In this document: positions 1-54,747 of the stretch, one piece after another
Layout: each line of letters opens with the position of its first letter
How positions within the stretch are numbered: position 1 is the first letter of the stretch
Virus record (IMG/VR): IMGVR_UViG_3300037071_003643
Location: 1 to 54,747 of that record
Direction: 5' to 3' (one strand)
Source: a virus
Taxonomy: Duplodnaviria > Caudoviricetes
DNA length: 54,747 nt
Program-made: the position numbers and the translations under genes
The notes under the pieces: model-generated
Database searches by the model: none
What the model saw: only the letters and a program-made list of their open reading frames with translations
Told to the model about the DNA's origin: nothing

Positions 1-58
1 AAGAAGGACAAGCGGACCTTCCGCCCAGCACCATCGGCAGTCGCGATCGAGCCCAAAT

Positions 59-151
59 CGCTAGCTTTCGGGGTCCCGAGCGCTAGGTTTCCTCGAGGAA
101 TCGCTAGGGTTCCAGGATCGCGGAGCTTTCCGTCCAACATCGCTAGGTTTC
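59..151 (+). repeat. Direct repeats CGCTAG(C/G)(T/G)TTC, probable terminase-binding (cosB-like) sites
   Basis: CGCTAGCTTTC 59-69, CGCTAGGTTTC 81-91, CGCTAGGGTTC 102-112, degenerate CGGAGCTTTC 121-130, CGCTAGGTTTC 141-151; ~20-22 bp spacing, immediately upstream of terS. Confidence 0.65.
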
Positions 152-163
152 AGGAGAATCGTT

Positions 164-625
164 ATGGCGCAACACGGACCAACGCCTGCATCGCGCAAGC
201 TCAGAGCCCTCAAGGGCGACAAGGTGGACGGCATCGAGATCGAGCCGACCAAGAAGGGTGTGCCGCGCCCGCCGAGCTACCTGTCGACGGAGGCGCTGAA
301 GGTCTGGAAGCGCATCTCCACGGACCTCTACAAGGCGGGGCTGCTGACGTGGTGGGATCGCGACTCGTTCGCGCAGTACTGCACCTCGGTCGATCTCGCT
401 CGCCAGGCGTATATGCACATCCAGCAGCACGGGATGATGATCACGGCGTACTCGAAGCAGGGAGACGAGTACGAGGTGCGGAATCCGATGGTGACCGTGT
501 ACAAGGAAGCGACGTCGCAGACCCGAGCGCTTGCCCGTGAGTTCGGTTTGACGCCTTCGTCGCGCTCTCAGATCTCGATCGAGGCGCCGCAGGCGGAGCG
601 AGACGGCGCGGCGTACCTGTCGTGA
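164..625 (+). CDS. terS: Terminase small subunit, P27 family
   Basis: PPSYLSTEALKVWKRI...RNPMV...LAREFGLTPSSRSQI; AGGAG RBS; precedes terL. Confidence 0.92.
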   Translation: MAQHGPTPASRKLRALKGDKVDGIEIEPTKKGVPRPPSYLSTEALKVWKRISTDLYKAGLLTWWDRDSFAQYCTSVDLARQAYMHIQQHGMMITAYSKQGDEYEVRNPMVTVYKEATSQTRALAREFGLTPSSRSQISIEAPQAERDGAAYLS

Positions 626-771
626 GCTGCGGCCCTCGGCACCGCTATCGGGGGCGATTCCACGGTCGGGGCGCGTGCGCGACCGATGAATGGTCGCACT
701 GGCACGTCACCTGCCGGCGCTGCGGCTTCGAGTGGCTGCAGCTCACCCTCTTCGAGATCGAGGCAGCATGA
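622..771 (+). CDS. Small Cys/His-rich hypothetical protein (49 aa; not in ORF track)
   Basis: GTGA overlap with the terS stop and ATGA overlap with the terL start; MSCGPRHRY...HVTCRRCGFEWLQLTLFEIEAA. Confidence 0.6.
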   Translation: MSCGPRHRYRGRFHGRGACATDEWSHWHVTCRRCGFEWLQLTLFEIEAA

Positions 772-2375
772 CGCCGAAGGTTCGCGAGCGATTCGACGAC
801 GAGAGCGCGGATCACGCGGTCGGATTCTTCCAGAAGGCGCTCGTGCACACGATCTCCCCATATGCGAGGAAGCCGTTCATCCTCGCGCCGTTCCAGCGAG
901 ACGAGATCGTCAGGCCGCTCTTCGGTACGCAGGTCTGGGCCGACGACCTCGAGCGGTGGGTGCGGAGATACACGCTCGCGTGGCTCGAAGTAGCGCGCAA
1001 GAACGGCAAATCCGAGCTATTGGCCGGTTTCGCGCTGCTCCTCACCGGCGCCGACGACGAGGAGGGCGCGGAGGTCTACGGCGTCGCGAAGGATACGGAC
1101 CAGGCGGGTCGCGTGTTCGGCGTCGCTCGCCGGATGCTCGAACTGGGCGGGCTCGGCGGTCCTCCGCGATCTGGACTGCCATTCACCATCTATCCGACCA
1201 ACAAGCGCATCGTGTACGCCAAAACAGGCTCGTATTACCGCGTGATCGCGTCGGATGCGCTGGGGAACCTAGGTCAGAACCCCCACGGCATCATCTTCGA
1301 CGAGGTCATCGCGCAGCCGAACTCGGAGCTCTGGGACGCGCTGCGCACCGGCTACGGGACGCGCGCGCAGCCCCTCATGATCGCGGCGACGACGGCCGGC
1401 GACGACACCACCAACTTCGCGCTCCAGGAGCACGACTTCAGCGAGAAAGTGGCTGAGGACCCGTCTCTCGATCCCCGGAGGTTCGTCTACATCAAGGGTT
1501 TGCCGCGCGACGCCGACTGGCGAGACGAGAGCAGATGGCCCGAGGCCAACCCCGCGCTCGGGATCTTCCTTCGGAAGCAGGTCTTGCGCGACGAGCTGAT
1601 CAGCGCGCAGTCGAACCCGCGCGAGGAACGGCGCTTCCGGATGTTCCGGCTGAATCAGTGGCAGGACGGCGGAACCGTCGGTTGGGCAGGCTCGGAGAGC
1701 TGGAAACAGCAGGGAAACAGCGGAATGGTCGTCGAATCGAAGCTCTCGGGGCAGCCCTGCTGGGCGGGCGTCATGGCGGCGAGCGCTACGGACGTCGCTT
1801 CGATCGCGTTCGTGTTCCGCGCGCCGGAGGGCGAGGGCGTCTGGACTCGCTGGCAGCACTTCATCCCCGAGGATCGACTCGACGACCTCGAGCGGCGATC
1901 GAGCGGCGCGGCGACGCAATGGAGCAAGAAGGGCGGTTCCCTCCGCGTCACAGAGGGCAACGAGCTGGATATCGACGCGATCGTGCAGACGATCCGCGAC
2001 GCGGCAGAGCTGTACGACCTGCGAGAGCTGGCCTACTTCACCGGGAACGCGCTCGGTATCGTCCAGCCTCTCGTCGCTGACAAGGTCGTCGAGGTTGTCT
2101 CGATCGGAGTGAACGCAGCCGGCTCGGCGCTCGTGGACTGGGAACGGATGCTCTCGCGCGGCGAGTTCAACCACGGCGGGGATCCCTTGGCAGCGTGGCA
2201 GGTCGCGCACCTGCGGGTTCGGGACTCCTCGGCCGGTTTGACCAGGATCGACGTGAAAGCCTCGCCCGAGAACGTCTACTCGATCGTTGCCGCCGAGCTG
2301 GCCATGCGGCGCTATCTGATCGCGAAGCCCCCGCGGAAGAGCGTGTACGCCTCGCGCGGCCTCATGCAGGCATAA
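768..2375 (+). CDS. terL: Terminase large subunit
   Basis: Walker A ARKNGKSE, Walker B IIFDEV, ATTAG, WPEANPALG; start taken at ATG 768. Confidence 0.95.
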   Translation: MTPKVRERFDDESADHAVGFFQKALVHTISPYARKPFILAPFQRDEIVRPLFGTQVWADDLERWVRRYTLAWLEVARKNGKSELLAGFALLLTGADDEEGAEVYGVAKDTDQAGRVFGVARRMLELGGLGGPPRSGLPFTIYPTNKRIVYAKTGSYYRVIASDALGNLGQNPHGIIFDEVIAQPNSELWDALRTGYGTRAQPLMIAATTAGDDTTNFALQEHDFSEKVAEDPSLDPRRFVYIKGLPRDADWRDESRWPEANPALGIFLRKQVLRDELISAQSNPREERRFRMFRLNQWQDGGTVGWAGSESWKQQGNSGMVVESKLSGQPCWAGVMAASATDVASIAFVFRAPEGEGVWTRWQHFIPEDRLDDLERRSSGAATQWSKKGGSLRVTEGNELDIDAIVQTIRDAAELYDLRELAYFTGNALGIVQPLVADKVVEVVSIGVNAAGSALVDWERMLSRGEFNHGGDPLAAWQVAHLRVRDSSAGLTRIDVKASPENVYSIVAAELAMRRYLIAKPPRKSVYASRGLMQA

Positions 2376-2383
2376 GGAGCAGC

Positions 2384-3748
2384 ATGGCACTACTCGAACG
2401 CATCGAGAACAGGATGGCACGGCGCTTGACGCCCGCGCCGCAGGCCAACAGCTCGCCCTTCGGTGGGAGTGACGGCGATCTCGCCATCGTGGACTTCACA
2501 CCCGAGGTCGTCGAGACGATCCGCCTGAGCGCAGCGAGCGTCGCCTACGATGCGCTGTACCGCACGCAACCGGCCGTGCGCACCTGCGTCTCGTTCCTGG
2601 CGTCGTCGATCGCTCCACTGAACCTGAAGGTCTATCGGCGCAGCGCCGGCGACGACGCGCCCGAGCACCTGCGCGACCATCCTCTGCAGCTGCTGCTCGA
2701 TCGACCGAACGATCGCACCCCACGCTTCGACATGATGCGGGATACGGTCAGCGATCTCGCCATCTACGCCAACGCCTTCTGGCTCAAGCAGACGGTGGGA
2801 CAGCAGAGACGGCTCCTGCGCCTCCCCCCGTCGTTCGTGCAGCCCCGCGGCGGCGACGTGTTCACCGGCGCGAGCGCGTACATCGTCACGAGCCCGACCA
2901 CCGGTAAGTACCTCACGTTCCAGCCGGAGGACATCATCCACTTCGTCGGGTACAACCCGATCGACAGCCGCATCGGCGTCTCGCCGCTCGAGGCGCTGCG
3001 CTACGTCCTGAACGAGGACTCCGAAGCCTCTCGGCATCGCGCTCGGTTCTGGAAGAACAGCGCTCAGCGCGATGGTGTGATCGAGCGCCCGCCGGAAGAG
3101 GAGAGCGGCGTCTGGGACGACAAGGACCGCGAGCGCTTCCGTGCCGACTGGTCGAACCGACACACGGGCACGGCGAACGCGGGCGATACGCCGGTCCTCG
3201 AGGACGGCATGAAGTGGAACCCCAGCTCCTTCAGCCCGAAGGACTCGGAGTTCATCGAGGGTCGCGAGTTCACGTTGGATACGGCCGCGACCGTCTACCA
3301 CATCCCGCTCGCGATCCTGTCGCGGAAGGGCACTGCGACGTTCGCCTCGATGAAGGAGTTCCGCAAGATGCTCTACGTCGATACCCTCGGGCCGTGGAAC
3401 GCGGCGATGGAGGGCGTCGTGAACCTGCAGCTCGTCCCCGACTTCGGGGATCCCGACCTGTACGTCGAGTTCAACATCGACGAGAAACTGCAGGGCGACT
3501 TCGAGGAACAGACGGTCGCCGCGCGGCAGAGCGTCCAGGTCCCCTGGATGAGCGTGGACGATATGCGAGGCAAGCGCGGCATGCCTCCCCTCGGGGGCAT
3601 CTACGCCGAGCCCGCGCGACCCGCCAACTACCGATATGGAGATGAGGACGCGATCGACCAACAGATGAGCGCTTCGGCCGAGCAGATCGACCTCGAGCTG
3701 GCAGCGCTCTCGGAGAACGGGTACCACGGGCCCGGGGAGGCACCATGA
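2384..3748 (+). CDS. Portal protein, HK97 family
   Basis: HPLQLLLDRPN, EDIIHF, GVSPLEAL, VLEDGMKW; AAGGAG RBS before ATG 2384. Confidence 0.93.
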   Translation: MALLERIENRMARRLTPAPQANSSPFGGSDGDLAIVDFTPEVVETIRLSAASVAYDALYRTQPAVRTCVSFLASSIAPLNLKVYRRSAGDDAPEHLRDHPLQLLLDRPNDRTPRFDMMRDTVSDLAIYANAFWLKQTVGQQRRLLRLPPSFVQPRGGDVFTGASAYIVTSPTTGKYLTFQPEDIIHFVGYNPIDSRIGVSPLEALRYVLNEDSEASRHRARFWKNSAQRDGVIERPPEEESGVWDDKDRERFRADWSNRHTGTANAGDTPVLEDGMKWNPSSFSPKDSEFIEGREFTLDTAATVYHIPLAILSRKGTATFASMKEFRKMLYVDTLGPWNAAMEGVVNLQLVPDFGDPDLYVEFNIDEKLQGDFEEQTVAARQSVQVPWMSVDDMRGKRGMPPLGGIYAEPARPANYRYGDEDAIDQQMSASAEQIDLELAALSENGYHGPGEAP

Positions 3749-4977
3749 CAGACGCAGAGCAGCAGTTCATCGAGCTGATGCGCGAGCCAGAGGCACGGCA
3801 GGCCTTCGTCGAGCTGAAGTCACGCGAGGCGCAGCGCGGCGTCGGTCGCAGCTACCAGAACGTGCTGCGTGCAGTGAGCTCGCGGCCATGGGCGATCCTG
3901 GAGCCGATGTTCCTGGTCGTCGTGGACGTCCTGACCCGTCGGGTCATGGGCGACCCGTTCTCAGCCGAAGAGATAGAGGCGCGCGTCGCCGCGGCTCGAC
4001 GACCCGAACCCGCTCCTTCTCAGGGAGGGGTAGCAGTCATCCCGCTCTCGGGCGTCATCGTCCCGAAGGCGGACATGTTCAGCGAGATGAGCGGCGGTAC
4101 GTCGGTCGCGTCGTTCCGCGAGAACTGGCGCTCGGCGATGGCAGCCAACGAGGTCACGGGGATCGTGCTCGACGTCGATAGTCCCGGCGGGATGGTCGAT
4201 GGAGTACCCGAGATGGCCGCCGAGATGCGCGGGGATCGCGGCCGCAAGCCCGTCGTCGCCGTCGCGAATACCGAGATGGCCTCCGGCGCCTACTGGCTCG
4301 CCTCACAGGCGGACGAGATCGTCGTCAGCGCGAGTTCGCGCGTCGGCTCCATCGGCGTATTCGTCGAGCACGTGGATGAATCGCAGTCGAACGCGATCAG
4401 CGGCAAGGTTCCTGAGCTCATCTACGCCGGCAAGCATAAGGTCGATACGGCGCCGCACGGGCCCCTGAGCGACGAGGGCCGCGCGACGCTCCAGGCGATG
4501 GTGGACGACTACTACACGATGTTCGTCTCGGACGTTGCAGCGGGCAGGCGCGCCAGCGTACGGGCCGTCCGGTCGGGCTACGGCGAGGGCCGCGTCGTCG
4601 GTTCGGCGCAGGCGATCGAACTCGGTCTCGCGGATCGCTCCGGTAGCGTCGAGTCGGTCGTGCGCGATCTCCTCGCCCGTGGAGGCGATCGACAGGTCGT
4701 AGCGCAGCTCGGGGGAACGTCGCAGGCCGTCGATTCGACGCCGCTGCAGTACTTCGTCGGCCCGGCGTTCGACCATTCCGGGACCACCACCAACCAGGCA
4801 CAAGATTCCATCGGCTTCATCGAGGTCGATGACGAGATCGTTCCCGAAGCCGCCGATGAGGAGATCCCTCCGCAGGCGGACACTCCCTCGGACGAGGACA
4901 GCGTGAGGTCGGACCGCGCGCTCTCGCCCGCCGAGGAAGAGGAAGCGCGGCTGCGAGCCACGCTGGCGGGACTCTAG
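3745..4977 (+). CDS. Prohead protease, S49/SppA family, with acidic C-terminal extension
   Basis: IVLDVDSPGG, MASGAYWLASQAD, VGSIGV motifs; between portal and capsid. Confidence 0.92.
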   Translation: MTDAEQQFIELMREPEARQAFVELKSREAQRGVGRSYQNVLRAVSSRPWAILEPMFLVVVDVLTRRVMGDPFSAEEIEARVAAARRPEPAPSQGGVAVIPLSGVIVPKADMFSEMSGGTSVASFRENWRSAMAANEVTGIVLDVDSPGGMVDGVPEMAAEMRGDRGRKPVVAVANTEMASGAYWLASQADEIVVSASSRVGSIGVFVEHVDESQSNAISGKVPELIYAGKHKVDTAPHGPLSDEGRATLQAMVDDYYTMFVSDVAAGRRASVRAVRSGYGEGRVVGSAQAIELGLADRSGSVESVVRDLLARGGDRQVVAQLGGTSQAVDSTPLQYFVGPAFDHSGTTTNQAQDSIGFIEVDDEIVPEAADEEIPPQADTPSDEDSVRSDRALSPAEEEEARLRATLAGL

Positions 4978-5045
4978 GACTCCGTAGGCGAGCAGATCGC
5001 TCGCCGAGTGACGCATCCGACAGGTACGGTACTGGAAAGGAAGTC

Positions 5046-6257
5046 ATGGGAGACGTTCTCTCGTACTTCGAGCACGAGAAAGACAAGCACGTCAAGGCAG
5101 CGCAGGCGATCATCAAGCAAGCCGATGACGAGAACCGCGCGCTGACCGAGGGCGAGCGCGCCCTGGTGACCGAACACACCAACGCCGCGCAGGACTTCGC
5201 GCAGAAGGCCCAGGACGCGCGCGACAACCAGGAGCTGAAGGAGAACATCAGCCGCCTGGGCGAGCAGCTGGCGAGCGAGCCGGAGGCCGTGCCGTCGAGC
5301 ATGGCGCACACCCCGGGCGACGCCTTCGTGAACAGCGAGGGCTACAAGGCCCTCATGGTCGCGGGGATGTCGGGCTCGTGGAAAACGCCGACGATCGAGT
5401 TCATGGGCGCCGCGGGCGACCCGGTCCTCGAGCGCACGTCGAACAACGACGACGTGATCTTCGAGCAGCAGATCCAGGGCCTCAAGACCCCGAGCCTGGT
5501 GCAGGAGGTCCCGTCGTTGGCAGGGCTGTTCGCGCAGGGCACGGCGACCGGTGGCGTGATCAAGTACATCATCGTCACCACGCGGAACGCCCCTGCCGAT
5601 GCAGCCATCATCGAGGCCGAGAACAAGCCGGGCGCGGAGTTCGCGTTCGACGACGCGACCGAGACGTTGGAGAAGCTGGCCGTGTTCATCCCGGTCTCGG
5701 AAGAGATGCTGGAGGACTCGCCGGCCGTTCGCGACTACATCAACCAGCAGTTGCCCTTCATGGTGCGTCAGGCCGAGGACAAGAAGCTGGCCGCCGAGGT
5801 TTACGGCGCCGCGACCGGAGTTGGTCTCTCGACCGACATCGGTGGCACCGACGCCAACGGCTTCGACGCGATCGCGGCCGGGATCAACGACGTCCAGGTC
5901 AGCGGCCAGGTCGATCCCGACGGACTGTTCATCCACCCGACGGACTGGTGGAGCATGGCGGTCAAGAAGGACTCGGTGGCGGGTCAGTACTACAGCGGCG
6001 GGCCCTACGCCTCGCCGTCTCGCAACCCCTGGGGCGTGCGCGTCGTCATCAGCCAGCGCGCACCTCGTGGGTTCCCTCTCGTGGGGAACTTCGCGCAGGG
6101 TGGGCAGGTCTGGCGTAAGGGCGGAGTGCGCCTCCAGGCCAGCAACTCGCACGACGACTACTTCCGCAAGAACCTCGTGGCGATCCGGGCCGAGGAGCGC
6201 GTCGCGCTCACGGTCTACTACCCCGAGTTCTTCAGCGTCGTGAACCTCGCGTCGTAA
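5046..6257 (+). CDS. Major capsid protein, HK97 fold
   Basis: N-terminal coiled coil, VSEEMLEDS, FRKNLVAIRAEERVAL; GGAAAGGAAG RBS. Confidence 0.93.
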   Translation: MGDVLSYFEHEKDKHVKAAQAIIKQADDENRALTEGERALVTEHTNAAQDFAQKAQDARDNQELKENISRLGEQLASEPEAVPSSMAHTPGDAFVNSEGYKALMVAGMSGSWKTPTIEFMGAAGDPVLERTSNNDDVIFEQQIQGLKTPSLVQEVPSLAGLFAQGTATGGVIKYIIVTTRNAPADAAIIEAENKPGAEFAFDDATETLEKLAVFIPVSEEMLEDSPAVRDYINQQLPFMVRQAEDKKLAAEVYGAATGVGLSTDIGGTDANGFDAIAAGINDVQVSGQVDPDGLFIHPTDWWSMAVKKDSVAGQYYSGGPYASPSRNPWGVRVVISQRAPRGFPLVGNFAQGGQVWRKGGVRLQASNSHDDYFRKNLVAIRAEERVALTVYYPEFFSVVNLAS

Positions 6258-6269
6258 GGGAGCAGTCGG

Positions 6270-7532
6270 TTGCAAACACGCGTTGGCGTACCGTGGCGGC
6301 CAGATGGCGGTTACCGAGATCGTCTCTGGTCGTTCGCACGAGAGCGGTGGCAGCGCGCGGGGTTCGGGCAGGGGATCGTCGAGGGGCGATCTCCTGCCGG
6401 ACCGTTCAACAGGTCTGCCGCGATCAACGACGCCGCGCACGGCGACTGGGACGTGTTCATCGTCGCTGACGCCGACGTGCTGATCGACGGAGCTCAGGTT
6501 CGCGAAGCGATCGAACGCGCGCTCTCTTCGGGGCGGGTCGTTCTGCCGTTCACCCACTACGTCGGGCTGACGCCGAACATGACCAAGCGCGTCCTCGACG
6601 GGTACGACGGGGACTGGGATCGCGGAGCACGGTTCAGGTCGCAGAAACACGAATCGTCCTGCGTCGTCGTACCTCGAGCGGCGTGGGAGACGACCGGAGG
6701 GTTCGATGAGCGCTTCATCGGGTGGGGACAAGAGGACGTCGCCTTCATCCAGTCGGCCCGGCTGCTCGTCGGCGAAGTCGAACGCATCGACGGCCACGTC
6801 TGGCACCTCTGGCACCCTCGCGCTCCTGAGCGCGACCCGAAACACGTGGAGTACCAGGCCAACCAGGCACTCGGGCAGCGTTACCGTGACGCACGCAGCA
6901 GTCGAGACATACGCGCGCTGATAGGGGAGAAGCAGATGGAGCAGAGCGAGCGCGCGGCGAGGTTCGCGCGCATCTACGACGTGAACGAATGGCAGGGCCG
7001 CGGTGGTGTTCGGGCGGGTCCTGGATCGAGTCTCGCGGCGACAGAGGAACTCGCGCGATCGCTGCCGAAGATCATCGAGGATATGTCGATCTCGTCGGTC
7101 CTCGACGCCGGATGCGGCGACGGGCAGTGGATGCCCGACCTGCCGGGCTATCTCGGCGTCGATATCGTCCAGCGCGCGGTCAAGACGTCCCAGAAGCGCT
7201 ACCCCGAGCGCGAGTACCAGGTGCTCGATATCTGCATCGACGATCTCCCGTATCGAGAGGCGATCATCTGCCGAGACGCGCTCCAGCATCTCTCTCTCGT
7301 CGATGGTCTCTCGGCCCTCAACAACTTCCGCCGCTCGGGTGCCAAGTACCTCCTGGCGAACACCCACCGAGACGGCGATAACGTCGATATCACCAGCGGC
7401 GAGTTCTACGAGGACGACCTCGAGGCAGCGCCGTTCTGGCTCGGTTCGCCGATCCTGGAGATGTTCGACGGACGCTGGGAAGGCAACGCGCATCGCTATC
7501 CCGGCAAGGTCTTCGGAGTCTGGGAGCTATGA
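6270..7532 (+). CDS. GT2/GT7-like glycosyltransferase fused to a class I SAM methyltransferase
   Basis: FNRSAAIN, DAD, GGFDERFIGWGQED, HLWH; C-terminal half GPGSS, VLDAGCGDGQW, ICRDALQHL. Confidence 0.85.
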   Translation: MQTRVGVPWRPDGGYRDRLWSFARERWQRAGFGQGIVEGRSPAGPFNRSAAINDAAHGDWDVFIVADADVLIDGAQVREAIERALSSGRVVLPFTHYVGLTPNMTKRVLDGYDGDWDRGARFRSQKHESSCVVVPRAAWETTGGFDERFIGWGQEDVAFIQSARLLVGEVERIDGHVWHLWHPRAPERDPKHVEYQANQALGQRYRDARSSRDIRALIGEKQMEQSERAARFARIYDVNEWQGRGGVRAGPGSSLAATEELARSLPKIIEDMSISSVLDAGCGDGQWMPDLPGYLGVDIVQRAVKTSQKRYPEREYQVLDICIDDLPYREAIICRDALQHLSLVDGLSALNNFRRSGAKYLLANTHRDGDNVDITSGEFYEDDLEAAPFWLGSPILEMFDGRWEGNAHRYPGKVFGVWEL

Positions 7533-8188
7533 GGGTCGTCACCCTCGTTCCTTGGCGGCCCGGCGACGCTCGCCGAGAGGAACTATGGCAGCACGTCCAC
7601 GGCAAGCTCAAGCAACTCGGCTTCCCCGTCGTGACAGGCGACGCGGAGGGTCCGTGGAGCCGCGCCTCCGCCTGCAACGCTGCTGCGCAGAGAGCGGGTG
7701 GCTGGGACGTCGCGCTGATCGCGGATGCCGATACGATCCCCGAGGCAGCGCCGGTGATGACGGCGGTCGAGCGCGTCGCGGCTCACGGCGGAGCGATCCG
7801 GCCCCACGACAAGCTCTGGTTCCTCTCGCAGGGTGAGACACGGCTCTACTTCATGCGCGGGAGGGTCAACTTCAAGCCGCGGATGGTCAACCGAGGCGGG
7901 GGTCTCCTCGTCGTCTCGCGGGACGCCTGGGATCGAGTCGGAGGGTACGACGAGCGATACATCGGCTGGGGCCACGAGGACTCGCACATGAGCACGATGC
8001 TCCTAGCGCACGCCAACTGGGATCGCATCGAGGGCAACGCGTGGCACCTGTTCCACCGGCGCGACGCCACGGATACGCCGGAGCGCCGAGCGAATCGAGC
8101 GATGATGCAGAAGGCGCAACGGCAGTACCGCGCCGAGATCGAGCACGCGAGCCTCGAGCGCGGCTACGACGTCGGAGCGATCCTGTGA
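7529..8188 (+). CDS. GT2/GT7-like glycosyltransferase
   Basis: WSRASACN, DAD, GGYDERYIGWGHED, HLFH; resembles the upstream GT domain. Confidence 0.85.
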   Translation: MRVVTLVPWRPGDARREELWQHVHGKLKQLGFPVVTGDAEGPWSRASACNAAAQRAGGWDVALIADADTIPEAAPVMTAVERVAAHGGAIRPHDKLWFLSQGETRLYFMRGRVNFKPRMVNRGGGLLVVSRDAWDRVGGYDERYIGWGHEDSHMSTMLLAHANWDRIEGNAWHLFHRRDATDTPERRANRAMMQKAQRQYRAEIEHASLERGYDVGAIL

Positions 8189-8793
8189 GACGCCTCCCGG
8201 ATCGAGACGTCGCGTGGCTGGAGAACACCCAGGGTCTGATCGAGTCCGAAGAGGGTAAGGCGCTCGCTGAGCAGGCGGTCCACGTCGATCCGAACCTGGC
8301 GATCGTCGAGATAGGTTCGCACACCGGCCTCTCCTCCTGCTGGCTCGCGCTCGGAGCGATGGAGGGCAAAGGAGCTCACGTCACCTGCGTCGATCCATAT
8401 CCTCCGCCCCGACCTGGCAGCGACGACGACCCCTGGGAGTTGGGCCCCGACGGCGTCCTCGAGCGCTTCAAGGAGAACATCGCGGGTACGACGCAGGACG
8501 TGAAACGTCGCAGCTACTGGCGTCAGGTGACCATGCTCAGAGCGACATCCGAAGAGGTCGCGGCCCAGTGGGTGCAGCCCATCGGTCTCCTGTTCATCGA
8601 CGCCATCCATACCTACGCGGGGGTCATGGCCGACTGGACGGCCTGGCAGCGACACGCGGTCGATCTCGTCGCGTTCCACGACTACGGCGAGACGTACAGC
8701 GGCTGTCGAGAGGCTATCGACGCGATCTCGCGGCGCGAATCGTTCAGAGACGTGCAGGTGACGGGCTCGCTCTGGCTCGGTAGGCGCGCATGA
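8185..8793 (+). CDS. Class I SAM-dependent methyltransferase (Methyltransf_24-like)
   Basis: IVEIGSHTGLS, LLFIDAIHTY, VAFHDY; GTGA-coupled start. Confidence 0.85.
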   Translation: MRRLPDRDVAWLENTQGLIESEEGKALAEQAVHVDPNLAIVEIGSHTGLSSCWLALGAMEGKGAHVTCVDPYPPPRPGSDDDPWELGPDGVLERFKENIAGTTQDVKRRSYWRQVTMLRATSEEVAAQWVQPIGLLFIDAIHTYAGVMADWTAWQRHAVDLVAFHDYGETYSGCREAIDAISRRESFRDVQVTGSLWLGRRA

Positions 8794-9407
8794 TCCCGAA
8801 GGTGTTCCATCGCATCTTCCTCGACGATCCGATACCGACTCGATTCGAGGAGTACTGGCAGGGCCTGCGGGCGCTGCACCCGACGTGGGAGTTCGTCACC
8901 TGGGATCGAACCGACGAGCTGTTCCCGCTAACCTGTCGTCGAGAGTTCGACGCGGCCGATACGCACGCTGGTCGCTCCGACGTTCTGCGGTACGAGATCA
9001 TCGCGAAGTTCGGCGGCGTGTACGTGGACACGGACGTCGAAGGACTACGCCCGTTCGACGACCTGTTGGACGGGGATCCATTCGCCGGCTGGGAAGATCA
9101 GCGCTTGATCTGCCCGACGGTGATGGGCGGCGAAGCGGGCCACCCCGCACTCCTGGCGCTCTTGGACAAGCTGCCGGAGTGGGTCGCTCGCTATGCGGGC
9201 TCGCCGCCCAATCGTCAGACCGGGCCCTACTTCATTACGAGGCAGTGGCGCATGAGGAGAGACGTTCGGCTCCTCCCTCCGGTCGCGTTCTATCCCGTCA
9301 AGTGGGACAACAAAGCAGCCCTCGGCGGCCCCTACCCGCCGGAGTCATACGCGGTCCATCACTGGGCAGCTCAGTGGCTCCCCAACGGACCACCTCAGCG
9401 CACGTGA
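8790..9407 (+). CDS. GT32/OCH1-like DXD glycosyltransferase
   Basis: MIPKVFHRIF, SDVLRYEII, GGVYVDTDVE, TGPYF, YAVHHWAAQW. Confidence 0.9.
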   Translation: MIPKVFHRIFLDDPIPTRFEEYWQGLRALHPTWEFVTWDRTDELFPLTCRREFDAADTHAGRSDVLRYEIIAKFGGVYVDTDVEGLRPFDDLLDGDPFAGWEDQRLICPTVMGGEAGHPALLALLDKLPEWVARYAGSPPNRQTGPYFITRQWRMRRDVRLLPPVAFYPVKWDNKAALGGPYPPESYAVHHWAAQWLPNGPPQRT

Positions 9408-10363
9408 AGATCGACCTCGTGGCGAGCGAACCGCATTACGCGGCGCACATGCTCCCGATCTGGAGCGCGCTCGAAGAACGAGGAGACATCTGGGCCTCCG
9501 GGCGTGCGATCGACTTCCTCGAGAGGGTCGGCCATGCCCCTCAAACGTCCCGGAGGCCCTCCAACGGTCCCGCGATGGTCGCGGGCTCGCTCGATCTCTG
9601 GAAGCTGGGCGGTACGGGGCACGTGTTCGTCGAGCACGGGGCGGGCCAGACGTACTCGAACGGTTCGCACGGCTACGCCGGCGGTCGAGATCGGGAGAGC
9701 GTCGCGCTCTTCATCTGTCCGAACGAGCACGTGGCGGAGCTCAATCGAACGGCGTACCCGCGAGCTCACTCCGTCGCCGTCGGGTGCCCGAAGATGGACC
9801 CGTGGCATCGCGGCGAGAGAGGCGTTCACGTCCCCGGCACGACCGTCGCGATCTCGTTTCACTGGAACTGCACGACGCAGCCCGAGGCTCGGACGGCGTT
9901 CGCGCACTATCGAGACGCGCTCTCGAGGCTCGCGAAGGCGTACCCGAACGTTATCGGGCACGGTCACCCTCGCATCTTCAATCGCCTCGCGACCGTCTAC
10001 GAATCGGCAGGTATCGAGTCGGTGGCCGACTTCGATGAGGTCCTCGATCGCGCCGACGTCTACGTTTGCGACAACAGCTCGACCATCTACGAGTTCGCGA
10101 GCGTCGGGAAGCCGGTCGTGGTGCTCAACGCTCCGTGGTATCGCCGCGAGATCGAACACGGGCTCCGCTTCTGGGAGTTCGCCGACGTCGGGATCCAGGT
10201 AGACCACCCGAGACAGCTGATAGCGGCGATCGACGGCGCACTCGCCGACGCACCAACGACAGCGCTACGTCGCGCGGATATCGTTCGAGAGGTTTACGCG
10301 ATGACAGACGGGCAGGCGTCGCTTCGCGCGGCTGCCTCTATCGACGCTCTCGAAAGGAGCTAG
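9404..10363 (+). CDS. GT-B fold transferase (TagB/TagF-like or glycosyltransferase)
   Basis: VEHGAG, VGCPKMD, GHPR, ADVYVCDNSSTIYEFASVGKPVV; GTGA-coupled start. Confidence 0.72.
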   Translation: MKIDLVASEPHYAAHMLPIWSALEERGDIWASGRAIDFLERVGHAPQTSRRPSNGPAMVAGSLDLWKLGGTGHVFVEHGAGQTYSNGSHGYAGGRDRESVALFICPNEHVAELNRTAYPRAHSVAVGCPKMDPWHRGERGVHVPGTTVAISFHWNCTTQPEARTAFAHYRDALSRLAKAYPNVIGHGHPRIFNRLATVYESAGIESVADFDEVLDRADVYVCDNSSTIYEFASVGKPVVVLNAPWYRREIEHGLRFWEFADVGIQVDHPRQLIAAIDGALADAPTTALRRADIVREVYAMTDGQASLRAAASIDALERS

Positions 10364-10369
10364 GGCCAG

Positions 10370-10573
10370 ATGGGCAAGTGGAAGGAGACGGTCGGCGAAG
10401 GCTTCGGTACCGGGCGTCACAAGGGTGAGAAGCGCGAGCACCCCGTCACAGACGAACGGGACGGTACGGTCGGCGGTAAGCACGTCGAGCACTGGGATGG
10501 TCGGCAGGACGCGATCGTTCAGGTCAAGCCGGTGAACGCGAAGTCCAAGACACAAGGAGATGAGAACGCATGA
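10370..10573 (+). CDS. Hypothetical protein
   Basis: AAGGAG RBS; ATGA coupling to next gene. Confidence 0.6.
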   Translation: MGKWKETVGEGFGTGRHKGEKREHPVTDERDGTVGGKHVEHWDGRQDAIVQVKPVNAKSKTQGDENA

Positions 10574-11007
10574 CGATGGCCTCCGGGCTCTACGTGGTCA
10601 CCTGGCGGGACGCAACCGACACGTCGGACGCGGTGCTGAACCTGCTGCTGTCCACGAATAAGGTGGACCTCTACACCGACACCAAGACACCCAACTTCGA
10701 TACCGACGCGGCGTATAGCTCGACGAACGAGCTAGCGACGACGGGCGGCTACACGCAGGACAGCAAGACGGTCGGCGGCACGCCGACGTATGCGCTCGGG
10801 AACGCGGGGCAGCTCAAGTACAGCTGGTCGGCTTCGGTCGATTGGACGTCGGCGACGTTCACGGCTCGCGGGATGATCCTGCACACTGCAGCGGCCAACC
10901 TCCCGTTCTGCGCGGTCACCTTCGGCGCGGACTACACCGCCACCAACGGCACCTTCTCGGTGACGGCTCACGCCAACGGGATCTTCGTCATCGACCTGGT
11001 TCCCTGA
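10570..11007 (+). CDS. Putative virion structural protein
   Basis: Beta-rich (NELATTGGYT, WTSATFTARG, TATNGTFSV); late operon context. Confidence 0.6.
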   Translation: MTMASGLYVVTWRDATDTSDAVLNLLLSTNKVDLYTDTKTPNFDTDAAYSSTNELATTGGYTQDSKTVGGTPTYALGNAGQLKYSWSASVDWTSATFTARGMILHTAAANLPFCAVTFGADYTATNGTFSVTAHANGIFVIDLVP

Positions 11008-11019
11008 TAGGAGCAGCGC

Positions 11020-12531
11020 GTGGCTATCGAGTTCGTTGAGATCGCGAACCCCGGAGGAGACCCGGACCCATACGTCGTCGCGGTGGATCGTGGTGCTGAC
11101 GGCGACATGCAGCTGTTCAAGCTCGCGTACTCCGCAGACGGCGTCGAGACGCTGGTCCCGGCGACCGCGAACGGGCTTCACGTCATCATCCAGGGCTCCG
11201 ACCTCATCCAGGAGGGCAACGAGCTAGTCATCCAGGGCAGTGTGGACATCAGCAGCGGCATCGTCCAGGTGAACGGCTACGAGGTGGACGGCAGCACCTT
11301 CACGCCGAACGCCTCGAAGGTCTTGCAGGTCGGCGGAGCCTACGAGTCCACGCCGAGCACCGTGCCCGATAACGACCTCGGCGTGGCGGGGATCACGTCC
11401 ACCCGGGAGTGGAAAGCCAGCGACGCCGGGACCCATACCAAGCTCGACACCCTGCACTCGGACGTGGACGGGCTCGAAGCGAAGCTGGACACCATCATCG
11501 CCTCGATGTCGGTGATCGACGACTGGGACGCCTCGGACCGCGCGATGGTCAACCCCATCGTGGGTCAGGCGGGGATCGCCGCAGGGACCGGAGTAGACGG
11601 CGCGACCGTACCTCGCATGACTCTCGCGACGAACGTAGGTCTCCCGGCCGGAACGAACAACATCGGCGACGTGGACGTCCTGACCCTGCCGGCGCTGCCG
11701 ACGGGGACGAACAACATCGGCGACGTGGACGTGCTCACCGTACCCGCCGACCCGTTCGGCGCGAACGCCGACGCTGCCGTAGCCGCGGGCGCGACGGGTT
11801 CGATCCAGGCGAAGCTGCGCAGGATCAGCTCCGATCTCGACGCGGTCAAGACTTCGGTCGAGGCGATGGACGACTGGGACGAGACGAACCGCGCCGCGGT
11901 CAACCCCATCTCGGGTCAGGCTGGCGTCGCTGCGGGTGCCGGCGCTGTGAGCGCGACCGTTCAGCGCGTCACTCACGCCTCGGACGATCCGGTCACGACG
12001 TCGGTCCAGCTCATCGACGATGTGATCGCGACCGACGACACCACGACCCACACCCCCGCGACGACCAAGGCAGCCAACGTCGCCTTCGTCGCCGACGACA
12101 CCAGCACCGATTCCGTGGACGAGGGCGACATCGGCATGGCGCGGATGACGCTCAGTCGTATGCAGATCACGACCCTGCGCCCGGACGCTACGGGTGAGGG
12201 CCTCACGCCGATCATCAACCTCGATATCGACGAGAGCGAAGATGACATCAAGACCAGCCCGGGCAAGGTCTACGGTTGGGACCTCTACAACCTCGCGACG
12301 TCGAACCGATACGTGCGCATCTACAACGCGACCGCGGCGAACACCACGGTCGGCTCGACCGCGGCTCTCTGCTTCATCCCGATGCCACCCGGCGCGAAGG
12401 TCAACATCGAGTTCACTAACGGGATCAAGTTCGACACGGCGATCTGCATCGCGGCCACGACCGGATTCGCGGCGAACGATACCGGCGCGCCTGGGACCAA
12501 CGAGGTCATGGGAACGGTCTACTACCAGTAG
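11020..12531 (+). CDS. Putative virion fibre/decoration protein with internal repeats
   Basis: Duplicated DDWD.{2}.RA.VNPI.GQAG.AAG and GTNNIGDVDVLT segments; C-terminal beta domain. Confidence 0.6.
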   Translation: MAIEFVEIANPGGDPDPYVVAVDRGADGDMQLFKLAYSADGVETLVPATANGLHVIIQGSDLIQEGNELVIQGSVDISSGIVQVNGYEVDGSTFTPNASKVLQVGGAYESTPSTVPDNDLGVAGITSTREWKASDAGTHTKLDTLHSDVDGLEAKLDTIIASMSVIDDWDASDRAMVNPIVGQAGIAAGTGVDGATVPRMTLATNVGLPAGTNNIGDVDVLTLPALPTGTNNIGDVDVLTVPADPFGANADAAVAAGATGSIQAKLRRISSDLDAVKTSVEAMDDWDETNRAAVNPISGQAGVAAGAGAVSATVQRVTHASDDPVTTSVQLIDDVIATDDTTTHTPATTKAANVAFVADDTSTDSVDEGDIGMARMTLSRMQITTLRPDATGEGLTPIINLDIDESEDDIKTSPGKVYGWDLYNLATSNRYVRIYNATAANTTVGSTAALCFIPMPPGAKVNIEFTNGIKFDTAICIAATTGFAANDTGAPGTNEVMGTVYYQ

Positions 12532-12540
12532 GAGGCCGTC

Positions 12541-13233
12541 GTGACGATCCGAGCTACCAACATCGCGGCGGCAGGTAGCACGTCGAACGTCGCCGCTGCT
12601 TCCAGCTACTCCGTGGGATCGCAGCAGCCGCTACCGCGCCGGCTGTACCTGCTGGCCGTTCAGCTCTCGCAGGGCACGACGACGGTCAAGCCGACGATCA
12701 ACCACACGGGCTTCACCTGGGACGACGTGACGAACGTAGGGTCGGGCAACGACCAGATGTGGATCTTCCGGTGTATGCCCAACACGCTCATCTCGGCAGC
12801 TACGCTCGACATCACGATGAACACGTCTACGCACACCGGGTGCAACTACTCGCTGGACGAGTTCGACAACGTGTGGCTCGGCGGGACGAACGGCGCCGAA
12901 GCGATCATCCAGACCACGACGGGCTCGGCTGCTTCGGGGACCGCGTCGGACCTAACGGACCTGGCGGCGTTCAAGAACCCGAATAACCTCGGGTACGTCG
13001 CCGCCTACCACCGCGCGGCCGAGGCCACGAACGGGACTGCTGACTCGGTGACGATCCTGAACGGGACCGGCACCAGCTACTCGACGCCGACAGTTGCTCT
13101 CGGGGTCGGGGTCAAGCTGAACGATGTCGACCCGGTCCTCGGGTGGACGACCTCGGCGACCTGGCGCGCGGCCGGGATCGAGATCAGGGCCGCGGCTCGT
13201 GAGCTCGCGATCGCGGGAGCAGGTCGGCAGTGA
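12541..13233 (+). CDS. Putative virion protein related to the repeated N-terminal domains of 21735-26225
   Basis: GGTNGAEAIIQT versus GANGANAIRN/GTNGANAIRN; terminal WRAAGIEIR versus WGAVIIELK. Confidence 0.6.
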   Translation: MTIRATNIAAAGSTSNVAAASSYSVGSQQPLPRRLYLLAVQLSQGTTTVKPTINHTGFTWDDVTNVGSGNDQMWIFRCMPNTLISAATLDITMNTSTHTGCNYSLDEFDNVWLGGTNGAEAIIQTTTGSAASGTASDLTDLAAFKNPNNLGYVAAYHRAAEATNGTADSVTILNGTGTSYSTPTVALGVGVKLNDVDPVLGWTTSATWRAAGIEIRAAARELAIAGAGRQ

Positions 13234-14852
13234 GCCTCCTCCTGCTACTACGCCCGAAGGCGGCCGGCGGCGACGTCGCGATCACCACCACGACGGTCAA
13301 CGCGACGACCGCCGTAGCCTCGCCGACGACGACCGCTGCGGCGGCGATCGCGACGACGACGGTCAATGGCACCACCGCGATCGCGACTCCGTCCGTGACC
13401 GCTGCTGGACGTCCGACCACGACCACGGTCAACGCCACCACGGCGGTCGCCACGCCGAGTATCAGCGCTGGCGTCTCGATCACGCGGGGAGACGTTCAGG
13501 CCACCACGACCATCCCATCGCCGACCAAGACGGCCGGCGCGTCCGTGACGACGACCACGGTCAACGCGGTCGTGACGATCCCGACGCCTAACATGGCGAG
13601 CAACATCGCGATCACGACGACGACGGTCAACGCCGTCACGTCGGTCGCGACGCCGACCACGACGGCGGGGGCCCGAGCTCCGCCTAACGAGGTCGCCGCC
13701 TTTGCGGCGATCGCGACGCCCGCTATCACCACCAGCGCGTCGGTCACGACGACGACGGTCAACGCGACTACTGCGGTCGATACGCCTACGGTCGTCGTCT
13801 CGGGCGACGTCAATATCACGACTGCTACGGTCGTCGCGGTCGCTTCGATCCCCACACCGACCGTCTCGGCGCAGCAGTTCGTTGCGCTCACGACCACTAC
13901 GGTCAACGCGACGACCGCGATCCCTACTCCGAGCGTCGCCGCTTCGGCGTCGGTCACCACGACCACGATCAACGCGGTCGTCTCGGTCCCGACTCCGACC
14001 GTCACGGCGGTCCGCAACGTCGCGATCACGACGGCGACCGTCTCGACGACTACGGCGGTCGCATCCCCGAGCATCAGCGCGGGCGTCACGCGAACGCCTA
14101 CGACGGTCTCCGCAACCACGGCGATCGCGACGCCGACGACGACCGCGCGAGCGAACGTCACCACCACGACGGTCAACGCGGTTACGACGATCGCCACGCC
14201 GAGTATCTCGGCCGGTATCTCGGTCACGCCGACCACGGTCAATGCGACCACGGCGGTCGCTACTCCGGTCGTCACGGCAGCGGGCCGTCCGACGACGACG
14301 ACGGTCAACGCGACGGTCTCGATCTCGACCCCGACGGTCGCGGCACAGCAGAACCCGGTCGTCACACCGACGACGGTCCTTGCGGTCGCGAGCGTCCCGA
14401 CGCCGACCGTATTCGCGGTGTCGAACGTCTCCATCACGACCTCGACGGTCGCCGCTACAACGAGCATCCCCGGCGCGAGCGTTACGGCGTCGGTAGACGT
14501 GGTGCCGACGACCATCGCCGCTTCGGTCTCGATCGATGCGCCGGACGTCTACGTCACGCAGAACGTCGATATCGAGACCGCGACGGTCGAGGCGTTCGTC
14601 ATCGTCGATGGTGTCGTCGTCGTCACGACCGTCGCGAATCCCGGCTATCCGGTGGATGGCGCGAACGTCACGGTCCTCCCGTCCGGAAACGATGCGGTCG
14701 TGGACGGTAGCTCGGGTCGAACGGCGGCGAGCGTCGAGAACGGAGCTCCGAACGACGCGCTGACGACCAGCGGCGCTGCTCGATCGAGCGTCGATTCGAG
14801 CGGCAGTCCGAATGAAGCCGAGCGGAGGTACACGTGGCAGACTTCTGGATAA
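13230..14852 (+). CDS. Thr/Ala/Val-rich mucin-like repeat protein
   Basis: Many tandem ~22-27 aa units of type TTTTVNATTAVATPSISAG. Confidence 0.75.
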   Translation: MSLLLLLRPKAAGGDVAITTTTVNATTAVASPTTTAAAAIATTTVNGTTAIATPSVTAAGRPTTTTVNATTAVATPSISAGVSITRGDVQATTTIPSPTKTAGASVTTTTVNAVVTIPTPNMASNIAITTTTVNAVTSVATPTTTAGARAPPNEVAAFAAIATPAITTSASVTTTTVNATTAVDTPTVVVSGDVNITTATVVAVASIPTPTVSAQQFVALTTTTVNATTAIPTPSVAASASVTTTTINAVVSVPTPTVTAVRNVAITTATVSTTTAVASPSISAGVTRTPTTVSATTAIATPTTTARANVTTTTVNAVTTIATPSISAGISVTPTTVNATTAVATPVVTAAGRPTTTTVNATVSISTPTVAAQQNPVVTPTTVLAVASVPTPTVFAVSNVSITTSTVAATTSIPGASVTASVDVVPTTIAASVSIDAPDVYVTQNVDIETATVEAFVIVDGVVVVTTVANPGYPVDGANVTVLPSGNDAVVDGSSGRTAASVENGAPNDALTTSGAARSSVDSSGSPNEAERRYTWQTSG

Positions 14853-15196
14853 AGCAGGGGGATAGCAGCCCCAGCTACCGAGCGACCCTCCGCGACGGTG
14901 ACGGCAACGCGGTCGATATCGCTGGAGCAGATGTCAGGTTCCTCATGCGTAGGCAGCGCGGCACGCTCCTCGTCGTCGATGCTGAGGCAGATATCGACCA
15001 GGACGTAGACGGCGACGACGCTCCTATCAACATCGGCCAGGTCCACTACGACTGGCAGGTAGGCGACACCGACGAGGAGGGCGGGTTCCTCGTCGAGTTC
15101 GAGGTCACGTTCGAGGGTAGCCTCATCGAGACGTTCCCGAACGACGGTTACCTCACGGTCGCGATCCTGGAGGACCTGGAGGCCGATGCATCGTGA
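14834..15196 (+). CDS. BppU N-terminal-like virion protein
   Basis: IKQGDSSPSYRATLRDGDGNAVDIAGADVRF...VHYDW...ETFPNDGY. Confidence 0.7.
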   Translation: MADFWIKQGDSSPSYRATLRDGDGNAVDIAGADVRFLMRRQRGTLLVVDAEADIDQDVDGDDAPINIGQVHYDWQVGDTDEEGGFLVEFEVTFEGSLIETFPNDGYLTVAILEDLEADAS

Positions 15197-15528
15197 GCCT
15201 CGAGGGCATGATGACCTACGAGGTTCGCGTCCTGAAGCGTGTCGCCGGTGCCGAAGATCGCTACGGCGTCGAGACCGTCTCGTGGACGACCGGCTCGACG
15301 ATCAACGCATGGGTACAGCAGGACCCGCGAGGTCGTGAGTACCTGCAGGGACGCGAGACGATCATGGCAGACTGGCTGATCCTCCTGCCGGTCGATACCG
15401 ACGTGGATGCCTACGATCGCATCTCGTACGACGGGATGACGCTCGAGGTTATCTCGAAGCCCCCGCCGGCGCCGACGCCGCGCGGAGATAATCACCTGGA
15501 GCTGCACGCTCGACTCTTGGAGGGATAG
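15193..15528 (+). CDS. Head closure (stopper) protein
   Basis: EDRYG, DRISYDGMTLEVIS, HLELH; position. Confidence 0.78.
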   Translation: MSLEGMMTYEVRVLKRVAGAEDRYGVETVSWTTGSTINAWVQQDPRGREYLQGRETIMADWLILLPVDTDVDAYDRISYDGMTLEVISKPPPAPTPRGDNHLELHARLLEG

Positions 15529-15825
15529 ATGCCAGCAGGCTACGTCTACACGAGGAACCCGTTCCTGCGTCCTCAGGTCCAGGCGAGCGCCGAGCTGCAC
15601 GCGGCCGTCAATACGCTCACGAACCGTATCTCGACGAGAGCGAAGGCGCTAGCACCGTTCCGTACAGGTGACCTGAAAGATTCGATAGGGCCGTCCATGA
15701 TCGGCCCCGCCGTAGGACAGGTCCTCGCAGACATCCGATACGCGGCCTATGTCGAGTACGGTACGGGCGACACGCCCTCGCAGCCGTACATGCGGCCCGC
15801 CGCAGACGAGTTCGGTCTCGGATGA
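15529..15825 (+). CDS. HK97 gp10-like neck protein
   Basis: APFRTGDLKDSI, YAAYVEYGT, QPYMRPA. Confidence 0.85.
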   Translation: MPAGYVYTRNPFLRPQVQASAELHAAVNTLTNRISTRAKALAPFRTGDLKDSIGPSMIGPAVGQVLADIRYAAYVEYGTGDTPSQPYMRPAADEFGLG

Positions 15826-16247
15826 GCGACCTCATCTACGTCCTACCCGACACCGAATCCATCTGTGTGTACTACCTGAAGCACCACGACGACGTACTCG
15901 CGCTCATCCCCGCGACAGCGATCGCGGCCGAGCTACCGCCGAGAAACTCGACGCTCTTCCTCCAGGTCGTACTGGACGGCGGAGTGGTCCCGGTGGAACG
16001 TCGTCTCGTTGCGGCCCGAGTTCGGATCGAGAGCTGGGGAGGCACGAGAGAGGACGCACGCGACCTCTGCGCGACCGCGCATGCCGCACTCGTGGAGATG
16101 GCAGGTGTCCAGCTCCCCGATAACGACGTGGTGACGGCAGTCCTGACGCTCACCGCGCCGCGCAAGTTCGAGGACATCGAGAACGATCGACCTCGGTACC
16201 AAGCCGAGGTTCGGGTCTACTCGCATCCCGGCGAGTCCGTGTCCTGA
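15822..16247 (+). CDS. Tail terminator
   Basis: VRIESWGGTREDARDL, RPRYQ; precedes major tail gene. Confidence 0.75.
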   Translation: MSDLIYVLPDTESICVYYLKHHDDVLALIPATAIAAELPPRNSTLFLQVVLDGGVVPVERRLVAARVRIESWGGTREDARDLCATAHAALVEMAGVQLPDNDVVTAVLTLTAPRKFEDIENDRPRYQAEVRVYSHPGESVS

Positions 16248-16306
16248 CTCCAAGCGTCGATCGCGACCGCGATCAGAGATAGGGGCGACCGCCCCAAGGA
16301 GGCATC

Positions 16307-16888
16307 ATGGCTGGGAACGATACCGGCGAGATCGTCATCGCCCTGGATGGACGGTTCTGGGCCGCGCCCTACGGCGCCGATCTCCCAGACCAGGCGGACT
16401 TCGATACGGGCGTCGGCTCCATCGACGCCGACTACATCGAGCTGGGGTACTTCGACGAGAACGGCGTCACGATCGGGCGCGCGCGCACGATCAACGACGT
16501 TCCTCTCTGGCAGTCGAAGTATCCCGGACGTCGTACCGTCGCGACCGAGGACCTGACGCTCGCGGGCGCGCTGCGCCAGTGGAACGATCAGAACTTCAGC
16601 TTTGCCTTCGGTGGAGGCGAGACGACCGACAGCGGGGGCGTGTACATGTACAGCCCGCCGTCCGAGTCGGAGATCATCGAATCAACGGTGATCCTGGAGT
16701 GGATGGACGGCACGCGGAGCTACAGGCTCGTCGTGCCGAAGGGGATGGTGACCGAGACGGCCGACGTGAACCTGGTGCGTACGGACGCGGCAAACCTCGG
16801 CTTCACCTTCGGGATCACGCCAGACGGGACCAACCTCCCGTTCTACCTGCTCTCAGACGATCCCTCGTTCGATCCGGCGACGTCGTAA
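16307..16888 (+). CDS. Major tail tube protein
   Basis: LGYFDENGVT, WQSKYPGR; AAGGAGG RBS. Confidence 0.85.
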   Translation: MAGNDTGEIVIALDGRFWAAPYGADLPDQADFDTGVGSIDADYIELGYFDENGVTIGRARTINDVPLWQSKYPGRRTVATEDLTLAGALRQWNDQNFSFAFGGGETTDSGGVYMYSPPSESEIIESTVILEWMDGTRSYRLVVPKGMVTETADVNLVRTDAANLGFTFGITPDGTNLPFYLLSDDPSFDPATS

Positions 16889-16914
16889 TCGACGTCCGAT
16901 AGGGGAGAAACCAG

Positions 16915-17286
16915 ATGCCAAAGCTCGACCTCGACGCCGCCCGGGCGGAGGTCTCAGGTGATCCTGTCGTCGTCACTGTCGGCGGGAAAGACTGGACCTT
17001 GCTCGGGCGGCCTACGCTTGCCCTCAGCGACGCGCTCGACAAGGGCGATACCGTCGGCGCTGTCCGTCGGTTGCTCGGTGATCAGTTCGATGAGTTCGCC
17101 GAAGTCGCGACGATCGACGATATCCAGCACCTGTTCGAGGGCTGGGAGGTTCTCTACGGAGCAACGGTGGGGGAATCCGAAGCCTCGGACGGCTCATCCA
17201 CGAACGGTTCGGGGCGCTCGAAGCAGACTTCCAGCGCTCGTACGGGATCGACCTCGGCGAAGCGCTCTGGGGCGAAGCGCCGCTGA
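16915..17286 (+). CDS. Tail assembly chaperone (gpG-like)
   Basis: Between tail tube and tape measure; ...VGESEAS with slippery GGGGGAA at 17169-17175. Confidence 0.85.
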   Translation: MPKLDLDAARAEVSGDPVVVTVGGKDWTLLGRPTLALSDALDKGDTVGAVRRLLGDQFDEFAEVATIDDIQHLFEGWEVLYGATVGESEASDGSSTNGSGRSKQTSSARTGSTSAKRSGAKRR

Positions 17287-17468
17287 GCCTGCGACGCATG
17301 CTCCAGCTTGTGCGATACCTCCCGGAGGACTCACACGTGCGCGCTCTCGAAAGTGCGGCTGAGAATGTCCGGGAAGAGATAGAGACTCCGACGCGACGTA
17401 TGAGCACGCCCGCGGAGATCGCGAAGTTTGCTAGCAGCACTGGTGGGGCTATCAGGAAGGTGGGGTGA
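16915..17468 (+). CDS. Tail assembly chaperone, -1 frameshifted form (gpGT-like)
   Basis: -1 frame after GGGGGAA reads GIRSLGRLIHERFGALEADFQRSYGIDL...LVRYLPEDS to TGA 17466-17468. Confidence 0.8.
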
Positions 17469-17470
17469 GG

Positions 17471-20275
17471 ATGGCTGTCTCTGCAGGCGCATTAGTCCTT
17501 ACCGTCCACGCCGATACGACCCTGCTCCAGAAGGAGCTATCGGCAGGCATAGGTGCAGCTGGTACGGCTGCCGCGGCTACGGCCAATAAGTCGCTCACGA
17601 CGAGCCTCAAGTCCGTCGGGAGCAGGATGCAGGCCACCGGTCGCTCACTCACGAGGAACCTGACCCTCCCGATCGTCGGTCTCGGCGTCGTCGCTACCAA
17701 GTTCGCGCTCGACTATCGCTCGGCGTTCGCGCAGATCGACGCTTCGACGAACGCGAGCCAGGAACAGATCGAGGAATGGCGCAGGGGCGTTCTCTCGCTG
17801 TCGGGTCGTACGGCGCAGGCTCCGGTCGAGCTGGCTCAGGGCCTGTACATCCTCGCCTCGGCTGGTCTGCGCAACCGAGAGATATTCCCGACGCTAGCCG
17901 CTTCGGCGAAGGCTGCTGCCGCGGGCTACGGCGAGGCAGCTGATATCGCGAAGATCGCGGGCGCGGTCCTGAACGCCTACGCCGATGAAGGTCTCCACGC
18001 CGCCGACGTGACGGACATCCTCGCCGCGGCCGTGCGAGAGGGTCGAGCCGCACCGGACGAGTTCTCCGGAGCCATCGGACGTATCATCCCGATCGCGTCG
18101 AAGGCACAGGTCAGTTTCGCGCAGGTCGCCGCGTCGCTCGCGTCGGTCTCGAACATCGGTCTTGACGTGAACGAAGGCGTGACCGCCATGCGAGGTCTGT
18201 TGCGCTCGCTGACGGCCCCGACCGAAGAGACGATCGACACCCTCAAGAAGCTGGGGCTGACGGCAGGTGGAGTTCGGAAGACGCTCGCGGAAGACGGCTT
18301 GCTCGCCGCGCTCGACCTGCTCGATGAGAAGTCCAACGGAGAGATCCAGACCCTCCAGCATCTCATCCCGAACGTGCGAGCGCTGACAGGGTTCTTCGCG
18401 TTGCAGGACCAGGAGGTTCGGAAGGTGGATGGGGCGTTCGATCGCGTCATCCACTCGAAGGGAGACCTGGACGAGGCCTTCGGCGTCATCAAGAAGGACC
18501 CTCTGTTCCAGTTCAACAAGGCGCTCAATGAGCTCCGAGTCCAGGCGATCAAGCTCGGGAACGAGATCATCCCGGTCCTTACCGATACCGTTGTCCCGGC
18601 GATCCATGACGTCGCGCGCGCCTTCAACGATCTCTCGCCGGCGATGAAAGACTTCATCATCAAGGGCGCTGCGGTCGCTGCCCTCGCCGGACCGTTCATC
18701 TATCTCGCCGGATCGCTCCTGAAGATCGTGAGCGTCGGCGCTCGTGTCGCGACGGTTCTAACGGGTATCGGTACCGCAGCAGCAGGGTCTACGGGTAAGG
18801 TCGCAGGTCTCGGCGGCGCGCTCGCCAAGATCGGTTCGGGTAGCGCGCTCGCGGGTACCGCGATCGCGGGACTGACCGCTATCGGCACCGCCGGACTCGC
18901 GGGCGCTGCTATCAGCTTGAACGATCTCATCAAGTTCGATCCTAAGGAAGCCGCTAACGAGTTCGTGCCGCAGTTCCAGACTGAGACGATCCGCGCGGTC
19001 GTCGCCGAGAACACCGGTTTCTGGGACGCCTTCATGAACCCGACGAAACCTATCGGCGCCTACACGGACGATGTCGTCGCGGCTATTACCGAAGAGGCGA
19101 ACAGAGCGATCCAGAAGGGCGCCGACCCCGAGAAGGTCGCCGGTATCCTCCAGGCCAACTTCGCGGCGATCGAACGCTCGATCGGTGGCGTGAACGAGGG
19201 CACCGAGGGCGTGCGACAGGCGACACGAGATATCCTCGGGCTCGGTGGGGCAGCAGGACTGAGCGCTACCACGCTCCTCGAGGCGGGCGACGTCGCCGAC
19301 CGGTGGACCCGAATCCTGATCAACTCCGGTGACGCCGAGACGAACGCCGGGCGGAAGCTCGCGCAGCTCTTGACGGGTATCGAGCATACGAGCGACGGTC
19401 TGAACGACCTTACCGCGAATCAGGTGGAGAACCTCCTGGCGGTCGGCGATACAGCAGGCGCGCTCGCGCTGTTGCAGAAGGCATACGATCGAGCGATGAA
19501 TCGGCAGAACGACTGGACCGAGGGTACGGCGAAGGAGCGCGAGGAGACCAACAAGGCGGCGATCGCTCAGAAGGCGCATACAGGCGCGATGAATAATGCC
19601 AGCGACGCTGCTAAGAATGCCGCGCTGAAGGGCAAGAAGTACAGCGACTACATCAAGGGTCTCCCGCCGAACCTACGGAGGGTCGTCGAAGCGCAGCGCG
19701 CGGCGAGCGCGAGCGGGAATGAGGCAGCCGAGTCTGCGCGCAACGCGGGCAAGGCCATGGGCGATAGCGGGAAGCAAGCGCAGGAGGCGGGCGGGAAGGT
19801 CGTCGAGTACGGCGGGAAGCTGGATAACCTCCCTCCCGAGGTGCGTACGAAGGTGACGGCTGAGACGGGTCAAGCCAACGCGGCGATCGCAGCGTTACAG
19901 CGCAAACTCGCGATCTTGCAGCAGCAGACCTATACGGTATTCCTGAACGTCGTTCAGGGTGGCTCGGCGCCGAAGCCACCGAGTGGTCCTCCCTCGGTTC
20001 CGGGACATAAGGACGAGGCGTCTGGTACGGACGACTTCCCCGGCGGCATGGCGTACGTCGGCGAGCGCGGTCCCGAGCTGGTATTCCTGCCGCAGCACTC
20101 GAAGGTCGTCCCGCATAACGAGCTGCGTACGGTCGGCGGTCCCGAAGGTCGAGGCTCCCGGATGGTGATCCTCGAGGGCGTCGTGGACGTCGATACAGGG
20201 CGTATCCGCGCGATCGCTCGTGAAGAGGTCGATGACGATCATCGGTACCAGGCAGCGCTAGGGAGGATGCGATGA
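17471..20275 (+). CDS. Tape measure protein (TP901-like)
   Basis: GRSLTRNLTLPIVGLG, helical Ala-rich body, C-terminal ASGT...VGERGPELV. Confidence 0.92.
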   Translation: MAVSAGALVLTVHADTTLLQKELSAGIGAAGTAAAATANKSLTTSLKSVGSRMQATGRSLTRNLTLPIVGLGVVATKFALDYRSAFAQIDASTNASQEQIEEWRRGVLSLSGRTAQAPVELAQGLYILASAGLRNREIFPTLAASAKAAAAGYGEAADIAKIAGAVLNAYADEGLHAADVTDILAAAVREGRAAPDEFSGAIGRIIPIASKAQVSFAQVAASLASVSNIGLDVNEGVTAMRGLLRSLTAPTEETIDTLKKLGLTAGGVRKTLAEDGLLAALDLLDEKSNGEIQTLQHLIPNVRALTGFFALQDQEVRKVDGAFDRVIHSKGDLDEAFGVIKKDPLFQFNKALNELRVQAIKLGNEIIPVLTDTVVPAIHDVARAFNDLSPAMKDFIIKGAAVAALAGPFIYLAGSLLKIVSVGARVATVLTGIGTAAAGSTGKVAGLGGALAKIGSGSALAGTAIAGLTAIGTAGLAGAAISLNDLIKFDPKEAANEFVPQFQTETIRAVVAENTGFWDAFMNPTKPIGAYTDDVVAAITEEANRAIQKGADPEKVAGILQANFAAIERSIGGVNEGTEGVRQATRDILGLGGAAGLSATTLLEAGDVADRWTRILINSGDAETNAGRKLAQLLTGIEHTSDGLNDLTANQVENLLAVGDTAGALALLQKAYDRAMNRQNDWTEGTAKEREETNKAAIAQKAHTGAMNNASDAAKNAALKGKKYSDYIKGLPPNLRRVVEAQRAASASGNEAAESARNAGKAMGDSGKQAQEAGGKVVEYGGKLDNLPPEVRTKVTAETGQANAAIAALQRKLAILQQQTYTVFLNVVQGGSAPKPPSGPPSVPGHKDEASGTDDFPGGMAYVGERGPELVFLPQHSKVVPHNELRTVGGPEGRGSRMVILEGVVDVDTGRIRAIAREEVDDDHRYQAALGRMR

Positions 20276-21735
20276 CGACCACGGTCCTCCGGCGGTGCGC
20301 CGATAGCTTCGTCATCCAGAATCGTCCCTCGGAGAACTTTGGTGCGCTGCCCAAGCTGGTCATCTCGAACGCTTCGAGTCAGAACAAGCTGGCCTACCTG
20401 TTCTTCGGTGGAGGGCCGACGCGCGGCGTCTACGTGACCCGCGCACTCCTGCGTGTCTACGCTCGCGGCGCCTGGTCGGGATCCCACACCATCACGGCTC
20501 GTCGCGTAACCGAAGAGTGGAAAGAGAACAGCATCACGTATAAGCGCTCTCCCGCTGATACGGCGACGGACGCAGCGACCGAAGCGGTCGTGGGGATGAG
20601 CTCAGGCGATCCGATCGAGATCGACGTGACCGATCTCGTGCGTGCCGCGTTCCTCGGTGCTGGCGCGCCCTACACCGGCATCCGGCTCTCGACGTCGGGC
20701 ACGAACGACTACCCGATCCACTCGCACGAGGCGAAGGACCCCGACCTGCGCCCCGTTCTCGAAGTGGACTACACGACGACGCCGTTCCAGGCGTTCGATC
20801 TCTTCCCCGGCGACGGGGCGGTCGTCTCGATCCCCGCCCCGTTCCTGCGCTGGACGTTCTATGACGCCGACGAGAACGAGCAGGCCGCGTACCAGGTGCA
20901 GATCGACAGCAGCGACACGTTCCCTACGCCCGACTTCGATACCGGCTGGGTCGATAGTACGGACCCGGAGATCGACCTGGGTGCGACGGCGTACACCGGG
21001 ATGAGCAACGGGCAGACGATCTTCTGGCGCGTTCGGGTACAGAACGCCGAAGGGATCATCGGCGAGTGGAGCGATCCCGCCGAAGTCACGAGGACGGCCA
21101 AGGGGACGTTGGTGATCAACGCGCCGACGAGTACGACCGTCGATCACACCCCCGAGATCGCGACGACGCTCACCGGCCAGGCGCAGGTCGCGATCCGCTA
21201 CGTCATCGAGGGACCCGATATCCAGAGCCTCGCCGACTTCCTCGAGAACGGCGTCGAGCTATGGAACAGCGGCAGGATGCGCGCTCACGCGGTCGACGGC
21301 GAGCGGATCGAGTACGAGGTTCCGAAGCACATCGTGCGGGCGCGCGAGCGGCTGTATCGACTCATCGTGCGCTCCTGGGATGACGTCGAGAACCGCGTTG
21401 CGACGCCCGGCGATCCCCGCTACGCCGAGGCCATCGTGGACTTCCAGGTGGTCGAATCGTCCGGCGCTCCCGGCGCGCCAGGTGCGCTGACGGTGACGCA
21501 GGAGCAGGTGACGCTCCCCGACGGACATACGGTCTACGGCCCAGGGGTCCTGCTCTCGTGGACACGCTCTGCGGTTCCCGACTTCTGGGCGCTGTACGTG
21601 GACGGCGTTCTGCAGGAGGACAAGATCGACGCGCTGGACTGCCAGGTGAGCGGTACGTCCTACTCGCTCAGGTGGTACGGCGCAGAGCCCGGCTTCGCCC
21701 ATGAATACGAGATCGCAGCCCTGGAGGTGACGTAG
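20272..21735 (+). CDS. Minor tail protein with DNRLRE-like and Fn3-like domains
   Basis: DSFVIQNRPSENFG, LRPVLEVDY, QAAYQVQI, FWRVRV...EWS. Confidence 0.7.
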   Translation: MTTTVLRRCADSFVIQNRPSENFGALPKLVISNASSQNKLAYLFFGGGPTRGVYVTRALLRVYARGAWSGSHTITARRVTEEWKENSITYKRSPADTATDAATEAVVGMSSGDPIEIDVTDLVRAAFLGAGAPYTGIRLSTSGTNDYPIHSHEAKDPDLRPVLEVDYTTTPFQAFDLFPGDGAVVSIPAPFLRWTFYDADENEQAAYQVQIDSSDTFPTPDFDTGWVDSTDPEIDLGATAYTGMSNGQTIFWRVRVQNAEGIIGEWSDPAEVTRTAKGTLVINAPTSTTVDHTPEIATTLTGQAQVAIRYVIEGPDIQSLADFLENGVELWNSGRMRAHAVDGERIEYEVPKHIVRARERLYRLIVRSWDDVENRVATPGDPRYAEAIVDFQVVESSGAPGAPGALTVTQEQVTLPDGHTVYGPGVLLSWTRSAVPDFWALYVDGVLQEDKIDALDCQVSGTSYSLRWYGAEPGFAHEYEIAALEVT

Positions 21736-24700
21736 TGGCACTGAGTACGCCGACCGTCGTTTCGACGCTCAGCAGTAGCGCGTCCGGTCCGACGCATACG
21801 ACGAGCCCTGCGTTCACGCCGACGAACGGGAAGCTGATCCTCGTCTCGGTCTCGCTGGAGTCCTCGTCGGGGACGGGGAACCCCCCGCAGCCTTCTCTCG
21901 CAGGGAACGGCTTCACATACGACGTGATCTTCGACCACATCTATGACGGCGCCGGCGGCACGCGAGGTCGGCAGACGATCTTCGCCGCTCTGGGCACCGG
22001 CGGGACGAATACGGTGCTCACGGTCACTTCCTCTGCCGACGTCATCGGGGCCGAGGCGATCGCCCTGGAGTGCGCGGGCTCGATCACCACAGGCGCGAAC
22101 GGGGCGAACGCGATCCGGAACATCAACAACAACTCGGGTGCGGCCGATAACGTCGCGACCGCGACCCTTTCCGAGACGCCGTGGACGCTTGACGGAACGG
22201 TCCTCTTCACGACGTCCAACTCGCAGAACGTCGCGGTGACCGCGGGCGGGGCAGAGACGCTGCTGCAGTCGCTGAATCACTCCGGGCCTAGCTCGAACGC
22301 TGCAGCGCTCTGGGTCGCTCCCGACGGCGACGACACGATGAGCGCGACCTGGACCGGGAACGCCGACTGGGGCGCGGTCATCATCGAGCTGAAAGAAGCG
22401 TCGGCTGTCGCTCCCGGCGGGGGAAGTCCGACCGGTGTGAACGTCGCGGGTGAGCTGAGCGATAACGTCGATCGTTCGACCTATACCGTGTCGGTCACCA
22501 CCACGGTCGCGTCGCCGCTCCTGCTCATGTTCGTGCATACGCAGCAGTCGAACACGGTACTCAACCCTCTCGGGAACCCATCGATCCCCGTGGCGACAGC
22601 GTCGAATGCGGTCGTGCTTGCGCGAGAGACGGCTGCGGAGAACCTCTATGACGTCGATGGAGGGACGACCGCTCGCCTATCGTTCTTCCGAGGGATCGGT
22701 CCCGTCTCGCCGGGGACTTTCACGATCGACGTAACGCTCGGGGGAATCGTCCACCTGGGCTGCGAGGTCATCGTCATCGAGATCGAGGACGACTTCGACG
22801 TGAGCAACGCCAACGGCGCGAGCGCGATCCGCCAGGTGGCCTTCGACGCGAACGGCACCCTGCTCTCGATCAACGCGAGCGTGGACGCGGGCGAAGCATG
22901 CTGGGATCTCGACCGCGCGTTCGTCGCGCTAGCGAGGAACACGGGCAACGACGTCCCGACAGCCGATACTTCGGCGTGGGTCGATCTCGCGACCGAATCA
23001 CATAGCGGTCCCATCTCGGGCCTCGATGTGTTCTTCGCTGCAGCGACCGCGCCGTCGAGCGTCGGCGCCGGCTGGGGTACTCCGGCGTACTGGGGCGCGA
23101 TCTTCGTGGAGATCAAGGACCCGGCCGCGGTCGCTCCCACCGACCCAGGGGGCGACGGGATCCCCGACCCGGAGCTGGTCGGGTTCGTCTACTCGAACCA
23201 GGACAGTACGGGCGGTGCGGCGAGCGCGTATCAGACGAACTCGTTCACGCCGGAGGCGAGCGCCCTCCTCGTGGCCTGCGTGACGAACGAGCAATCCAGC
23301 GCGGTCGGCGCCGCTGCGACGCCATCCTCGCTCACGGGACACGGCACCTGGACGCTCGTGGAGGACAATAACTACGACCAGGACGGCGGTACTCGTGGCC
23401 GACAGACCGTCTGGCGGTGCAAGGTCGGCGGGTCTCCCTCGAGCGCGGGCGTCTATCCGACGTTCGGTGTCGCTCAGCTCGGCTGCTCGGTGCAGGTCGT
23501 GCAGTTCTCGGATTCCGGCGATCTCGATACAGGCGGGACGAACGGAGCGAACGCGATCAGGAACAGCGCGCAGGCCGAGGCCATCGGCGTCCATACGATC
23601 GCCGCATCGCTGGACGAGACGGTCTGGTCCCTCGATACCACGCTCGCGTTCGTGCAGCACCAGGCGGTCGAGGACGTCACGCCCGGGTCGGGCTTCACGA
23701 TCCTCGGACAGGGCTCTCACCCCGGGCCGGTGAGCGCGCTCGCATCGATGTACGCACCTTCGGGACCGCAGGCGGCGCTCGCGACATGGGTGTCGAACGT
23801 CCCCGTCGGCGTGATCGTCCTGGAGATGAAGGACACGAATAGCGTCCCGCCGACGACGACTCCGACGACCGGGCATCCGTGGATCGACCTCATCGGCTAC
23901 TCGACGTCGCGCCGGCTGCGTCCCACGAGCCCGTACGATCCCCAGTTCACCGGCGAATGCCAAGAGCACACCGAGAGCTACGTCGGCGCGACCGACGTCA
24001 TCGAGCAGATCATGGGCCGACCGTTCAACGGCCAGCGCGAGTACCACGACATCGGCGGGCGCTTCCCCGCTCCGAAGGACCCGCCCTCCGGCGGCGATAT
24101 CGGAGGTCGTACGCCTTCCGGTGGCTGGTACGACACGATGAGCGATCTCGACATCCTCTGCTCGACCGGCCCTCCTGCTGCTGGTACCGGCCCCCACGTG
24201 CTCGCCGATCCCGGTAACCTCTTCGAGGCGGGACACCGCGCGGCGTACCTCTCGCTGCACTCGCACGGTGGAGGCTCGTTCTCGGCGGACATGATCGTCG
24301 CGAACGATACCGGCGTCACCGAGCACGCTCCTGGAGGCGAGACGGCGGAGGCCTACTTCAAGTGGATCGGCGGGTTGATCCTCGCCGAGACCACGCCGCG
24401 CTACCGGTTCTGGATGAGCTATACGCACGAGCCCGAAAACGACTTCTTTCACCGGGACGCCTCGAACACGTACATCAAGTGGCAGGACATCAACGTGCGA
24501 GGCGGTGGGACGGGGCGGAACAGCCGGGTGAACTTCGGTCCGGCGTTCGAGCAGATCATCGACTGGTGGGCCGAGATCGGGCTGGTCCCGCGTCGAGACG
24601 ATCCCGACTCGCCGCTGCTCGGCTACACCGTCCATCTCCTGCAGGGCACGTATAAGGGAGGCCAGCACGGGCCGCTCGAGGAATGGATCACGCCGAGCCT

Positions 24701-26225
24701 TGCCGCGAAGATCCACTCGGTCGGCGCGTCCGGCTACTCGCGCTGGAAGAGCCCGACGCGGGCGAAGGCTCTCATGGACCCGGTGCACAACGCGGGCCTA
24801 GCGATGACGGGCGCTCCCTGGAACCTCGCGACGCCGCTCAAGTGCTCGTTCGGCGAGTTCGGTATCGCCGAGGGCTTCGTCGGAGTGACCGCGATCCCCG
24901 ACTACCCCGAGACCTGGGCCGAGGTCGCGCTGCTGACGCCGACGCCGTTCAAGGCGACGTTCTGGGCCGAGCTGGCCTCGACGCTGAAGAGCGCGGCGTA
25001 CAACAACAACGTCGTCTCGGGCGAGCCCGACGTCGAGTTCATCTCGGTCACGGACCACTTCGCGCGCTATCCCGGCGACAACGCGCCGATGCTCTATCCG
25101 GTGACCAGCTCGACGGGTTCGACCTCAGCGTTCACGACCTTCATGAACGACACGACCGCGCTCGATACGACGCATACCATCTTCGGGAAGCCGCTCACCA
25201 CGCCAGAGATCGACGCGTGGAGCGGGACGACGAGCCCCGGCGTCGATCCTCCGGTCGTGACGTCGTTCACGCCGACCTCCGGGCCTCCCGGCACGAGCGT
25301 GACGATCACCGGCCAGTTCCTCAGTGGCGCGACCAGCGTGGAGTTCGGCGGCGTCGCCACGGCCAGCTTCATCGCGATCGACGATTCGACGATCACCGCG
25401 ACGGTTCCTGCGGGCGCGGTCGATGGTGTGATCACGGTCACGAGCGATGGTGGCTCGGATGACTCGTCTGGTTCGTTCGACGTGACGAGTACGCCTCCGG
25501 CGAACCCGCCCACTATCTCGTCGTTCTCGCCGAGCACCGGCGTCGTCGGCGTTACGGTCACGATCACCGGCCAGTACTTCACCGGCGCGTCCTTCGTGCG
25601 CTTCAACGGAGTAGCCGCGACGTTCGTGGTGAACAGCGATACGTCGATCTCGGCGACGCTACCTTCCGGCGCGACCGACGGCGTGCTCTCGGTCCAGACG
25701 AGCCAGGGTATCGGATACTCCTCGGCGTCGTTCGACGTCACGGTCCCTGCAGGGCCTCCCGTCGGCGATGTGCCTTCGACGTTCAACCCGACCGACGATC
25801 TCATGACGACCGTACAGGGCATCTGGCTCATCGACGCAGACTTCGCGATCCCGACCGACGAGATCACGCAGGTGCGCCTCGAGGATACCCAGGAGCTACC
25901 CGAGCAGTTCGGCGCGTCCGTGACGACGCTGTACCCCATCGGTTCGCAGCGCCCGGTCTCGATCAGGGAGAACCTCCGCGGCTACGAAGGCACGATCTCG
26001 GGCCTCGCCGTCTCGCGGACCGATCGTCGCGCGCTCGAACGCCTCGCGACGCCCCTGGGACGACACCTGCGCCTGGTCGTGATGGATATGAACATCTCGA
26101 TCGAGCTGATCAACCTCTCGATCGGACGGCTGAACCCGCAGCTCGGTATGCACCCCGTCTCGCTCGAGGTCGTTCAGGTCGATGACTACACCACCGCGAG
26201 GACTCGGCACGGAGGCAGCCAGTGA
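21735..26225 (+). CDS. Large multidomain tail protein: three N-terminal repeats, GH26-like domain, two IPT/TIG domains
   Basis: Repeated GGTRGRQT and NGANAIRN; HEPEND and FGEFG; PVVTSFTPTSGPPGTSVTITG and PTISSFSPSTGVVGVTVTITG. Confidence 0.75.
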   Translation: MALSTPTVVSTLSSSASGPTHTTSPAFTPTNGKLILVSVSLESSSGTGNPPQPSLAGNGFTYDVIFDHIYDGAGGTRGRQTIFAALGTGGTNTVLTVTSSADVIGAEAIALECAGSITTGANGANAIRNINNNSGAADNVATATLSETPWTLDGTVLFTTSNSQNVAVTAGGAETLLQSLNHSGPSSNAAALWVAPDGDDTMSATWTGNADWGAVIIELKEASAVAPGGGSPTGVNVAGELSDNVDRSTYTVSVTTTVASPLLLMFVHTQQSNTVLNPLGNPSIPVATASNAVVLARETAAENLYDVDGGTTARLSFFRGIGPVSPGTFTIDVTLGGIVHLGCEVIVIEIEDDFDVSNANGASAIRQVAFDANGTLLSINASVDAGEACWDLDRAFVALARNTGNDVPTADTSAWVDLATESHSGPISGLDVFFAAATAPSSVGAGWGTPAYWGAIFVEIKDPAAVAPTDPGGDGIPDPELVGFVYSNQDSTGGAASAYQTNSFTPEASALLVACVTNEQSSAVGAAATPSSLTGHGTWTLVEDNNYDQDGGTRGRQTVWRCKVGGSPSSAGVYPTFGVAQLGCSVQVVQFSDSGDLDTGGTNGANAIRNSAQAEAIGVHTIAASLDETVWSLDTTLAFVQHQAVEDVTPGSGFTILGQGSHPGPVSALASMYAPSGPQAALATWVSNVPVGVIVLEMKDTNSVPPTTTPTTGHPWIDLIGYSTSRRLRPTSPYDPQFTGECQEHTESYVGATDVIEQIMGRPFNGQREYHDIGGRFPAPKDPPSGGDIGGRTPSGGWYDTMSDLDILCSTGPPAAGTGPHVLADPGNLFEAGHRAAYLSLHSHGGGSFSADMIVANDTGVTEHAPGGETAEAYFKWIGGLILAETTPRYRFWMSYTHEPENDFFHRDASNTYIKWQDINVRGGGTGRNSRVNFGPAFEQIIDWWAEIGLVPRRDDPDSPLLGYTVHLLQGTYKGGQHGPLEEWITPSLAAKIHSVGASGYSRWKSPTRAKALMDPVHNAGLAMTGAPWNLATPLKCSFGEFGIAEGFVGVTAIPDYPETWAEVALLTPTPFKATFWAELASTLKSAAYNNNVVSGEPDVEFISVTDHFARYPGDNAPMLYPVTSSTGSTSAFTTFMNDTTALDTTHTIFGKPLTTPEIDAWSGTTSPGVDPPVVTSFTPTSGPPGTSVTITGQFLSGATSVEFGGVATASFIAIDDSTITATVPAGAVDGVITVTSDGGSDDSSGSFDVTSTPPANPPTISSFSPSTGVVGVTVTITGQYFTGASFVRFNGVAATFVVNSDTSISATLPSGATDGVLSVQTSQGIGYSSASFDVTVPAGPPVGDVPSTFNPTDDLMTTVQGIWLIDADFAIPTDEITQVRLEDTQELPEQFGASVTTLYPIGSQRPVSIRENLRGYEGTISGLAVSRTDRRALERLATPLGRHLRLVVMDMNISIELINLSIGRLNPQLGMHPVSLEVVQVDDYTTARTRHGGSQ

Positions 26226-27376
26226 TCGACGTCGGCCTGAAGGCCTCGGACCGGCGCAAGTTCCACGACGCGCTGAAGCACTCGCACGATATCCGCTCAC
26301 GCGTCGAGGTCCTGGATCGTGACGAGCAGATCGTCTCGACGCTCGATGACATCGTCCTGCCAGGATCGACGGTCGATATAGACGCGAGCCAGCGTCCGGA
26401 TCGCGTCCTGCAGCTCCAGCTCGCCGACGTCGATCGAGGATTCCACTTCGCGCCTAGCTCGGCCGCTCGCTCGTCGATGTTCGCCGACAACTTCCTCCGT
26501 GTCTCTCGGCTCCACTGGGTCGCTGAGCTGGATAGATGGATCGACGTGGACCTGTTCACAGGGCCGGTGACGGCGGTCGCTCGCGACGGCGAGACGATCT
26601 CGGTCACGGCGGTCGGCAAGGAATCGCTCGCGCTCGATCCCGCGTTCGCGTGGAAGCCTCAGCACTACCATCGGCGCTCTCTCGTTACGGACGTGATCCG
26701 TTCGATCCTGCGCGAGCAGGGCGAGCATCGCTTCGATCTCCCGCGACTCGACGCCAAGACCCGCCACCCGGTGTCGCTAGGACGACAGTCGGAGCCCTGG
26801 AGGGTCTGCCGACGTCTCGCCGATAGCGTCGATCGCCAGCTGTTCTATGACGGGCACGGGCGCGTACGGCTCAGGGTCCTCCCCGATGCAGTCGCATGGG
26901 ACTTCCGCTCTGGCAAGGACGGGACGGTGACGAGCCCGCCGGCGCTGACGTTCGATACTACGGAGCTCCGCAACACGATCGAGGTCCTGGGGCCCGAGCC
27001 CGAGAGCAAGAAGGAGAACCGGATGCGCTACGTCGCGATGCCCCCGAAGGGCAACGCGCTCTCGCCCTGGACGCTCGCGCGGAACGGCCAGCCGCGATTC
27101 CTCGTCGAGCGCGTCGAGCTGTCGCACGCTCGCGATATGGAGGTCCTCCGGCGCAAGGGCGATCGCACCCTGAGCGATCGTCTCTCCGCGGTCTTCGATG
27201 TGCAGTTCGAGGCGCTCCCGATGCCGACGCTGGAGCCCGGCGATAAGGTCGCGCTCGTGGACGACGGCGAGCGCTACGTGTTCCGTATCCGGTCGATGTC
27301 GATCCCGCTCGGGGCCGAGCCGATGAGTATCGGCTTCCATCGGCGCCCGAATCATCGACCGAAGGGACGCCACTGA
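26222..27376 (+). CDS. Minor tail / baseplate hub protein
   Basis: LFYDGHGRVRLR, RNTIEVLG, PTLEPGDKV; position. Confidence 0.7.
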   Translation: MIDVGLKASDRRKFHDALKHSHDIRSRVEVLDRDEQIVSTLDDIVLPGSTVDIDASQRPDRVLQLQLADVDRGFHFAPSSAARSSMFADNFLRVSRLHWVAELDRWIDVDLFTGPVTAVARDGETISVTAVGKESLALDPAFAWKPQHYHRRSLVTDVIRSILREQGEHRFDLPRLDAKTRHPVSLGRQSEPWRVCRRLADSVDRQLFYDGHGRVRLRVLPDAVAWDFRSGKDGTVTSPPALTFDTTELRNTIEVLGPEPESKKENRMRYVAMPPKGNALSPWTLARNGQPRFLVERVELSHARDMEVLRRKGDRTLSDRLSAVFDVQFEALPMPTLEPGDKVALVDDGERYVFRIRSMSIPLGAEPMSIGFHRRPNHRPKGRH

Positions 27377-28332
27377 TGCCGCTCGTGGGGAGGGTCGTCG
27401 GCGTCGAGGACGTCTCGATCGGCTCCTCGGTCGTGATCGCGGCGAGCGCGACCGATACCGAGCTGGAGGTCGAGGACTCTCTCTGGTATCCGCAGGACGG
27501 GGGCACGCTGCAGGTCACGCTCGCGGCCGACGGCTCGGTCTTCACGATCGACTATGACTCGGTCGATGACGCGACGGACATCATCACGCTCTCGGACCCG
27601 CTTCCCTCGAACGTCGCGGTGGACGATCTCGTGGTGGTCTACCCTCCCGCGTATGAGCGCCTCGCGACGATCGAGCTGGAAGGCGCCGACGGCGTACCCG
27701 TCGCCGCGCTCGTACCCCACGCACTGCGCCTGCAGATCTTCCCCGGTGTGCGAGGCGAGGTCGAGAGCGCCGAAACGGTCATCGTCCACGAGGACGAGCC
27801 AGGCTCGTTCGTCATCACCGATGTTCTTGGCGAGCAGCCCTCGATCGCGACCGGCGACGACCCGATCATCAGGCCGAACGGCTTTCCTCGTCTCGTTGCC
27901 GGCGCCGAGGCCGTCGCGACGACGACGGCGACCGATACGTCGATCGACTTCACGATCATCGAGATCGACACGGACCTGTTCGTCACAGCGAATACGGCGC
28001 GGTTCCGTATCCCGTTCGATGGTCAGTACGACATCAGGATGAGCATCCAGTGGGCACTAGGCGGGGGCGATCGCCGCATCTGGGCGGAGCGCTCGATCGA
28101 CGACGGCGCCAACTTCACCGACCTACGGGAAGAGGGAGCGGCAGACGATCGAGACGCGGTCGGAGGCTCGCCGACCATCCACGGCTTCGCGCCGCCGAGC
28201 ATCACGCTCCAGGCCGGAGACCTCGTGCGCTTCCGGCGCAGGCAGGAGTCGGGCTCGGGCGTCGCGCTCCAGAGCGCGCGCTGTCAGATCATGTTCATCG
28301 GCCCGTCTGGGCAACAAGGCAACGCACCCTAG
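27376..28332 (+). CDS. Minor tail protein with C1q-like C-terminal domain
   Basis: IDFTIIEIDTD...RFRIPFDGQYDI...LQAGDLVRF. Confidence 0.6.
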   Translation: MPLVGRVVGVEDVSIGSSVVIAASATDTELEVEDSLWYPQDGGTLQVTLAADGSVFTIDYDSVDDATDIITLSDPLPSNVAVDDLVVVYPPAYERLATIELEGADGVPVAALVPHALRLQIFPGVRGEVESAETVIVHEDEPGSFVITDVLGEQPSIATGDDPIIRPNGFPRLVAGAEAVATTTATDTSIDFTIIEIDTDLFVTANTARFRIPFDGQYDIRMSIQWALGGGDRRIWAERSIDDGANFTDLREEGAADDRDAVGGSPTIHGFAPPSITLQAGDLVRFRRRQESGSGVALQSARCQIMFIGPSGQQGNAP

Positions 28333-28347
28333 GAAGGGGAGAACGAG

Positions 28348-29064
28348 ATGAGTGATGAGTATCAGTTCTCAGTAGGGGACGGGGATCCCGACTGGTCTCC
28401 CGGCAAGAAGGAGTTCCGCGACGTCTACGACAACGTGTTCGACCGACTGCGGTTCCACAAGGGCGAGGGCTTTACGATCAAGGAGCGTCCGGACGGCGAG
28501 GAGGGGCCGAAGCGTCGGCTGAGCGAGATCGACGACAAGCTCTTCCCTCAGCTGAAGCAGTCGAAGTACGGGACCGTGTTCGCGGTAAAGGCCAAGAGCG
28601 ACGGGTTCACGATGCTGATGCGGCGCAAGGAGGTCAAGGAGACCGATAAGGGGCAGCTCGTGATCGCGCAGGCCGCGTCGCGCGAGGGAACCCCGTACGT
28701 ATTCGGTGCGACCGACTGCTCGTGGCTCACACAGCAGTGCGTGAACGCCGTCACCGGTCTCCTGCTCCCGCACAACGCCGCGATGCAGCGAGCCGACGGT
28801 CGAGTGAAGCGCATCTCTCGCGCGCAGCTCAAGCCCGGCGATCTCGTGTTCATCGACGACCTGCACCACGTCGCGCTGTTCCTGGACGACAAGTACGGCG
28901 GGCGCGTCTGGGACACCGAGCCGCATAACACGAGCGTCCCTGGCAACTGGATGAGCGATAACGACGGGATGCTCGGCGTGGGAGTACGCATCCGCCCGAT
29001 GTTCCTCCCGTGGTACTGCGGCAGGATCGACAGCTTCGGTCGTATCCCAGAGGTCAACGGTTGA
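28348..29064 (+). CDS. NlpC/P60 peptidase, probable endolysin
   Basis: GTPYVFGATDCSWL, LKPGDLVF, HHVALF; followed by membrane genes. Confidence 0.85.
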   Translation: MSDEYQFSVGDGDPDWSPGKKEFRDVYDNVFDRLRFHKGEGFTIKERPDGEEGPKRRLSEIDDKLFPQLKQSKYGTVFAVKAKSDGFTMLMRRKEVKETDKGQLVIAQAASREGTPYVFGATDCSWLTQQCVNAVTGLLLPHNAAMQRADGRVKRISRAQLKPGDLVFIDDLHHVALFLDDKYGGRVWDTEPHNTSVPGNWMSDNDGMLGVGVRIRPMFLPWYCGRIDSFGRIPEVNG

Positions 29065-29065
29065 G

Positions 29066-29215
29066 GTGGCCACCGACTGGCAGAGCGTACGGCTGATCAT
29101 CGCCGTATGCGCTGGTACGGCCGTTCTCGTCCTCGGCGTCCTCAAGAACGAACCCGCCGCGATGACCGTCGGCGCGGGTCTCATCGGCTTCTCCCCAGCT
29201 GCGAAGGGACCTTGA
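29066..29215 (+). CDS. Small membrane protein (49 aa; not in ORF track)
   Basis: GTG start; MATDWQSVRLIIAVCAGTAVLVLGVLKNEPAAMTVGAGLIGFSPAAKGP. Confidence 0.55.
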   Translation: MATDWQSVRLIIAVCAGTAVLVLGVLKNEPAAMTVGAGLIGFSPAAKGP

Positions 29216-29216
29216 C

Positions 29217-29489
29217 GTGGTGGATGCGGACGAACGACGCGGCGCGTTCTGGTTCGCCTGGTGGTTCATGGTGTTCGTTGTCACCGTGGGGTTCTACATC
29301 CAGGCCCGTACCATCCATCGCCTAGCCGAGGACGAGCGAACGCACGCCGCCCAAGTGGAGCGAGTGCAGGCACGCACCACCAACAACGCCGAGCAGCTGT
29401 GCGCGATGTTGGTCGAGATCGCCGACCCGAGCGACGCTCAGGTGATCATCACGGTGTTCCGCAACCTGGGGTACAGCTGCACCGCCTAG
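29217..29489 (+). CDS. Single-TM lysis-cassette protein
   Basis: FWFAWWFMVFVVTVGFYI TM segment then helical region with two Cys. Confidence 0.6.
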   Translation: MVDADERRGAFWFAWWFMVFVVTVGFYIQARTIHRLAEDERTHAAQVERVQARTTNNAEQLCAMLVEIADPSDAQVIITVFRNLGYSCTA

Positions 29490-29504
29490 AGCAAGGAGGG
29501 CAAC

Positions 29505-29849
29505 ATGCTGGAAGTCGTTGCAGTGGTCGGCGCTCTGTCGCTGACCGTCACGAAGGTCGTGGACTTCATCCGCAACCTCGTCGATAAGGGCGACACCAAA
29601 CCGAAGTGGTTCTGGAACGTCGCCGCGCTCGTCGTGGGGTTGGCGTTCGCGCTCGGTTGGCAGCTCGATATCTCCGAGGCGGTACTGAAGTTGGTGCCAG
29701 CTCTGAGCGAGAACGCCGACCGCCTCGCCGGTATCTCGGGTCAGATCCTGAGCGGCGTCGTCATCGGCATGGCGGCTGGCTTCTGGCACGAGCTGCTAGA
29801 CGCGCTATCGAGCGTCGCGAACAAGAACAACGCGACAGTCGTTCGATAG
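29505..29849 (+). CDS. Holin-like membrane protein
   Basis: Three hydrophobic segments; AAGGAGG RBS; last gene of late arm. Confidence 0.7.
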   Translation: MLEVVAVVGALSLTVTKVVDFIRNLVDKGDTKPKWFWNVAALVVGLAFALGWQLDISEAVLKLVPALSENADRLAGISGQILSGVVIGMAAGFWHELLDALSSVANKNNATVVR

Positions 29850-29857
29850 CACAATAG

Positions 29858-29902
29858 GGACCCCCGGCGTTCGGTTCTCCCCTAGCGCCGGGGGTCCTTC
29901 TT
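29858..29902 (+). terminator. Intrinsic terminator between convergent arms
   Basis: GGACCCCCGGCG (29858-29869) pairs with CGCCGGGGGTCC (29886-29897), then TTCTT. Confidence 0.8.
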
Positions 29903-29913
29903 GCTGTCTGGGG

Positions 29914-30102
29914 TCAGGAGGCGAATCGACCGCGCACTTGCTCCAGCTCGCGGATCATCTGCCGTAGCCCGTTCGCGACGATGAGCTCCTCGGGTCGATC
30001 GAATCCGGTACGACGCTGAAACTGGTAGCAGGCGGTGCATCGAGCGTTCGCGCGCGAGACTCGACCGCAGTAGGGGTTCGCGCACTTACGAGAGAGGGTC
30101 AA
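29914..30102 (-). CDS. Small Zn-finger protein
   Basis: CANPYC...CTAC. Confidence 0.55.
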   Translation of the reverse strand: MTLSRKCANPYCGRVSRANARCTACYQFQRRTGFDRPEELIVANGLRQMIRELEQVRGRFAS

Positions 30103-31274
30103 CCGTTCTGCTCCATCGCGTCGATCAGCTCGAGGAGGTCCATAGGCTCTGCGCTGGAGTGTAGCGCTTCGTCTACTCGCTCGTCCCAGGATGGTCCAGA
30201 GGCAGCTGGCACCAGGGCCTCGACGATCTCGCTCTGCTCGTCGCTGGCCTCCTGCGGCGTGAGCATGTGCTCGGGACCGATCTCCACGCCGTCGATCTCC
30301 ACGATGGTCTTACCGGTGAAGTCGCTCGCCGGTGGCTCGACGATCTCGGGCTTGCGCAGCCCCTCGTGGCGGCGCGGCCAGTAGTCGGGACGCGGGATCC
30401 ACTCGCCGTTCTCCAGGACCTCGAGACCCATGCCGAAGTCATCGACCTCGGGTAGCGGCTCGCTCTCGTCCTTGCGCTTCAGCGTCTGCTTGAACACGCT
30501 GTAGTCCACGTGGTGATGGTCGCGCCCGAACTTGAACGCGAGCCGTGCGACGTCCGGATGGAGGTCCACGATCATCTGCGACTTCGGCATCGTGCCCTCG
30601 GCCGCGTAGAACGCCTCCGTGTTGCCCCCGCCGATCACCTGCGTCCTGATCTTGTCGGCCAGGAACGCATTGAAGAGGACGGTGCAGAGACCGTCCTTCA
30701 GGATGCGCAGCGAGAGGTCCGTGTCCTCGTTGTAGCGCCCGCGCCACCGGTAATCGACGTCGTTGCGATTCAGTATGCAGGAGTAGATACGGGTGTTCAG
30801 GTAGTACGGCGATCGCGGCGGGACCTTCGAGACGATGAACATGAAGTATTGGAAGCCCGCCTGCCCGATGTTCTCGAAGCGATCGCAGAAGACCTCGGCC
30901 GCACGCATGATCGTCCCGTCGGCCACGGGTGTCTTCAGGTTGCGGTTGAAGCGATGGAAGTTCAGGATGTTGTCGTCCATCACCCAGTGCCACGCGTGAC
31001 CCTCGGCGATCGAGTGCTCCCACACGAAGTTGCGCGCGGGACCCGGGCCCTTCGACTTCGTGTCGCCGAGATCGTCGCACGTGTCGTACTGCCGCTGGTA
31101 TTCGGGATCGAGCACGAGCAGCCGCTCTCTCGGGAGGTACAGCGCGTAGTCCTCCAGCTGCTGCTCTTCCACGACGACACGATACGGGACGCCGATCTTG
31201 TCGAGCGCCTTCGGCGTGAGCATCGTCTTGGCGCGCGACTTCGAGACGATGTAGACCGGTGCGACGGGGTTCAC
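30099..31274 (-). CDS. TAGT/GREB1-like glycosyltransferase, probable DNA base modification
   Basis: VYIVSKSRA, GPGPARNFVWEHS, HWVMDDNI, NTRIYSCIL, RWRGRYNEDTDLSLR, TQVIGGGNT. Confidence 0.82.
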   Translation of the reverse strand: MNPVAPVYIVSKSRAKTMLTPKALDKIGVPYRVVVEEQQLEDYALYLPRERLLVLDPEYQRQYDTCDDLGDTKSKGPGPARNFVWEHSIAEGHAWHWVMDDNILNFHRFNRNLKTPVADGTIMRAAEVFCDRFENIGQAGFQYFMFIVSKVPPRSPYYLNTRIYSCILNRNDVDYRWRGRYNEDTDLSLRILKDGLCTVLFNAFLADKIRTQVIGGGNTEAFYAAEGTMPKSQMIVDLHPDVARLAFKFGRDHHHVDYSVFKQTLKRKDESEPLPEVDDFGMGLEVLENGEWIPRPDYWPRRHEGLRKPEIVEPPASDFTGKTIVEIDGVEIGPEHMLTPQEASDEQSEIVEALVPAASGPSWDERVDEALHSSAEPMDLLELIDAMEQNG

Positions 31275-31441
31275 TGATCGTCTCCCTCAAGGCAGTCGTC
31301 GTGTCGTCGAGCGAATCCGCCGAATACGTCGGCCGCTTGGACGAGTAGCAGCCCGATGGGTAGCGGCTCGCTCGCGCCGCATCGCTTGCACTCCATCTGC
31401 TGCGTGTTCGCGTTCGCGACGGCCCAGGTATTCTCGCTCAT
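31271..31441 (-). CDS. Small Zn-ribbon protein
   Basis: MSENTWAV...CKRCG...HDDC; coupled overlaps. Confidence 0.55.
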   Translation of the reverse strand: MSENTWAVANANTQQMECKRCGASEPLPIGLLLVQAADVFGGFARRHDDCLEGDDQ

Positions 31442-31722
31442 CGCTGCGGCTCCTCGCTGCGGTACTGCTTGTCCACGAACTTCACGTGCTCCAGCTTCGG
31501 GTACCAGATCGACGGCGTGATGCTGTGATCGGTGTTCGCGAGCGATTCCTGCCCGACCAGGATGAGGAAGGCGCGGCGATCGTCCTTGCTCGCGAAGTGC
31601 ACCAGCATCGAGCAGTCGGGTTCGAGTACGTCGTTGGCGTACTCCGGCATGCCCTTCCAGTCGTCGGCCCATCGGTCGTACTCCGAAGCGTCGAACATCC
31701 CGCCCGTGCCCTCATCGCTCAT
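31438..31722 (-). CDS. Small protein of the type found beside phage TAGT genes
   Basis: WKGMPEY...LVHF...F...GQ...SIWYP pattern, recalled from phage TAGT loci. Confidence 0.6.
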   Translation of the reverse strand: MSDEGTGGMFDASEYDRWADDWKGMPEYANDVLEPDCSMLVHFASKDDRRAFLILVGQESLANTDHSITPSIWYPKLEHVKFVDKQYRSEEPQR

Positions 31723-31879
31723 CGCAGTTCTCCCCCTCGACGCACTCGCTGTGATCGTCGGCGTCGTGCTTCGCGAGGATTGCGAACCCGCGCGGGTCGC
31801 CTATCTCGCCGTGTCCCTGGCAGTAGTCGTAGGGATCCCCGCATACGGGGCATCGTCCCACGTACTCCTCTTCCATCAT
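31712..31879 (-). CDS. Small Cys/His-rich hypothetical protein
   Basis: CPVCGDPYDYCQGHG. Confidence 0.5.
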   Translation of the reverse strand: MMEEEYVGRCPVCGDPYDYCQGHGEIGDPRGFAILAKHDADDHSECVEGENCDER

Positions 31880-32061
31880 CGCCAGTATTCTCCCCTCATC
31901 TTGTCGTGCCACTTCGGGCTCCAGCCGATGCATACGCACTTCGAGCATCCCTGGAGGATAGCCCATGTTCCGGCGTTCGTCGTGTGAGCGTGCGCGTCGT
32001 GCTTGCACCTGCAGTTCGGGACCTTCGGCGCATCGAGGCCGAGCTCACGCGTGTCTACCAT
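31876..32061 (-). CDS. Small Cys/His-rich hypothetical protein
   Basis: CRCKH...CSKCVC; coupled overlap. Confidence 0.5.
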   Translation of the reverse strand: MVDTRELGLDAPKVPNCRCKHDAHAHTTNAGTWAILQGCSKCVCIGWSPKWHDKMRGEYWR

Positions 32062-32520
32062 CTAGAGATCGCCGCCCGCGAGCCGCTGCGCCTGCTTCAG
32101 TGCGGTCTCTGCTCGTTCAGCTCTCGTCGCGATCGCGTCCTCATCGCTCGCCTTCCAGGCCTGCTCGTACGGGTCGGCCCCCGGCATCGCCTCGACGAGC
32201 GCCGAGTGCGCCTGGTGCGCGGCATCGACCATCCGATTCACGGCGCGGCCGGCGCGCTCCACCTGAGATCGCGTCCGGTCCTTGCTCTCGGCGAGCGCGG
32301 CGTCCTCGGTCGGCCTGCTGTACTTGATATCGGTTCGACTCCCACCCGCTGCCATCGCTCCCCCGCCGAGCGAGTAGGCGAGATCGTAGGCGTGCGAGTA
32401 GCGAGCGCGGAGCTCCTTGATCATCCGCTCGACCTCGATCAGATCCTCCATGACGACGCGCGGCGATCGCGGGTGCTTCACCGACTTCGCCTTGCGCGTC
32501 GTCTCGCCGTTGTTCGTCAT
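32062..32520 (-). CDS. Hypothetical helical protein
   Basis: MTNNGETT start with GGGGAG RBS; ATGA overlap. Confidence 0.55.
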   Translation of the reverse strand: MTNNGETTRKAKSVKHPRSPRVVMEDLIEVERMIKELRARYSHAYDLAYSLGGGAMAAGGSRTDIKYSRPTEDAALAESKDRTRSQVERAGRAVNRMVDAAHQAHSALVEAMPGADPYEQAWKASDEDAIATRAERAETALKQAQRLAGGDL

Positions 32521-33041
32521 GCTGCTTGTCTCCCCCTGAAGTTGCGGATGATCGCGGCCAGGTCGGGCTCGGGCGCCTTGCCTTTCAGTTCGATCTCCAG
32601 CGCGATCAGATCGCCGTAGAGACCGGGCCACTGCTCCTCGACGAACACCTCCCAGCGCGCTTGGTGATTCGTGAACGCGAAGTGATGTCCGCGGCAGAGC
32701 GTCGTCGAGTTTCCCGGGTTGTCGGGCTCGGGACCGACGTACCAGTGGAGCGCGGGGTGAGCTCCGCGCGATCGGATGTGCGCCCACTCGAGGTCCTGGT
32801 CGGTCCCGCAGTAGCGGCAACGGAGATCGCGGAAGCGCTTCACCCACGTCCCGACCGTGAGATCAGCGACGACGCGAGCGTGCTTCTTGCAGTAGCGCTC
32901 GACGCCCTCCTCGATGACGACCGGCGCCGCGTTCTTGCATACGAGCGACCAGGAGCACGGCTTCCCGGGGCGCGACTTCGCCTTCTTGCTCGACTTCGCC
33001 TTCATCGGCGTCTTGCGCTTGATGGGTTGCGATCGCTTCAC
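32517..33041 (-). CDS. NinG/Rap-like HNH-fold nuclease
   Basis: RDLRCRYCG, EWAHIRSRG, NSTTLCRGHH. Confidence 0.7.
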   Translation of the reverse strand: MKRSQPIKRKTPMKAKSSKKAKSRPGKPCSWSLVCKNAAPVVIEEGVERYCKKHARVVADLTVGTWVKRFRDLRCRYCGTDQDLEWAHIRSRGAHPALHWYVGPEPDNPGNSTTLCRGHHFAFTNHQARWEVFVEEQWPGLYGDLIALEIELKGKAPEPDLAAIIRNFRGRQAA

Positions 33042-33358
33042 GCGTCCACCAGCTGCGCTTCGAGCCAGCGGCGCGCTTCGGCTCTCGTGCTCGCGGCGTT
33101 CCAGCGCTCGAGGAAAGCGTGACGACGGAGCGCGCGTGCTTTATTCGTCTGTCGCTTGCGATACCCGCCCTCCCATACGTGACCGCAGCCGCTGCATTCG
33201 ATCTCCGTGTCGTACCAGACCCAGGCCTGTACCAGGTGGCGAGTACGAACCTCGCAGTAGGGGCAGTAGCTCACAGCTCGGTAGATGAATCCTCGAGGCG
33301 CGCAGATCGCGAGCGTCCCGCTCTCGTTGATAGCGCAGCCGAACCCCGTCTCGCTCAT
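33038..33358 (-). CDS. Zn-ribbon hypothetical protein
   Basis: CPYC...CSGCG; GGGGAGAGG RBS. Confidence 0.55.
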   Translation of the reverse strand: MSETGFGCAINESGTLAICAPRGFIYRAVSYCPYCEVRTRHLVQAWVWYDTEIECSGCGHVWEGGYRKRQTNKARALRRHAFLERWNAASTRAEARRWLEAQLVDA

Positions 33359-33467
33359 CGCCTCTCCCCCGGGTACAGGACCCCGTAGCTGATAATCCAG
33401 AACGCGAGCATCGTACTCCCGAGTAGCAGCCCTATCGCGAAGCCGAGTGCGAACGCTCGATCGCGCT

Positions 33468-34448
33468 TCACTCGTCCTCGGTCCCGGTGGGGTCGGGCGC
33501 GGGGTCGCCTATCTGCGGTTCGTCCGCGGCGACGAAGGCTATCCCACTCTCAGCTTCGTACCACTCGCCTCCTGGGGTCCCGGTGGGGTCGGGCGCGGCG
33601 GGGGGTGCGGCATGATGCCCGCCGTCGTGTCCCACAGGCTTCATGCAGACCATCTCCGCCCCGCAGGTCCCGGTGGGGACGGTGTGCCAGGGGTCGTGAC
33701 AGGGTTCGGACTCCCCGTGTTTCGGCCTGAGCCCTTCTGCTGTCGCCTCGAATACGCTCCCCTGTTCATACAACTGACGGGTCATGCCGTCCCAGGACGC
33801 CTTCTCGTCCTCGCTTACCTCGCCACACGTCGGGCAGGTCGGTGGGGTGGGGTCGGTGTGCCACGGAGGTAGGTCAGCGTGCGTTGCATCGGTCCAGTCG
33901 GCACCGCCGCCGCTATGGGCATCGGTGTGACCCGTAGCTTTAGTGCAGGTGAACGTTTGGTGTTCGAGGGCACGTTCGGTGATGGTGTCGCCGCAAGTCT
34001 TCTCCGGCTCCCCCTCCTCGGAAGCTAGAGCAGCGCGGGCGGCGGATAGGGCAACGCGACCGTCCTTCTGCGCCGCCGCAACTAGCCGCTCGAACATGGT
34101 GGTCCCGGCGTTCTGCGTGTTGTTCAGGACCCATAGCATCGACCCGATGCCCTTCTCGGATTCCTCCAACGCTTCGGTGAGGGATACGACACGGGCCTCG
34201 GCAACGCTGGCACGCCGGGCGTTGTCGCTGGCCTGCTTGTGAACCGCGTCGGCGCTGTGCCTCGCTGCGTCCCTCTCGGCCTCTAGCTTCGTGCTGTCGT
34301 GCAGCATCGCTCGCCATTCGTTGTCGCGCTTCTCAATCTCGGCCTCTAGGGATGCGACGTGGGCGACGGCAAAGCACACGAAGCACCGGCCCCCGGGTTC
34401 GTGTTTGGGATGTGCCCGCATCATCGCCTCGAAGTCCGGCTCGTTCAT
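33468..34448 (-). CDS. Hypothetical coiled-coil protein with Cys/His modules and APDPTGT repeat
   Basis: Start MNEPDF; 23-bp direct repeat at 33480-33502 and 33576-33598. Confidence 0.55.
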   Translation of the reverse strand: MNEPDFEAMMRAHPKHEPGGRCFVCFAVAHVASLEAEIEKRDNEWRAMLHDSTKLEAERDAARHSADAVHKQASDNARRASVAEARVVSLTEALEESEKGIGSMLWVLNNTQNAGTTMFERLVAAAQKDGRVALSAARAALASEEGEPEKTCGDTITERALEHQTFTCTKATGHTDAHSGGGADWTDATHADLPPWHTDPTPPTCPTCGEVSEDEKASWDGMTRQLYEQGSVFEATAEGLRPKHGESEPCHDPWHTVPTGTCGAEMVCMKPVGHDGGHHAAPPAAPDPTGTPGGEWYEAESGIAFVAADEPQIGDPAPDPTGTEDE

Positions 34449-35149
34449 TCGGCCTCCCCTGGGGACGTGGATACGCGGGCGATCGCGAGCAACTGCTCTC
34501 CGATGAAGCGCGTATAGGCGGGCGGGATCGACTCGCTTAGTTCGTGCCCCGTCATCTCCCAGTCCACCCCCATCGCTGCTTTGTGCTCTTCGAGATCGAC
34601 CGCGCCGGTGTAGCCTCCCGAGATCGAGAGGACGCGGAGCGGCGTCGTGCGGTTCCACGCCGGAGGGTAGATGCGCGGGTAGGCGCCATGGATACAGGGC
34701 GGTGCCATCAGTACGACGTTCGACTCGAACTTCCGGTGGCGACGTATCGGGAGACCGAACGACGAGCCGCAGAGCTTGATCGCGTCGATGAGCGGAGCGC
34801 GCGGGACGTTCTCGATGACGTACGGCAATCCCGTACTGCGCAAGATCGTGCGCGTCGGCTCGATCAGGTCGGGATAGTTCTCGCGATTCTTGATCTTGAC
34901 GGCCTGGGAGAACGACTGGCACGGCGGGCTCGCGTGGATCGCCGAGACGGGTCGACCGTCGAACGTCACGACGCCGCTCGCGGGCCCGTCCCAGAGCGCG
35001 GTGAGTTCGAGCGCGTCGCCCTGATAGAACTCGAACGGGTAGTGCGGCTGGGGGTCGAGATCGACGCCGATGACCTCGTAGCCCGCCTGGTGATATCCCA
35101 TCGACGCGCCCCCTGCGCAGCAGAAGAGATCGACGAGGAGCGGCTTCAT
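34445..35149 (-). CDS. Short C5 cytosine DNA methyltransferase (234 aa)
   Basis: Motif I DLFCCAGG, motif IV ASPPCQ, motif VI IENV, RRHR, terminal ESIPPAY. Confidence 0.88.
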   Translation of the reverse strand: MKPLLVDLFCCAGGASMGYHQAGYEVIGVDLDPQPHYPFEFYQGDALELTALWDGPASGVVTFDGRPVSAIHASPPCQSFSQAVKIKNRENYPDLIEPTRTILRSTGLPYVIENVPRAPLIDAIKLCGSSFGLPIRRHRKFESNVVLMAPPCIHGAYPRIYPPAWNRTTPLRVLSISGGYTGAVDLEEHKAAMGVDWEMTGHELSESIPPAYTRFIGEQLLAIARVSTSPGEAE

Positions 35150-36330
35150 GGACGCCACACGGAATCGCGCGAGAGCGTGGCGAACGCCGCGTCGGTCTCC
35201 GGCGTCGAGCTGACGCGATAGTGCTGGTACCACGTGCCGCTGAAGATCGCATCGACGTTGCTGCGGCAGTAGAGGACGAGGATGCCGTCCTTCGCGGCCT
35301 GGACGATCTTCGGTTGCTGAGCGGCCTCGCGACCCTTCTGGTATTCGGGGTCGCGCGGGTCCTCGTGCCACGCCGTCTCCAGGATCGCGGCGGTTCTGCC
35401 TTCCTTCGCGCAGAGAGCGAACAGCTCGTCGGCCATGCCCTTCCCGTCGGCCTGGGTGAAGTCTTGCCACTTCTCGCCGAGGGTCTTGGAGCGATCCTTG
35501 TTCTTCGAGCCGTAGCGGTTGTAGAGATCGGCGGCGAAGGGCGCGTTGGGACCGAACTGGTCGTCAGGGAACGCGAGCCACGCCAGGCCGCGCTTCGCGC
35601 CGTCCTTGTAGTAGGCCTCGGTGAGCGCGGGCCACGTCCAGAGCCCGCCCTGCGCTTCGATCGCGGCGGGTGTGACGCCGACGCTCGCCATGACGTCCAT
35701 CACGTGCTTGGTCATGGCGACGAACCGAGCCGCGCGCTGCGCTTCATCCGGGATCTTCGACAGCTCGTCGTTCTCGGGCTCGTGCTGGATGTTGTGAGCT
35801 GCCAACAGGCCGAGGTCCATGACGGGCTTCAGTACGCCGGTCGCGTACGCCTTGATCTGCGCGTCGTAGGTGCCGCTCGCCACGGCTGCGAAGTCGTACG
35901 GGAGATGCGTCGAGATGTACAGCGGGTCGTTGCGACCCTTCGCGGCCGCGATGCGCGCGAGATCGCCGGAGTCGGTGCCGACCGCGGTCGGGTAGACGCG
36001 CCACATCCAGTGTCGGTCCTTGTTGATGCGCTCCATCTCGGCGATCGTGACGGCGGGGTTGTCGACGCCTCCCTCGCCGGCGACGCCCGACCGGAAGAAC
36101 TGCCCCAGGACGGGCTTGCGCGCCTTCGGGAGCTGCGCTTCCAACTCCTTCACGCGAGCCTCGAGGCGCGCGATCTCGTCGTGCAGTAGCGCGTTCTCCT
36201 CGAGCGCGGCGTCTCGCTCATCGACCGCCGAGAGGAGGAGCTCCTTCGTCGTCGCCAGCTCCGTTTCGAGGTCGTTGATGCGCTTCACTGCAGCGCCGGA
36301 TGCTTTGGTGAGATCGTCCTGAACGGTCAT
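35146..36330 (-). CDS. Coiled coil plus GH26-like glycoside hydrolase domain
   Basis: HEPEND, ADLYNR, ILETAW, VLYCRS pattern of clan GH-A TIM barrels. Confidence 0.6.
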   Translation of the reverse strand: MTVQDDLTKASGAAVKRINDLETELATTKELLLSAVDERDAALEENALLHDEIARLEARVKELEAQLPKARKPVLGQFFRSGVAGEGGVDNPAVTIAEMERINKDRHWMWRVYPTAVGTDSGDLARIAAAKGRNDPLYISTHLPYDFAAVASGTYDAQIKAYATGVLKPVMDLGLLAAHNIQHEPENDELSKIPDEAQRAARFVAMTKHVMDVMASVGVTPAAIEAQGGLWTWPALTEAYYKDGAKRGLAWLAFPDDQFGPNAPFAADLYNRYGSKNKDRSKTLGEKWQDFTQADGKGMADELFALCAKEGRTAAILETAWHEDPRDPEYQKGREAAQQPKIVQAAKDGILVLYCRSNVDAIFSGTWYQHYRVSSTPETDAAFATLSRDSVWRP

Positions 36331-36665
36331 ACCGAAGTCCCTTCCGTCTGTCGGTCGATGATGATGCCGCAGATCGAGCACTCGCGCGCGCCGATCAGCT
36401 GGTGGTGTTGCGCGAGCGCGACGACGACGCCGCTAGGTGAGGGCGCGAGCTGGCGCAGGAGCGCCTCTGTTCGACGAGATGCCCATATCGCGGTCGCTTG
36501 TGCCATCGTCTTGGCGCCGAGCGTAGCCCGTATCGCCGTCGCGTGTGTCCGAACCGTCTCGTTCGAGATGTACAACGCCTCGGAGATCGAGCGCGAGTTG
36601 CCGCCGCGTGCGTACAGTTCGAGGATCTGGATCTGCCGCGGCCCGAGCTGCGCGGCGCCCCTCAT
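36327..36665 (-). CDS. LuxR-type HTH regulator
   Basis: LGPRQIQILELYARGGNSRSISEALYISNETVRTH. Confidence 0.8.
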   Translation of the reverse strand: MRGAAQLGPRQIQILELYARGGNSRSISEALYISNETVRTHATAIRATLGAKTMAQATAIWASRRTEALLRQLAPSPSGVVVALAQHHQLIGARECSICGIIIDRQTEGTSV

Positions 36666-36885
36666 AGGAGGACGATCTTCCTGCAGTCGCGACAGAGCGG
36701 AGCGTTGGATCGAACCTTGCCGGTGACGCCCGAGGTGGACGTCGTGATCGTGAACAGCTCGCCGACGCCGATGACGTGATCGTTGAGACACCAGTGCTCG
36801 TGCAGGGCCTGGTAGGTCATGCGCCCGTTCCCGTCGCGACCGTAGCGACGTCGTGACGCCGCGGGTCGCTCGTGCAGTCGTTCCC

Positions 36886-37527
36886 TCATGCGTCGATCTC
36901 CTCCCCTTCACGAGCGCGCTGCGGTGCGCACCCGTCCTTGATCGGACTCCTGCAGCGCGGGCACACCCACGTGCCTGAGGCGTCCTGCACCGCTGCCGTA
37001 CCCGCACGCACCCCGCATGCCGTGTAAACGACGTCGAACATCTCCTGCTTGTTGTCCTCGGCCTGTAGGAGCCGCTCCTTCGGCTCCAGCGGCTTCGCTG
37101 CCTCCTGCGCTGCTGCGAGAGCGCGCGCTGCCTTGTCCCGTGCCGCGGGATCCCCGTGAGCCGCGCCGTGTCGTAACCGAGCGCCGTCCATGCCGAGCGC
37201 TTCGACGCGAGCGCGGTAGTCGGGCCGCATCGAGAGGAACTCCTCGAGGGTGATAGCGGGCTCGACCATCCCCGATTCGAGCGCTCGCCGCTCGCTCTTG
37301 CGCAGTCGATCGTTGCGGCATTCTCGGATCGTGTCGCGCAGGTCGGGGAGCGTCGGCATATACGCCGAGCCCTCGCCGAGCAGCTGGACGGCTTCGGCGA
37401 TATCGACGAACTCGAACTCGCTGATGCTCTCGGCCCAGAGGACGGCGGTCTGATCGCTCAGCTCGACGCGGCGATAGCTCGCCAGGATCGCGAGCTGCTT
37501 CAGTGCTTCGGCGATCGACGTGGTCAT
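36886..37527 (-). CDS. Putative helicase loader/inhibitor
   Basis: LWAESI...IAEAV...YMPTLPDLR; directly downstream of initiator. Confidence 0.6.
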   Translation of the reverse strand: MTTSIAEALKQLAILASYRRVELSDQTAVLWAESISEFEFVDIAEAVQLLGEGSAYMPTLPDLRDTIRECRNDRLRKSERRALESGMVEPAITLEEFLSMRPDYRARVEALGMDGARLRHGAAHGDPAARDKAARALAAAQEAAKPLEPKERLLQAEDNKQEMFDVVYTACGVRAGTAAVQDASGTWVCPRCRSPIKDGCAPQRAREGEEIDA

Positions 37528-38276
37528 ATGCCCTCCTCACGGGCTCGTTCGGCTAGGTCCAGGATGTTACCGACGCCCTTGGCCGAGGAGCCTCGAGCGG
37601 GTAGCGGGCCGTCATCCCAGCACCCGTTGTTGAGCCAGGTCGTGGGGAGCATCGTGTAGCGGGGATCGCGGTTCGGGTCGTCTCGGTAGCGCGACGCTCC
37701 GGCGATGATCACACCGGGATCGACGCCGCGTTTGACCGCGGCCTTGAACTTGGCCTCGGCGCCCAGCTTCTTGTCCCGACGTGGATATTCCCGCCAGAAC
37801 TCGGCGAAGGAATGAGCAGCAACTCGAACAAGATTCAAAGGCTCTTGCTCTTGGGGTAGGGGTAGGGGTTCGGGTAGGGGTTGGGGTAGGGGTAGGGGTA
37901 GGGGGCTATGCTGTTGCTTCCCGTTTGCTACAGCCGTGCTATCCGTTTGCTTTCCCCAACGTACCTGCGCGCCCTTGCGACCTGCCCTGACCTTCGCGTC
38001 GTGCTTCTCTCGACTTTGCGCTAGTACCTCCGCGCGTTGCGGGTTGTATTCGAGGTAGTCGTGGATCGTCGGACCCTTGTCCCAAAGACCCGATCTGGTC
38101 AGCTCGTCTGCTATCGCTGTTCCGTATCTCTCGACGATAGCACGCGGGATAGCACCATCGGTGAGGTTACGGGCGACGTAGCAGAGCGTTTCGACGTAGC
38201 ATCTGAACGCTTGGTCACTGAGATCGACCACCTTCGGAGACTCGGCGAAGCGATCGTCGAGACGGACCCAGCTCAT
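37524..38276 (-). CDS. Phage replication initiator
   Basis: MSWVRLDDRF..SPKV, IHDYLEYNP, PxPxP linker, FAEFWREYPRR, PTTWLNNGCWDD. Confidence 0.8.
   Translation of the reverse strand: MSWVRLDDRFAESPKVVDLSDQAFRCYVETLCYVARNLTDGAIPRAIVERYGTAIADELTRSGLWDKGPTIHDYLEYNPQRAEVLAQSREKHDAKVRAGRKGAQVRWGKQTDSTAVANGKQQHSPLPLPLPQPLPEPLPLPQEQEPLNLVRVAAHSFAEFWREYPRRDKKLGAEAKFKAAVKRGVDPGVIIAGASRYRDDPNRDPRYTMLPTTWLNNGCWDDGPLPARGSSAKGVGNILDLAERAREEGI
37853..37951 (+). repeat. (GGGGTA)n tract plus CCGTTTGCT repeats within initiator; candidate origin
   Basis: Nine G-runs at 37853-37905; CCGTTTGCT at 37921 and 37943. Confidence 0.45.
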
Positions 38277-38594
38277 CTACTGTGCCACCGGCGTCATCGC
38301 AGTTGCCGATATCCACGTCATCCATTCGACGGTGAATCGGTACTCGGGGATAGCTAGCTCAGCGAGACTCGTTCCGTCGCTGGCTAACTCGATAACTCCT
38401 CGACCTTCTAGGCGCGCGACCGCGTGTCTCCACTCGTTCGGCGTTAGTCCCGTCATGCGCGCTAGTCGAGCGGTCGTGGTGGGGAAGATCCAGGTGCCGT
38501 CGTCCTTCGCCTCGAACGCAAGAACGAGCGCGGCGAGACGATCGACGTACGGAAGTGAAGAGGCGAATACGAGGTCGGTGACGCTCTCGCTCAC
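38277..38594 (-). CDS. Winged-HTH protein
   Basis: FPTTTARLARMTGLT...AVARLEGRGVI. Confidence 0.6.
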   Translation of the reverse strand: MSESVTDLVFASSLPYVDRLAALVLAFEAKDDGTWIFPTTTARLARMTGLTPNEWRHAVARLEGRGVIELASDGTSLAELAIPEYRFTVEWMTWISATAMTPVAQ

Positions 38595-38705
38595 TAAGGC
38601 TCCTCTCTGTCACCGCGAGAGGAGAATGGATAGACTCGACCCGCGTTAGACGGTCCGATCGCCCCGGAAGGATGGTCGGGCCGTCTCTCTGTGTGGAGCA
38701 CGATA

Positions 38706-38861
38706 CTACTCCTGTTCGTCGTCGTCGTGTCGAGCGCGCCACTCGTCGTCCTTCTCGTGACCGATATCGCTCACGATGACAGCGACCGCGATGCAGACGG
38801 CGACGCCGAAGATCGAGAGCACGATGATCCAACTGTCGAGCTTGCTCATCGCTCCGATCAT
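38706..38861 (-). CDS. Small membrane protein
   Basis: One TM segment, acidic tail. Confidence 0.45.
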   Translation of the reverse strand: MIGAMSKLDSWIIVLSIFGVAVCIAVAVIVSDIGHEKDDEWRARHDDDEQE

Positions 38862-39253
38862 GGTCCCATCACCTCCGATGGTGCGGTTCGATCGAAGCGA
38901 GCCTCTTCCTTCGCGAGGCTCGCGTAGGACTGGAGCGCGCTCAGCTCCTGCATCCTGGCCTGGAGCGCGAGCTTGCAAGCGTTCATCATATTCTCGGCGA
39001 GGTGCGCTTCGTAGCGAAGATCGCCGACGGTCTGCTTGTCCTCGAATGGTAGCAGCTCGACTTGCGCCTCTCGATCCGCCGCGTTGCGGAACTCGGTCAC
39101 GTTCGTCGTCGCGATCGCCTGCCTGCGCTTGTAGAGGCGCTCGGCCGTGGCCCAGCGCTCGATCGCTCCGCGATACTCGTCCTCTGCCGCCGAGATCGCG
39201 CGCGCAGACTGGATCAGCTTGCCGCTAAACTCGCCGGCATTCATTCGATCCAC
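38858..39253 (-). CDS. Hypothetical helical protein
   Basis: Coupled overlaps; coiled-coil character. Confidence 0.55.
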   Translation of the reverse strand: MDRMNAGEFSGKLIQSARAISAAEDEYRGAIERWATAERLYKRRQAIATTNVTEFRNAADREAQVELLPFEDKQTVGDLRYEAHLAENMMNACKLALQARMQELSALQSYASLAKEEARFDRTAPSEVMGP

Positions 39254-39453
39254 CCGCGAGCGCGCCAGACCTTCTTGACGTTAGCCATATCGTGACGACC
39301 CTCATAGCCCGACTTCCCGCCGCGATGAAAGACTCCGACCAGCTCGTGCCCGTCGTACACCTTCAGGTGCTTTGAGCCGTTCTCGATCGTCGCGCCGTGC
39401 TGTTTCGCCGCCTTGATGAGCGCCCTCGCCTTCTTGGGAATCTGGTCCATCAT
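39241..39453 (-). CDS. HicA-like small protein
   Basis: LIKAAKQHGATIENGSKHLKVY...ANVKKVWRARG. Confidence 0.55.
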   Translation of the reverse strand: MMDQIPKKARALIKAAKQHGATIENGSKHLKVYDGHELVGVFHRGGKSGYEGRHDMANVKKVWRARGWIE

Positions 39454-40166
39454 GCGCTCCCTTCTGTGAGCGATGGGTGCTCCTCTTGCCACGCGGCGAT
39501 CGCGTACTCCAGCTCTTCGGCTGTCGCGTTCACGATCGTGCGAGCCGTGTACGGCGCCTGCCCCTCGGGGATGATCGCGTTCACGATCTCGCGCGACTTC
39601 GACGCCGAGCCGGTGAGCTCACGCAGCTGCGTCTGGAGCTGGGATTGGTCGGTCGATGGTACGGGCGGTGGGGAGGGCGGGGGTGTCCCGCTTGACCCCC
39701 CGCCCTCCGTCGCCTTCGAGACCGTCGCGGTCGAATGACCCTCACGCCCCTCGTCCTGACGTGGTCTCGAAGCTTGCTGCCCGTCGTCGTCCTCGGCTGC
39801 GAGTCCTAACGCTGCTAGCAACTGATAGCGCCTGCCGTAGGTGATGGCACTCCCAACCGACTGCGCGTCGCTTGCATGTGGAACTGCTAATGGGCCGAAC
39901 TCGATCCACTCGCCCGACTTGTGCATCAGTCGCGTGACGATCGACGTACGACCCTCGATGGTGACCGTATCCTGTAGCAGCATGATGCGCTGCGCCGAGA
40001 GCGTCGGCACGATCGCCCCGAGGATCGTCGGCAGGTCGGCGTAGTCGTACGAGAACGAGCCTCCCGACTTGGTGGGGATGTTCGCTCGCGCCGACTTCGC
40101 CGGGTTCTGCAGGTCGGCCGCCTGGAGCGCGTCCAGTAGCTCGCCGATGGTGTCGCTCGTTCTCAT
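39450..40166 (-). CDS. erf: ERF-family single-strand annealing protein
   Basis: YDYADL, HKSGEWI, AQSVGSAITYGRRYQLLAALGLAAEDDDG. Confidence 0.92.
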   Translation of the reverse strand: MRTSDTIGELLDALQAADLQNPAKSARANIPTKSGGSFSYDYADLPTILGAIVPTLSAQRIMLLQDTVTIEGRTSIVTRLMHKSGEWIEFGPLAVPHASDAQSVGSAITYGRRYQLLAALGLAAEDDDGQQASRPRQDEGREGHSTATVSKATEGGGSSGTPPPSPPPVPSTDQSQLQTQLRELTGSASKSREIVNAIIPEGQAPYTARTIVNATAEELEYAIAAWQEEHPSLTEGSA

Positions 40167-40543
40167 GCTCGCTCCTCGATCTTCCAGAGACGTCCGCCGT
40201 AGGTTCGCTCGCCGTTGACCGCCACGACCATCGCTACCCTCGTGCCGTACTTACCTCCGGCCTGAACTCGCTCGCCGACTTCGAGATCGCCGAGCGCGTC
40301 GATGTAGTCGTAGGCCTGTTGAGCCTCGAGGGCCGCGATGTCTGTGATCCCGTACTCCGAGAGGAACTTGACCTGAACGATGCGCGGTTCCTCTACTGGA
40401 TGGTCGTGGTAGTTGTCGCCCTCGGCGTGATGGTGGTCCCAGGAGGCGAGGCCGTGTACGTGCGGGATGATCGCGATCTCCTCGAGATGCGCTTCGATGG
40501 CGTCTACGCGCTTCGCCAACTCTGCTACCGTCGTCCTGCTCAT
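40163..40543 (-). CDS. Hypothetical protein with His-rich segment
   Basis: GGGGAG RBS; HVH...HHH...HDH. Confidence 0.55.
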   Translation of the reverse strand: MSRTTVAELAKRVDAIEAHLEEIAIIPHVHGLASWDHHHAEGDNYHDHPVEEPRIVQVKFLSEYGITDIAALEAQQAYDYIDALGDLEVGERVQAGGKYGTRVAMVVAVNGERTYGGRLWKIEERA

Positions 40544-40690
40544 CGCGTCTCCCCTATCCGAACGTCGCTAGGTGGACGTCCAAAGTCGGCTACCTGCCAG
40601 CGCCCGCGGTGGTCTATCTCCCAGCGAGCGCCGCACCGGTCGCACCACGCGGCGCTCTCGGTGTACTGCATGTACGGTGCATGATCGCAG

Positions 40691-41083
40691 CTAGACTTCG
40701 GCATCTGAGAGCGCGCCTCGATCGAATCGGTCCTTGATGAACGCGCCCCACTCGTCGGTGAGGACGACGTAGGCGTCATCGACTGCGGCGTCTCGATCGT
40801 GCATGCCGAGACCCTTGAACCTGGGGTCGTCGTACTCGACCGAGAAGCCGAGAGTGGCGACGCGGCCGTGTAGCTCGAACACTTCGACCGCCCAGTTGAA
40901 CCCGTCCATGTTGGCGGGGAAGGCGTAGCCGTCGGTCTGCGCCTGCTCCAGGAATGTCTGACCGAGGACGCAGACCGAGCAGTCCTGCAGTCGGAGCTTC
41001 CCGACGTCGATGCGACGCTCCCATCCCGGCTCGTTCTCGTCGAGCCAGGCGGCTCCACGTTCGATCTCCTGCTGATAGCTCAT
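40691..41083 (-). CDS. Hypothetical phage protein
   Basis: RGAAWLDENEPGW...CVLGQ; GGAGG RBS. Confidence 0.65.
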   Translation of the reverse strand: MSYQQEIERGAAWLDENEPGWERRIDVGKLRLQDCSVCVLGQTFLEQAQTDGYAFPANMDGFNWAVEVFELHGRVATLGFSVEYDDPRFKGLGMHDRDAAVDDAYVVLTDEWGAFIKDRFDRGALSDAEV

Positions 41084-41439
41084 AGTCCCTCCTGATCCAG
41101 CTTGGCCTGGTACCAGCGTGCCTGTTCGTTGTCCAGTTGCATCTCCCAGCTACAGAACGAGCAGGGCGCTCCCTCGCCCGTATCGGCTGCCGCCTTGCAC
41201 GCCGGATGGACGCGCAGAGGCTTGGGCCGTAGCTCGATGACGACGCCCGCGCGGTTCGTCTCGCTCTGATGTTGCGCCGAGCGGCGGAGCTCCTCGGCTT
41301 GGACCGTGCGATTCGCGGGCTCGACCACGTTCCTGATCTTCTGCCCACGACCGATAGGGCAGTCGCGCTCGTGGAACCACGCGAGTCCCGACGGGGAATG
41401 GAACTGCTGCGGGCTGCAGCAGGTCGGGAGCGGTGTCAT
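41080..41439 (-). CDS. Hypothetical protein
   Basis: AAAGGAG RBS before MTPLPTCC. Confidence 0.5.
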   Translation of the reverse strand: MTPLPTCCSPQQFHSPSGLAWFHERDCPIGRGQKIRNVVEPANRTVQAEELRRSAQHQSETNRAGVVIELRPKPLRVHPACKAAADTGEGAPCSFCSWEMQLDNEQARWYQAKLDQEGL

Positions 41440-41632
41440 GCGATCTCCTTTCGTCGTCGGATGTCCTCGCCGGCGCACCTCCACGCCCAACGCGCGTTCC
41501 ATCGCCAGGCGCCGAATCGAGTAGCGCACTCGGGCCCGGGATGAGCGCGGCAGACGCCCTGCCAGCCGTTCGGTTGAATGACTCGCCAGGTGTAGCTCCA
41601 CCTGAGCGAATCGATGAAGTAGGCGAGACGTC

Positions 41633-41824
41633 TCACCGGCTGAGCTTCCTTCTGGCCGCTGCCGCGATCGCCGCGACGCCGACTACGGCGAAGAGCGGGA
41701 TGGCGACGAACGCGCCGCTGAGATCGGCACCCGTCTCCGCCGTCGGGGGCGGGGGCGTCGTTGAGGTGCAGGTGACGGGGCTGGGCGGGTAACCGCTGAC
41801 GCAATCGCTGTTGCCGAACTGCAT
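41633..41824 (-). CDS. 63-aa protein consisting mostly of a sortase-type sorting signal
   Basis: Pro/Thr linker, TAETG, hydrophobic helix, RRKLSR tail; GAAAGGAA RBS. Confidence 0.6.
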   Translation of the reverse strand: MQFGNSDCVSGYPPSPVTCTSTTPPPPTAETGADLSGAFVAIPLFAVVGVAAIAAAARRKLSR

Positions 41825-41835
41825 GTGCGTTCCTT

Positions 41836-42192
41836 TCAGTAGGGCGCCGAAGCGCGACAGACCATCCGTTCTGAACCCGATTCTCCCCTCCTCGTCTCGC
41901 TCGTGGGTACGATCTCGCCGGTGTCGCGGAGCTCCGAGCAACGCTTCCACCAGCTGGCGGTGCGCAACTCGTACAGACCGGCGATCTTCGCTGCCTCCTC
42001 GTCGGTGAGACCGGCGGGGTACGCATCGACGTACGCAGCGAGCAGGCGCGCCTTCTGGCTACCTGCTCGATAGGCGACGTCGTGCGCCCCCGCTAGGCTC
42101 GTCGCGGGATCGCTCGTACGGACACGAGCGCGCGTTTCATCGACAGCCTCGTTGGGGAACAGCGGCGTCTCGATGTACTGTTCGTCCATCAC
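41836..42192 (-). CDS. Winged-HTH phage protein
   Basis: RTSDPATS, GLTDEEAA, KRCSELR. Confidence 0.65.
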   Translation of the reverse strand: MMDEQYIETPLFPNEAVDETRARVRTSDPATSLAGAHDVAYRAGSQKARLLAAYVDAYPAGLTDEEAAKIAGLYELRTASWWKRCSELRDTGEIVPTSETRRGESGSERMVCRASAPY

Positions 42193-42419
42193 GACGCCTT
42201 CCGTTTGAGAGGCCGGATGAGGTCGTCCACGAGGATCTCATCGTCCCTTTCGGACAGCGCCTTCGCGAGTCGCTGGAACGTCTCGACGCGTGCGCCGGGG
42301 CGGGAGTCAGCCTCGATATCGTGGATCGTGACCCAGTGGACGCCCGAGGCCGCTTCCAGCTCTCGGACGCTCAGGCCGCGCTCTTCCCGAACGACGGTCA
42401 GTGGGTGCTTCTTGGTCAT
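42189..42419 (-). CDS. XRE/Cro-like HTH regulator
   Basis: LTVVREERGLSVRELEAASGV...IHDIE...TFQRLAKAL; AAGGAGG RBS. Confidence 0.82.
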   Translation of the reverse strand: MTKKHPLTVVREERGLSVRELEAASGVHWVTIHDIEADSRPGARVETFQRLAKALSERDDEILVDDLIRPLKRKAS

Positions 42420-42440
42420 CTTCCCTCCTTTCGATCGCTC

Positions 42441-42469
42441 ACGGTAGCATATCCGTGAGACGGTTGCTA
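42441..42469 (-). promoter_or_regulatory. Sigma70-type promoter for the XRE gene
   Basis: TAGCAA-N17-TACCGT with TGc extension; CCGT-N3-ACGG inverted repeat in spacer. Confidence 0.5.
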
Positions 42470-42691
42470 GCGGCGTCGTGCGCCTTCTCGAACCGCGGTC
42501 ATGAAGCGCTCGCGGTCGAAGCGACGGTCGCCCTCGATGGTCCACTCGTTGCGCTCCTGGAACGAGTCGGCGAGCGCTTCGGCTGCCTTCTCGATTCCCG
42601 CGCGCGTCGTCCCTCCCGTCGGCGCGGTGCTCTTCAGCGCGTCGTTCAGTGCGTTCGCGATCACGCGGAAGTCTCGTTTCTGCATGGCCAT
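42467..42691 (-). CDS. Hypothetical phage protein
   Basis: KRDFRVIANAL...RFDRERFMTA; AAGGAG RBS. Confidence 0.6.
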   Translation of the reverse strand: MAMQKRDFRVIANALNDALKSTAPTGGTTRAGIEKAAEALADSFQERNEWTIEGDRRFDRERFMTAVREGARRR

Positions 42692-42893
42692 ATCGTCGTT
42701 CTCCTTATCTCTTCCAAGCTTCGAGAGCAGCACGCCTGTACCGAGGCAGAGAGCGCCGAAGGCCATGCCGAGAGAGAACTCATCGGTCAACCCCACCACC
42801 CCCAGTGATTCGTGAGCACCAGTAGCGTCGCGAGCGCGATCGTGATCGCGAACACGTTGGTGATCCAGGTGAAGAAACTCGGCTCGTGATCCA

Positions 42894-43550
42894 TCATCCC
42901 TCTCTCTGCCAGGAGTAGCCCCCAGCGGTGTCAAAGTTCATCTCGGCTTCCACGTGCCAGTCGGCGTAGCAGAACGTGAGGCACATGTTCATCGTGCGAT
43001 ACGTCCTGATCGACCACCAGCGCACGCCGGATCCCTCGTGTCGACCTCGCTGATGACGAGGGTCGTTCTTGGTCCCGCCGTCCTGCCAGATGTTCCAGAC
43101 GTCGTTCCCGATCTCGGTCCAGACGACGACGCGGTTGAACGTGAACTGGTCGCTGCCGGGTTGCCAGCAGACCGTACGTTTCATGTTGTACGTCCACATC
43201 CAGTAGCCGGTGGCGTTGTCGGCCCAGACCTCGACCTCCTTCGCCTGGCACTGGTCACCGCGTAGCAGTCTCGTCTCGATGAACGGCGAGATCGCGACGG
43301 GTGCATCCTTGGACCGCCAGTGCAGCGGCCTGTCGACCTTGGACCGTCGTTTCTTGCACGCGGGGCCGCATCGACCTTGGGCCGTGTCGGTGTCGGGGAC
43401 GCGCGCGCCGACCGGCGACGTCTCGACGGGTACCTCCTTCGAGCTGCCCTGCAGGTTCGTTGGCGCGTTGAAGATCATCAGTAGCAGGAACAGACCGACC
43501 GCGACGAGTATCCCCACGACGATCGCTACCGCCAGACGTTTCCTATCCAT
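42894..43550 (-). CDS. Membrane-anchored protein
   Basis: N-terminal TM, Trp/Cys-rich beta domain. Confidence 0.65.
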   Translation of the reverse strand: MDRKRLAVAIVVGILVAVGLFLLLMIFNAPTNLQGSSKEVPVETSPVGARVPDTDTAQGRCGPACKKRRSKVDRPLHWRSKDAPVAISPFIETRLLRGDQCQAKEVEVWADNATGYWMWTYNMKRTVCWQPGSDQFTFNRVVVWTEIGNDVWNIWQDGGTKNDPRHQRGRHEGSGVRWWSIRTYRTMNMCLTFCYADWHVEAEMNFDTAGGYSWQREG

Positions 43551-43562
43551 CTCGTTCTCCCC

Positions 43563-44036
43563 CTAACAGAAGCGCTCGAAGGCCGCGTCGTACAGCTCGG
43601 TCATGCCCACGTGGTAGTCACGAGCGGCGATCTGCCACGCTTCCCCGTTCGTGTTCGGGTCGGCCTTCTGTTCGAGTGCGTCGAGCCAGAGGCGCTTCGC
43701 CTGCGCGAGCGTGATGTACGGGTCGATGATCGTGTTGCACCACTTCTCAACGTACATCTGCGTGCGCAGGTAGTCCACGGCCTCGTCCACCTGGCTCGTC
43801 TCGACCACCGGCTCGGGATCGACGATCGGGCTAGGCGGGTTCGGGCTGAACGTCTCGCTAGGAGACGGTGCCGCGCTTGCGGGCTCGTTGGAATCGAACA
43901 CGTGCGCGAGATCGAGCCCGACCGCGAGTAGCACTGCGGCTGCGATCGCGATGAGCACGAGCTTGGACGTCGAGCTACCCTTCGGCGGCTCAGGTGCGGG
44001 CGTAGCTGGCATCGGTGGAACGGGTGGCATACTCAT
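43563..44036 (-). CDS. Membrane-anchored Pro-rich protein
   Basis: TM LVLIAIAAAVLLAVGL; GGGGAG RBS. Confidence 0.6.
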   Translation of the reverse strand: MSMPPVPPMPATPAPEPPKGSSTSKLVLIAIAAAVLLAVGLDLAHVFDSNEPASAAPSPSETFSPNPPSPIVDPEPVVETSQVDEAVDYLRTQMYVEKWCNTIIDPYITLAQAKRLWLDALEQKADPNTNGEAWQIAARDYHVGMTELYDAAFERFC

Positions 44037-44068
44037 AGCTGTTTCTCCCCTATCGTTGTCGTGGCGCG

Positions 44069-44308
44069 TCACTCGACGCGCTCCGGGTGCATCGTGTGCC
44101 AGTAGGTGATCGCGGCCGCGGTGCGGTTCGTGACCTCCATCTTCAGGTACACCCTCTGCAGGTGAACCTTGACGGTCTTTTCCGCCAGGTATAGCTCCCG
44201 GCCAATCTGCCGGTTGGTGCGCCCCTCGGCGACTTCGGTTAGGACGTCGATCTCTCGCGACGTCAGGCCGTAGCGCGTCTGGAGCGGGTGTCGTACCTCT
44301 GTCTGCAT
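44069..44308 (-). CDS. Stand-alone LuxR/NarL-type HTH
   Basis: GLTSREIDVLTEVAEGRTNRQIGRELYLAEKTVKVHLQRVYLKMEVTNRTAAA. Confidence 0.9.
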   Translation of the reverse strand: MQTEVRHPLQTRYGLTSREIDVLTEVAEGRTNRQIGRELYLAEKTVKVHLQRVYLKMEVTNRTAAAITYWHTMHPERVE

Positions 44309-44321
44309 CTTCCCTCCTTCC

Positions 44322-44552
44322 TCAACCTTGGACCGTGTCGGGATCTTGGACCGTGTGAACCTGCCCCGCGGGAATCGAGAGCGTGATGTCATCGTCGCGC
44401 TCGATCTCGACCCACCAGCCGGACAGGTGTGACCACTTCACGGCGCGTACGACGCCGCGCCACGGGCGGATGTTCTCCTCCGTGACTTCGACCTCGACGC
44501 CTCGTGCGAATGGCTGTTCGGTGTGCACCGGCTTGGACCGCGTGCGATTCAT
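44322..44552 (-). CDS. Small hypothetical protein
   Basis: AGGAG RBS; ATGA coupling. Confidence 0.5.
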   Translation of the reverse strand: MNRTRSKPVHTEQPFARGVEVEVTEENIRPWRGVVRAVKWSHLSGWWVEIERDDDITLSIPAGQVHTVQDPDTVQG

Positions 44553-44764
44553 CGCTTGTCTCCTGCCTCGATGACCAGGTCGGGTGCGAGGTTCTCCTCG
44601 TCTCCCGATGCCTCGTACGTCGCGTGCCGATAGACCTCGACGCGCTCGAACGTCCCCAGGAACTTGCCCTGGCCGTCGCTCGCCTCGAACGAGTAGCCGT
44701 GGCCCTCGATCTCGTGTAGGCGCAGCGTCCACTTCGGGTCCTTCACCGTTATGGCGTCTCTCAT
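44549..44764 (-). CDS. Small hypothetical protein
   Basis: GGAGG RBS; coupled. Confidence 0.55.
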   Translation of the reverse strand: MRDAITVKDPKWTLRLHEIEGHGYSFEASDGQGKFLGTFERVEVYRHATYEASGDEENLAPDLVIEAGDKR

Positions 44765-44937
44765 CGTGCCTCCTTCCTCGATCGCGAGAACGTGCGACGA
44801 ATCGCGCCGCGCTCGTCCAGCTGGCTCCGTGCTGTCAGCAGCTGGGAGATCACCCAGCCGTAGTAGCTCTCGCTACCATCGGTGCACCGCCACTCGGCTT
44901 CGAGCGCGCGGCGATCTCGAACCGCCTTTCTGGTCAT
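44761..44937 (-). CDS. Small hypothetical protein
   Basis: MTRKAVRD start; GGAG RBS; coupled. Confidence 0.5.
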   Translation of the reverse strand: MTRKAVRDRRALEAEWRCTDGSESYYGWVISQLLTARSQLDERGAIRRTFSRSRKEAR

Positions 44938-45173
44938 CGTGCTCCCTCCTCGATCGGCTCCATCTGGACGGCTCGATACGTCCCGAGCCCGTCGCGCTCG
45001 TTCATCCGGAACGACGCGAGACACGCGTGCTCGTAACAGTGGCTCGCGCGTCCTAGCGGAGCTCCGTACGGGTCGAATCGACCGAAGGCTCCCTCGCCCG
45101 CGATCGTGAACGTGGCTCGCTGTTCGCACTGCTCGCGCCCGAGTACCCAGACGCACTGCTCGATCCCTTTCAC
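44934..45173 (-). CDS. Small hypothetical protein
   Basis: GTG start after AAAGGAGA. Confidence 0.5.
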   Translation of the reverse strand: MKGIEQCVWVLGREQCEQRATFTIAGEGAFGRFDPYGAPLGRASHCYEHACLASFRMNERDGLGTYRAVQMEPIEEGAR

Positions 45174-45202
45174 GACGTCTCCTTTCCTTGGACCTTGGGC
45201 CG

Positions 45203-45400
45203 CTAGTGGGTCGCGCGCGGCGTCTGCGCGATGCGCTCGACCGGCGCGCTGATCCACGCCGACGCGATCTCGGGTCGCTCGAGGAACCTGAACGCGAACG
45301 CTTCAAGCTCGCCTCGACCGACGGGGGTATCTTCGCGCGTCTCTGCGCAGATGACGGTGCCGTCGATCGCCATCTTGACGAATAGCTGGCGGTACTTCAT
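45203..45400 (-). CDS. Small hypothetical protein
   Basis: GAGGAG RBS; directly downstream of promoter 45427-45455. Confidence 0.55.
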   Translation of the reverse strand: MKYRQLFVKMAIDGTVICAETREDTPVGRGELEAFAFRFLERPEIASAWISAPVERIAQTPRATH

Positions 45401-45426
45401 AACGTCTCCTCTCTGTCCGTGCGCTC

Positions 45427-45455
45427 AGGATAGCAGACTCGCTAACGAGCGTCTA
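45427..45455 (-). promoter_or_regulatory. Early-type promoter
   Basis: TAGACG-ctcgttagcgagtctgc-TATCCT, 17-bp spacer. Confidence 0.65.
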
Positions 45456-45618
45456 GCGGGGTCGCTAGCACGCCGACCTCTTCGAGCTGCTGTCGAGCGC
45501 CGCTCTCGACGTAGTTCTGTACGTCCTCTCGGATCGCTCGCGCGTCGAGCCCGGTGCCGTAGTTCATCGACCAGGCCTCGCGGTCGATCTCGACGGTGAA
45601 CGAGACTCGAACCTTCAT
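45442..45618 (-). CDS. Small hypothetical protein
   Basis: MKVRVSFTVEIDREAW; GAGGGAG RBS. Confidence 0.55.
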   Translation of the reverse strand: MKVRVSFTVEIDREAWSMNYGTGLDARAIREDVQNYVESGARQQLEEVGVLATPLDAR

Positions 45619-46043
45619 CGTGCTCCCTCTCTCTCCATCCGCGCGTTCTCGTACGTCGCGCTGGCGTACGTCGTCTCGACGTGCTCGACGCAGCCGCAGT
45701 AGCGTCCTCGCTCGATCAGCGAGTGGCCAACGATCGCGTCTCGCACCATGAACGTGTACACCTGGAGCGAGTACGTCGTCGGCTCGTCCACGGGCTTCTG
45801 GAAGTCGCCGCCACCGGTCATGACCCCGCCGAAGAGCGAGGGCGTATGCGTCTCGACGACGTGGCCCGGTAGGCTCGCGATCTCGAAGCTGGACCAGTTG
45901 CGCATCGGGTAGCGCCCGCCGTCGAGCACGATGCGCTGGTACCACGCGGCGACCTCGAACTGCCGCGTGACCTCTGCGCCTGGCTCGACGACGACCACGT
46001 AGGTGCCGTCCTCGTCCTGCTCGTACCGAATGGCGTCGTTCAT
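45615..46043 (-). CDS. Hypothetical protein
   Basis: AAGGAGG RBS before MNDAIRYE. Confidence 0.6.
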   Translation of the reverse strand: MNDAIRYEQDEDGTYVVVVEPGAEVTRQFEVAAWYQRIVLDGGRYPMRNWSSFEIASLPGHVVETHTPSLFGGVMTGGGDFQKPVDEPTTYSLQVYTFMVRDAIVGHSLIERGRYCGCVEHVETTYASATYENARMEREGAR

Positions 46044-46071
46044 GCTCGATCCCCTCCTTTGGGCCGTGCTA

Positions 46072-46431
46072 TCAGATGGCGACGTGCCCGCACTCCAGGA
46101 TGTACGTCTGGGTAGGGTCGGCTCGGTCGACGACGGGACCTTCCTTGACGACGACGCGTTGGACGCCTTCGACGTTCGCGACGTCGCAGAGGTAGCAGGT
46201 GAGCATCCAGGCTGCCTGGATGCTGTAGCCCTCGTACGTCGTGGCCCAGGACACGCTCTGTCCCTGGTGGCGATGCAGCCACGCGTAAGCCTCCAGCTCG
46301 CTATCGAACGCGGGTGAGACGGGCTCACCGTCGCGGTACACCTGGACTGGAATCTGCGCGTCGTCTGTCATCTCGTCCTCCATCGTGCTCTCGATCTCGC
46401 TCCTGCGGTACTCGCTGAACGTCTCGCTCAT
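46072..46431 (-). CDS. Acidic hypothetical protein
   Basis: GGAGGA RBS; coupled. Confidence 0.55.
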   Translation of the reverse strand: MSETFSEYRRSEIESTMEDEMTDDAQIPVQVYRDGEPVSPAFDSELEAYAWLHRHQGQSVSWATTYEGYSIQAAWMLTCYLCDVANVEGVQRVVVKEGPVVDRADPTQTYILECGHVAI

Positions 46432-46739
46432 CGCTCGTCCTCCTCCTCGTTGAGCTCACGACGCAGGCGGTCGATTGCGCCGGGCTGGTAGCCGTCGCGA
46501 TCTTCCTTCCACGTCTCGATCCAGGGAATCGTGTAGGCCCGGAGCTGTCCGTGGACCGTGAGTCCCGCGTCCTCGGACTTACGCGCGGCCCGCTCCAGCA
46601 GTTCGAGCGCGTCGTTGAGCTTGTCCTGAGCGCTCTCCAGCAGGTCGTCGATCTCGTCTCGCGTCTCGACGTCGTACTCGATCTCGGGGTTGCAGGCGGT
46701 GCAGTCGTCCTCGTGCTCGCAGTTCGTCCAGGTGGTCAT
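46428..46739 (-). CDS. Acidic hypothetical protein
   Basis: MTTWTNCEHEDDC; GAGGA RBS. Confidence 0.55.
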   Translation of the reverse strand: MTTWTNCEHEDDCTACNPEIEYDVETRDEIDDLLESAQDKLNDALELLERAARKSEDAGLTVHGQLRAYTIPWIETWKEDRDGYQPGAIDRLRRELNEEEDER

Positions 46740-46777
46740 CGTCTCGTTCCTCTCTACTCGATGGAGCTTGGACCGTG

Positions 46778-47086
46778 CTAGCGGAGAATCGGCGGGACGC
46801 TCTTCCCGTCTGCGACGTAGGTGAGCATCTCCATCGTGATGTCGCTGCCGTCGCTCGCTCCGCGATCGAAGCCGAACACGTCGAGCACGTACCGCGTGAT
46901 GGCGGCGTCGAGGTCGGCCAGCTCTTCGGGCGTGAGGTACACGCTGTACTCGCAGAGCTGGTCGTGGGCGCAGTCGGCGACTTCGGCGACGCACGTGAGT
47001 CCGGTGTAGTCCAGGATCGCGGCCGACTCGCGTACGGCGTTCGGGACGCTCTCGATCGCTGCGCGGTACTCTGCGGTCTGTGTCAT
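46778..47086 (-). CDS. First gene of leftward early operon, hypothetical
   Basis: GAAGGAG RBS. Confidence 0.6.
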   Translation of the reverse strand: MTQTAEYRAAIESVPNAVRESAAILDYTGLTCVAEVADCAHDQLCEYSVYLTPEELADLDAAITRYVLDVFGFDRGASDGSDITMEMLTYVADGKSVPPILR

Positions 47087-47099
47087 CTCGATCTCCTTC

Positions 47100-47462
47100 C
47101 GTCTCGCTCTCTAAGAGCGTGTCGCTCGTTGCGACTACAGAGAGCGCGAACGACTAGCGCTCGCGCTCTCGAAGTTGAAACGAACTATTGCGGGTCGTTC
47201 TCCGGCTCCATCGGCGACGCTGCCAGGATCGCTGGTGGCTAGTTTCGGACCCGCTCGGACGCGCTCTCTCTTCGGCGCTCGCCGGTATCCCGGCTCGTCT
47301 CTCGACGTCCTCGAGGCTTCACGGCTAGAGCGGTCTCGGCGAGCGTGGCGCGTACTCGCTGAGGTTGGCCTTTAGGCCCCTCGATTCCCTTAGCTCGGGA
47401 GGGCTGTTCTGCGAGGTCCGGAGGGTCTCTCTCGGCGCTTGCCCTGTTCGCTTATTGCGTTA
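47100..47462 (-). ncRNA. Long structured leader or candidate ncRNA
   Basis: ~370 nt between promoter and first gene with no convincing ORF; several stems. Confidence 0.35.
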
Positions 47463-47467
47463 GACGC

Positions 47468-47497
47468 ATCGTAGCAGAAGCGCTAACGCTACGTCTA
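47468..47497 (-). promoter_or_regulatory. Leftward early promoter
   Basis: TAGACG-tagcgttagcgcttctgc-TACGAT, 18-bp spacer. Confidence 0.65.
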
Positions 47498-47601
47498 GTC
47501 TTTCCGCTAACTTTCTGTCCCGACTTTCACGCGGAGTTCCGCCACTTCGCGAGATCGCTCGCGAAACAGTCGTCGTAGAGAGCGGCTAGCAGCGTCGGTT
47601 C

Positions 47602-47630
47602 TCGACGTTCGAGCGCGTCTCTGCTATCGT
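47602..47630 (+). promoter_or_regulatory. Rightward promoter
   Basis: TCGACG-ttcgagcgcgtctctgc-TATCGT, 17-bp spacer. Confidence 0.55.
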
Positions 47631-47753
47631 GCTCGCATCCCGAGAGCGCGATAGCTCTCGACGTGGAACGAGGGGAGGCGATCGAACACAGACCACACCG
47701 TTCGCCGTGGTCGCGCAAGTCGCGCGATCCAACGACCCACGGAGGTGCCACTC

Positions 47754-48221
47754 TTGAAACGCTCTCTCACCCTCGCCCTCGTCGCCGGGCTGCTCTTCGG
47801 AGCGATGACGACGACGTACGCATCGGCGTACGAGCACCACGACTACTCCAGGTGGGAACGACGCCAGTGCAGGATGGGTCCGTTCGGCGCCGACTCGCGC
47901 GTTCGCGATCTCATCCGCTGCGCGCATCGACGAGCAGGTCAGGTCTCGGACATCGGGATCTCCCTGTACATCGCGAACCGCGAGAGCGGGTACGAGCCGG
48001 GCGCGCAGAACCCCAGCTCGACTGCAGGCGGGCTGTACCAGTGGCTCGCCTCGAGCTGGCCCGGACATCGCTACCCCGCCCTGATACGGCGATTCCATCT
48101 CTCCAACTCTCGACCCGAGTATGACGGCAGCGGCGATCGCTTCGACGCTCGTACAGCAGCGTTCGTCTCGGCGCTCGTCATGCAGCGCTACGGGTGCGGA
48201 GCCTGGTCCGAGAGCTGCTGA
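47754..48221 (+). CDS. Secreted SLT/lysozyme-like transglycosylase
   Basis: Signal peptide ending ASA; IANRESG, NPSSTAGGLYQW, GAWS; GGAGG 8 nt before TTG 47754. Confidence 0.8.
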   Translation: MKRSLTLALVAGLLFGAMTTTYASAYEHHDYSRWERRQCRMGPFGADSRVRDLIRCAHRRAGQVSDIGISLYIANRESGYEPGAQNPSSTAGGLYQWLASSWPGHRYPALIRRFHLSNSRPEYDGSGDRFDARTAAFVSALVMQRYGCGAWSESC

Positions 48222-48237
48222 AGGAGCCGTTGCGAGG

Positions 48238-48423
48238 ATGCTGCCGATACTGATCGTCTCCCTCTGCTCGCTCGTCGCGCAGCTCGTCGTCGTCAAGCTC
48301 ATGTGCATCGCCGACGACGCGCGCCTGGTGGATCGACACTGGGCGCGCGTCGTCGCTCGACGTCGAGCCGTCGCCTGGGACCCCTGGTGGTCGCAGCACC
48401 GAGGAGCCACTGGACGCGAATGA
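48238..48423 (+). CDS. Small membrane protein
   Basis: Hydrophobic N-terminus; AAGGAG upstream. Confidence 0.4.
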   Translation: MLPILIVSLCSLVAQLVVVKLMCIADDARLVDRHWARVVARRRAVAWDPWWSQHRGATGRE

Positions 48424-48476
48424 CACCGATGTTATTATCTGCCTAATCTCCACTCTCCTCCTCTCCGCGAGGTCGT

Positions 48477-48827
48477 ATGCCACGAGCAGCCCAGCGCGCA
48501 TGTGCACAGCCGGGCTGCGGGGGCTTCGCGATCGCCGGTCGCTCTCGCTGTCGAGAGCACGGAGCGTCCCAGCAGCCGCGTCGCCACGACCCGACGCACG
48601 CCGTCTACAAGTCGCCGAGATGGAAGGCGCTGCGGCGTCGAGTACTGAGCGAGGAGCCGGTCTGTCGTCACTGCGGCTCTCGCCCGTCGGTCGTCGTCGA
48701 TCACCTGACGGAGCTCACGGACGGGGGCGACCCGTTCGATCGAGCGAACCTCGCGGGATCCTGTAACGAGTGCAACGTCTCGAAGGGCCAGCGAGCGGCC
48801 CAGCGTCGTAGGAAGGCCTCGGCATGA
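48477..48827 (+). CDS. HNH endonuclease (HK97 gp74-like, terminase-associated)
   Basis: RWKALRRRVLSEEPVCRHC, VVDH, NLAGSCNECN. Confidence 0.88.
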   Translation: MPRAAQRACAQPGCGGFAIAGRSRCREHGASQQPRRHDPTHAVYKSPRWKALRRRVLSEEPVCRHCGSRPSVVVDHLTELTDGGDPFDRANLAGSCNECNVSKGQRAAQRRRKASA

Positions 48828-49042
48828 AGGTGAAGCAGATCACGAGAGAGGTACGAGAGCGCGGCCAGCTCGCCGATCGCACCTGGCCTGCCCAGCGCCG
48901 GACGACCTACGTGCCAGGGCGCATCTGCGTCTACGCCGGCTGCCGATTCCAGCTCTCCCGCTATAACCCCAACCCGACCTGCTGGCAGCACACCAAGCCG
49001 AAGATCGTGACGCGCACCCCGCGCAACGGAGCGACCCTATGA
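48824..49042 (+). CDS. Small Zn-finger protein
   Basis: RICVYAGC...LSRYN...CWQH. Confidence 0.55.
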   Translation: MKVKQITREVRERGQLADRTWPAQRRTTYVPGRICVYAGCRFQLSRYNPNPTCWQHTKPKIVTRTPRNGATL

Positions 49043-49653
49043 CGACGCTCGCGACGCCCCAAGCGCTCGCGGCGATGCGCGGCACGACGTACGACCCGAC
49101 CGATCTCGTGCAGGCGATCTCGCTCGAAGCTGCCTCTGCCGCTGTCCGCGGCTACTGCGATCGCCAGTTCGATTACGTCGAGGACGATGAACTCACGATC
49201 GACGGGAGCGGAGGAGAGGCCCTCCTCCTGCCCGAGCTACCGGTGTACGACGTCGCCGTGACCTACGTGGATCCCGACGGGGACGAGGACGAGGTCGACA
49301 CCGAGGACTACGCGATCGACTTCCCGAACGGCATCCTGTACCGGCACAACGAGGGCTGCTGGACGAGAGGCAGGCAGAACGTTCTCGTGACCTACAGTCA
49401 CGGCTACGTCCTCCCCGACGAGACTCCTCCCGATGGCGTCCAAGCGCTCCCCGACGACCTGCAGATGGTCGTCCTCCAGATCGCGTCTCGCGTCGTCGCG
49501 AATCCCGATGGACGAGCAGCGAGCGCCGAGACCATCGGCAGCTACTCGGTCACCTACGGAGATCGCTCGTCGAACGGCTCGACCGTCCACGCGACGATCC
49601 TGCCGCTGGAGAGCAGCGTCCTCGATCGCTACCGCCTACGGAGCCTGGTATGA
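49039..49653 (+). CDS. Head-tail adaptor (gp6/gp15-like)
   Basis: LEAASAAVRGYCDRQF, VTYSHGY, LPDDLQMVVL, ETIGSYSVTY, LDRYR. Confidence 0.85.
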   Translation: MTTLATPQALAAMRGTTYDPTDLVQAISLEAASAAVRGYCDRQFDYVEDDELTIDGSGGEALLLPELPVYDVAVTYVDPDGDEDEVDTEDYAIDFPNGILYRHNEGCWTRGRQNVLVTYSHGYVLPDETPPDGVQALPDDLQMVVLQIASRVVANPDGRAASAETIGSYSVTYGDRSSNGSTVHATILPLESSVLDRYRLRSLV

Positions 49654-49925
49654 CGCTCGCTCCCGACCTGCAGTTCGAGTTCGCGCACCGCGGTCCCTAC
49701 GCCGTCCTCCTCAGGCGGTCCGAGCCCTGGCCCCGCCACGTGACGATCGGCCACGACTGGCTCGAATGGGCGGGCAACTCCGCCTGGGTGCAGCGCGAGC
49801 CGAACGGCGGAGTCTGGCTCCGTCCCACCGATACGGCGCCCGCTCTCTATCGCTTCGAGCACGCGGCAGACGGCGACGATCACTACCGGCTCGTGGCGGT
49901 CGGCGATCCACCGAGGTTCGTGTGA
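49650..49925 (+). CDS. Hypothetical protein
   Basis: ATGA coupling. Confidence 0.5.
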   Translation: MTLAPDLQFEFAHRGPYAVLLRRSEPWPRHVTIGHDWLEWAGNSAWVQREPNGGVWLRPTDTAPALYRFEHAADGDDHYRLVAVGDPPRFV

Positions 49926-50128
49926 CTGAGCTCCGCGTCGTCGGCGAGACGTCCTGGAGCGGCTGCGCCATCTGCGATCGAGCGGACGAGCACTACCACT
50001 CGATGGAAGAGCTGGGACGCGCGTTCGCCGAGACGACGGGCCTGACGATCCACGATTCCGACTCGCAACGTAACTGGGCAGCCGCGATCGACCTTGGACC
50101 TTCCGTGGACCTTGGACCTTCGGACTGA
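49922..50128 (+). CDS. Small hypothetical protein running into the repeat array
   Basis: GTGA coupling; CAIC...HYH. Confidence 0.45.
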   Translation: MTELRVVGETSWSGCAICDRADEHYHSMEELGRAFAETTGLTIHDSDSQRNWAAAIDLGPSVDLGPSD

Positions 50129-50203
50129 CAGTCGGCTTGGACCTTGGACCTTTGGACCTTGGACCTTGGACCTTGGACCTTGGACCTTGGACCTTGGACC
50201 TTG
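50092..50203 (+). repeat. Tandem heptamer array (TTGGACC)n
   Basis: 7 perfect units at 50152-50200, 2 at 50137-50150, about 3 more at 50094-50118. Confidence 0.95.
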
Positions 50204-50507
50204 CCCGCGTCTCGCGCGCTCGTCTCGATCGACGCTCGCGCGCTCGACGTCGCGATCGCGATCGCGCGCTTCGCTCGCTTCGACGTCTCGCGAGCTTTCG
50301 AGCTTTCGACGATCTCGCGCGCTCGACGCTTCGACGTCGCGATCGCTCGACGCGACTTCGACGCGCTCGAAGATCGACGACGCGCTAGCTCGTCTCGCGC
50401 TCTCTACTAGTAGTCGCTCGACGCGCTCTCTCTAAGCGCTCGTCTCTCGCTCGAACGTACGAGCGCGAAGCGTAAGCTAGAACTAACGCTTTCGTTAGCG
50501 AATACGC

Positions 50508-50536
50508 TAGACGTTCGTTAGCGACTTCGCTAGTCT
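50508..50536 (+). promoter_or_regulatory. Promoter for the 1118-aa ORF
   Basis: TAGACG-ttcgttagcgacttcgc-TAGTCT; near copy of the promoters at 45455 and 47497. Confidence 0.7.
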
Positions 50537-50588
50537 CTCGTTAGTCGCTCGTATCGAGACGAGCGAACGAGAGAAAGAGAGACGAGCC

Positions 50589-53500
50589 ATGATCGAGAAC
50601 GAGAACGAGACGCGAGACGCGATCGAAGCGACGATCGAAGAGCTACGAAGCGAGCGCTACGCGAAGTCGAACGAGCGCGACGCTCGCGACGACGACGTAG
50701 ACGCGATTAGCGAGTCGATCGTAGACGAAGAGACGTACGTCGCGAACGTCGCGAAGCTCTCGAACGTCGAGCGCTTCGACGTCGAAAGCTCGATCGCGTC
50801 GAAGCGCGTCGAGCGCGAGCTAGCTAGTCGCGCGAGCGACGATCTCTCGCGCGAGATTCGCGCGCTCGACGAAGAGATCGAAGAGAAAGTCGCTTATCTC
50901 GCGACGCTCGCGAGCGTCGAACGCGACGTCGCGAGCTACGTCGAAGAGACGCTCGACGACGACGCGCTCGCTCGCGTCGCTCGCGCTTCGCTCGACGACG
51001 CGAAGAGCGAAGAGAGCGACGACGCTTTCGATCGCGAAGAGAGCGACGAAGAGCGCGCGACGCGCGAAGAGATCGAGCGCGAAGAGAACGAGTCGAAGAT
51101 CGACTATCGCGATCTCGACGCTTTCGATCGCGCGTTCGATCGAAGCGACGCTCTCGACGTTCTCGCGAGCGAGCTAGACGCGCTTCGCGATCGCGAGATC
51201 GACGAAGAGCTAGCGCTCTCTCGTTCGCTCGCGATCGTCTACGACGTCGTAAAGAGCGCGCGCGTCGAAGCGACGAACGCTACGAACGTCGCGCGTCGCG
51301 TCGCTCGCGATCGCTTCGACGTCGAGCGCGAAGTCTCGAAGCGCTCGCGCGTCGAAGCTCTCGATCTCGCGCTCTCGATCTTCGAGAGCGTCTACGCGAG
51401 CTACGAATACTCGCGCTACGCGATCGACTTCGAGCGCGTCTACGTCGCTCTCGCGACGATTCGCGACTTCGAGATCGAGAACGAGCGCGACGACGACGAA
51501 GCGACGCTCTCGCTCGAAGAGAGCGACGCGCTCGCTAGCTCGATCGTCTCGAAGAGCGCTTACGAGAACGCGACGACGCGCGAAGAGCGCGACGCTCGCT
51601 CGCTCGCTCGACGCGACGCGATCGCGAACGACGCGAAGCGACGCGAGATCGACTCGACGCTCGAAGAGACGCGCGCGAAGATCGACGAAGCGCGTAAGCG
51701 CTCGATCGCGTTCGCGCGCGAGAGCGAGCGAGCGTTCGAGAACGAGACGAGCGACGCGCTCTCGACGTTCGACGTCGAAGAGTACGCGCGAGACGAAGCG
51801 CGCTACGACGCTTATATCGTCTCGCTCGCTACTCGCGTCGTCGAGACGTTCGACGACGACGCGCTCGACTACGATATCTTCGCGTTCGTCGCTCGCTCGC
51901 TCGACGTCGTAGACGTCGAGAGCGCTCGCGAGAACGAAGCGAGCGAAGAGTATCTCGTCTCTCGCGAGACGTTCGTTAGCGTCGCGAGCGACGTCGTACG
52001 AGTCTCGATCTCGCTCGTCTACGACGAAGCGCTCGAAGAGAACGAAGCGCGCGACGTCGAAGCGATCGTCGCTCGTAAGATCGAAGAGCGCGAGCGCGAA
52101 GAGTTCGCGCGCTCGTTCGAGTTCGTCGATTCGCTCTCGAAGATCGAGCGCGACTACTACGACGCTTTCGAGCGCGACTACTACGAGCGCTACGGCGCTA
52201 ACGAGTACGTAACGACGTCGAGCGACGATATTCTCGGTCGCGTCGTCTACGTAGACGACGATCGAGACGAGACGACGACGCGCGAAGAGCGCGAGAACGA
52301 GACGACGACGCGCGTCTACTTCGAGCGCGATTCGTTCGCGAAGCTCGTTAGCGAGACGACGACGAAGAACGACTCGACGACGCTCGACGAAGCTCGCGCG
52401 CTTATCTCGAAGCTCGAAGCGAGCGTCGCGCTCGTCTCGAAGAGCGACGACGACGAAGCGCTCGACGCTACGCGAGACGAGAGCGAGTACGTCGTCGTAG
52501 AGAACGACGACGCGCGCTCTTACGACGTCGTAGCGCGAGACTCGATCGCGAAGCGCGCGACGCGCTCGTTCGACGACGACGACGACGACGAAAGCGAGAA
52601 CGTCGCGAATAACGACGCGATCGCGACTTACGCGAAAGAGAACGACGTCTCTCTCGCGAGCGCTATCGAGACGTTCGACGTCGTCGAAGAGATCGTCGCG
52701 AACGACGATCGCGTAAGCGACGCGCTCGCTACGAGCGTCGCTCGCGAAGAGCTACGCGAACGCGAGATCGACTTCGACGACGAAGCTCTCTCGAAGCTCG
52801 TAGACGAAGCGATCGCGAAGCGCGACGCGACGACGTACGAGACGAAGCGCGAGAGCGCGCGAGACGTCGCTACGCGAGCGCTCGAAGTCGCGAGCGACGA
52901 AGAGCGCGAAGTCGCGATCGAGATCGAAGCGAAGATCGAGAACGCGCGAGACGTCGAGCGTACGAAGCTCGCGAGAGATCGCGCGCTCGATCGTCTCGAC
53001 GCGCTTACGAGCGCTCGCGAAGTCGTCTACGAGCGACAGTTCGAGCTAGACGAGAGCGAAGAGCGCGACGCTTACGCGCTCGTTCTCGACGATCTCGAAA
53101 GCGCGCTCGACGAAGCGCGCGACGACGTAGACGCGAAGCGCGAACGTCTCGCGTCTCTCTACTTCGTCGAGACGAACGACGACGACGCGAAGAGCGACGA
53201 CGCGAAAGCGAGCGACGCTCTCGAAGCGATCGAGCGCGAGAACGCGAAGATAGACGAAGAGACGAAGCGCGACGACGACGCGACGCGCGAGAGCGCTTCG
53301 ACTTCGTTCGCTCGCGCGATCGCGAGCGCTAACGTCGAATACGCTTACGACGTCGCGTTCGATAACGCGATCGACTTCGAGAACGACGACGACGTAGCTA
53401 TCGACGTCGAAGCGCTTATCGACGATCTCGAAGTCGTCGTCTACGAAGCGTCGCGCGAGATCGAGAACGAGTACGAGCGCGACGTCGTTCGCGAAGTCGT

Positions 53501-53945
53501 CGTCGAGTACGTCGAGACGATTCGCGCGCTAAACGCGACGTCTACGACGAGCGAAGAGACGAAGAGCGCGTCGAGCGTCTCGCTTCGCGACTTCGACGAC
53601 GCGCTACGTATCGAGAACGACGAAGAGCGCGTCGCGAAGCTAACGTCGTTCGCGTCGCGCTCGAAGTCGAAGAGCGATCGAAAGAGCGCGAGCGACGAAG
53701 TCGTGCGCGAGTACGTCGCGAAAGCGCTCGACGATCTCTACGCGAGCGAGATCGAAAGCGCGATCGCGAGCGAGCTAGACGCGAACGACTACGAGAGCGA
53801 CGAAGCGCGACGTATCGCGAAGCGCGAAGCTCTCGTTAGCGCGATCGTCGATACGTCGTCGCTCGCTCTCTACGACGCGAACTACGACGTAGACGAGATC
53901 GAAGAGAACGACGCGCTAGAACGATTCGCGCGCGAGATCGTCTAG
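50589..53945 (+). CDS. Giant acidic protein with restricted alphabet; candidate DNA-mimic anti-defence protein
   Basis: 1118 codons open although TAG/TAA are common in the segment; own promoter, purine-rich RBS, downstream hairpin; function is inference. Confidence 0.8.
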   Translation: MIENENETRDAIEATIEELRSERYAKSNERDARDDDVDAISESIVDEETYVANVAKLSNVERFDVESSIASKRVERELASRASDDLSREIRALDEEIEEKVAYLATLASVERDVASYVEETLDDDALARVARASLDDAKSEESDDAFDREESDEERATREEIEREENESKIDYRDLDAFDRAFDRSDALDVLASELDALRDREIDEELALSRSLAIVYDVVKSARVEATNATNVARRVARDRFDVEREVSKRSRVEALDLALSIFESVYASYEYSRYAIDFERVYVALATIRDFEIENERDDDEATLSLEESDALASSIVSKSAYENATTREERDARSLARRDAIANDAKRREIDSTLEETRAKIDEARKRSIAFARESERAFENETSDALSTFDVEEYARDEARYDAYIVSLATRVVETFDDDALDYDIFAFVARSLDVVDVESARENEASEEYLVSRETFVSVASDVVRVSISLVYDEALEENEARDVEAIVARKIEEREREEFARSFEFVDSLSKIERDYYDAFERDYYERYGANEYVTTSSDDILGRVVYVDDDRDETTTREERENETTTRVYFERDSFAKLVSETTTKNDSTTLDEARALISKLEASVALVSKSDDDEALDATRDESEYVVVENDDARSYDVVARDSIAKRATRSFDDDDDDESENVANNDAIATYAKENDVSLASAIETFDVVEEIVANDDRVSDALATSVAREELREREIDFDDEALSKLVDEAIAKRDATTYETKRESARDVATRALEVASDEEREVAIEIEAKIENARDVERTKLARDRALDRLDALTSAREVVYERQFELDESEERDAYALVLDDLESALDEARDDVDAKRERLASLYFVETNDDDAKSDDAKASDALEAIERENAKIDEETKRDDDATRESASTSFARAIASANVEYAYDVAFDNAIDFENDDDVAIDVEALIDDLEVVVYEASREIENEYERDVVREVVVEYVETIRALNATSTTSEETKSASSVSLRDFDDALRIENDEERVAKLTSFASRSKSKSDRKSASDEVVREYVAKALDDLYASEIESAIASELDANDYESDEARRIAKREALVSAIVDTSSLALYDANYDVDEIEENDALERFAREIV

Positions 53946-53976
53946 CGCGCTCGATCGCGCTAGAACGAGCGAGCTA

Positions 53977-54000
53977 AGAGCGACGCGAGAGCGTCGCTCT
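53977..54000 (+). terminator. Terminator-like hairpin
   Basis: AGAGCGACGC-GAGA-GCGTCGCTCT, 10-bp stem with GNRA loop; no U tract. Confidence 0.55.
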
Positions 54001-54489
54001 CTCGCTGTCTAAGCTCGTCTAAGCGTCGCGCGATACGTCGTTAGTCTCTCGTACTAGCTCGCGCGCTCGACGTCTCTACGTCGCTTAGAGAGCGCTACGC
54101 GCGATCTCGCTTCGCGCTCTCTCGACGTCTCTAAGCGATCGACGCTCGCTCGCGTACGTCTACTCGTCTCGCGATCGCGCGTCGCTTAGACGCGCTCTCG
54201 TAGCGCTACGCGCTCGCTCTCGATCGACGACGCGATCTCGAAGCTCTACGCGCTCGCGCTAGAACGCGCGCTCGATCGTCTCTCGCTCGACGCGCGCTTC
54301 GCTTCGTCGCGCTCTCGATCTCGACGCTACGCGCTCGTCTACGTCGAACGTCTACTCGTACGCGCTCGCTCGCTCGTCTAGCGTAGAGAGCGGCCTAAGC
54401 GACGCTACGACGTCGAGACGCGACGCTCGTACGAGACGCGACGACGCTATCTCGATCGCTTAGAACGCTCGGCCTAAGCCACGAGGCGC

Positions 54490-54548
54490 GAAAGCTAGCG
54501 ACGATTCGACGAAACCTAGCGCTAGCTTCGACGTCGAGAAAGCTAGCG
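54490..54548 (-). repeat. Inverted copies of the left-end repeat
   Basis: GAAAGCTAGCG 54490, GAAACCTAGCG 54511, GAAAGCTAGCG 54538, the reverse complements of CGCTAGSTTTC. Confidence 0.7.
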
Positions 54549-54747
54549 ATACGTATAGCTTCGCGATCGAGAGTAGCTAGCTTCGAGACGTTCGCGAGAT
54601 ACGTTCTAGCGTAAGCGATACGAGAGAACGAGAGATCGTAAGCGACGCTAAGCGACGACGGCCGAGATAGCTTACGTCGTAAGAGATATCCCAGGGCGGG
54701 GTCGAATCTCTCGGTCCGCCGCGCGGGGATCAGCAAGTCTCTCCTTC

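Follow-up and report, generated by a model that had tools for sequence, protein, structure and literature searches.

The window analysed here is the whole 54,747-nt record of a soil phage, classed as linear in IMG/VR, and its features are listed in Table 1. The genes follow the order of an HK97-like cos module (HNH, Terminase_4, TerL, portal, S49 protease and HK97-type capsid), recognized through PF01844, PF05119, PF04860, PF01343, PF05065 and TerL relatives, and the placement of the HNH gene beside cos and terminase matches the arrangement in the accessible text of PMC3592412. The word TCGCTAGSKTTC occurred 10 times relative to 1.49 expected and is inverted between the two contig ends, matching the cos-like repeats of the original prediction; judged by sequence and position, the copies preceding terS are a candidate cosB-like TerS binding array. 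In the Logan assemblies of runs X1 and X2, contigs end at 54737 and nothing extends past 54747, although contigs cannot show molecule ends. Given the HK97-like cos layout, the right-hand end of the genome probably enters the capsid last and leaves it first.

Table 1. Features of the 54,747-nt phage record, in order of position.
Feature	Position	Strand	Details
Four direct copies of TCGCTAGSKTTC	58..151	+	Just upstream of terS
Small terminase (Terminase_4)	164..625	+	PF05119, E=4.1e-26
TAGT-family glycosyltransferase	30099..31274	-	PF20691, E=3e-40; domain at residues 6-216 of 391
Short C5-cytosine DNA methyltransferase	34445..35149	-	234 aa; PHROG 363, E=1.8e-41; PF00145, 25.1 bits
Protein translationally coupled to the methyltransferase	35146..36381	-	GH26-like fold: Atlas feature score 0.87, TM ~0.62 to GH26 clusters
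Eight dispersed heptad copies	41299..46774	+	Transcribed strand of the early genes reads GGTCCAA(G)
HNH endonuclease	48477..48827	+	PF01844, E=4.9e-6; type adjoining cos and terminase genes
Tandem heptad array, TTGGACC	50090..50205	+	TRF period 7; ~17 copies, 11 perfect; left edge of depleted segment
Terminal segment nearly free of CA/TG and CC/GG	50206..54690	both	18 seen vs 1098 expected
23-bp direct repeat containing CGTTAGCG	50491..50544	+	TRF, 2.3 copies; 45-100 nt upstream of P0001 start
P0001, acidic orphan ORF	50589..53945	+	1118 aa; pI 4.2; net charge -167
Three inverted copies of TCGCTAGSKTTC	54490..54549	-	Near right end

Both of the modification genes that had been predicted, a TAGT-like glycosyltransferase and a C5-methyltransferase, were recovered by family matches (Table 1), and the methyltransferase motifs DLFCCAGGAS, PPCQSFS and ENV are visible. 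The start codon of the methyltransferase and the stop codon of the gene preceding it share bases (ATGA). The product of that preceding gene has one homologue (66% identity) and, as a lead only, may adopt a GH26-like glycoside hydrolase fold. A six-frame search with Tet_JBP (PF12851) produced no hit at E ≤ 1, a cut-off that the controls also missed, and this counts against the interpretation favoured below. Fifty ORF translations scanned against Pfam yielded no dioxygenase, searches of this genome detected neither Tet_JBP nor a TGT or ThyA-like gene, and Tet_JBP was seen in 0 of five phage records with a close TAGT homologue, where the control was silent as well.

The right-hand end of the genome, 8.2% of the record, has almost absolutely lost the complementary pairs CA/TG and CC/GG on both strands. 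Across its 4485 nt the four dinucleotides CA, CC, GG and TG occurred 18 times (3, 6, 6 and 3, respectively), where the rate seen in the body (0.245) predicts ~1098, and the core (50206-54391) held eight relative to 1025 expected, three of which are supplied by the CCATG at the P0001 start codon. The depletion was stronger than first described; its extent of ~8% of the window held, as did its position directly before cos/terS, at the adjoining end of an HK97-like cos phage, whereas the right edge lies at 54690 rather than at 54.4 kb. Since the non-coding flanks (50206-50588 and 53946-54690) were depleted too, the purge acts on DNA and not on protein. A scan of 3-mers and 4-mers in the segment revealed no constraint beyond the dinucleotide rule, and the last 57 nt of the record (54691-54747) were normal (16 seen, 13.7 expected). 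Two observations count against an unmodifiable leader, namely that 10 forbidden dinucleotides, with three GGCC among them, persist in its last 300 nt, and that the segment is a singleton, with no counterpart in any relative.

The only gene possible under the dinucleotide rule was shown to be one long ORF, P0001, built from 13 amino acids whose codons are free of the four dinucleotides (E169 A154 D149 R114 S105 V96 L73 T54 I53 Y43 K37 N35 F32), with M1, G536, G550 and Q817 the only residues outside this alphabet. Acidic residues (D+E) make up 28% of the protein and basic residues (K+R) 13.5%; GC by codon position was 0.68/0.38/0.80, and the frame has no in-frame stop vs 24-44 stops in the other frames. 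P0001 had no Pfam or PHROG family and no homologue in any database searched, and its AF2 model was mostly helical. The acidic ORF of the original prediction exists, but its Ocr-like role was not supported, with neither a family nor a confident fold, and neither sequence nor fold (mean pLDDT 43) places it with Ocr/ArdA. Lying between HNH and terS, P0001 is transcribed in the direction of the genome end and could be a late gene; of a leader, the stretch holding its promoter would enter last. Both points count against the leader interpretation. The 23-bp repeat upstream of its start is a candidate promoter or operator. The word within it, CGTTAGCG, occurred 10 times relative to 2.29 expected, once at 47481 (- strand) in a divergent intergenic region.

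The predicted repeat boundary was present as a period-7 array, with 17 copies at 50090-50203. The array holds 44 forbidden dinucleotides in 116 nt, and would be densely filled with modifiable sites if the phage modifies C[A/C]. All 19 heptad matches in the genome lie on the + strand (3.02 expected), and several of the dispersed copies occupy short gaps immediately ahead of a ribosome-binding site and start. The heptad at the boundary is a dispersed, putatively regulatory motif, which counts against the leader interpretation, and its eight further occurrences among the early genes, none of them on the opposite strand, weaken the proposal that the array is a T5-like injection stop.

Loss in the segment extended to specific longer words. 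Eight 6-bp palindromes that the dinucleotide rule would permit (CTCGAG, GTCGAC, TTCGAA, ACGCGT, ATCGAT, GAGCTC, AGATCT and AAGCTT) were absent relative to 54.9 expected, as were the 5-mers AGAAG (17.6 expected) and AAGAC (15.6 expected). The rule itself removes 28 of the 64 six-bp palindromes, and others among the 36 still possible were at expectation (seen/expected: CGATCG 39/42.5, CGCGCG 43/49.5, TCGCGA 45/47.1, GACGTC 26/27.9), as were GCGCGC and every allowed 4-bp palindrome. The body avoids the same eight only partly (89 copies, O/E 0-0.64), so these motifs are missing from the presumed leader and present elsewhere in the genome, as in leading-region restriction-site avoidance. This supports a pressure to lose restriction sites that is stronger in the segment than in the body. 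Lacking both the four dinucleotides and the restriction sites that the body avoids, the segment resembles DNA built to be invisible to DNA-cutting defences.

Within the body, strong avoidance (z < -3) affected five of the 16 palindromes without CA/CC/GG/TG but none of the 18 containing them (Fisher p=0.016), a post hoc split that rests on five palindromes; those containing them totalled 313 relative to 363.9 expected. No such split was seen in 34 pooled control phage loci (424 kb; MWU p=0.74). Eight pooled loci with relatives of the methyltransferase (45-48% identity) avoid CA/TG-containing palindromes (CTGCAG 4/24.1, CCATGG 16/40.3; MWU p=0.78), which counts against the favoured interpretation.

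We tentatively favour, at somewhat short of an even chance, a phage that modifies C[A/C] and has a leader both unmodifiable and free of restriction sites. The right-hand 8% would be a 'stealth leader' from which strong per-site selection has removed anything that a DNA-targeting defence reads, its end entering the capsid last and leaving it first, in the manner of lambda-type cos phages. A rule at the level of dinucleotides calls for an agent whose recognition spans just two bases, and this agent might be the phage's own modification, of very short specificity, at C with A or C as the next base. The short-TRD C5-methyltransferase would write the mark, which the TAGT-like glycosyltransferase may elaborate. 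In the body, modification would shield all CA/TG/CC/GG sites, leaving only other sites to sequence avoidance. The leader, having no modifiable position, would enter unmodified and evade modification-dependent (type IV-like) nucleases; classical R-M would fail against it as well, since no unprotected site is left to cut, and its acidic protein, or the leader itself, would act before the modified body is exposed.

Evidence on genome-wide modification of C[A/C], as originally proposed, is divided: the class split in the body gives it modest support, but the failure to find a Tet_JBP, TGT or ThyA-like gene and the misfit of published specificities speak against it. The accessible texts describe TET-linked phage C5-MTs specific for GpC[C/T] or GpCN (PMC8256090) and thymine dioxygenases of phages with NTG or NTC specificity (PMC13229309), so phages do possess enzymes that read two to three bases, which favours a dinucleotide-specific modification. 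However, none of the published phage C5-MT specificities equals C[A/C], which counts against the leader interpretation, and a GpC[C/T] or GpCN enzyme would still act on the segment, where GCT is abundant (351 GCT/AGC, both strands counted). The complete picture, namely a dinucleotide-specific modifying phage with a blank, first-entering 4.5-kb end that has also shed all restriction sites beyond the reach of the modification, is invisible to classical and modification-dependent restriction, carries a cargo of 13 amino acids and has the heptad array as its border, is more doubtful still. If true, a blank leader would be a new anti-defence architecture and its cargo a natural experiment in reduced-alphabet proteins.

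Of the alternatives, the one that survives best, although we regard it as unlikely, is a site-free leader in a phage that modifies nothing, shaped by host defences reading two or three bases or by very many host specificities. It is consistent with the eight palindromes being fully lost from the leader and partly from the body, with the loss of AGAAG and AAGAC and with the negative oxidase search, and it has a precedent in the accessible text of PMC12455610. However, a host nuclease that reads these dinucleotides should press on the body too, where palindromes with CA/TG/CC/GG are not avoided; six-bp sites cannot clear every instance of a dinucleotide; and the 4-bp palindromes that the rule permits, like many of the 6-bp ones, are as frequent as expected. 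This alternative corresponds to the purge of R-M, BREX or PAM motifs offered in the original prediction, which in its generic form cannot explain the loss of whole dinucleotides: 36 of 64 six-bp palindromes are still possible.

An inverse arrangement, in which modification of C before G or T saturates the leader, much as T-even DNA is fully substituted, appears improbable. Cytosines in the segment are followed by G or T in nearly every case (CG 0.75, CT 0.243, vs 0.452 and 0.173 in the body), so every leader cytosine would be shielded, and tolerance of CG-rich palindromes there would be explained. Against this, ATCGAT, GTCGAC, CTCGAG, TTCGAA and ACGCGT, all with C in CG, are the most avoided in the body and absent from the leader, which indicates that sites of this class behave as unprotected.

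We attach a similarly small probability to a segment that is no leader at all and belongs to a late rightward operon (HNH ... cos ... terS), with its composition serving packaging or termination or silencing internal signals. P0001 shares its orientation with HNH and terS, a scan of the segment found no sigma-70-like promoter, and the dinucleotide rule removes signals of this kind: without TG/CA there is no ATG, GTG or TTG on either strand, except for one ATG, and without GG/CC there is no Shine-Dalgarno core. Yet avoidance of spurious initiation is weak selection per site that cannot yield a 98% loss, and the loss of the eight palindromes is left unexplained.

A mutational origin through context-specific editing, such as deamination of C before A or C, fits the symmetry of the loss between strands and the raised TA and GA, but we consider it very improbable: GC drops just from 65.3% in the body to 61.7% in the segment, CG rises from 0.145 to about 0.23, the 1118-codon frame stays open with GC3 at 0.80, and specific 6-mers are lost too. 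Least credible of all is an assembly chimera joined through the tandem repeat, a reading invited by the Logan assemblies of X1 and X2, in which a 4.56-kb contig of its own carries the segment and the heptad array is the sole point of contact with the body, but opposed by sequence-identical pieces of both parts at ~3-4x in two further samples and by matching codon GC profiles. Because segment and body have equal depths in independent contigs (149.2 vs 143.2; 146.4 vs 151.4), TCGCTAGSKTTC is inverted at both ends, including that of the segment, and both parts shun the same palindromes, the segment is a genuine part of this phage.

The favoured reading of an unmodifiable, site-free leader has partial counterparts in known systems. 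Like the DNA mimics Ocr and ArdA, P0001 is strongly acidic and encoded at the presumed leading end; however, those proteins have ~120-170 aa, in contrast to the 1118 aa of P0001 with its 13.5% basic residues. The heptad resembles the stoperators of mycobacteriophages as described in the accessible text of PMC9283540, being a short asymmetric motif in one orientation relative to transcription, with several copies in short intergenic gaps, but stoperators are 13 nt long vs 7-8 nt here, and a 17-copy tandem array is found only here; searches of this genome found no integrase or ParB. A C5-MTase is shared with the C5-MT/5mYOX (TET)/glycosyltransferase clusters in the accessible texts of PMC8256090 and PMC13229309, and the TAGT-family enzyme is a candidate for their DNA glycosyltransferase. 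Unlike in those clusters, no 5mYOX was detected, the methyltransferase and glycosyltransferase genes lie 3 kb apart, and the proposed C[A/C] differs from the known GpC[C/T], NTG and NTC specificities; our literature search returned no hypermodification cluster reported together with an unmodifiable genome segment.

T5 first-step-transfer DNA, which is transferred first and expresses the pre-early genes (10.64898/2026.04.02.716235, accessible text), is likewise ~8% of the genome at one end with a repeat-rich boundary. Unlike T5, this record has no long terminal direct repeat (comparison of the segment with the rest gave only weak, composition-driven matches), no T5 pre-early homologues were found in this genome, and the boundary heptad is also dispersed through the early region. 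In Murciavirus (Autographiviridae), according to the accessible text of PMC12455610, whether the phage escapes Type I R-M depends solely on the motif being absent from the early-injected region. There, with T7-type entry, as here, motifs are missing only from the region that enters, or here would enter, first (0 in the leader vs 89 in the body here). Unlike T7-like Murciavirus, this is a cos siphovirus-type genome whose entry order we infer, and two complementary dinucleotide pairs are gone over 4.5 kb.

The predicted dinucleotide-depleted segment was borne out, as positions 50206-54690 contained 18 CA, CC, GG or TG dinucleotides compared to 1098 expected at the rate of the remaining genome (the body; 0.245). 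The core of this segment (50206-54391) held 8 of these dinucleotides versus 1025 expected, three of which were contributed by CCATG at the start codon of P0001, the segment's only ORF. Depletion was symmetric (CA with TG, CC with GG), and the void reached beyond P0001 by 383 nt on the 5' side and 745 nt on the 3' side, indicating that the constraint acts on DNA. The 3-mers and 4-mers that are still allowed showed no further constraint (ratios 0.35-1.51). GC content dropped only to 61.7% in the segment, with CG increased to about 0.23 of all dinucleotides, and the record's first bases and final 57 nt were of normal composition. When ten dinucleotide classes were scanned for voids across all fetched loci, only the window stood out (log10 E of -138 and -90), and the next-best void (log10 E of -10.5) was a low-complexity Lys/Glu/Ala coding stretch in locus L128. 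These results confirm that the composition of the segment is highly non-random.

Within the last 300 nt of the segment, three GGCC sites persisted (54391-54483 and 54657-54664), two of them in a repeated CGGCCTAAGC unit, and these may be functional sites near cos. Folding of the 3' flank of the segment was no better than that of shuffled sequence (z = 0.67). Outside the segment, short stretches free of the four dinucleotides were observed at 46643-46686 (43 nt) and 47138-47176 (38 nt), the latter in a divergent intergenic region that has patches of segment-like composition.

Features of the record and their positions (nt unless kb is stated)
Feature	Position	Strand	Remarks
TCGCTAGSKTTC, four direct copies	58-151		Directly before terS
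Small terminase (terS), Terminase_4 family	164-625
Large terminase (TerL)	690-2375
Portal, S49 protease, HK97-type capsid	After TerL		Followed by tail genes and NlpC/P60 lysin
420-aa protein	6270-7532	+	Between capsid gene and head-tail genes
Early genes	30.1 to 47.1 kb		Leftward block
TAGT-family glycosyltransferase	30099-31274
Second HNH-type endonuclease	32517-33041	-	HNH_2, E=6e-5; between TAGT and MTase genes
324-aa protein	33468-34442	-	Just downstream of MTase, in another frame
C5-MTase	34445-35149		234 aa; very short variable region
411-aa protein	35146-36381	-	Translationally coupled to C5-MTase, whose start overlaps its stop (ATGA)
Short rightward block	47.7 to 50.1 kb		Includes HNH endonuclease, 48477-48827
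Heptad array	50090-50203		About 17 copies, 11 perfect TTGGACC
P0001	50589-53945	+	1118 residues
TCGCTAGSKTTC, three inverted copies	54490-54549

Avoidance of restriction sites was assessed with the 36 six-bp palindromes that the dinucleotide rule permits, the counts of which were bimodal in the segment. Eight were absent (pooled, 0 versus 54.9 expected), and CGATCG, CGCGCG, TCGCGA, GACGTC, AGCGCT, GCGCGC, GCTAGC and CGTACG occurred at expectation. The 5-mers AGAAG (0 versus 17.6 expected) and AAGAC (0 versus 15.6) were missing as well. In the body, avoidance of the same palindromes was only partial (O/E of about 0.34); this level would leave about 19 sites in the segment, whereas it holds none, which argues for stronger selection on the segment against restriction targets. 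This pattern is the signature expected of DNA surviving alone for a time, and overall we consider it probable that evasion of DNA-targeting defences shaped the segment.

Palindromes absent from the segment, with observed and expected counts
Palindrome	Segment observed	Segment expected	Body observed	Body expected
CTCGAG	0	13.9	36	71.1
GTCGAC	0	10.7	9	49.5
TTCGAA	0	8.4	0	14.3
ACGCGT	0	6.6	11	21.8
ATCGAT	0	4.8	4	42.4
GAGCTC	0	4.7	25	39.3
AGATCT	0	3.3	2	15.4
AAGCTT	0	2.5

The dinucleotide rule itself excludes no more than 28 of the 64 six-bp palindromes and 4 of the 16 four-bp ones, and GATC, TCGA, CGCG, GCGC, ACGT and AGCT were found at expected counts in the segment. Since selection on 4-8-bp sites cannot clear every instance of a dinucleotide, the agent responsible must recognise about two bases. 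Comparably short specificities are documented for DNA-modifying enzymes of phages, namely TET-linked C5-methylases with GpC[C/T] or GpCN specificity (PMC8256090) and thymine dioxygenases that favour NTG or NTC (PMC13229309). The best-supported mechanism, which we hold tentatively, is that this cos phage would modify its body at C[A/C] contexts and that the leader, at the end presumed to enter first, has no restriction sites and probably no sites that could be modified. Evasion of defences without any modification by the phage is possible but unlikely.

A second comparison was made in the body using 34 six-bp palindromes with an expectation of at least 8, with strong avoidance defined as z<-3. 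Strong avoidance was seen for 5 of 16 palindromes lacking CA, CC, GG and TG and for 0 of 18 containing them (Fisher p=0.016, in a post hoc test resting on five palindromes). This split is the pattern expected if sites with CA, CC, GG or TG were shielded in the body and other sites were avoided by sequence. Pooled controls from 34 high-GC TerL relatives (424 kb) showed no class difference (MWU p=0.74). Weighing against this reading, no such split appeared in the 8 pooled loci carrying MTase relatives (45-48% identity). The mirror-image explanation, in which the leader is instead saturated with modification at CG and CT, is distinctly unlikely, as the most avoided words (ATCGAT, GTCGAC, CTCGAG, TTCGAA and ACGCGT) have their cytosines in a CG context.

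Genes that might provide such a modification lie in the early block. Searches of the record found the C5-MTase but no TGT/DpdA or ThyA-like hydroxymethylase, and no Tet_JBP, for which the controls never reached the cut-off; methylation of the phage DNA is thus plausible, whereas the presence of glycosylated hydroxymethyl bases is unproven. Tet_JBP likewise gave no match in any of the 5 phage records that carry close TAGT homologues, with a silent control. PDB sequence searches with the MTase and P0004 gave no match. The 411-aa protein coupled to the MTase has a coiled coil at its N terminus and a fold resembling GH26 glycoside hydrolases (Atlas look-alikes, score 0.87, TM about 0.62), a predicted likeness that we treat as a lead only, and had one homologue only (66% identity). 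The neighbouring 324-aa protein is Cys/His-rich with a central coiled coil and had no Pfam, PHROG or PDB match.

In lambda-type phages, packaging starts at the terminase-proximal end, and ejection starts with the end that was packaged last; it is only by analogy with this rule that the segment end would enter first. The original prediction had also placed a repeat array at the segment boundary, with the T5 injection-stop signal given as a precedent. The array is present, and its reading as a T5-type injection-stop signal is weakened by dispersed regulatory use of its heptad. Eight further copies of TTGGACC were confined to 41.3-46.8 kb (41299-46774), all on the + strand, and overall 19 of 19 heptad matches were on this strand (3.02 matches expected). 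The transcribed strand of the early genes reads the heptad as (C)ACGGTCCAAG, and several dispersed copies were directly upstream of ribosome-binding sites or starts of leftward genes. Recurrence in the early region, on one strand and near ribosome-binding sites, indicates a regulatory motif of the phage. In how it is oriented and placed, the motif recalls stoperators (PMC9283540) and may be a stoperator-like site; alternatively, it may regulate in antisense fashion, with rightward transcription of the array giving RNA complementary to those early leaders. Bound by protein, the array could still form a barrier.

P0001 consisted of A, D, E, R, S, V, L, T, I, Y, K, N and F, the only exceptions being two Gly, one Gln and the initiator Met. 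The genetic code offers codons free of the four dinucleotides for precisely these 13 amino acids, and P0001 is therefore a natural 1118-residue protein in which Pro, His, Cys and Trp are missing and Met is confined to the start. Its frame had no stop in 1118 codons compared to 24-44 stops in the segment's remaining five frames, indicating that it is held open by selection, and GC by codon position (0.68/0.38/0.80) resembled that of TerL and portal. The product is acidic (pI 4.2, net charge -167) and belonged to no Pfam or PHROG family; no homologues were found by tblastn in phages, by HMMER among 1.84 billion cluster representatives or by a word-indexed search over 5.8 billion clusters, and Atlas gave no look-alike. 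A single-sequence AlphaFold model predicted mostly long helices (mean pLDDT 43, too weak for fold comparison). On the minus strand of the segment, one frame was open for 513 codons, though ATG, GTG and TTG cannot occur there; this is probably a by-product of composition.

P0001 points to the genome end, in line with the upstream HNH gene and with terS across cos. It could thus belong to the late operon, and this orientation agrees with a late-operon or signal-silencing role as the explanation of the segment, to which we nonetheless assign a low probability. The 383-nt gap 5' of P0001 may hold the gene's own promoter. A 23-bp repeat there carries two copies of the octamer CGTTAGCG (50493-50523), which had 10 matches in the record versus 2.29 expected, including 47481 in the divergent intergenic region (47.1-47.6 kb) and 45440. 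The segment gave no hit in a scan for sigma-70-like consensus promoters, a match that the dinucleotide rule makes nearly impossible there.

Mutational editing as the origin of the depletion is very improbable. Origin from an amplified short unit was rejected, because TRF showed only short, weak repeats within the segment and because ordinary mutational divergence would recreate hundreds of forbidden dinucleotides. In Logan assemblies of sequencing runs X1 and X2, which may be the source samples of the record, the body contig stopped at 50181 inside the heptad array and a separate 4.56-kb contig covered 50174-54737. Depths of the body and segment contigs were equal (149.2 versus 143.2 and 146.4 versus 151.4). 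Runs X4 and X5 yielded fragments of both body and segment, identical in sequence, at about 3-4x; X4 differences at 54420-54600 were left out, being single low-depth contigs of lower likeness, and a C>T variant at 52259 in X5 would make a TG (depth 2.7, possible error). None of the Logan contigs extended beyond 54747. The terS-proximal motif TCGCTAGSKTTC, found near both record ends, had 10 matches versus 1.49 expected. Given the equal depths, shared TCGCTAGSKTTC and common palindrome avoidance in segment and body, a chimera was judged unlikely, and an assembly artefact or chimera is barely credible.

The window is one entire IMG/VR virus entry of 54,747 bp (class linear; 65% GC) with a CheckV completeness estimate of 63% and an HK97-like gene order. 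An HNH gene adjoining cos and terminase genes is a known layout (PMC3592412). Joining of the record ends (54733-54747 and 1-12) gave a 6-bp inverted repeat, TCCTTC/GAAGGA, around two bases, a symmetry that may be cosN-like or due to chance. The 420-aa protein carries Glyco_transf_7C (GT2-like) and SAM-methyltransferase domains and may modify the virion surface. Searches of the record for a tyrosine integrase, serine recombinase or ParB were negative, and neither Rfam families nor tRNA were found. Megablast of positions 1-20000 against 50,697 phage records gave no match and no close cultured relative was found, the best TerL identity in this set being 35%. A TerL search of genome contigs retrieved three distant relatives in MAGs (Micromonosporaceae, Streptosporangiaceae and Paludibaculum), a weak hint of host; an actinobacterial host is plausible. 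All 6 of the 6 runs holding the phage were soil metagenomes, with no RNA runs listed among them.

Searches for relatives with such a segment covered 37 IMG/VR loci found with TerL (26-70% identity), none of which had a depleted stretch (lowest forbidden count per 150-nt window, 17-38). The heptad-array pattern matched 16 unrelated loci, none depleted, and the cos-motif pair pattern matched 2 unrelated low-GC loci only. The 204-aa neighbour protein matched 2 distant loci, 582 TAGT relatives were found (80 kept), and the MTase had 8 relatives. No published description of such a segment was found in the literature searched.

If the depletion is caused by the phage's own short-specificity modification, the genome would be the first known to combine a modified body with an unmodifiable leader. 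This reading predicts MTase specificity, native-read modification maps of body versus leader, and entry order, all of which are testable, and long runs without a complementary dinucleotide pair offer a scan statistic for analogous leaders. The discoverers of post-replicative, sequence-limited phage modifications doubted a protective rationale for them (10.1101/2023.12.21.572611); a split between modified body and blank leader would, if true, supply it. The absence of sites from the segment matches a published case in which escape depends solely on whether the first-injected region lacks the motif (PMC12455610). Known examples of such evasion at the leading end concern single motifs, whereas here one quarter of dinucleotide types has been lost over 4.5 kb, at the price of seven amino acids.

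What the first reader, a model, noticed from the sequence alone, without database searches (positions are those of the whole stretch)
50207..54689. A 4.5 kb terminal segment almost without CC, GG, CA and TG
Seen: from 50207 to 54391 C is nearly always followed by G or T, and G is nearly always preceded by C or A. I found only about six exceptional sites in ~4.2 kb, whereas these dinucleotides occur many times per line elsewhere. The rule is strand-symmetric (C[AC] on either strand). It also holds in the non-coding flanks (50207-50585, 53946-54391), so selection acts on the DNA and not on the protein. The left boundary is abrupt. Inference: this segment must lack a target motif, either for the phage's own base modification or for host defence systems.
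Basis: seen in the sequence. Interest (0 to 1): 0.96.

Follow-up and report, generated by a model that had tools for sequence, protein, structure and literature searches.

The report
Phage end lacking four dinucleotides
The last 8% of a soil phage genome, including a very long gene, is written almost without the DNA steps CA, CC, GG and TG, which points to strong pressure to hide this stretch from some enzyme that reads very short DNA motifs.

Summary
Observation confirmed. In 50207-54391 (4185 nt) CA, CC, GG and TG occur 8 times at six sites, where about 1026 are expected from the rest of the window. A relaxed zone runs on to 54689.

The DNA is real. Six soil metagenome runs hold it. In four laid runs the segment and the phage body have matching depth: 143 against 149, and 2-4 against 2-4.

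It is the right end of a cos-type siphophage genome with actinophage-like genes. A (GGACCTT)n array bounds it on the left. Terminase-site-like repeats tie it to the left end.

It holds one real 1118-codon ORF whose protein uses 13 amino acids. Synonymous codons follow the next base, and Ala and Thr never precede A, D, E, V or G (0 against 106 expected). So the rule acts on DNA and overrides the protein.

Seven palindromic hexamers that the rule allows are also absent, and the phage body avoids the same ones.

I found no relative of the segment or its protein.

Best reading (0.4): a first-injected "stealth leader" purged of targets of a dinucleotide-level DNA reader, most likely the phage's own DNA modification, and of host restriction sites. 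The mechanism is not shown. Interest is high.

The parts
50090..50203 (+). Heptamer tandem array (GGACCTT)n, about 17 copies, the last about 10 perfect. It forms the abrupt left boundary of the depleted segment. Three of the seven steps in each unit are of the forbidden kind.
   Evidence: Tandem Repeats Finder, period 7, 17.0 copies. There are 12 exact copies in 50096-50202, and all 19 exact copies in the window lie on the + strand. In run X1 both assembly contigs end inside this array.
50207..50588 (.). Non-coding 5' flank that obeys the rule, with 0 forbidden steps up to 50586. It is pyrimidine-rich at first. A TA-rich stretch follows, with three TANNNT hexamers (50473, 50503, 50531) and a GG-free purine tract (GAGAGAAAGAGAGA) just before the ATG.
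   Evidence: Reading these as promoter and ribosome-binding site is inference. The sigma-70 consensus scan found no site here.
50589..53945 (+). Single ORF of 1118 codons for an acidic, mostly helical orphan protein (E 169, D 149, R 114, K 37). It is built from 13 amino acids (E A D R S V L T I Y K N F) plus 2 Gly, 1 Gln and the start Met.
   Evidence: There are 0 internal in-frame stops, against 11-33 stops in each of the other five frames. Codon-position composition resembles other genes of the phage, with GC1/2/3 of 0.68/0.38/0.80. The stop-free run of 1144 codons exceeds the maxima of 391-844 in 2000 Markov simulations, made of three full-segment models of 500 each plus a flank-only model of 500. 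No family or relative was found. The AlphaFold model has mean pLDDT 43 and is mostly helices.
53946..54391 (.). Non-coding 3' flank that obeys the rule, with one exception (TG at 54006). It is pyrimidine-rich and carries repeated (T)CTAAGC motifs.
   Evidence: Of the 11 CTAAGC copies in the window, 9 lie in 53946-54747.
54392..54689 (.). Relaxed zone with 10 forbidden steps in 298 nt. It includes three GGCC (54392, 54471, 54660). Three inverted copies of the left-end repeat TCGCTAGSTTTC lie at 54490-54549.
54690..54747 (.). Last 58 nt, of normal composition. This is the putative cos-proximal right end. Joined to base 1 it gives the inverted repeat CCTTC-AA-GAAGG.
   Evidence: The independent contig in run X1 also stops at 54737.
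58..151 (+). Four direct copies of TCGCTAGSTTTC just upstream of the small terminase gene (164-625). They are the same motif as the three inverted copies at the right end.
   Evidence: The window holds 10 matches with at most 1 mismatch, against 0.47 expected, and 0 of 100 shuffles reach 10. Seven of the 10 lie at the two ends. The small terminase subunit has Pfam E 4e-26.
34445..35149 (-). Context gene: a compact C5 cytosine DNA methyltransferase of 234 aa. By eye it shows the motifs DLFCCAGG, PPCQ and ENV, and a very small target-recognition region.
   Evidence: Pfam PF00145 with E 9e-6, and phrog_363 with E 1e-41. It belongs to a very large family of about 220-aa methyltransferases (7945 of the 8000 candidates scored at E <= 1e-5). 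Copies about 50% identical occur in 314 phage records, mostly actinophages.
30099..31274 (-). Context gene: a glycosyltransferase of the TET-associated (TAGT) family.
   Evidence: Pfam PF20691 with E 3e-40. It is 48-57% identical over 67-74% of its length to the listed phage proteins, several of them in T4-like Aeromonas phages and annotated beta-glucosyl-HMC-alpha-glucosyltransferase.

Best explanation
The segment is a natural "stealth leader". It is the right-terminal 8.3% of a cos-type siphophage genome from an actinobacterial host. By analogy with lambda it is the DNA packaged last and injected first.

Purifying selection on the DNA itself keeps it free of C-A and C-C steps on both strands. 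It also keeps it free of seven further palindromic hexamers. As a result, no enzyme that reads these short motifs can mark or cut it.

On this view the bulk genome is modified at C[A/C]-type steps. That shields sites containing those steps from classical restriction. The leader stays unmodified and so is invisible to modification-dependent (type IV) nucleases. Being unmodified, it must carry no host restriction site at all.

The leader holds one giant gene, so it needs only one TG-containing start codon. Its product is a strongly acidic helical protein, presumably made first and acting against host defence. The (GGACCTT)n array at the inner boundary would mark the border of the leader or act as an entry pause, like the injection stop region of T5.

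Shown: the depletion, its DNA-level nature, the real ORF, the terminal position, the shared palindrome avoidance, and the presence of the methyltransferase and glycosyltransferase genes.

Inferred: injection order, staged entry, any modification and its specificity, and the protein's function.
For: 1. The constraint acts on DNA and overrides coding. The flanks comply. Codon choice follows the next base, and the Ala/Thr-[ADEVG] dipeptides are absent, 0 against 106 expected.

2. The segment is real and belongs to the phage.
- Depth is 143.2 against 149.2 in run X1 and 2-4 against 2-4 in X4-X6, with 0 differences in the listed contig pieces. Both X1 contigs end in the same heptamer array.
- Four of the seven end copies of the motif TCGCTAGSTTTC lie at the left end and three, inverted, at the right end. 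The window holds 10 against 0.47 expected.
- Codon-position GC resembles other phage genes.

3. The ends look like genome ends.
- TerS and TerL lie at 164-2375.
- The independent contig stops at 54737.
- The contigs of all 5 closest TerL relatives (58-70% identity) also start 0.5-1.4 kb upstream of TerL.

4. There is a restriction-type purge inside the segment. CTCGAG, GTCGAC, TTCGAA, ACGCGT, GAGCTC, ATCGAT and AGATCT are each seen 0 times against 12.8, 10.1, 7.9, 6.3, 5.8, 4.6 and 3.3 expected, although TCGA occurs 147 times.

5. In the phage body the eight most avoided palindromic hexamers are all free of the four steps. Examples are TTCGAA 0 of 14.3 expected, ATCGAT 4 of 42.4, AGATCT 2 of 15.4 and GTCGAC 9 of 49.5. 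None of the 22 palindromes that contain those steps has z below -1.9. Among 1028 hexamers, 14 of the 30 most under-represented are free of the steps, against 17.5% overall (Fisher p 1.7e-4). I predicted this before computing it, on the view that such steps are shielded.

6. The phage has a C5 methyltransferase and a TAGT glycosyltransferase close to the HMC-glucosyltransferase-annotated proteins of T4-like phages.

7. Phage modification enzymes with 2-3-nt specificity are in print. C5-MTs act on GpC[C/T] (PMC8256090, passages). T-dioxygenases prefer NTC or NTG (PMC13229309, passages).

8. There is a precedent for a motif-poor first-entry segment. The T5 first-step-transfer DNA is 7.9% of the genome and ends at a repeat-rich stop signal. 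EcoRI and CRISPR act only there (preprint 10.1101/866236, passages).
Against: - No enzyme with C[A/C] specificity is known to me, and none appeared in the passages I read. A GpC[C/T] enzyme would still find 166 GCT in the segment.
- No TET/5mYOX dioxygenase or hydroxymethylase was found by Pfam, PHROGs or NCBIfam in the ORFs scanned, so the pathway to a glycosylated base is incomplete on paper.
- The methyltransferase belongs to a very common actinophage family and is not a TET-specific one.
- The phage body is itself somewhat poorer in CC and CA (rho 0.72 and 0.81) than most of the 39 related loci compared, where CC is about 0.9 and CA about 1.0. That fits a genome-wide external pressure at least as well as a protective mark.
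- The palindrome contrast could simply reflect which restriction systems the hosts happen to have, and words free of the steps have higher counts and therefore more statistical power.
- Injection polarity and staged entry rest only on analogy with lambda and T5.
- The junction across the heptamer array is not bridged by any listed k=31 contig.
- CheckV rates the record 63% complete.
- No relative exists against which to test conservation.
Confidence: 0.4

Rival explanations
1. The leader logic is the same, but the reader is a nuclease rather than the phage's modification enzymes. One option is a host or competitor defence that cuts or senses very short motifs built on C-A or C-C steps. The other is a phage nuclease that destroys host DNA early, as has been proposed for T5 A1. 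The first-entering DNA must then lack every target, while the rest of the genome is protected later or enters later.
For: - The phage body shows a milder bias in the same direction: rho CC 0.72, CA 0.81, CG 1.38, GA 1.51, against about 0.9, 1.0, 1.15 and 1.25 in most relatives. One relative, L023, is even more biased genome-wide (0.61, 0.58, 1.62, 1.66).
- The segment is purged completely of restriction-type palindromes.
- Non-coding flanks comply, as expected if any cut is lethal.
- An HNH_2 endonuclease gene lies about 1.4 kb beyond the methyltransferase gene, after one intervening ORF.
- The T5 preprint argues that first-step DNA lacks the sites of a phage nuclease that degrades host DNA.
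Against: - No defence system or nuclease with dinucleotide specificity is known to me.
- PADLOC models match nothing in or beside the segment except the methyltransferase.
- A host enzyme with so short a target would need to protect the host's own genome at about a quarter of all steps.
- Staged entry is unproven.
Confidence: 0.25
2. The segment is a mutational sink rather than a product of selection. On this view a targeted editing or repair activity acts only on this terminal stretch and destroys C-A and C-C steps on both strands each cycle. The sequence has drifted to the state with no targets left, and selection only keeps the frame open.
For: - The rule is uniform across coding and non-coding DNA and has sharp borders.
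- The few exceptions look like isolated point changes.
- DNA that obeys the rule has long open frames by chance, about 290 codons on average in simulations, so a gene could arise or persist easily.
Against: - C-to-T editing would raise TA and lower G+C. TA observed/expected is only 0.96 and G+C is 62%, against 65% in the body. From the body's counts, only about 63% of C lie before G or T, so simple deamination would predict about 41% G+C (my arithmetic).
- The extra loss of seven allowed palindromes is not explained.
- Within the rule, codon choice still follows high-GC preference. TTA and TTT are never used, and AGA, ATA and AAT are used once each.
- No deaminase or reverse transcriptase domain was found.
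Confidence: 0.1
3. The constraint serves a cis-acting or physical role of the DNA end that has nothing to do with defence. Examples are packaging termination, ejection mechanics, a replication or recombination role of the terminus, or dense binding of a phage protein. The ORF would be secondary.
For: - The position is terminal.
- Terminase-site-like repeats and (T)CTAAGC repeats lie in the 3' part.
- The heptamer array sits at the border.
- CA/TG and CC/GG are structurally distinctive base steps (recalled, from no call).
Against: - No known packaging or ejection signal spans 4.5 kb or works at the dinucleotide level.
- The fold of the array is no better than that of shuffles (z -0.83), and no RNA family matches.
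- The palindrome purge matches the pattern of restriction avoidance.
- Related terminase loci show no such stretch. The minimum is 43 forbidden steps per 300 nt in the 37 TerL-related viral loci and 67 or more in the three genome loci.
Confidence: 0.1
4. The segment is an artefact. It would be a chimeric join of the phage with an unrelated molecule through a shared repeat, or synthetic or spike-in DNA.
For: - No listed k=31 contig bridges 50181-50207, and the join runs through a perfect repeat.
- The sequence looks designed.
- The protein has no relative among 1.84 billion representatives.
Against: - Depth matches in four runs over a roughly 40-fold range of abundance.
- Both X1 contigs end in the same rare heptamer array, and the depth of its k-mers (440-550) fits one locus of this copy number.
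- The left-end repeat motif recurs, inverted, at the far end of the segment.
- The segment and the phage body avoid the same palindromes and have the same codon-position G+C.
- The DNA is present in six soil runs from 2020.
Confidence: 0.03

Closest known systems
First-step-transfer (pre-early) region of phage T5 and its injection stop signal
   Same: A terminal segment of about 8% of the genome (7.9% in T5, 8.3% here). It is bordered on the inside by a repeat-rich untranslated region. In T5 restriction sites and CRISPR targets matter only there, so the segment is under special pressure to lack targets (preprint 10.1101/866236, passages read).
   Different: - No terminal direct repeat was found here; the IMG/VR class is linear with no end repeats.
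- No homologue of any T5 pre-early family was seen, since the ORF matches no family.
- There is one giant gene instead of many small ones.
- The avoidance works on four dinucleotides, not on a few 6-bp sites.
- Two-step entry is unproven.
Restriction-site (palindrome) avoidance in phage genomes
   Same: Short palindromes are under-represented against Markov expectation, in both the segment and the phage body.
   Different: Ordinary avoidance is partial, spread over the genome and specific to particular 4-6-bp words. Here four of the sixteen dinucleotides are excluded almost absolutely in one 4.2-kb block. That makes 76% of all hexamers, and 91% of GC-rich hexamers, impossible.
T7 leading end with gene 0.3 (Ocr) and other DNA-mimic anti-restriction proteins such as ArdA (recalled)
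   Same: The first gene to enter encodes a very acidic protein. The protein here is 28% Asp+Glu, with about 167 more acidic than basic residues.
   Different: Ocr and ArdA are small (about 120-170 aa) and belong to defined families. This protein has 1118 aa, matches no family and has no confident fold. A DNA-mimic function is a guess.
Phage post-replicative hypermodification clusters (C5-MT, 5mYOX/TET, glycosyltransferase)
   Same: A C5 methyltransferase and a TAGT-family glycosyltransferase lie about 3 kb apart on the same strand. Enzymes of this pathway read only 2-3 nt.
   Different: No dioxygenase was found. Published specificities are GpC[C/T], NTC and NTG, not C[A/C]. A motif-free genome segment has not been described in the passages I read or in the papers found by my searches.
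Dinucleotide suppression elsewhere: CpG/UpA depletion in vertebrate viruses and fungal RIP (recalled)
   Same: Selection or mutation acts on dinucleotides as such, across coding and non-coding sequence.
   Different: Those cases are genome-wide or repeat-directed, partial, and lower CpG or G+C. Here CpG is enriched 2.44-fold, G+C stays at 62% and TpA is at 0.96.

Membership tests
T5-type first-step-transfer region | Terminal segment of about 8% of the genome at the end that enters first | tested here: inconclusive
   The segment is terminal and makes up 8.3% of the record. Which end enters first is inferred only from the gene order TerS/TerL at the other end and from lambda (recalled).
T5-type first-step-transfer region | Long terminal direct repeat that contains the segment | tested here: not met
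   The record is classed linear with no end repeats. The self-search found no second copy of the segment.
T5-type first-step-transfer region | Repeat-rich untranslated stop region at the inner border | tested here: inconclusive
   A 17-copy heptamer array lies at 50090-50203 and a 380-nt untranslated stretch follows. I did not look for DnaA boxes. A stop function cannot be tested here.
T5-type first-step-transfer region | Pre-early genes of the A1/A2/dmp families | tested here: not met
   The only ORF matches no Pfam, PHROG, NCBIfam or PADLOC family.
T5-type first-step-transfer region | Two-step DNA entry | not testable with these tools
   This needs infection experiments, such as blender shearing or time-resolved entry assays.
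Restriction-site avoidance | Short palindromes under-represented against a Markov expectation | tested here: met
   Seven allowed hexamer palindromes are seen 0 times against 3.3-12.8 expected in the segment. TTCGAA, ATCGAT, AGATCT, GTCGAC and CTCGAG have z of -3.4 to -5.9 in the body.
DNA-mimic anti-restriction proteins (Ocr, ArdA) | Membership of the Ocr or ArdA sequence families | tested here: not met
   No Pfam or PHROG family at E <= 0.01 or 0.001.
DNA-mimic anti-restriction proteins (Ocr, ArdA) | Surface charge pattern that mimics B-DNA | tested here: inconclusive
   The composition is very acidic, but the model is unreliable, with mean pLDDT 43.
C5-MT / 5mYOX / glycosyltransferase hypermodification cluster | C5 cytosine methyltransferase | tested here: met
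   PF00145 with E 9e-6 and phrog_363 with E 1e-41, with catalytic motifs seen by eye.
C5-MT / 5mYOX / glycosyltransferase hypermodification cluster | 5-methylpyrimidine dioxygenase (TET/JBP) | tested here: not met
   No Tet_JBP or 2OG oxygenase hit in any ORF scanned. The neighbour P0002 shows NEP and ETAW motifs, which by eye look glycosidase-like. A divergent enzyme cannot be excluded.
C5-MT / 5mYOX / glycosyltransferase hypermodification cluster | DNA glycosyltransferase | tested here: met
   PF20691 TAGT with E 3e-40. It is 48-57% identical to the listed phage proteins, several of them annotated HMC glucosyltransferases. That annotation is by the record's authors and was not tested here.
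C5-MT / 5mYOX / glycosyltransferase hypermodification cluster | Target motif that matches the avoided steps | not testable with these tools
   This needs methylome mapping. Published motifs are GpC[C/T], NTC and NTG. The motif logos are in supplements, which were closed.
RIP-like or deaminase hypermutation | C-to-T products enriched (TpA up), G+C lowered, stop codons introduced | tested here: not met
   TpA observed/expected is 0.96, G+C is 62% against 65%, and the 1118-codon frame is intact.

The most novel reading that the evidence does not exclude
Soil actinophages face, or themselves use, a DNA-reading activity whose specificity is a single base step: C followed by A or C on either strand. 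This phage answers with a dedicated first-entry module written in a 12-dinucleotide DNA alphabet, which forces its only gene into a 13-amino-acid protein alphabet with forbidden dipeptides. That would be a new layer of phage-host conflict at dinucleotide resolution. It would also be a natural case of a large, presumably functional protein that evolved under a reduced alphabet imposed by DNA.
Probability: 0.4. Interest if true: 0.93.

Novelty: categorically new. Interest (0 to 1): 0.88.

Why it matters
- A near-absolute local ban on four of the sixteen dinucleotides, held across 4.2 kb of coding and non-coding DNA, implies an agent that reads DNA at dinucleotide resolution. No known bacterial defence does this. 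Only some recently described phage modification enzymes come close.
- If the leader reading is right, it predicts staged genome entry in an actinophage. It also predicts an early counter-defence protein of a new kind, and a modification whose targets are exactly the avoided steps. All three are directly testable.
- The gene is a natural experiment in reduced alphabets: 1118 residues, 13 amino acids, no Gly or Pro apart from two Gly, and whole dipeptide classes forbidden by the DNA.
- In practice, DNA that obeys this rule cannot contain 76% of all hexamers or 91% of GC-rich hexamers. That makes it a template for cloning or delivery DNA that is largely blind to restriction.
- Novelty rating. My best mechanistic analogy is the T5 first-step region together with site avoidance. 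I rate the phenomenon itself as new because I found nothing like it in the databases or in three keyword searches of the literature. That search is not exhaustive.

Tried and rejected
Explanations rejected:
- Codon usage alone: the flanks comply, and codon choice depends on the next codon.
- Chance open frame: 1144 stop-free codons against simulated maxima of 391-844.
- RIP or deamination: TpA and G+C do not fit.
- The mirror idea that every C in the segment is modifiable (CG or CT as the target). The phage body avoids palindromes made only of allowed steps (ATCGAT, GTCGAC, CTCGAG, AGATCT), so such sites do not look shielded.
- CRISPR PAM avoidance. AAG, which I recall as a type I-E PAM, is enriched (111 against 62 expected). 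Only CC/GG-type PAMs would be removed.
- A GpC[C/T] methyltransferase as the sole cause: 166 GCT and 360 GCG remain.
- An RNA element: the only Rfam matches have E 0.2 and 0.75 and are far below gathering scores.
- A structure in the heptamer array: z is -0.83.
- Internal repeats: only 60-80% low-complexity similarity and no repeat domain.
- The motifs CGTTAGCG and CGGCCTAAGC are not clearly specific.

Searches for relatives that found nothing:
- blastn and tblastn against 50,697 phage records.
- blastn against 72,556 plasmids.
- phmmer against 1.84 billion representative proteins, which returned only the protein itself.
- ESM Atlas.
- Viral contigs searched with the protein.
- Neighbour-gene and TerL relatives. 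37 viral loci, 2 further viral loci, 3 genome loci and 1 metagenome locus were fetched. Forty of these were scanned for depleted windows; L059, L060 and L066 were not. The minimum was 43 forbidden steps per 300 nt among the 37 TerL loci and 67 or more in the three genome loci.
- The heptamer-array pattern: 13 loci, none depleted.
- The end-repeat pattern: 2 unrelated loci.

Other results that gave nothing:
- The AlphaFold single-sequence model was too poor to search (pLDDT 43). The second structure job was not used, because P0002 has only one relative.
- The sigma-70 scan found no promoter in the segment, and the two terminator-like hits lie on the minus strand inside the ORF.
- No RNA holder was listed among the sequencing runs, so nothing can be said about expression.
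- Parts of the stretch without contig cover in runs X4-X6, and the variant contigs near 54420-54600 in X4 (depth 2-3), were not interpreted.
- One low-depth contig in X5 carries C>T at 52259. This is a synonymous change that would create TG. It may be an error.

Limits on sources:
- Supplements were closed. The motif logos of PMC8256090 and Table S2 of PMC13229309, which bear on enzyme specificity, were not seen.

Full report
**Observation.** The window is one IMG/VR virus record of 54,747 bp. From 50207 to 54391 (4185 nt) the dinucleotides CA, CC, GG and TG occur 2, 1, 2 and 3 times. In the 50,206 nt before it they occur 2376, 3678, 4002 and 2254 times, which is 24.5% of all steps and would give about 1026 in the segment.
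- Every 1-kb bin up to 50,000 holds 188-287 such steps. The bins from 51001, 52001 and 53001 hold 0, 2 and 2.
- The eight exceptions lie at six sites. One is the start codon context gCCATG. The others are five isolated steps.
- The left border is abrupt, at 50205/50207.
- From 54392 to 54689 the rule is relaxed, with 10 steps in 298 nt including three GGCC. The last 58 nt are ordinary.
- CpG is enriched 2.44-fold, GA and TC about 2.1-fold, and G+C is 62%.

**Is it real DNA, and is it part of the phage?** Six soil metagenome runs hold the stretch. Three hold all of its sampled words and may be the source. In run X1 an independent assembly gives two contigs.
- One is 14,710 nt at depth 149.2 and ends at 50181.
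- The other is 4565 nt at depth 143.2 and covers 50174-54737 with no differences.

Both end inside the same heptamer array, whose k-mers have depth 440-550. In X4, X5 and X6 short contigs cover both parts at depth 2-4, and the listed pieces show no differences. So the two parts keep a 1:1 ratio over a roughly 40-fold range of abundance. No listed contig bridges the array itself, so the join rests on the original assembly plus these indirect arguments.

Further links:
- The 12-mer TCGCTAGSTTTC occurs 10 times in the window with at most one mismatch, against 0.47 expected and 0 of 100 shuffles reaching 10. Four copies stand in direct order at 58-151, just before the small terminase gene. Three stand inverted at 54490-54549.
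- The segment's ORF has the codon-position G+C of the phage's other genes.
- The segment and the phage body avoid the same palindromes.

I regard a chimera or synthetic origin as very unlikely.

**Genome context.**
- The record has TerS (164-625), TerL, portal, capsid, tail genes and a lysin domain on the + strand.
- On the - strand it has an ERF recombinase, a replication initiator, HTH and LuxR-type regulators, an HNH_2 nuclease, a compact C5 cytosine methyltransferase and a TAGT-family glycosyltransferase.
- The methyltransferase has about 50% identical copies in 314 phage records, mostly Mycobacterium, Streptomyces, Arthrobacter and Gordonia phages.
- The nearest TerL copies in genomes are in Micromonosporaceae and Streptosporangiaceae MAGs, plus one Paludibaculum MAG. 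The host is therefore probably a high-GC actinobacterium.
- The contigs of all 5 closest TerL relatives also begin 0.5-1.4 kb upstream of TerL. By my own rough calculation, a product of uniform-placement odds of about 0.0015, this is unlikely for randomly broken contigs.
- The independent contig in X1 stops within 10 nt of the record's right end.
- Joining the two ends creates CCTTC-AA-GAAGG.

I therefore take the record to be a complete or nearly complete cos-type genome, despite CheckV's 63%. The segment is then its right end, 8.3% of the length.

**Anatomy of the segment.** In order:
1. A (GGACCTT)n array of about 17 copies at 50090-50203.
2. A 380-nt non-coding stretch that obeys the rule. 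Its last 180 nt are TA-rich, with three TANNNT hexamers and a GG-free purine tract before the ATG.
3. One ORF, 50589-53945.
4. A 446-nt non-coding stretch that obeys the rule, with (T)CTAAGC repeats.
5. The relaxed zone with the terminase-site-like repeats.
6. The normal last 58 nt.

The ORF is real.
- It has no internal in-frame stop, against 11-33 stops in each of the other five frames, and strong codon-position composition.
- Its stop-free run of 1144 codons exceeds the maxima of 391-844 in 2000 Markov simulations, made of three full-segment models of 500 each plus a flank-only model of 500.
- Only one gene can start in such DNA, because ATG, GTG and TTG all contain TG.

The protein has 1118 aa and uses 13 amino acids plus 2 Gly, 1 Gln and the start Met. 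It is 28% Asp+Glu. Prediction is mostly helical at low confidence (pLDDT 43). It has no family and no relative.

**The rule acts on DNA.**
- Codons ending in C are followed only by G or T: GAC 127 of 127, CGC 86 of 86, ATC 47 of 47.
- The T-ending synonyms are used before A, C or T: GAT 22 of 22.
- GAG never precedes G (0 of 102), while GAA does so in 57 of 67 cases.
- No allowed Ala or Thr codon can precede a G. Accordingly Ala and Thr are never followed by Ala, Asp, Glu, Val or Gly, 0 observed against 78.5 and 27.5 expected.
- Within the rule the gene still prefers GC-rich codons and never uses TTA or TTT.

So the protein sequence is subordinate to the DNA constraint, but the gene looks maintained and adapted.

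**A second layer: palindromes.** Seven hexamer palindromes that the rule allows are absent from the segment. CTCGAG, GTCGAC, TTCGAA, ACGCGT, GAGCTC, ATCGAT and AGATCT have a summed expectation of about 51. Meanwhile TCGA occurs 147 times, and CGATCG, TCGCGA and CGCGCG occur 37-43 times, as expected.

The phage body avoids the same words: TTCGAA 0 of 14.3 expected, ATCGAT 4 of 42.4, AGATCT 2 of 15.4, GTCGAC 9 of 49.5 and CTCGAG 36 of 71.1. Among the 41 palindromic hexamers with expectation of at least 5, the eight most avoided are all free of the four steps. None of the 22 that contain them has z below -1.9. Over all 1028 testable hexamers, 14 of the 30 most under-represented are free of the steps, against 17.5% overall (p 1.7e-4).

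This is the signature of restriction avoidance. It is complete in the segment. In the body it is confined to words that contain none of the four steps. That confinement is what one expects if those steps are shielded in the body. It could also reflect the hosts' particular enzymes, and the greater statistical power for common words.

**What could read a dinucleotide?** I know of no bacterial defence with such short specificity, and PADLOC models give nothing here. Phage post-replicative modification enzymes do come close.
- TET-associated C5 methyltransferases act on GpC[C/T] or on any GpC (PMC8256090, passages).
- Phage thymine dioxygenases prefer NTC or NTG (PMC13229309, passages).
- This phage carries a methyltransferase with a minimal recognition region. 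It also carries a glycosyltransferase 48-57% identical to the listed phage proteins, several of them in T4-like Aeromonas phages and annotated as HMC glucosyltransferases.

Against this:
- No dioxygenase was found. The neighbour P0002 looks glycosidase-like by eye.
- The methyltransferase family is common in ordinary actinophages.
- The published motifs are not C[A/C].
- The body is itself mildly poor in CC and CA compared with relatives.

**Most likely mechanism.** I combine the position, the two layers of avoidance and the T5 precedent. In T5 the first-step-transfer DNA is 7.9% of the genome and is bounded by a repeat-rich stop region, and EcoRI and CRISPR are effective only there (preprint 10.1101/866236, passages). 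The segment is most likely a first-entry leader that must survive alone in the cell. It is purged of everything a motif-reading enzyme could use, and it expresses one large acidic protein early.

I give 0.4 to the version in which the avoided steps are the targets of the phage's own modification, so that the leader is unmodified and escapes modification-dependent nucleases. I give 0.25 to the version in which a host, competitor or phage nuclease reads those steps. A mutational sink gets 0.1, a purely cis-acting or physical role 0.1, and an artefact 0.03. These are set out with their tests in the rival explanations.

Injection order, staged entry, any modification and the protein's function are all inferred. 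Lambda's polarity, with the last-packaged right end entering first, is recalled and comes from no call.

**Novelty.** I found no relative of the segment, its protein or its architecture in the phage, plasmid, viral-contig, genome or metagenome collections within the reach of the tools. Three keyword searches of the literature found no description. A composition-based scan of the collections was not possible. The notes of earlier sessions were closed.

One distant TerL relative, L023, shows a genome-wide bias in the same direction (rho CC 0.61, CA 0.58, CG 1.62). This hints that the pressure is not unique to this phage.

**Verdict.** The feature is natural, and a DNA-level constraint is shown. 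The mechanism is open but testable, and interest is high.

Noticed in passing
window 50090-50203 and scattered (14, 16994, 29207, 30821, 32019, 45190, 46136): All 19 exact GGACCTT copies in the window lie on the + strand, against 3.5 expected by chance. Seven lie outside the array, one of them 14 nt from the left end. This could be an oriented binding or polarity motif.
   Followed up: partly
window 58-151 (+) and 54490-54549 (-): The repeat TCGCTAGSTTTC is found four times before the small terminase gene and three times, inverted, near the right end. These are probably terminase or cos-region binding sites. Joining the ends gives the inverted repeat CCTTC-AA-GAAGG.
   Followed up: partly
window 53946-54747 and 50431: Of the 11 CTAAGC copies, 9 lie in the last 800 nt, as do 6 of the 7 TCTAAGC copies. 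The seventh TCTAAGC copy lies in the 5' flank of the big ORF. This looks like a flank-specific repeated site of unknown role.
   Followed up: no
window 54392, 54471, 54660: The main exceptions in the relaxed zone are three GGCC. Two of them sit in an identical 10-mer, CGGCCTAAGC, 79 nt apart.
   Followed up: partly
window 1-50089: All four NTCGAN palindromes (ATCGAT, CTCGAG, GTCGAC, TTCGAA) and AGATCT are strongly avoided genome-wide, although TCGA itself is at expectation (669 against 676).
   Followed up: yes
window 30099-36381 (- strand): A gene row reads: 411-aa protein with a coiled coil and NEP/ETAW motifs (glycosidase-like by eye); 234-aa C5 methyltransferase; 332-aa Cys/His-rich protein; HNH_2 nuclease; small ORFs; TAGT glycosyltransferase. 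It may be a DNA-modification or restriction-like module without a recognisable dioxygenase.
   Followed up: partly
window about 8000-15000 (+ strand, exact ORFs not assigned): Several further glycosyltransferase and methyltransferase domains (Glyco_transf_7C twice, Glyco_tranf_2_2, Gly_transf_sug, Glyphos_transf, Methyltransf_24/11/25) turned up in the pooled Pfam scan of 43 ORFs. I did not map them to ORFs, so the coordinates above are a guess. They may serve virion glycosylation.
   Followed up: no
L023 (IMGVR_UViG_3300045996_000132, 13,037 nt): This distant TerL relative (45% identity) has a genome-wide bias in the same direction as the segment: rho CC 0.61, CA 0.58, CG 1.62, GA 1.66.
   Followed up: no
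window 47090-47700: The intergenic region between the divergent operons holds the longest stretches outside the segment that lack the four steps (38 nt at 47138-47176). It also holds the longest alternating (A/C)(G/T) runs outside the segment (21, 19 and 18 nt).
   Followed up: no
window 37853-37904: A tandem hexamer (GGGGTA) of 8.7 copies lies on the + strand, inside the region of the replication-initiator gene.
   Followed up: no

What the first reader, a model, noticed from the sequence alone, without database searches (positions are those of the whole stretch)
50589..53945. 1118-aa acidic protein written in 13 amino acids
Seen: no Pro, His, Trp or Cys, one Met, two Gly, one Gln. These are exactly the residues whose codons need CC, GG, CA or TG. 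About 31 of the first 100 residues are D/E against about 15 K/R, and the sequence looks helical with periodic F/Y. Inference: a long Ocr/ArdA-like DNA mimic or decoy. Because ATG, GTG and TTG all contain TG, several early functions may have been fused under one start codon. The retained G, G and Q residues may mark essential positions.
Basis: partly seen in the sequence, partly recalled or inferred. Interest (0 to 1): 0.85.

Follow-up and report, generated by a model that had tools for sequence, protein, structure and literature searches.

The report
Phage end lacking four dinucleotides
The last 4.5 kb of this phage genome is written almost without the base pairs CC, GG, CA and TG, so its one large gene can use only 13 amino acids; this looks like DNA built to escape bacterial defences as it enters the cell.

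Summary
Window 50206-54391 (4186 nt) has 8 CC/GG/CA/TG steps where about 1025 are expected; three of the eight form the CCATG at the start codon. The purge covers the ORF, 383 nt upstream and 446 nt downstream, and holds across codon borders, so it acts on DNA and the 13-letter alphabet is its by-product.

The ORF (50589-53945, 1118 aa, pI 4.2, net charge -167) looks like a real gene. No simulation of 300 gave so long an open frame, its codon-position GC matches the other genes, and it has a GG-free ribosome site. It has no homologue in any search.

The island also has no copy of seven otherwise permitted 6-bp palindromes, and these same seven are the most depleted in the rest of the genome. 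It lies next to terminase-type repeats at the contig ends, so it is probably the first DNA to enter. A (GACCTTG)x17 array marks its inner edge.

Best reading, confidence about 0.5: a stealth leading-end cassette with one early, probably anti-defence gene, comparable to the T5 first-step-transfer region. An Ocr/ArdA-like DNA mimic is not supported beyond acidity. Boldest reading: the four dinucleotides are the phage's own cytosine-methylation sites, leaving the island unmodified. No read-level or expression data could be obtained.

The parts
50090..50203 (.). Tandem array of about 17 copies of the heptamer GACCTTG. It abuts the inner edge of the island and is itself dense in CC, GG and TG. Possible boundary or stop element (inferred).
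   Evidence: (period 7, 17.0 copies, score 126) and the sequence. The last forbidden steps before the island are at 50196-50205.
50206..54391 (.). Strict island: 4186 nt with 8 CC/GG/CA/TG steps against about 1025 expected. It also has no copy of CTCGAG, GTCGAC, GAGCTC, ACGCGT, TTCGAA, ATCGAT or AGATCT.
50206..50588 (+). Non-coding leader of 383 nt, also free of the four dinucleotides. It is rich in TAG/TAA and carries 23-nt direct repeats (50491-50544). It presumably holds the promoter, but no sigma-70-type match was found.
   Evidence: 0 promoter-like sites; leader fold z = -2.0, with RBS and AUG unpaired in the minimum-energy fold.
50572..50582 (+). Purine-rich ribosome-binding site AGAAAGAGAGA, 6 nt before the ATG. 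It reads as a GG-free version of the full Shine-Dalgarno complement; the 16S rRNA tail sequence used for this comparison is recalled.
   Evidence: Sequence.
50589..53945 (+). Gene for a 1118-aa, 127-kDa acidic protein (P0001) written in 13 amino acids plus M1, G2 and Q1. Its ATG is one of only three TG steps in the strict island.
   Evidence: GC by codon position is 0.68/0.38/0.80. Open-frame simulation; codon-neighbour rule.
53977..54000 (+). Perfect 10-bp hairpin AGAGCGACGC-GAGA-GCGTCGCTCT, 32 nt after the stop codon. Possible terminator, with no U-tract.
   Evidence: Sequence and fold. The whole 85-nt stretch folds at -43.1 kcal/mol with z = -1.5, which is not exceptional for this composition.
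53946..54391 (.). Non-coding trailer of 446 nt, free of the four dinucleotides apart from one TG at 54006.
54392..54690 (.). Relaxed end of the island, with few forbidden steps (three of the exceptions are GGCC). It holds three inverted copies of the box TCGCTAG[CG]TTTC at 54490-54549, two of them in the CC/GG-free variant.
58..151 (+). Four direct copies of the same box, TCGCTAG[CG]TTTC, just upstream of the small terminase gene (164-625). Together with the inverted copies at the other contig end they suggest that the contig ends flank the packaging (cos) site.
   Evidence: terminase small and large subunits.
34445..35143 (-). Compact (232 aa) C5-cytosine DNA methyltransferase with a very short target-recognition region. 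It is the candidate writer of a short-context modification; its specificity is unknown.
   Evidence: PF00145, 26.1 bits against a cut-off of 22; 314 phage records, mostly actinophages.
30099..31274 (-). Glycosyltransferase of the TET-associated (TAGT) family. No TET/JBP dioxygenase was detected in the window.
   Evidence: PF20691, E 3e-40; no Tet_JBP match at E <= 1 in six frames.

Best explanation
The right-hand 4.5 kb of this cos-type siphophage genome is a 'stealth' cassette. Its DNA vocabulary has been cut down by selection so that short-motif-reading host nucleases find nothing in it. It carries a single real gene.

The host is probably a high-GC actinobacterium. The cassette lies at the end opposite the terminase genes. 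By the usual last-packaged, first-ejected rule, it should be the first DNA to enter the cell.

Proposed sequence of events:
1. The island enters first, possibly pausing at the (GACCTTG)x17 array.
2. Its one gene is transcribed from the 383-nt leader and translated from the only ATG.
3. The very acidic 127-kDa product neutralises one or more host defences, or otherwise prepares the cell, before the ordinary, motif-bearing bulk of the genome is exposed.

Shown here: the DNA-level purge, the reality of the coding frame, the extra purge of seven palindromes, and the position next to the terminase-type repeats. Inferred: entry order, the pause, early expression, and the anti-defence role of the protein. 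The 13-amino-acid alphabet is a side effect of the DNA rule, not a design feature of the protein.
For: 1. The purge acts on DNA.
- It covers coding DNA and both non-coding flanks and is strand-symmetric.
- Synonymous codons are chosen by the first base of the next codon. GAG is followed by G in 0 of 102 cases, while GAA is followed by G in 57 of 67. GAC is followed by G or T in 127 of 127, and GAT by C or A in 20 of 22. Bulk genes show no such rule.

2. The gene is real.
- 0 of 300 simulations at each of two Markov orders reach 1118 open codons.
- The other five frames of the ORF carry 11-33 stops.
- GC by codon position, 0.68/0.38/0.80, matches the phage's other genes.
- The only ATG sits 6 nt after AGAAAGAGAGA.
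- The acidity is not forced by the DNA rule: the other frames would give R/S-rich products.
- The helical hydrophobic moment is z = 2.2 above shuffles, against 0.3-1.1 in the three other frames tested.

3. The signature is one of restriction avoidance.
- Seven palindromes built only from permitted dinucleotides have 0 copies in the island against Markov expectations: CTCGAG 13-24, GTCGAC 10-15, GAGCTC 6-16, ACGCGT 6-12, TTCGAA 4-8, ATCGAT 3-5, AGATCT 2.5-3.6.
- The same seven have the lowest observed/expected ratios of the 35 testable palindromic hexamers in window 1-50000.
- Palindromes that the bulk does not avoid (CGATCG, TCGCGA, GACGTC, AGCGCT, GCGCGC) occur in the island near expectation; CGCGCG (43) meets only the order-4 expectation of 49.5.

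4. Position.
- The box TCGCTAG[CG]TTTC occurs 4 times at 58-151 (+) before the small terminase gene and 3 times inverted at 54490-54549. Only 3 one-mismatch copies occur elsewhere in the window.
- An HNH endonuclease gene lies at 48477-48827, and TerS and TerL at 164-2375.
- The minus-strand early-type genes (replication initiator, ERF, LuxR-type regulators, methyltransferase) are read inward from about 47.5 kb, near this end.

5. The inner edge is abrupt, changing within 3 nt, and coincides with a 17-copy tandem array.

6. Precedents.
- In T5, restriction sites in the first-transferred region are cleaved while those in later DNA are protected by a pre-early function, and the transfer stop lies among direct repeats (10.1101/866236, passages read).
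- In Murciavirus phages, a Type I motif matters only when it lies in the first-injected region (PMC12455610, abstract read).

7. The exact 1118-aa sequence is on record from two sources, JGI/IMG and Logan, on 3 contigs.
Against: - No transcript, peptide or read-level data were obtained. The run-finding tool could not be reached in 7 tries, so early expression, the physical ends and the entry order all remain inference.
- IMG/VR classes the contig as linear with no end repeats, and CheckV estimates 63% completeness. The island could therefore be internal to a larger genome.
- The gene points outward, towards the DNA end. Its promoter would be the last part of the island to enter, and transcription cannot pull the genome in as it does in T7.
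- On a circularised genome the ORF is co-directional with the HNH, adaptor and terminase genes, so late expression is possible.
- A union of ordinary 4-8 bp restriction sites does not obviously explain the loss of every copy of four dinucleotides. Only about 76% of random hexamers contain one of them.
- Many common palindromes stay abundant: TCGA 147, CGCG 236, GATC 69.
- The protein has no homologue and no confident fold, so its function is a guess.
- No second example of such an island was found, so the frame's conservation cannot be tested.
Confidence: 0.5

Rival explanations
1. Self-modification reading (the boldest). The forbidden set is one short motif, C followed by A or C (its complement is G preceded by T or G), and this is what the phage's own compact C5-cytosine methyltransferase writes, perhaps with further decoration. 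The bulk genome would then be modified at about a third of its cytosines and so shielded from classical restriction at every site that contains the motif. The island is the one stretch that cannot be modified, and so is invisible to modification-dependent (Type IV) nucleases. Because it has no shield, it must also be free of every unprotectable restriction site.
For: - A 232-aa C5-methyltransferase with a very short target-recognition region is encoded at 34445-35143, and a TAGT-family glycosyltransferase at 30099-31274.
- Phage enzymes that read only 2-3 bases are documented: C5-MTs specific for GpC[C/T] or any GpC (PMC8256090, passages read), and T-dioxygenases preferring NTG or NTC (PMC13229309, passages read).
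- In window 1-50000 the seven most depleted of the 35 testable palindromic hexamers all lack CC/GG/CA/TG. None of the 19 palindromes that contain them has an observed/expected ratio below 0.5, against 5 of 16 that lack them (Fisher p = 0.013). This is what protection at those dinucleotides predicts.
- Bulk relative abundances fit long-term 5mC-to-T decay at C[A/C]: CC 0.72, CA 0.81, GA/TC 1.51, TA 0.66. CC, GA/TC and CG lie beyond all 15 related loci (CC 0.74-1.23, GA 1.05-1.48), TA ties the highest (0.39-0.66), and CA is lower than in 14 of the 15 (0.76-1.24).
- A control actinophage with a 48%-identical methyltransferase shows neither pattern.
- Methylation-dependent restriction is established in Streptomyces (PMC3009677, title and abstract start seen).
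Against: - The methyltransferase's specificity is unknown. The motifs published for phage C5-MTs are GpC-based, and GCT and GCG are plentiful in the island.
- No TET/JBP dioxygenase or ParB was detected, so the glycosyltransferase may not act on DNA at all. Five other TAGT-carrying viral records also gave no TET match, but that search's own control found nothing anywhere, so it is uninformative.
- The overall rank test of palindrome classes is not significant (Mann-Whitney p = 0.15), and the comparison was made after seeing the data.
- The bulk depletion of CC and CA could equally mean that these dinucleotides are mildly costly everywhere.
- The supplementary motif tables of PMC8256090 could not be opened.
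Confidence: 0.25
2. One reading: the product is a giant Ocr/ArdA-type DNA mimic or decoy that soaks up Type I restriction, BREX and similar DNA-binding defence proteins.
For: - Net charge is -167, pI 4.22, and every 50-residue block is net negative.
- The acidity is chosen rather than forced, since other frames of the same DNA would be basic.
- The position at the probable leading end parallels T7 gene 0.3 (recalled).
Against: - No match to any Pfam family, Ocr and ArdA included, at E <= 1; none in PHROGs, NCBIfam or PDB sequences.
- At 1118 aa it is many times larger than known mimics (sizes recalled), and it also has 13.5% K+R.
- The model (pLDDT 43.3, pTM 0.27) cannot show a DNA-like charge array.
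- No repeat of a mimic-sized unit was found.
- Part of the acidity may follow from the rule that C-ending codons must be followed by G- or T-starting ones, and G-starting codons encode A, D, E or V.
Confidence: 0.15
3. The rule serves gene expression rather than defence. Removing TG and CA removes every ATG, GTG, TTG and CTG on both strands. Removing GG and CC removes every Shine-Dalgarno core on both strands. Ribosomes could then start at only one place in 4.5 kb, and nothing could be translated from antisense or out-of-frame RNA.
For: - The four dinucleotides are exactly those needed for start codons and for GGAGG-type sites, on both strands.
- The only ATG is the start codon, and the ribosome site is a GG-free look-alike.
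- No sigma-70-type promoter match occurs in 49600-54747.
Against: - A lone TG or GG is not a start signal, so purging every copy is far more than this aim needs.
- It does not explain the seven missing palindromes or their depletion across the genome.
- Spurious internal starts are tolerated in all the other genes of the same phage.
Confidence: 0.05
4. The DNA itself is the functional element, for packaging termination, cos recognition, the mechanics of the last-packaged and most tightly bent DNA, or end protection. The open frame would then be secondary or non-functional.
For: - The island abuts terminase-type repeats.
- CA/TG and CC/GG are steps with distinctive mechanical properties (recalled).
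- The purge continues through about 830 nt of strictly purged non-coding DNA.
Against: - Mechanical selection gives statistical biases, not near-total loss of four dinucleotides.
- The frame is open far beyond chance and shows gene-like codon-position GC, a start codon and a ribosome site.
- The missing palindromes point to nucleases.
Confidence: 0.04
5. Assembly artefact, chimera or non-biological sequence.
For: - It is a metagenome contig.
- The island lies at a contig end.
- No relative carries anything like it.
Against: - Both flanks tie it to the phage. The tandem array and the upstream gene lie on one side. On the other, boxes match those before the terminase gene at the far end of the contig.
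- Codon-position GC matches the phage's.
- The same seven palindromes are avoided in the island and in the bulk.
- The identical protein is on record from JGI/IMG and from Logan.
Confidence: 0.01

Closest known systems
Phage T5 first-step-transfer (pre-early) region and its injection stop signal
   Same: - A terminal few per cent of the genome enters first and carries genes that act before the rest arrives.
- Restriction sites matter only in that region, while later DNA is protected by a pre-early function.
- The boundary lies among direct repeats.
(10.1101/866236, passages read.)
Here there is a terminal 4.5 kb with one gene, no avoided restriction sites, and a 17-copy tandem array exactly at the inner edge.
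   Different: - Two-step entry has not been shown here.
- There is no similarity to any PHROG family.
- There is one gene rather than many.
- The T5 text I read describes no dinucleotide-level purge.
- The repeats here are a simple heptamer array, not DnaA-box arrays.
Leading-end anti-restriction in T7-like phages (gene 0.3 Ocr; motif-free early-injected region)
   Same: [quoted passage not shown] Here an acidic product is encoded at the probable leading end.
   Different: - The gene points outward, so transcription-driven entry as in T7 (recalled) cannot apply.
- The product has no Ocr match and is about ten times larger.
- The avoidance concerns dinucleotides and seven palindromes, not one Type I motif.
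Restriction-site (palindrome) avoidance in phage genomes
   Same: Short palindromes are depleted genome-wide. In window 1-50000, GTCGAC is seen 9 times against about 60 expected, ATCGAT 4 against 38, TTCGAA 0 against 15, and AGATCT 2 against 13.
   Different: Classical avoidance removes particular 4-6 bp words. Here a whole class of dinucleotides is removed from one 4.2-kb block, which also removes about 76% of all possible hexamers and seven amino acids.
Short-context phage DNA modification systems (C5-MT + TET/5mYOX + glycosyltransferase)
   Same: - The window encodes a compact C5-methyltransferase and a TAGT-family glycosyltransferase.
- Published phage enzymes read contexts of only 2-3 bases (PMC8256090 and PMC13229309, passages read).
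   Different: - No TET/JBP or ParB was found.
- No unmodifiable island is mentioned in the passages I read.
- The motif proposed here, C[A/C], is not among those passages' motifs.
Polyvalent proteins of phages and conjugative elements
   Same: These are very large single polypeptides deployed early in conflicts with the host (PMC5512222, title and start of abstract only).
   Different: Those proteins are defined by strings of recognisable domains. P0001 has none.

Membership tests
Ocr (T7 gp0.3) DNA mimics | Sequence membership in the Ocr family | tested here: not met
   No Pfam family of any kind at E <= 1, no PHROG and no PDB chain at E <= 1.
Ocr / ArdA DNA mimics | Small (roughly 110-170 aa) subunit whose surface carboxylates copy the phosphate pattern of bent B-DNA (recalled) | tested here: inconclusive
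   The size criterion is not met (1118 aa). The charge criterion is met only in bulk (net -167). Surface geometry cannot be tested because the model has mean pLDDT 43.3 and pTM 0.27, so no fold search was run.
ArdA anti-restriction proteins | Sequence membership in the ArdA family | tested here: not met
   No Pfam or NCBIfam match.
T5-type first-step-transfer region | Lies at the genome end that enters first | not testable with these tools
   Inferred only. Terminase-type boxes lie at both contig ends, with the terminase genes at the opposite end. Read-level checks were impossible because the tool was unreachable.
T5-type first-step-transfer region | Cis-acting stop among repeats at the inner boundary | tested here: inconclusive
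   A (GACCTTG)x17 array lies exactly at the boundary, but its function is unknown.
T5-type first-step-transfer region | Homologues of the pre-early genes (A1, A2, dmp) | tested here: not met
   The only gene has no PHROG match.
Restriction-site avoidance | Significant depletion of short palindromes relative to Markov expectation | tested here: met
   Seven hexamers have 0 copies in the island against expectations of 2.5-24. The same seven have the lowest observed/expected ratios in the bulk.
Phage C5-MT / TET / glycosyltransferase hypermodification cluster | C5-methyltransferase, TET/JBP dioxygenase and glycosyltransferase encoded together | tested here: not met
   The methyltransferase and the TAGT glycosyltransferase are present, about 3.2 kb apart. 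No Tet_JBP match at E <= 1 in six frames.
Real protein-coding gene | Open frame beyond chance, codon-position composition, start signal | tested here: met
   Expression itself was not tested.

The most novel reading that the evidence does not exclude
The phage writes a dinucleotide-level mark, C5-methylation (possibly elaborated) of C in C[A/C], over its whole genome as a shield against classical restriction. It keeps one 4.5-kb leading-end cassette that cannot be marked and also contains no unshielded restriction site. That cassette would be invisible both to modification-blocked and to modification-dependent nucleases. From it the phage would express a 127-kDa acidic effector, built from 13 amino acids, before the marked DNA is exposed. 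This would be the first 'epigenetically blank' entry module, and a natural large protein constrained to a 13-letter alphabet by a DNA rule.
Probability: 0.25. Interest if true: 0.92.

Novelty: new variant of a known kind. Interest (0 to 1): 0.8.

Why it matters
If the reading holds, motif avoidance in phages can go far beyond dropping a few restriction sites. A whole entry module can be rewritten in a reduced DNA vocabulary, at the cost of seven amino acids and all but one start codon.

That gives a directly testable model for how a siphophage of high-GC bacteria survives its first minutes in the cell. It also gives a natural experiment on how large a protein can be built from 13 amino acids without Gly or Pro, apart from two Gly.

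There is a simple composition signature as well, the absence of several dinucleotides over kilobases, with which viral metagenomes could be screened for other entry or anti-defence modules that homology searches cannot see.

If the dinucleotides prove to be the phage's own methylation motif, it would further show that a phage balances protection by modification against the risk from modification-dependent nucleases, region by region.

Tried and rejected
**Homology searches for P0001: nothing but itself**
- Pfam, PHROGs and NCBIfam.
- The 5.8-billion-protein word search and full HMMER over 1.84 billion representatives.
- PDB sequences, tblastn against 50,697 phage records and the ESM Atlas (no usable hit).
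- Peptide-pattern scans of viral contigs and metagenome contigs.

**DNA searches**
- Neither the island nor window 1-20000 matched the phage collection. The low-complexity filter may have masked the island query.

**Search for a second island: none found**
- No 400-nt window with 3 or more absent dinucleotides in 125 foreign viral loci, about 1.33 Mb, reached through the adaptor, the heptamer repeat, TAGT and TerL.
- The lowest density seen was 10 forbidden steps per 200 nt.
- None in 3 prophage-like loci from MAGs labelled Micromonosporaceae, Streptosporangiaceae and Paludibaculum, and none in Gordonia phage PhorbesPhlower.
- BLAST of the island against 401 sampled Actinomycetes genomes gave only 30-42-nt matches in 4 of them, with no island around them. 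Only the top 2 candidates per genome were scored.
- These were biased and small samples, not a composition scan of the collections.

**Other checks that led nowhere**
- The (GACCTTG)x4 pattern found 6 unrelated viral contigs.
- Rfam: no match in 49900-54747. tRNA scan: none.
- AlphaFold2 from the single sequence gave pLDDT 43.3. I did not run fold searches on it, and I left the second fold job and the complex job unused.
- TET/JBP and ParB were not found in the window. The TET search over 5 other TAGT-bearing records was uninformative, because its control found nothing anywhere.
- The weak match of the ORF start to 46648-46683 is a chance similarity inside another gene.

**Ideas considered and rejected**
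- Deamination or hypermutation as the sole cause: GC stays at 0.62, CpG is enriched 2.4-fold and the frame is intact.
- Type I-E CRISPR PAM avoidance: AAG is enriched in the island. The PAM itself is recalled.
- A protein-level cause: the rule also holds in non-coding DNA and across codon borders.

**Tools unavailable**
- The look-up of sequencing runs could not be reached in 7 tries, so read laying was never used.
- Literature: two searches aimed at such an island found no description of one. One search, on methylation motifs in actinophages, found nothing relevant. Supplements were not available.

Full report
**What the window is**

The window is a complete IMG/VR viral record of 54,747 bp. 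IMG/VR classes it as linear, and CheckV estimates 63% completeness. GC is 0.62-0.67 throughout.

Gene content is that of a siphovirus-like phage:
- Small and large terminase subunits at 164-625 and 690-2375, followed by a long plus-strand block that by position holds the structural genes (not scanned against families), running to about 29 kb.
- A minus-strand block from about 47 kb down to 30 kb. It holds a replication initiator (37524-38276), an ERF recombinase (39450-40166), LuxR-type regulators, a compact C5-cytosine methyltransferase (34445-35143) and a TAGT-family glycosyltransferase (30099-31274).
- A short plus-strand block with an HNH endonuclease (48477-48827) and a head-tail adaptor (49039-49653).

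The nearest large terminase in isolated phages is only 35% identical. The best matches in prokaryote genomes are MAGs labelled Streptosporangiaceae (53%), Paludibaculum (44%) and Micromonosporaceae (39%). The methyltransferase family is common in Mycobacterium, Streptomyces, Arthrobacter and Gordonia phages. A high-GC actinobacterial host is therefore likely but not shown.

**The observation**

The ORF 50589-53945 encodes 1118 residues with no P, H, W or C, one M, two G and one Q. The first 100 residues hold 31 D/E against 15 K/R.

The phenomenon, however, belongs to the DNA.
- From 50206 to 54391 (4186 nt) there are 8 CC/GG/CA/TG steps. At the frequency seen in window 1-50000 (24.5% of steps) about 1025 are expected.
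- Three of the eight are the CCATG at the start codon. Two are the Gly codons, one is the Gln codon, one is a Val GTG codon, and one lies in the non-coding trailer.
- The purge covers 383 nt of leader and 446 nt of trailer as fully as it covers the ORF.
- It fades only over the last 350 nt of the contig.
- Outside this terminal region the longest run free of the four dinucleotides is 43 nt.

**DNA rule and coding rule act together**

Of the 64 triplets, 36 avoid the four dinucleotides. Thirty-four are sense codons for 13 amino acids and two are the stops TAA and TAG.

The rule also holds across codon borders, and synonymous choice shows this plainly:
- GAG is followed by a G-starting codon in 0 of 102 cases, while GAA is in 57 of 67.
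- GAC is followed by G or T in 127 of 127 cases.
- GAT is followed by C or A in 20 of 22 cases.
- Bulk genes of the same phage show no such rule.

**Is the ORF a gene?**

Several lines say yes.
- Markov simulations trained on the island never gave an open frame of 1118 codons: 0 of 300 at order 1 and 0 of 300 at order 2, with maxima of 579 and 569.
- The other five frames of the ORF carry 11-33 stops.
- GC by codon position is 0.68/0.38/0.80, like the phage's other genes.
- The single ATG lies 6 nt after AGAAAGAGAGA. This reads as a GG-free copy of the extended Shine-Dalgarno complement; the 16S rRNA tail used for that comparison is recalled.
- A perfect 10-bp hairpin follows the stop codon at 53977-54000.
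- The acidity is not dictated by the DNA rule, because the other frames would give Arg/Ser-rich products.
- The helical hydrophobic moment is modestly above residue shuffles (z = 2.2), whereas the three other frames tested give 0.3-1.1.

I accept the ORF as a real gene. Its expression has not been shown.

**What the protein is**

It is an orphan. No family, homologue or solved relative appeared in any search. It has no internal repeats.

AlphaFold2 without an alignment gives a mostly helical, low-confidence model: mean pLDDT 43.3, pTM 0.27, and only 52 residues between 70 and 90. I ran no fold search on it. Nothing beyond net charge supports an Ocr- or ArdA-like DNA mimic.

**A second layer of avoidance**

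Within the permitted vocabulary, seven 6-bp palindromes are wholly absent from the island although Markov models expect them:

| Palindrome | Copies in island | Expected |
|---|---|---|
| CTCGAG | 0 | 13-24 |
| GTCGAC | 0 | 10-15 |
| GAGCTC | 0 | 6-16 |
| ACGCGT | 0 | 6-12 |
| TTCGAA | 0 | 4-8 |
| ATCGAT | 0 | 3-5 |
| AGATCT | 0 | 2.5-3.6 |

All four NTCGAN' palindromes are missing although TCGA itself occurs 147 times.

The same seven words have the seven lowest observed/expected ratios among the 35 testable palindromic hexamers in window 1-50000. Five of them are the most under-represented hexamers of any kind there.

Palindromes that the bulk does not avoid (CGATCG, TCGCGA, GACGTC, AGCGCT, GCGCGC) are present in the island near expected numbers; CGCGCG (43) reaches only the order-4 expectation of 49.5. 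This is the classical footprint of restriction enzymes, and in the island it is absolute.

**Position**

The 12-nt box TCGCTAG[CG]TTTC occurs four times at 58-151, directly before the small terminase gene. It occurs three times in inverted orientation at 54490-54549. Only three one-mismatch copies occur anywhere else in the window.

Together with the nearby HNH gene, this suggests that the two contig ends flank the packaging site. The island would then be the right-hand end of the virion DNA.

For cos and pac siphoviruses, packaging usually starts at the terminase end and the last DNA packaged is the first ejected (recalled, as in lambda and SPP1). On that rule the island enters first. The early-type minus-strand genes are read inward from about 47.5 kb, which fits entry from this end.

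The inner edge of the island is abrupt, changing within 3 nt. It coincides with about 17 tandem copies of GACCTTG at 50090-50203.

**Best explanation**

I read the island as a leading-end 'stealth' cassette. It would be DNA that motif-reading nucleases cannot recognise, carrying one early gene whose acidic product deals with host defences, or otherwise prepares the cell, before the ordinary DNA is exposed.

Two precedents are close.
- T5. Restriction sites in the first-transferred region are cut, those in later DNA are protected by a pre-early function, and the transfer stop lies among direct repeats (10.1101/866236, passages read).
- Murciavirus. A Type I motif counts only when it lies in the first-injected region (PMC12455610, abstract read).

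Entry order, a pause at the array, early expression and the protein's role are all inferred. My confidence is about 0.5.

**Why these four dinucleotides?**

A union of ordinary restriction sites explains this poorly. Only about 76% of random hexamers contain one of the four, and many common palindromes remain abundant in the island.

A process that reads dinucleotides fits better. The phage encodes a 232-aa C5-methyltransferase with a very short recognition region. Phage enzymes that read 2-3 bases are documented: GpC[C/T] or GpC methyltransferases (PMC8256090) and NTG- or NTC-preferring thymine dioxygenases (PMC13229309).

If this methyltransferase marks C in C[A/C], several things follow.
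- All four forbidden dinucleotides are explained, since they are CC and CA and their complements GG and TG.
- Sites that contain them would be shielded in the bulk genome. That would explain why none of the 19 such palindromes has an observed/expected ratio below 0.5, while 5 of the 16 palindromes lacking them do (Fisher p = 0.013).
- The island would be the one stretch that stays unmarked. It would therefore be safe from methylation-dependent nucleases, which are established in Streptomyces (PMC3009677, title and abstract start seen).
- Having no shield, the island would have to be free of every unshieldable site, as observed.

The bulk genome also shows a milder version of the island's bias: CC 0.72, CA 0.81, CG 1.38, GA/TC 1.51 and TA 0.66. 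CC, CG and GA/TC are beyond all 15 related loci, TA ties the highest, and CA is lower than in 14 of them. This would fit long-term 5mC decay at C[A/C].

A control actinophage with a 48%-identical methyltransferase has neither the island nor this pattern. Its most avoided palindromes are GGATCC and AGGCCT.

Against this reading:
- The enzyme's motif is unknown.
- No TET/JBP or ParB was detected.
- The overall rank test of the palindrome classes is not significant (p = 0.15).
- The comparisons were made after seeing the data.
- Bulk depletion could equally mean the dinucleotides are mildly costly everywhere.

I give it about 0.25.

**Other rivals**

- A zone free of translation starts on both strands neatly describes the forbidden set, but it explains neither the strength of the purge nor the missing palindromes.
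- A purely structural DNA role does not fit the evidence for a gene.
- An artefact is unlikely. Both flanks tie the island to the phage, the same palindromes are avoided inside and outside it, and the identical protein is on record from JGI/IMG and from Logan.

**Novelty**

I found no second example in the limited, biased samples I could scan. The two literature searches aimed at such an island described none, and a third, on actinophage methylation motifs, was not relevant.

Motif avoidance and leading-end anti-defence genes are known kinds of thing. A kilobase-scale purge of four dinucleotides that forces a 1118-residue protein into 13 amino acids is, to my knowledge, not known. I file it as a new variant of a known kind with high interest.

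**What remains open**

- Read-level confirmation of the genome ends, expression data and sequence variants could not be obtained, because the run-finding tool was unreachable.
- Paper supplements were not available.

Noticed in passing
window 50090-50203: About 17 tandem copies of the heptamer GACCTTG. They begin inside the 3' end of a possible 68-aa ORF (49922-50128) and end 3 nt before the island. The array is unusually dense in the very dinucleotides the island lacks. The exact 28-nt pattern occurs in 6 unrelated viral contigs.
   Followed up: partly
window 1-50000: Strong genome-wide depletion of GTCGAC (9 against about 60 expected), ATCGAT (4 against 38), TTCGAA (0 against 15), AGATCT (2 against 13) and ACGCGT (11 against 28), with milder depletion of CTCGAG and GAGCTC. 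The tetramers CGGA/TCCG (434 against 708, both strands counted) and CTGA/TCAG (260 against 398) are also strikingly rare; that is unexplained.
   Followed up: partly
window 1-50000: The bulk genome has lower relative abundance of CC/GG (0.72), and higher CG (1.38) and GA/TC (1.51), than all 15 related loci compared. CA/TG (0.81) is lower than in 14 of the 15, and TA (0.66) ties the highest. This is a mild version of the island's bias.
   Followed up: partly
window 58-151 (+) and 54490-54549 (-): The box TCGCTAG[CG]TTTC occurs four times directly before the small terminase gene and three times inverted at the other contig end. These are probably terminase-binding sites flanking cos. The last bases of the contig (TCCTTC) and bases 3-8 (GAAGGA) are inverted repeats.
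   Followed up: partly
window 33468-36381 (-): Three overlapping, apparently co-translated genes:
- a 411-aa protein with an N-terminal coiled-coil-like part and motifs that, read by eye, resemble a clan GH-A glycosidase (no family match);
- the 232-aa C5-methyltransferase;
- a 324-aa Cys/His-rich protein.
The long ORF 33468-35252 listed by the ORF finder is a composite of two frames, to judge from the GC3 plot.
   Followed up: partly
window 30099-31722 (-): The TAGT-family glycosyltransferase (582 relatives in IMG/VR by the pattern scan) has a 94-aa upstream neighbour with no family match. That neighbour is conserved in 32 of the 80 TAGT loci fetched. No TET/JBP was found beside it here.
   Followed up: partly
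window 49039-49653: A head-tail adaptor gene lies before the island and the terminase genes, away from the main plus-strand block where the structural genes are expected. This is an unusual position.
   Followed up: no
window 32517-33041 (-) and 48477-48827 (+): Two HNH endonuclease genes. One lies near the packaging region; the other (HNH_2) lies between the glycosyltransferase and the methyltransferase.
   Followed up: no
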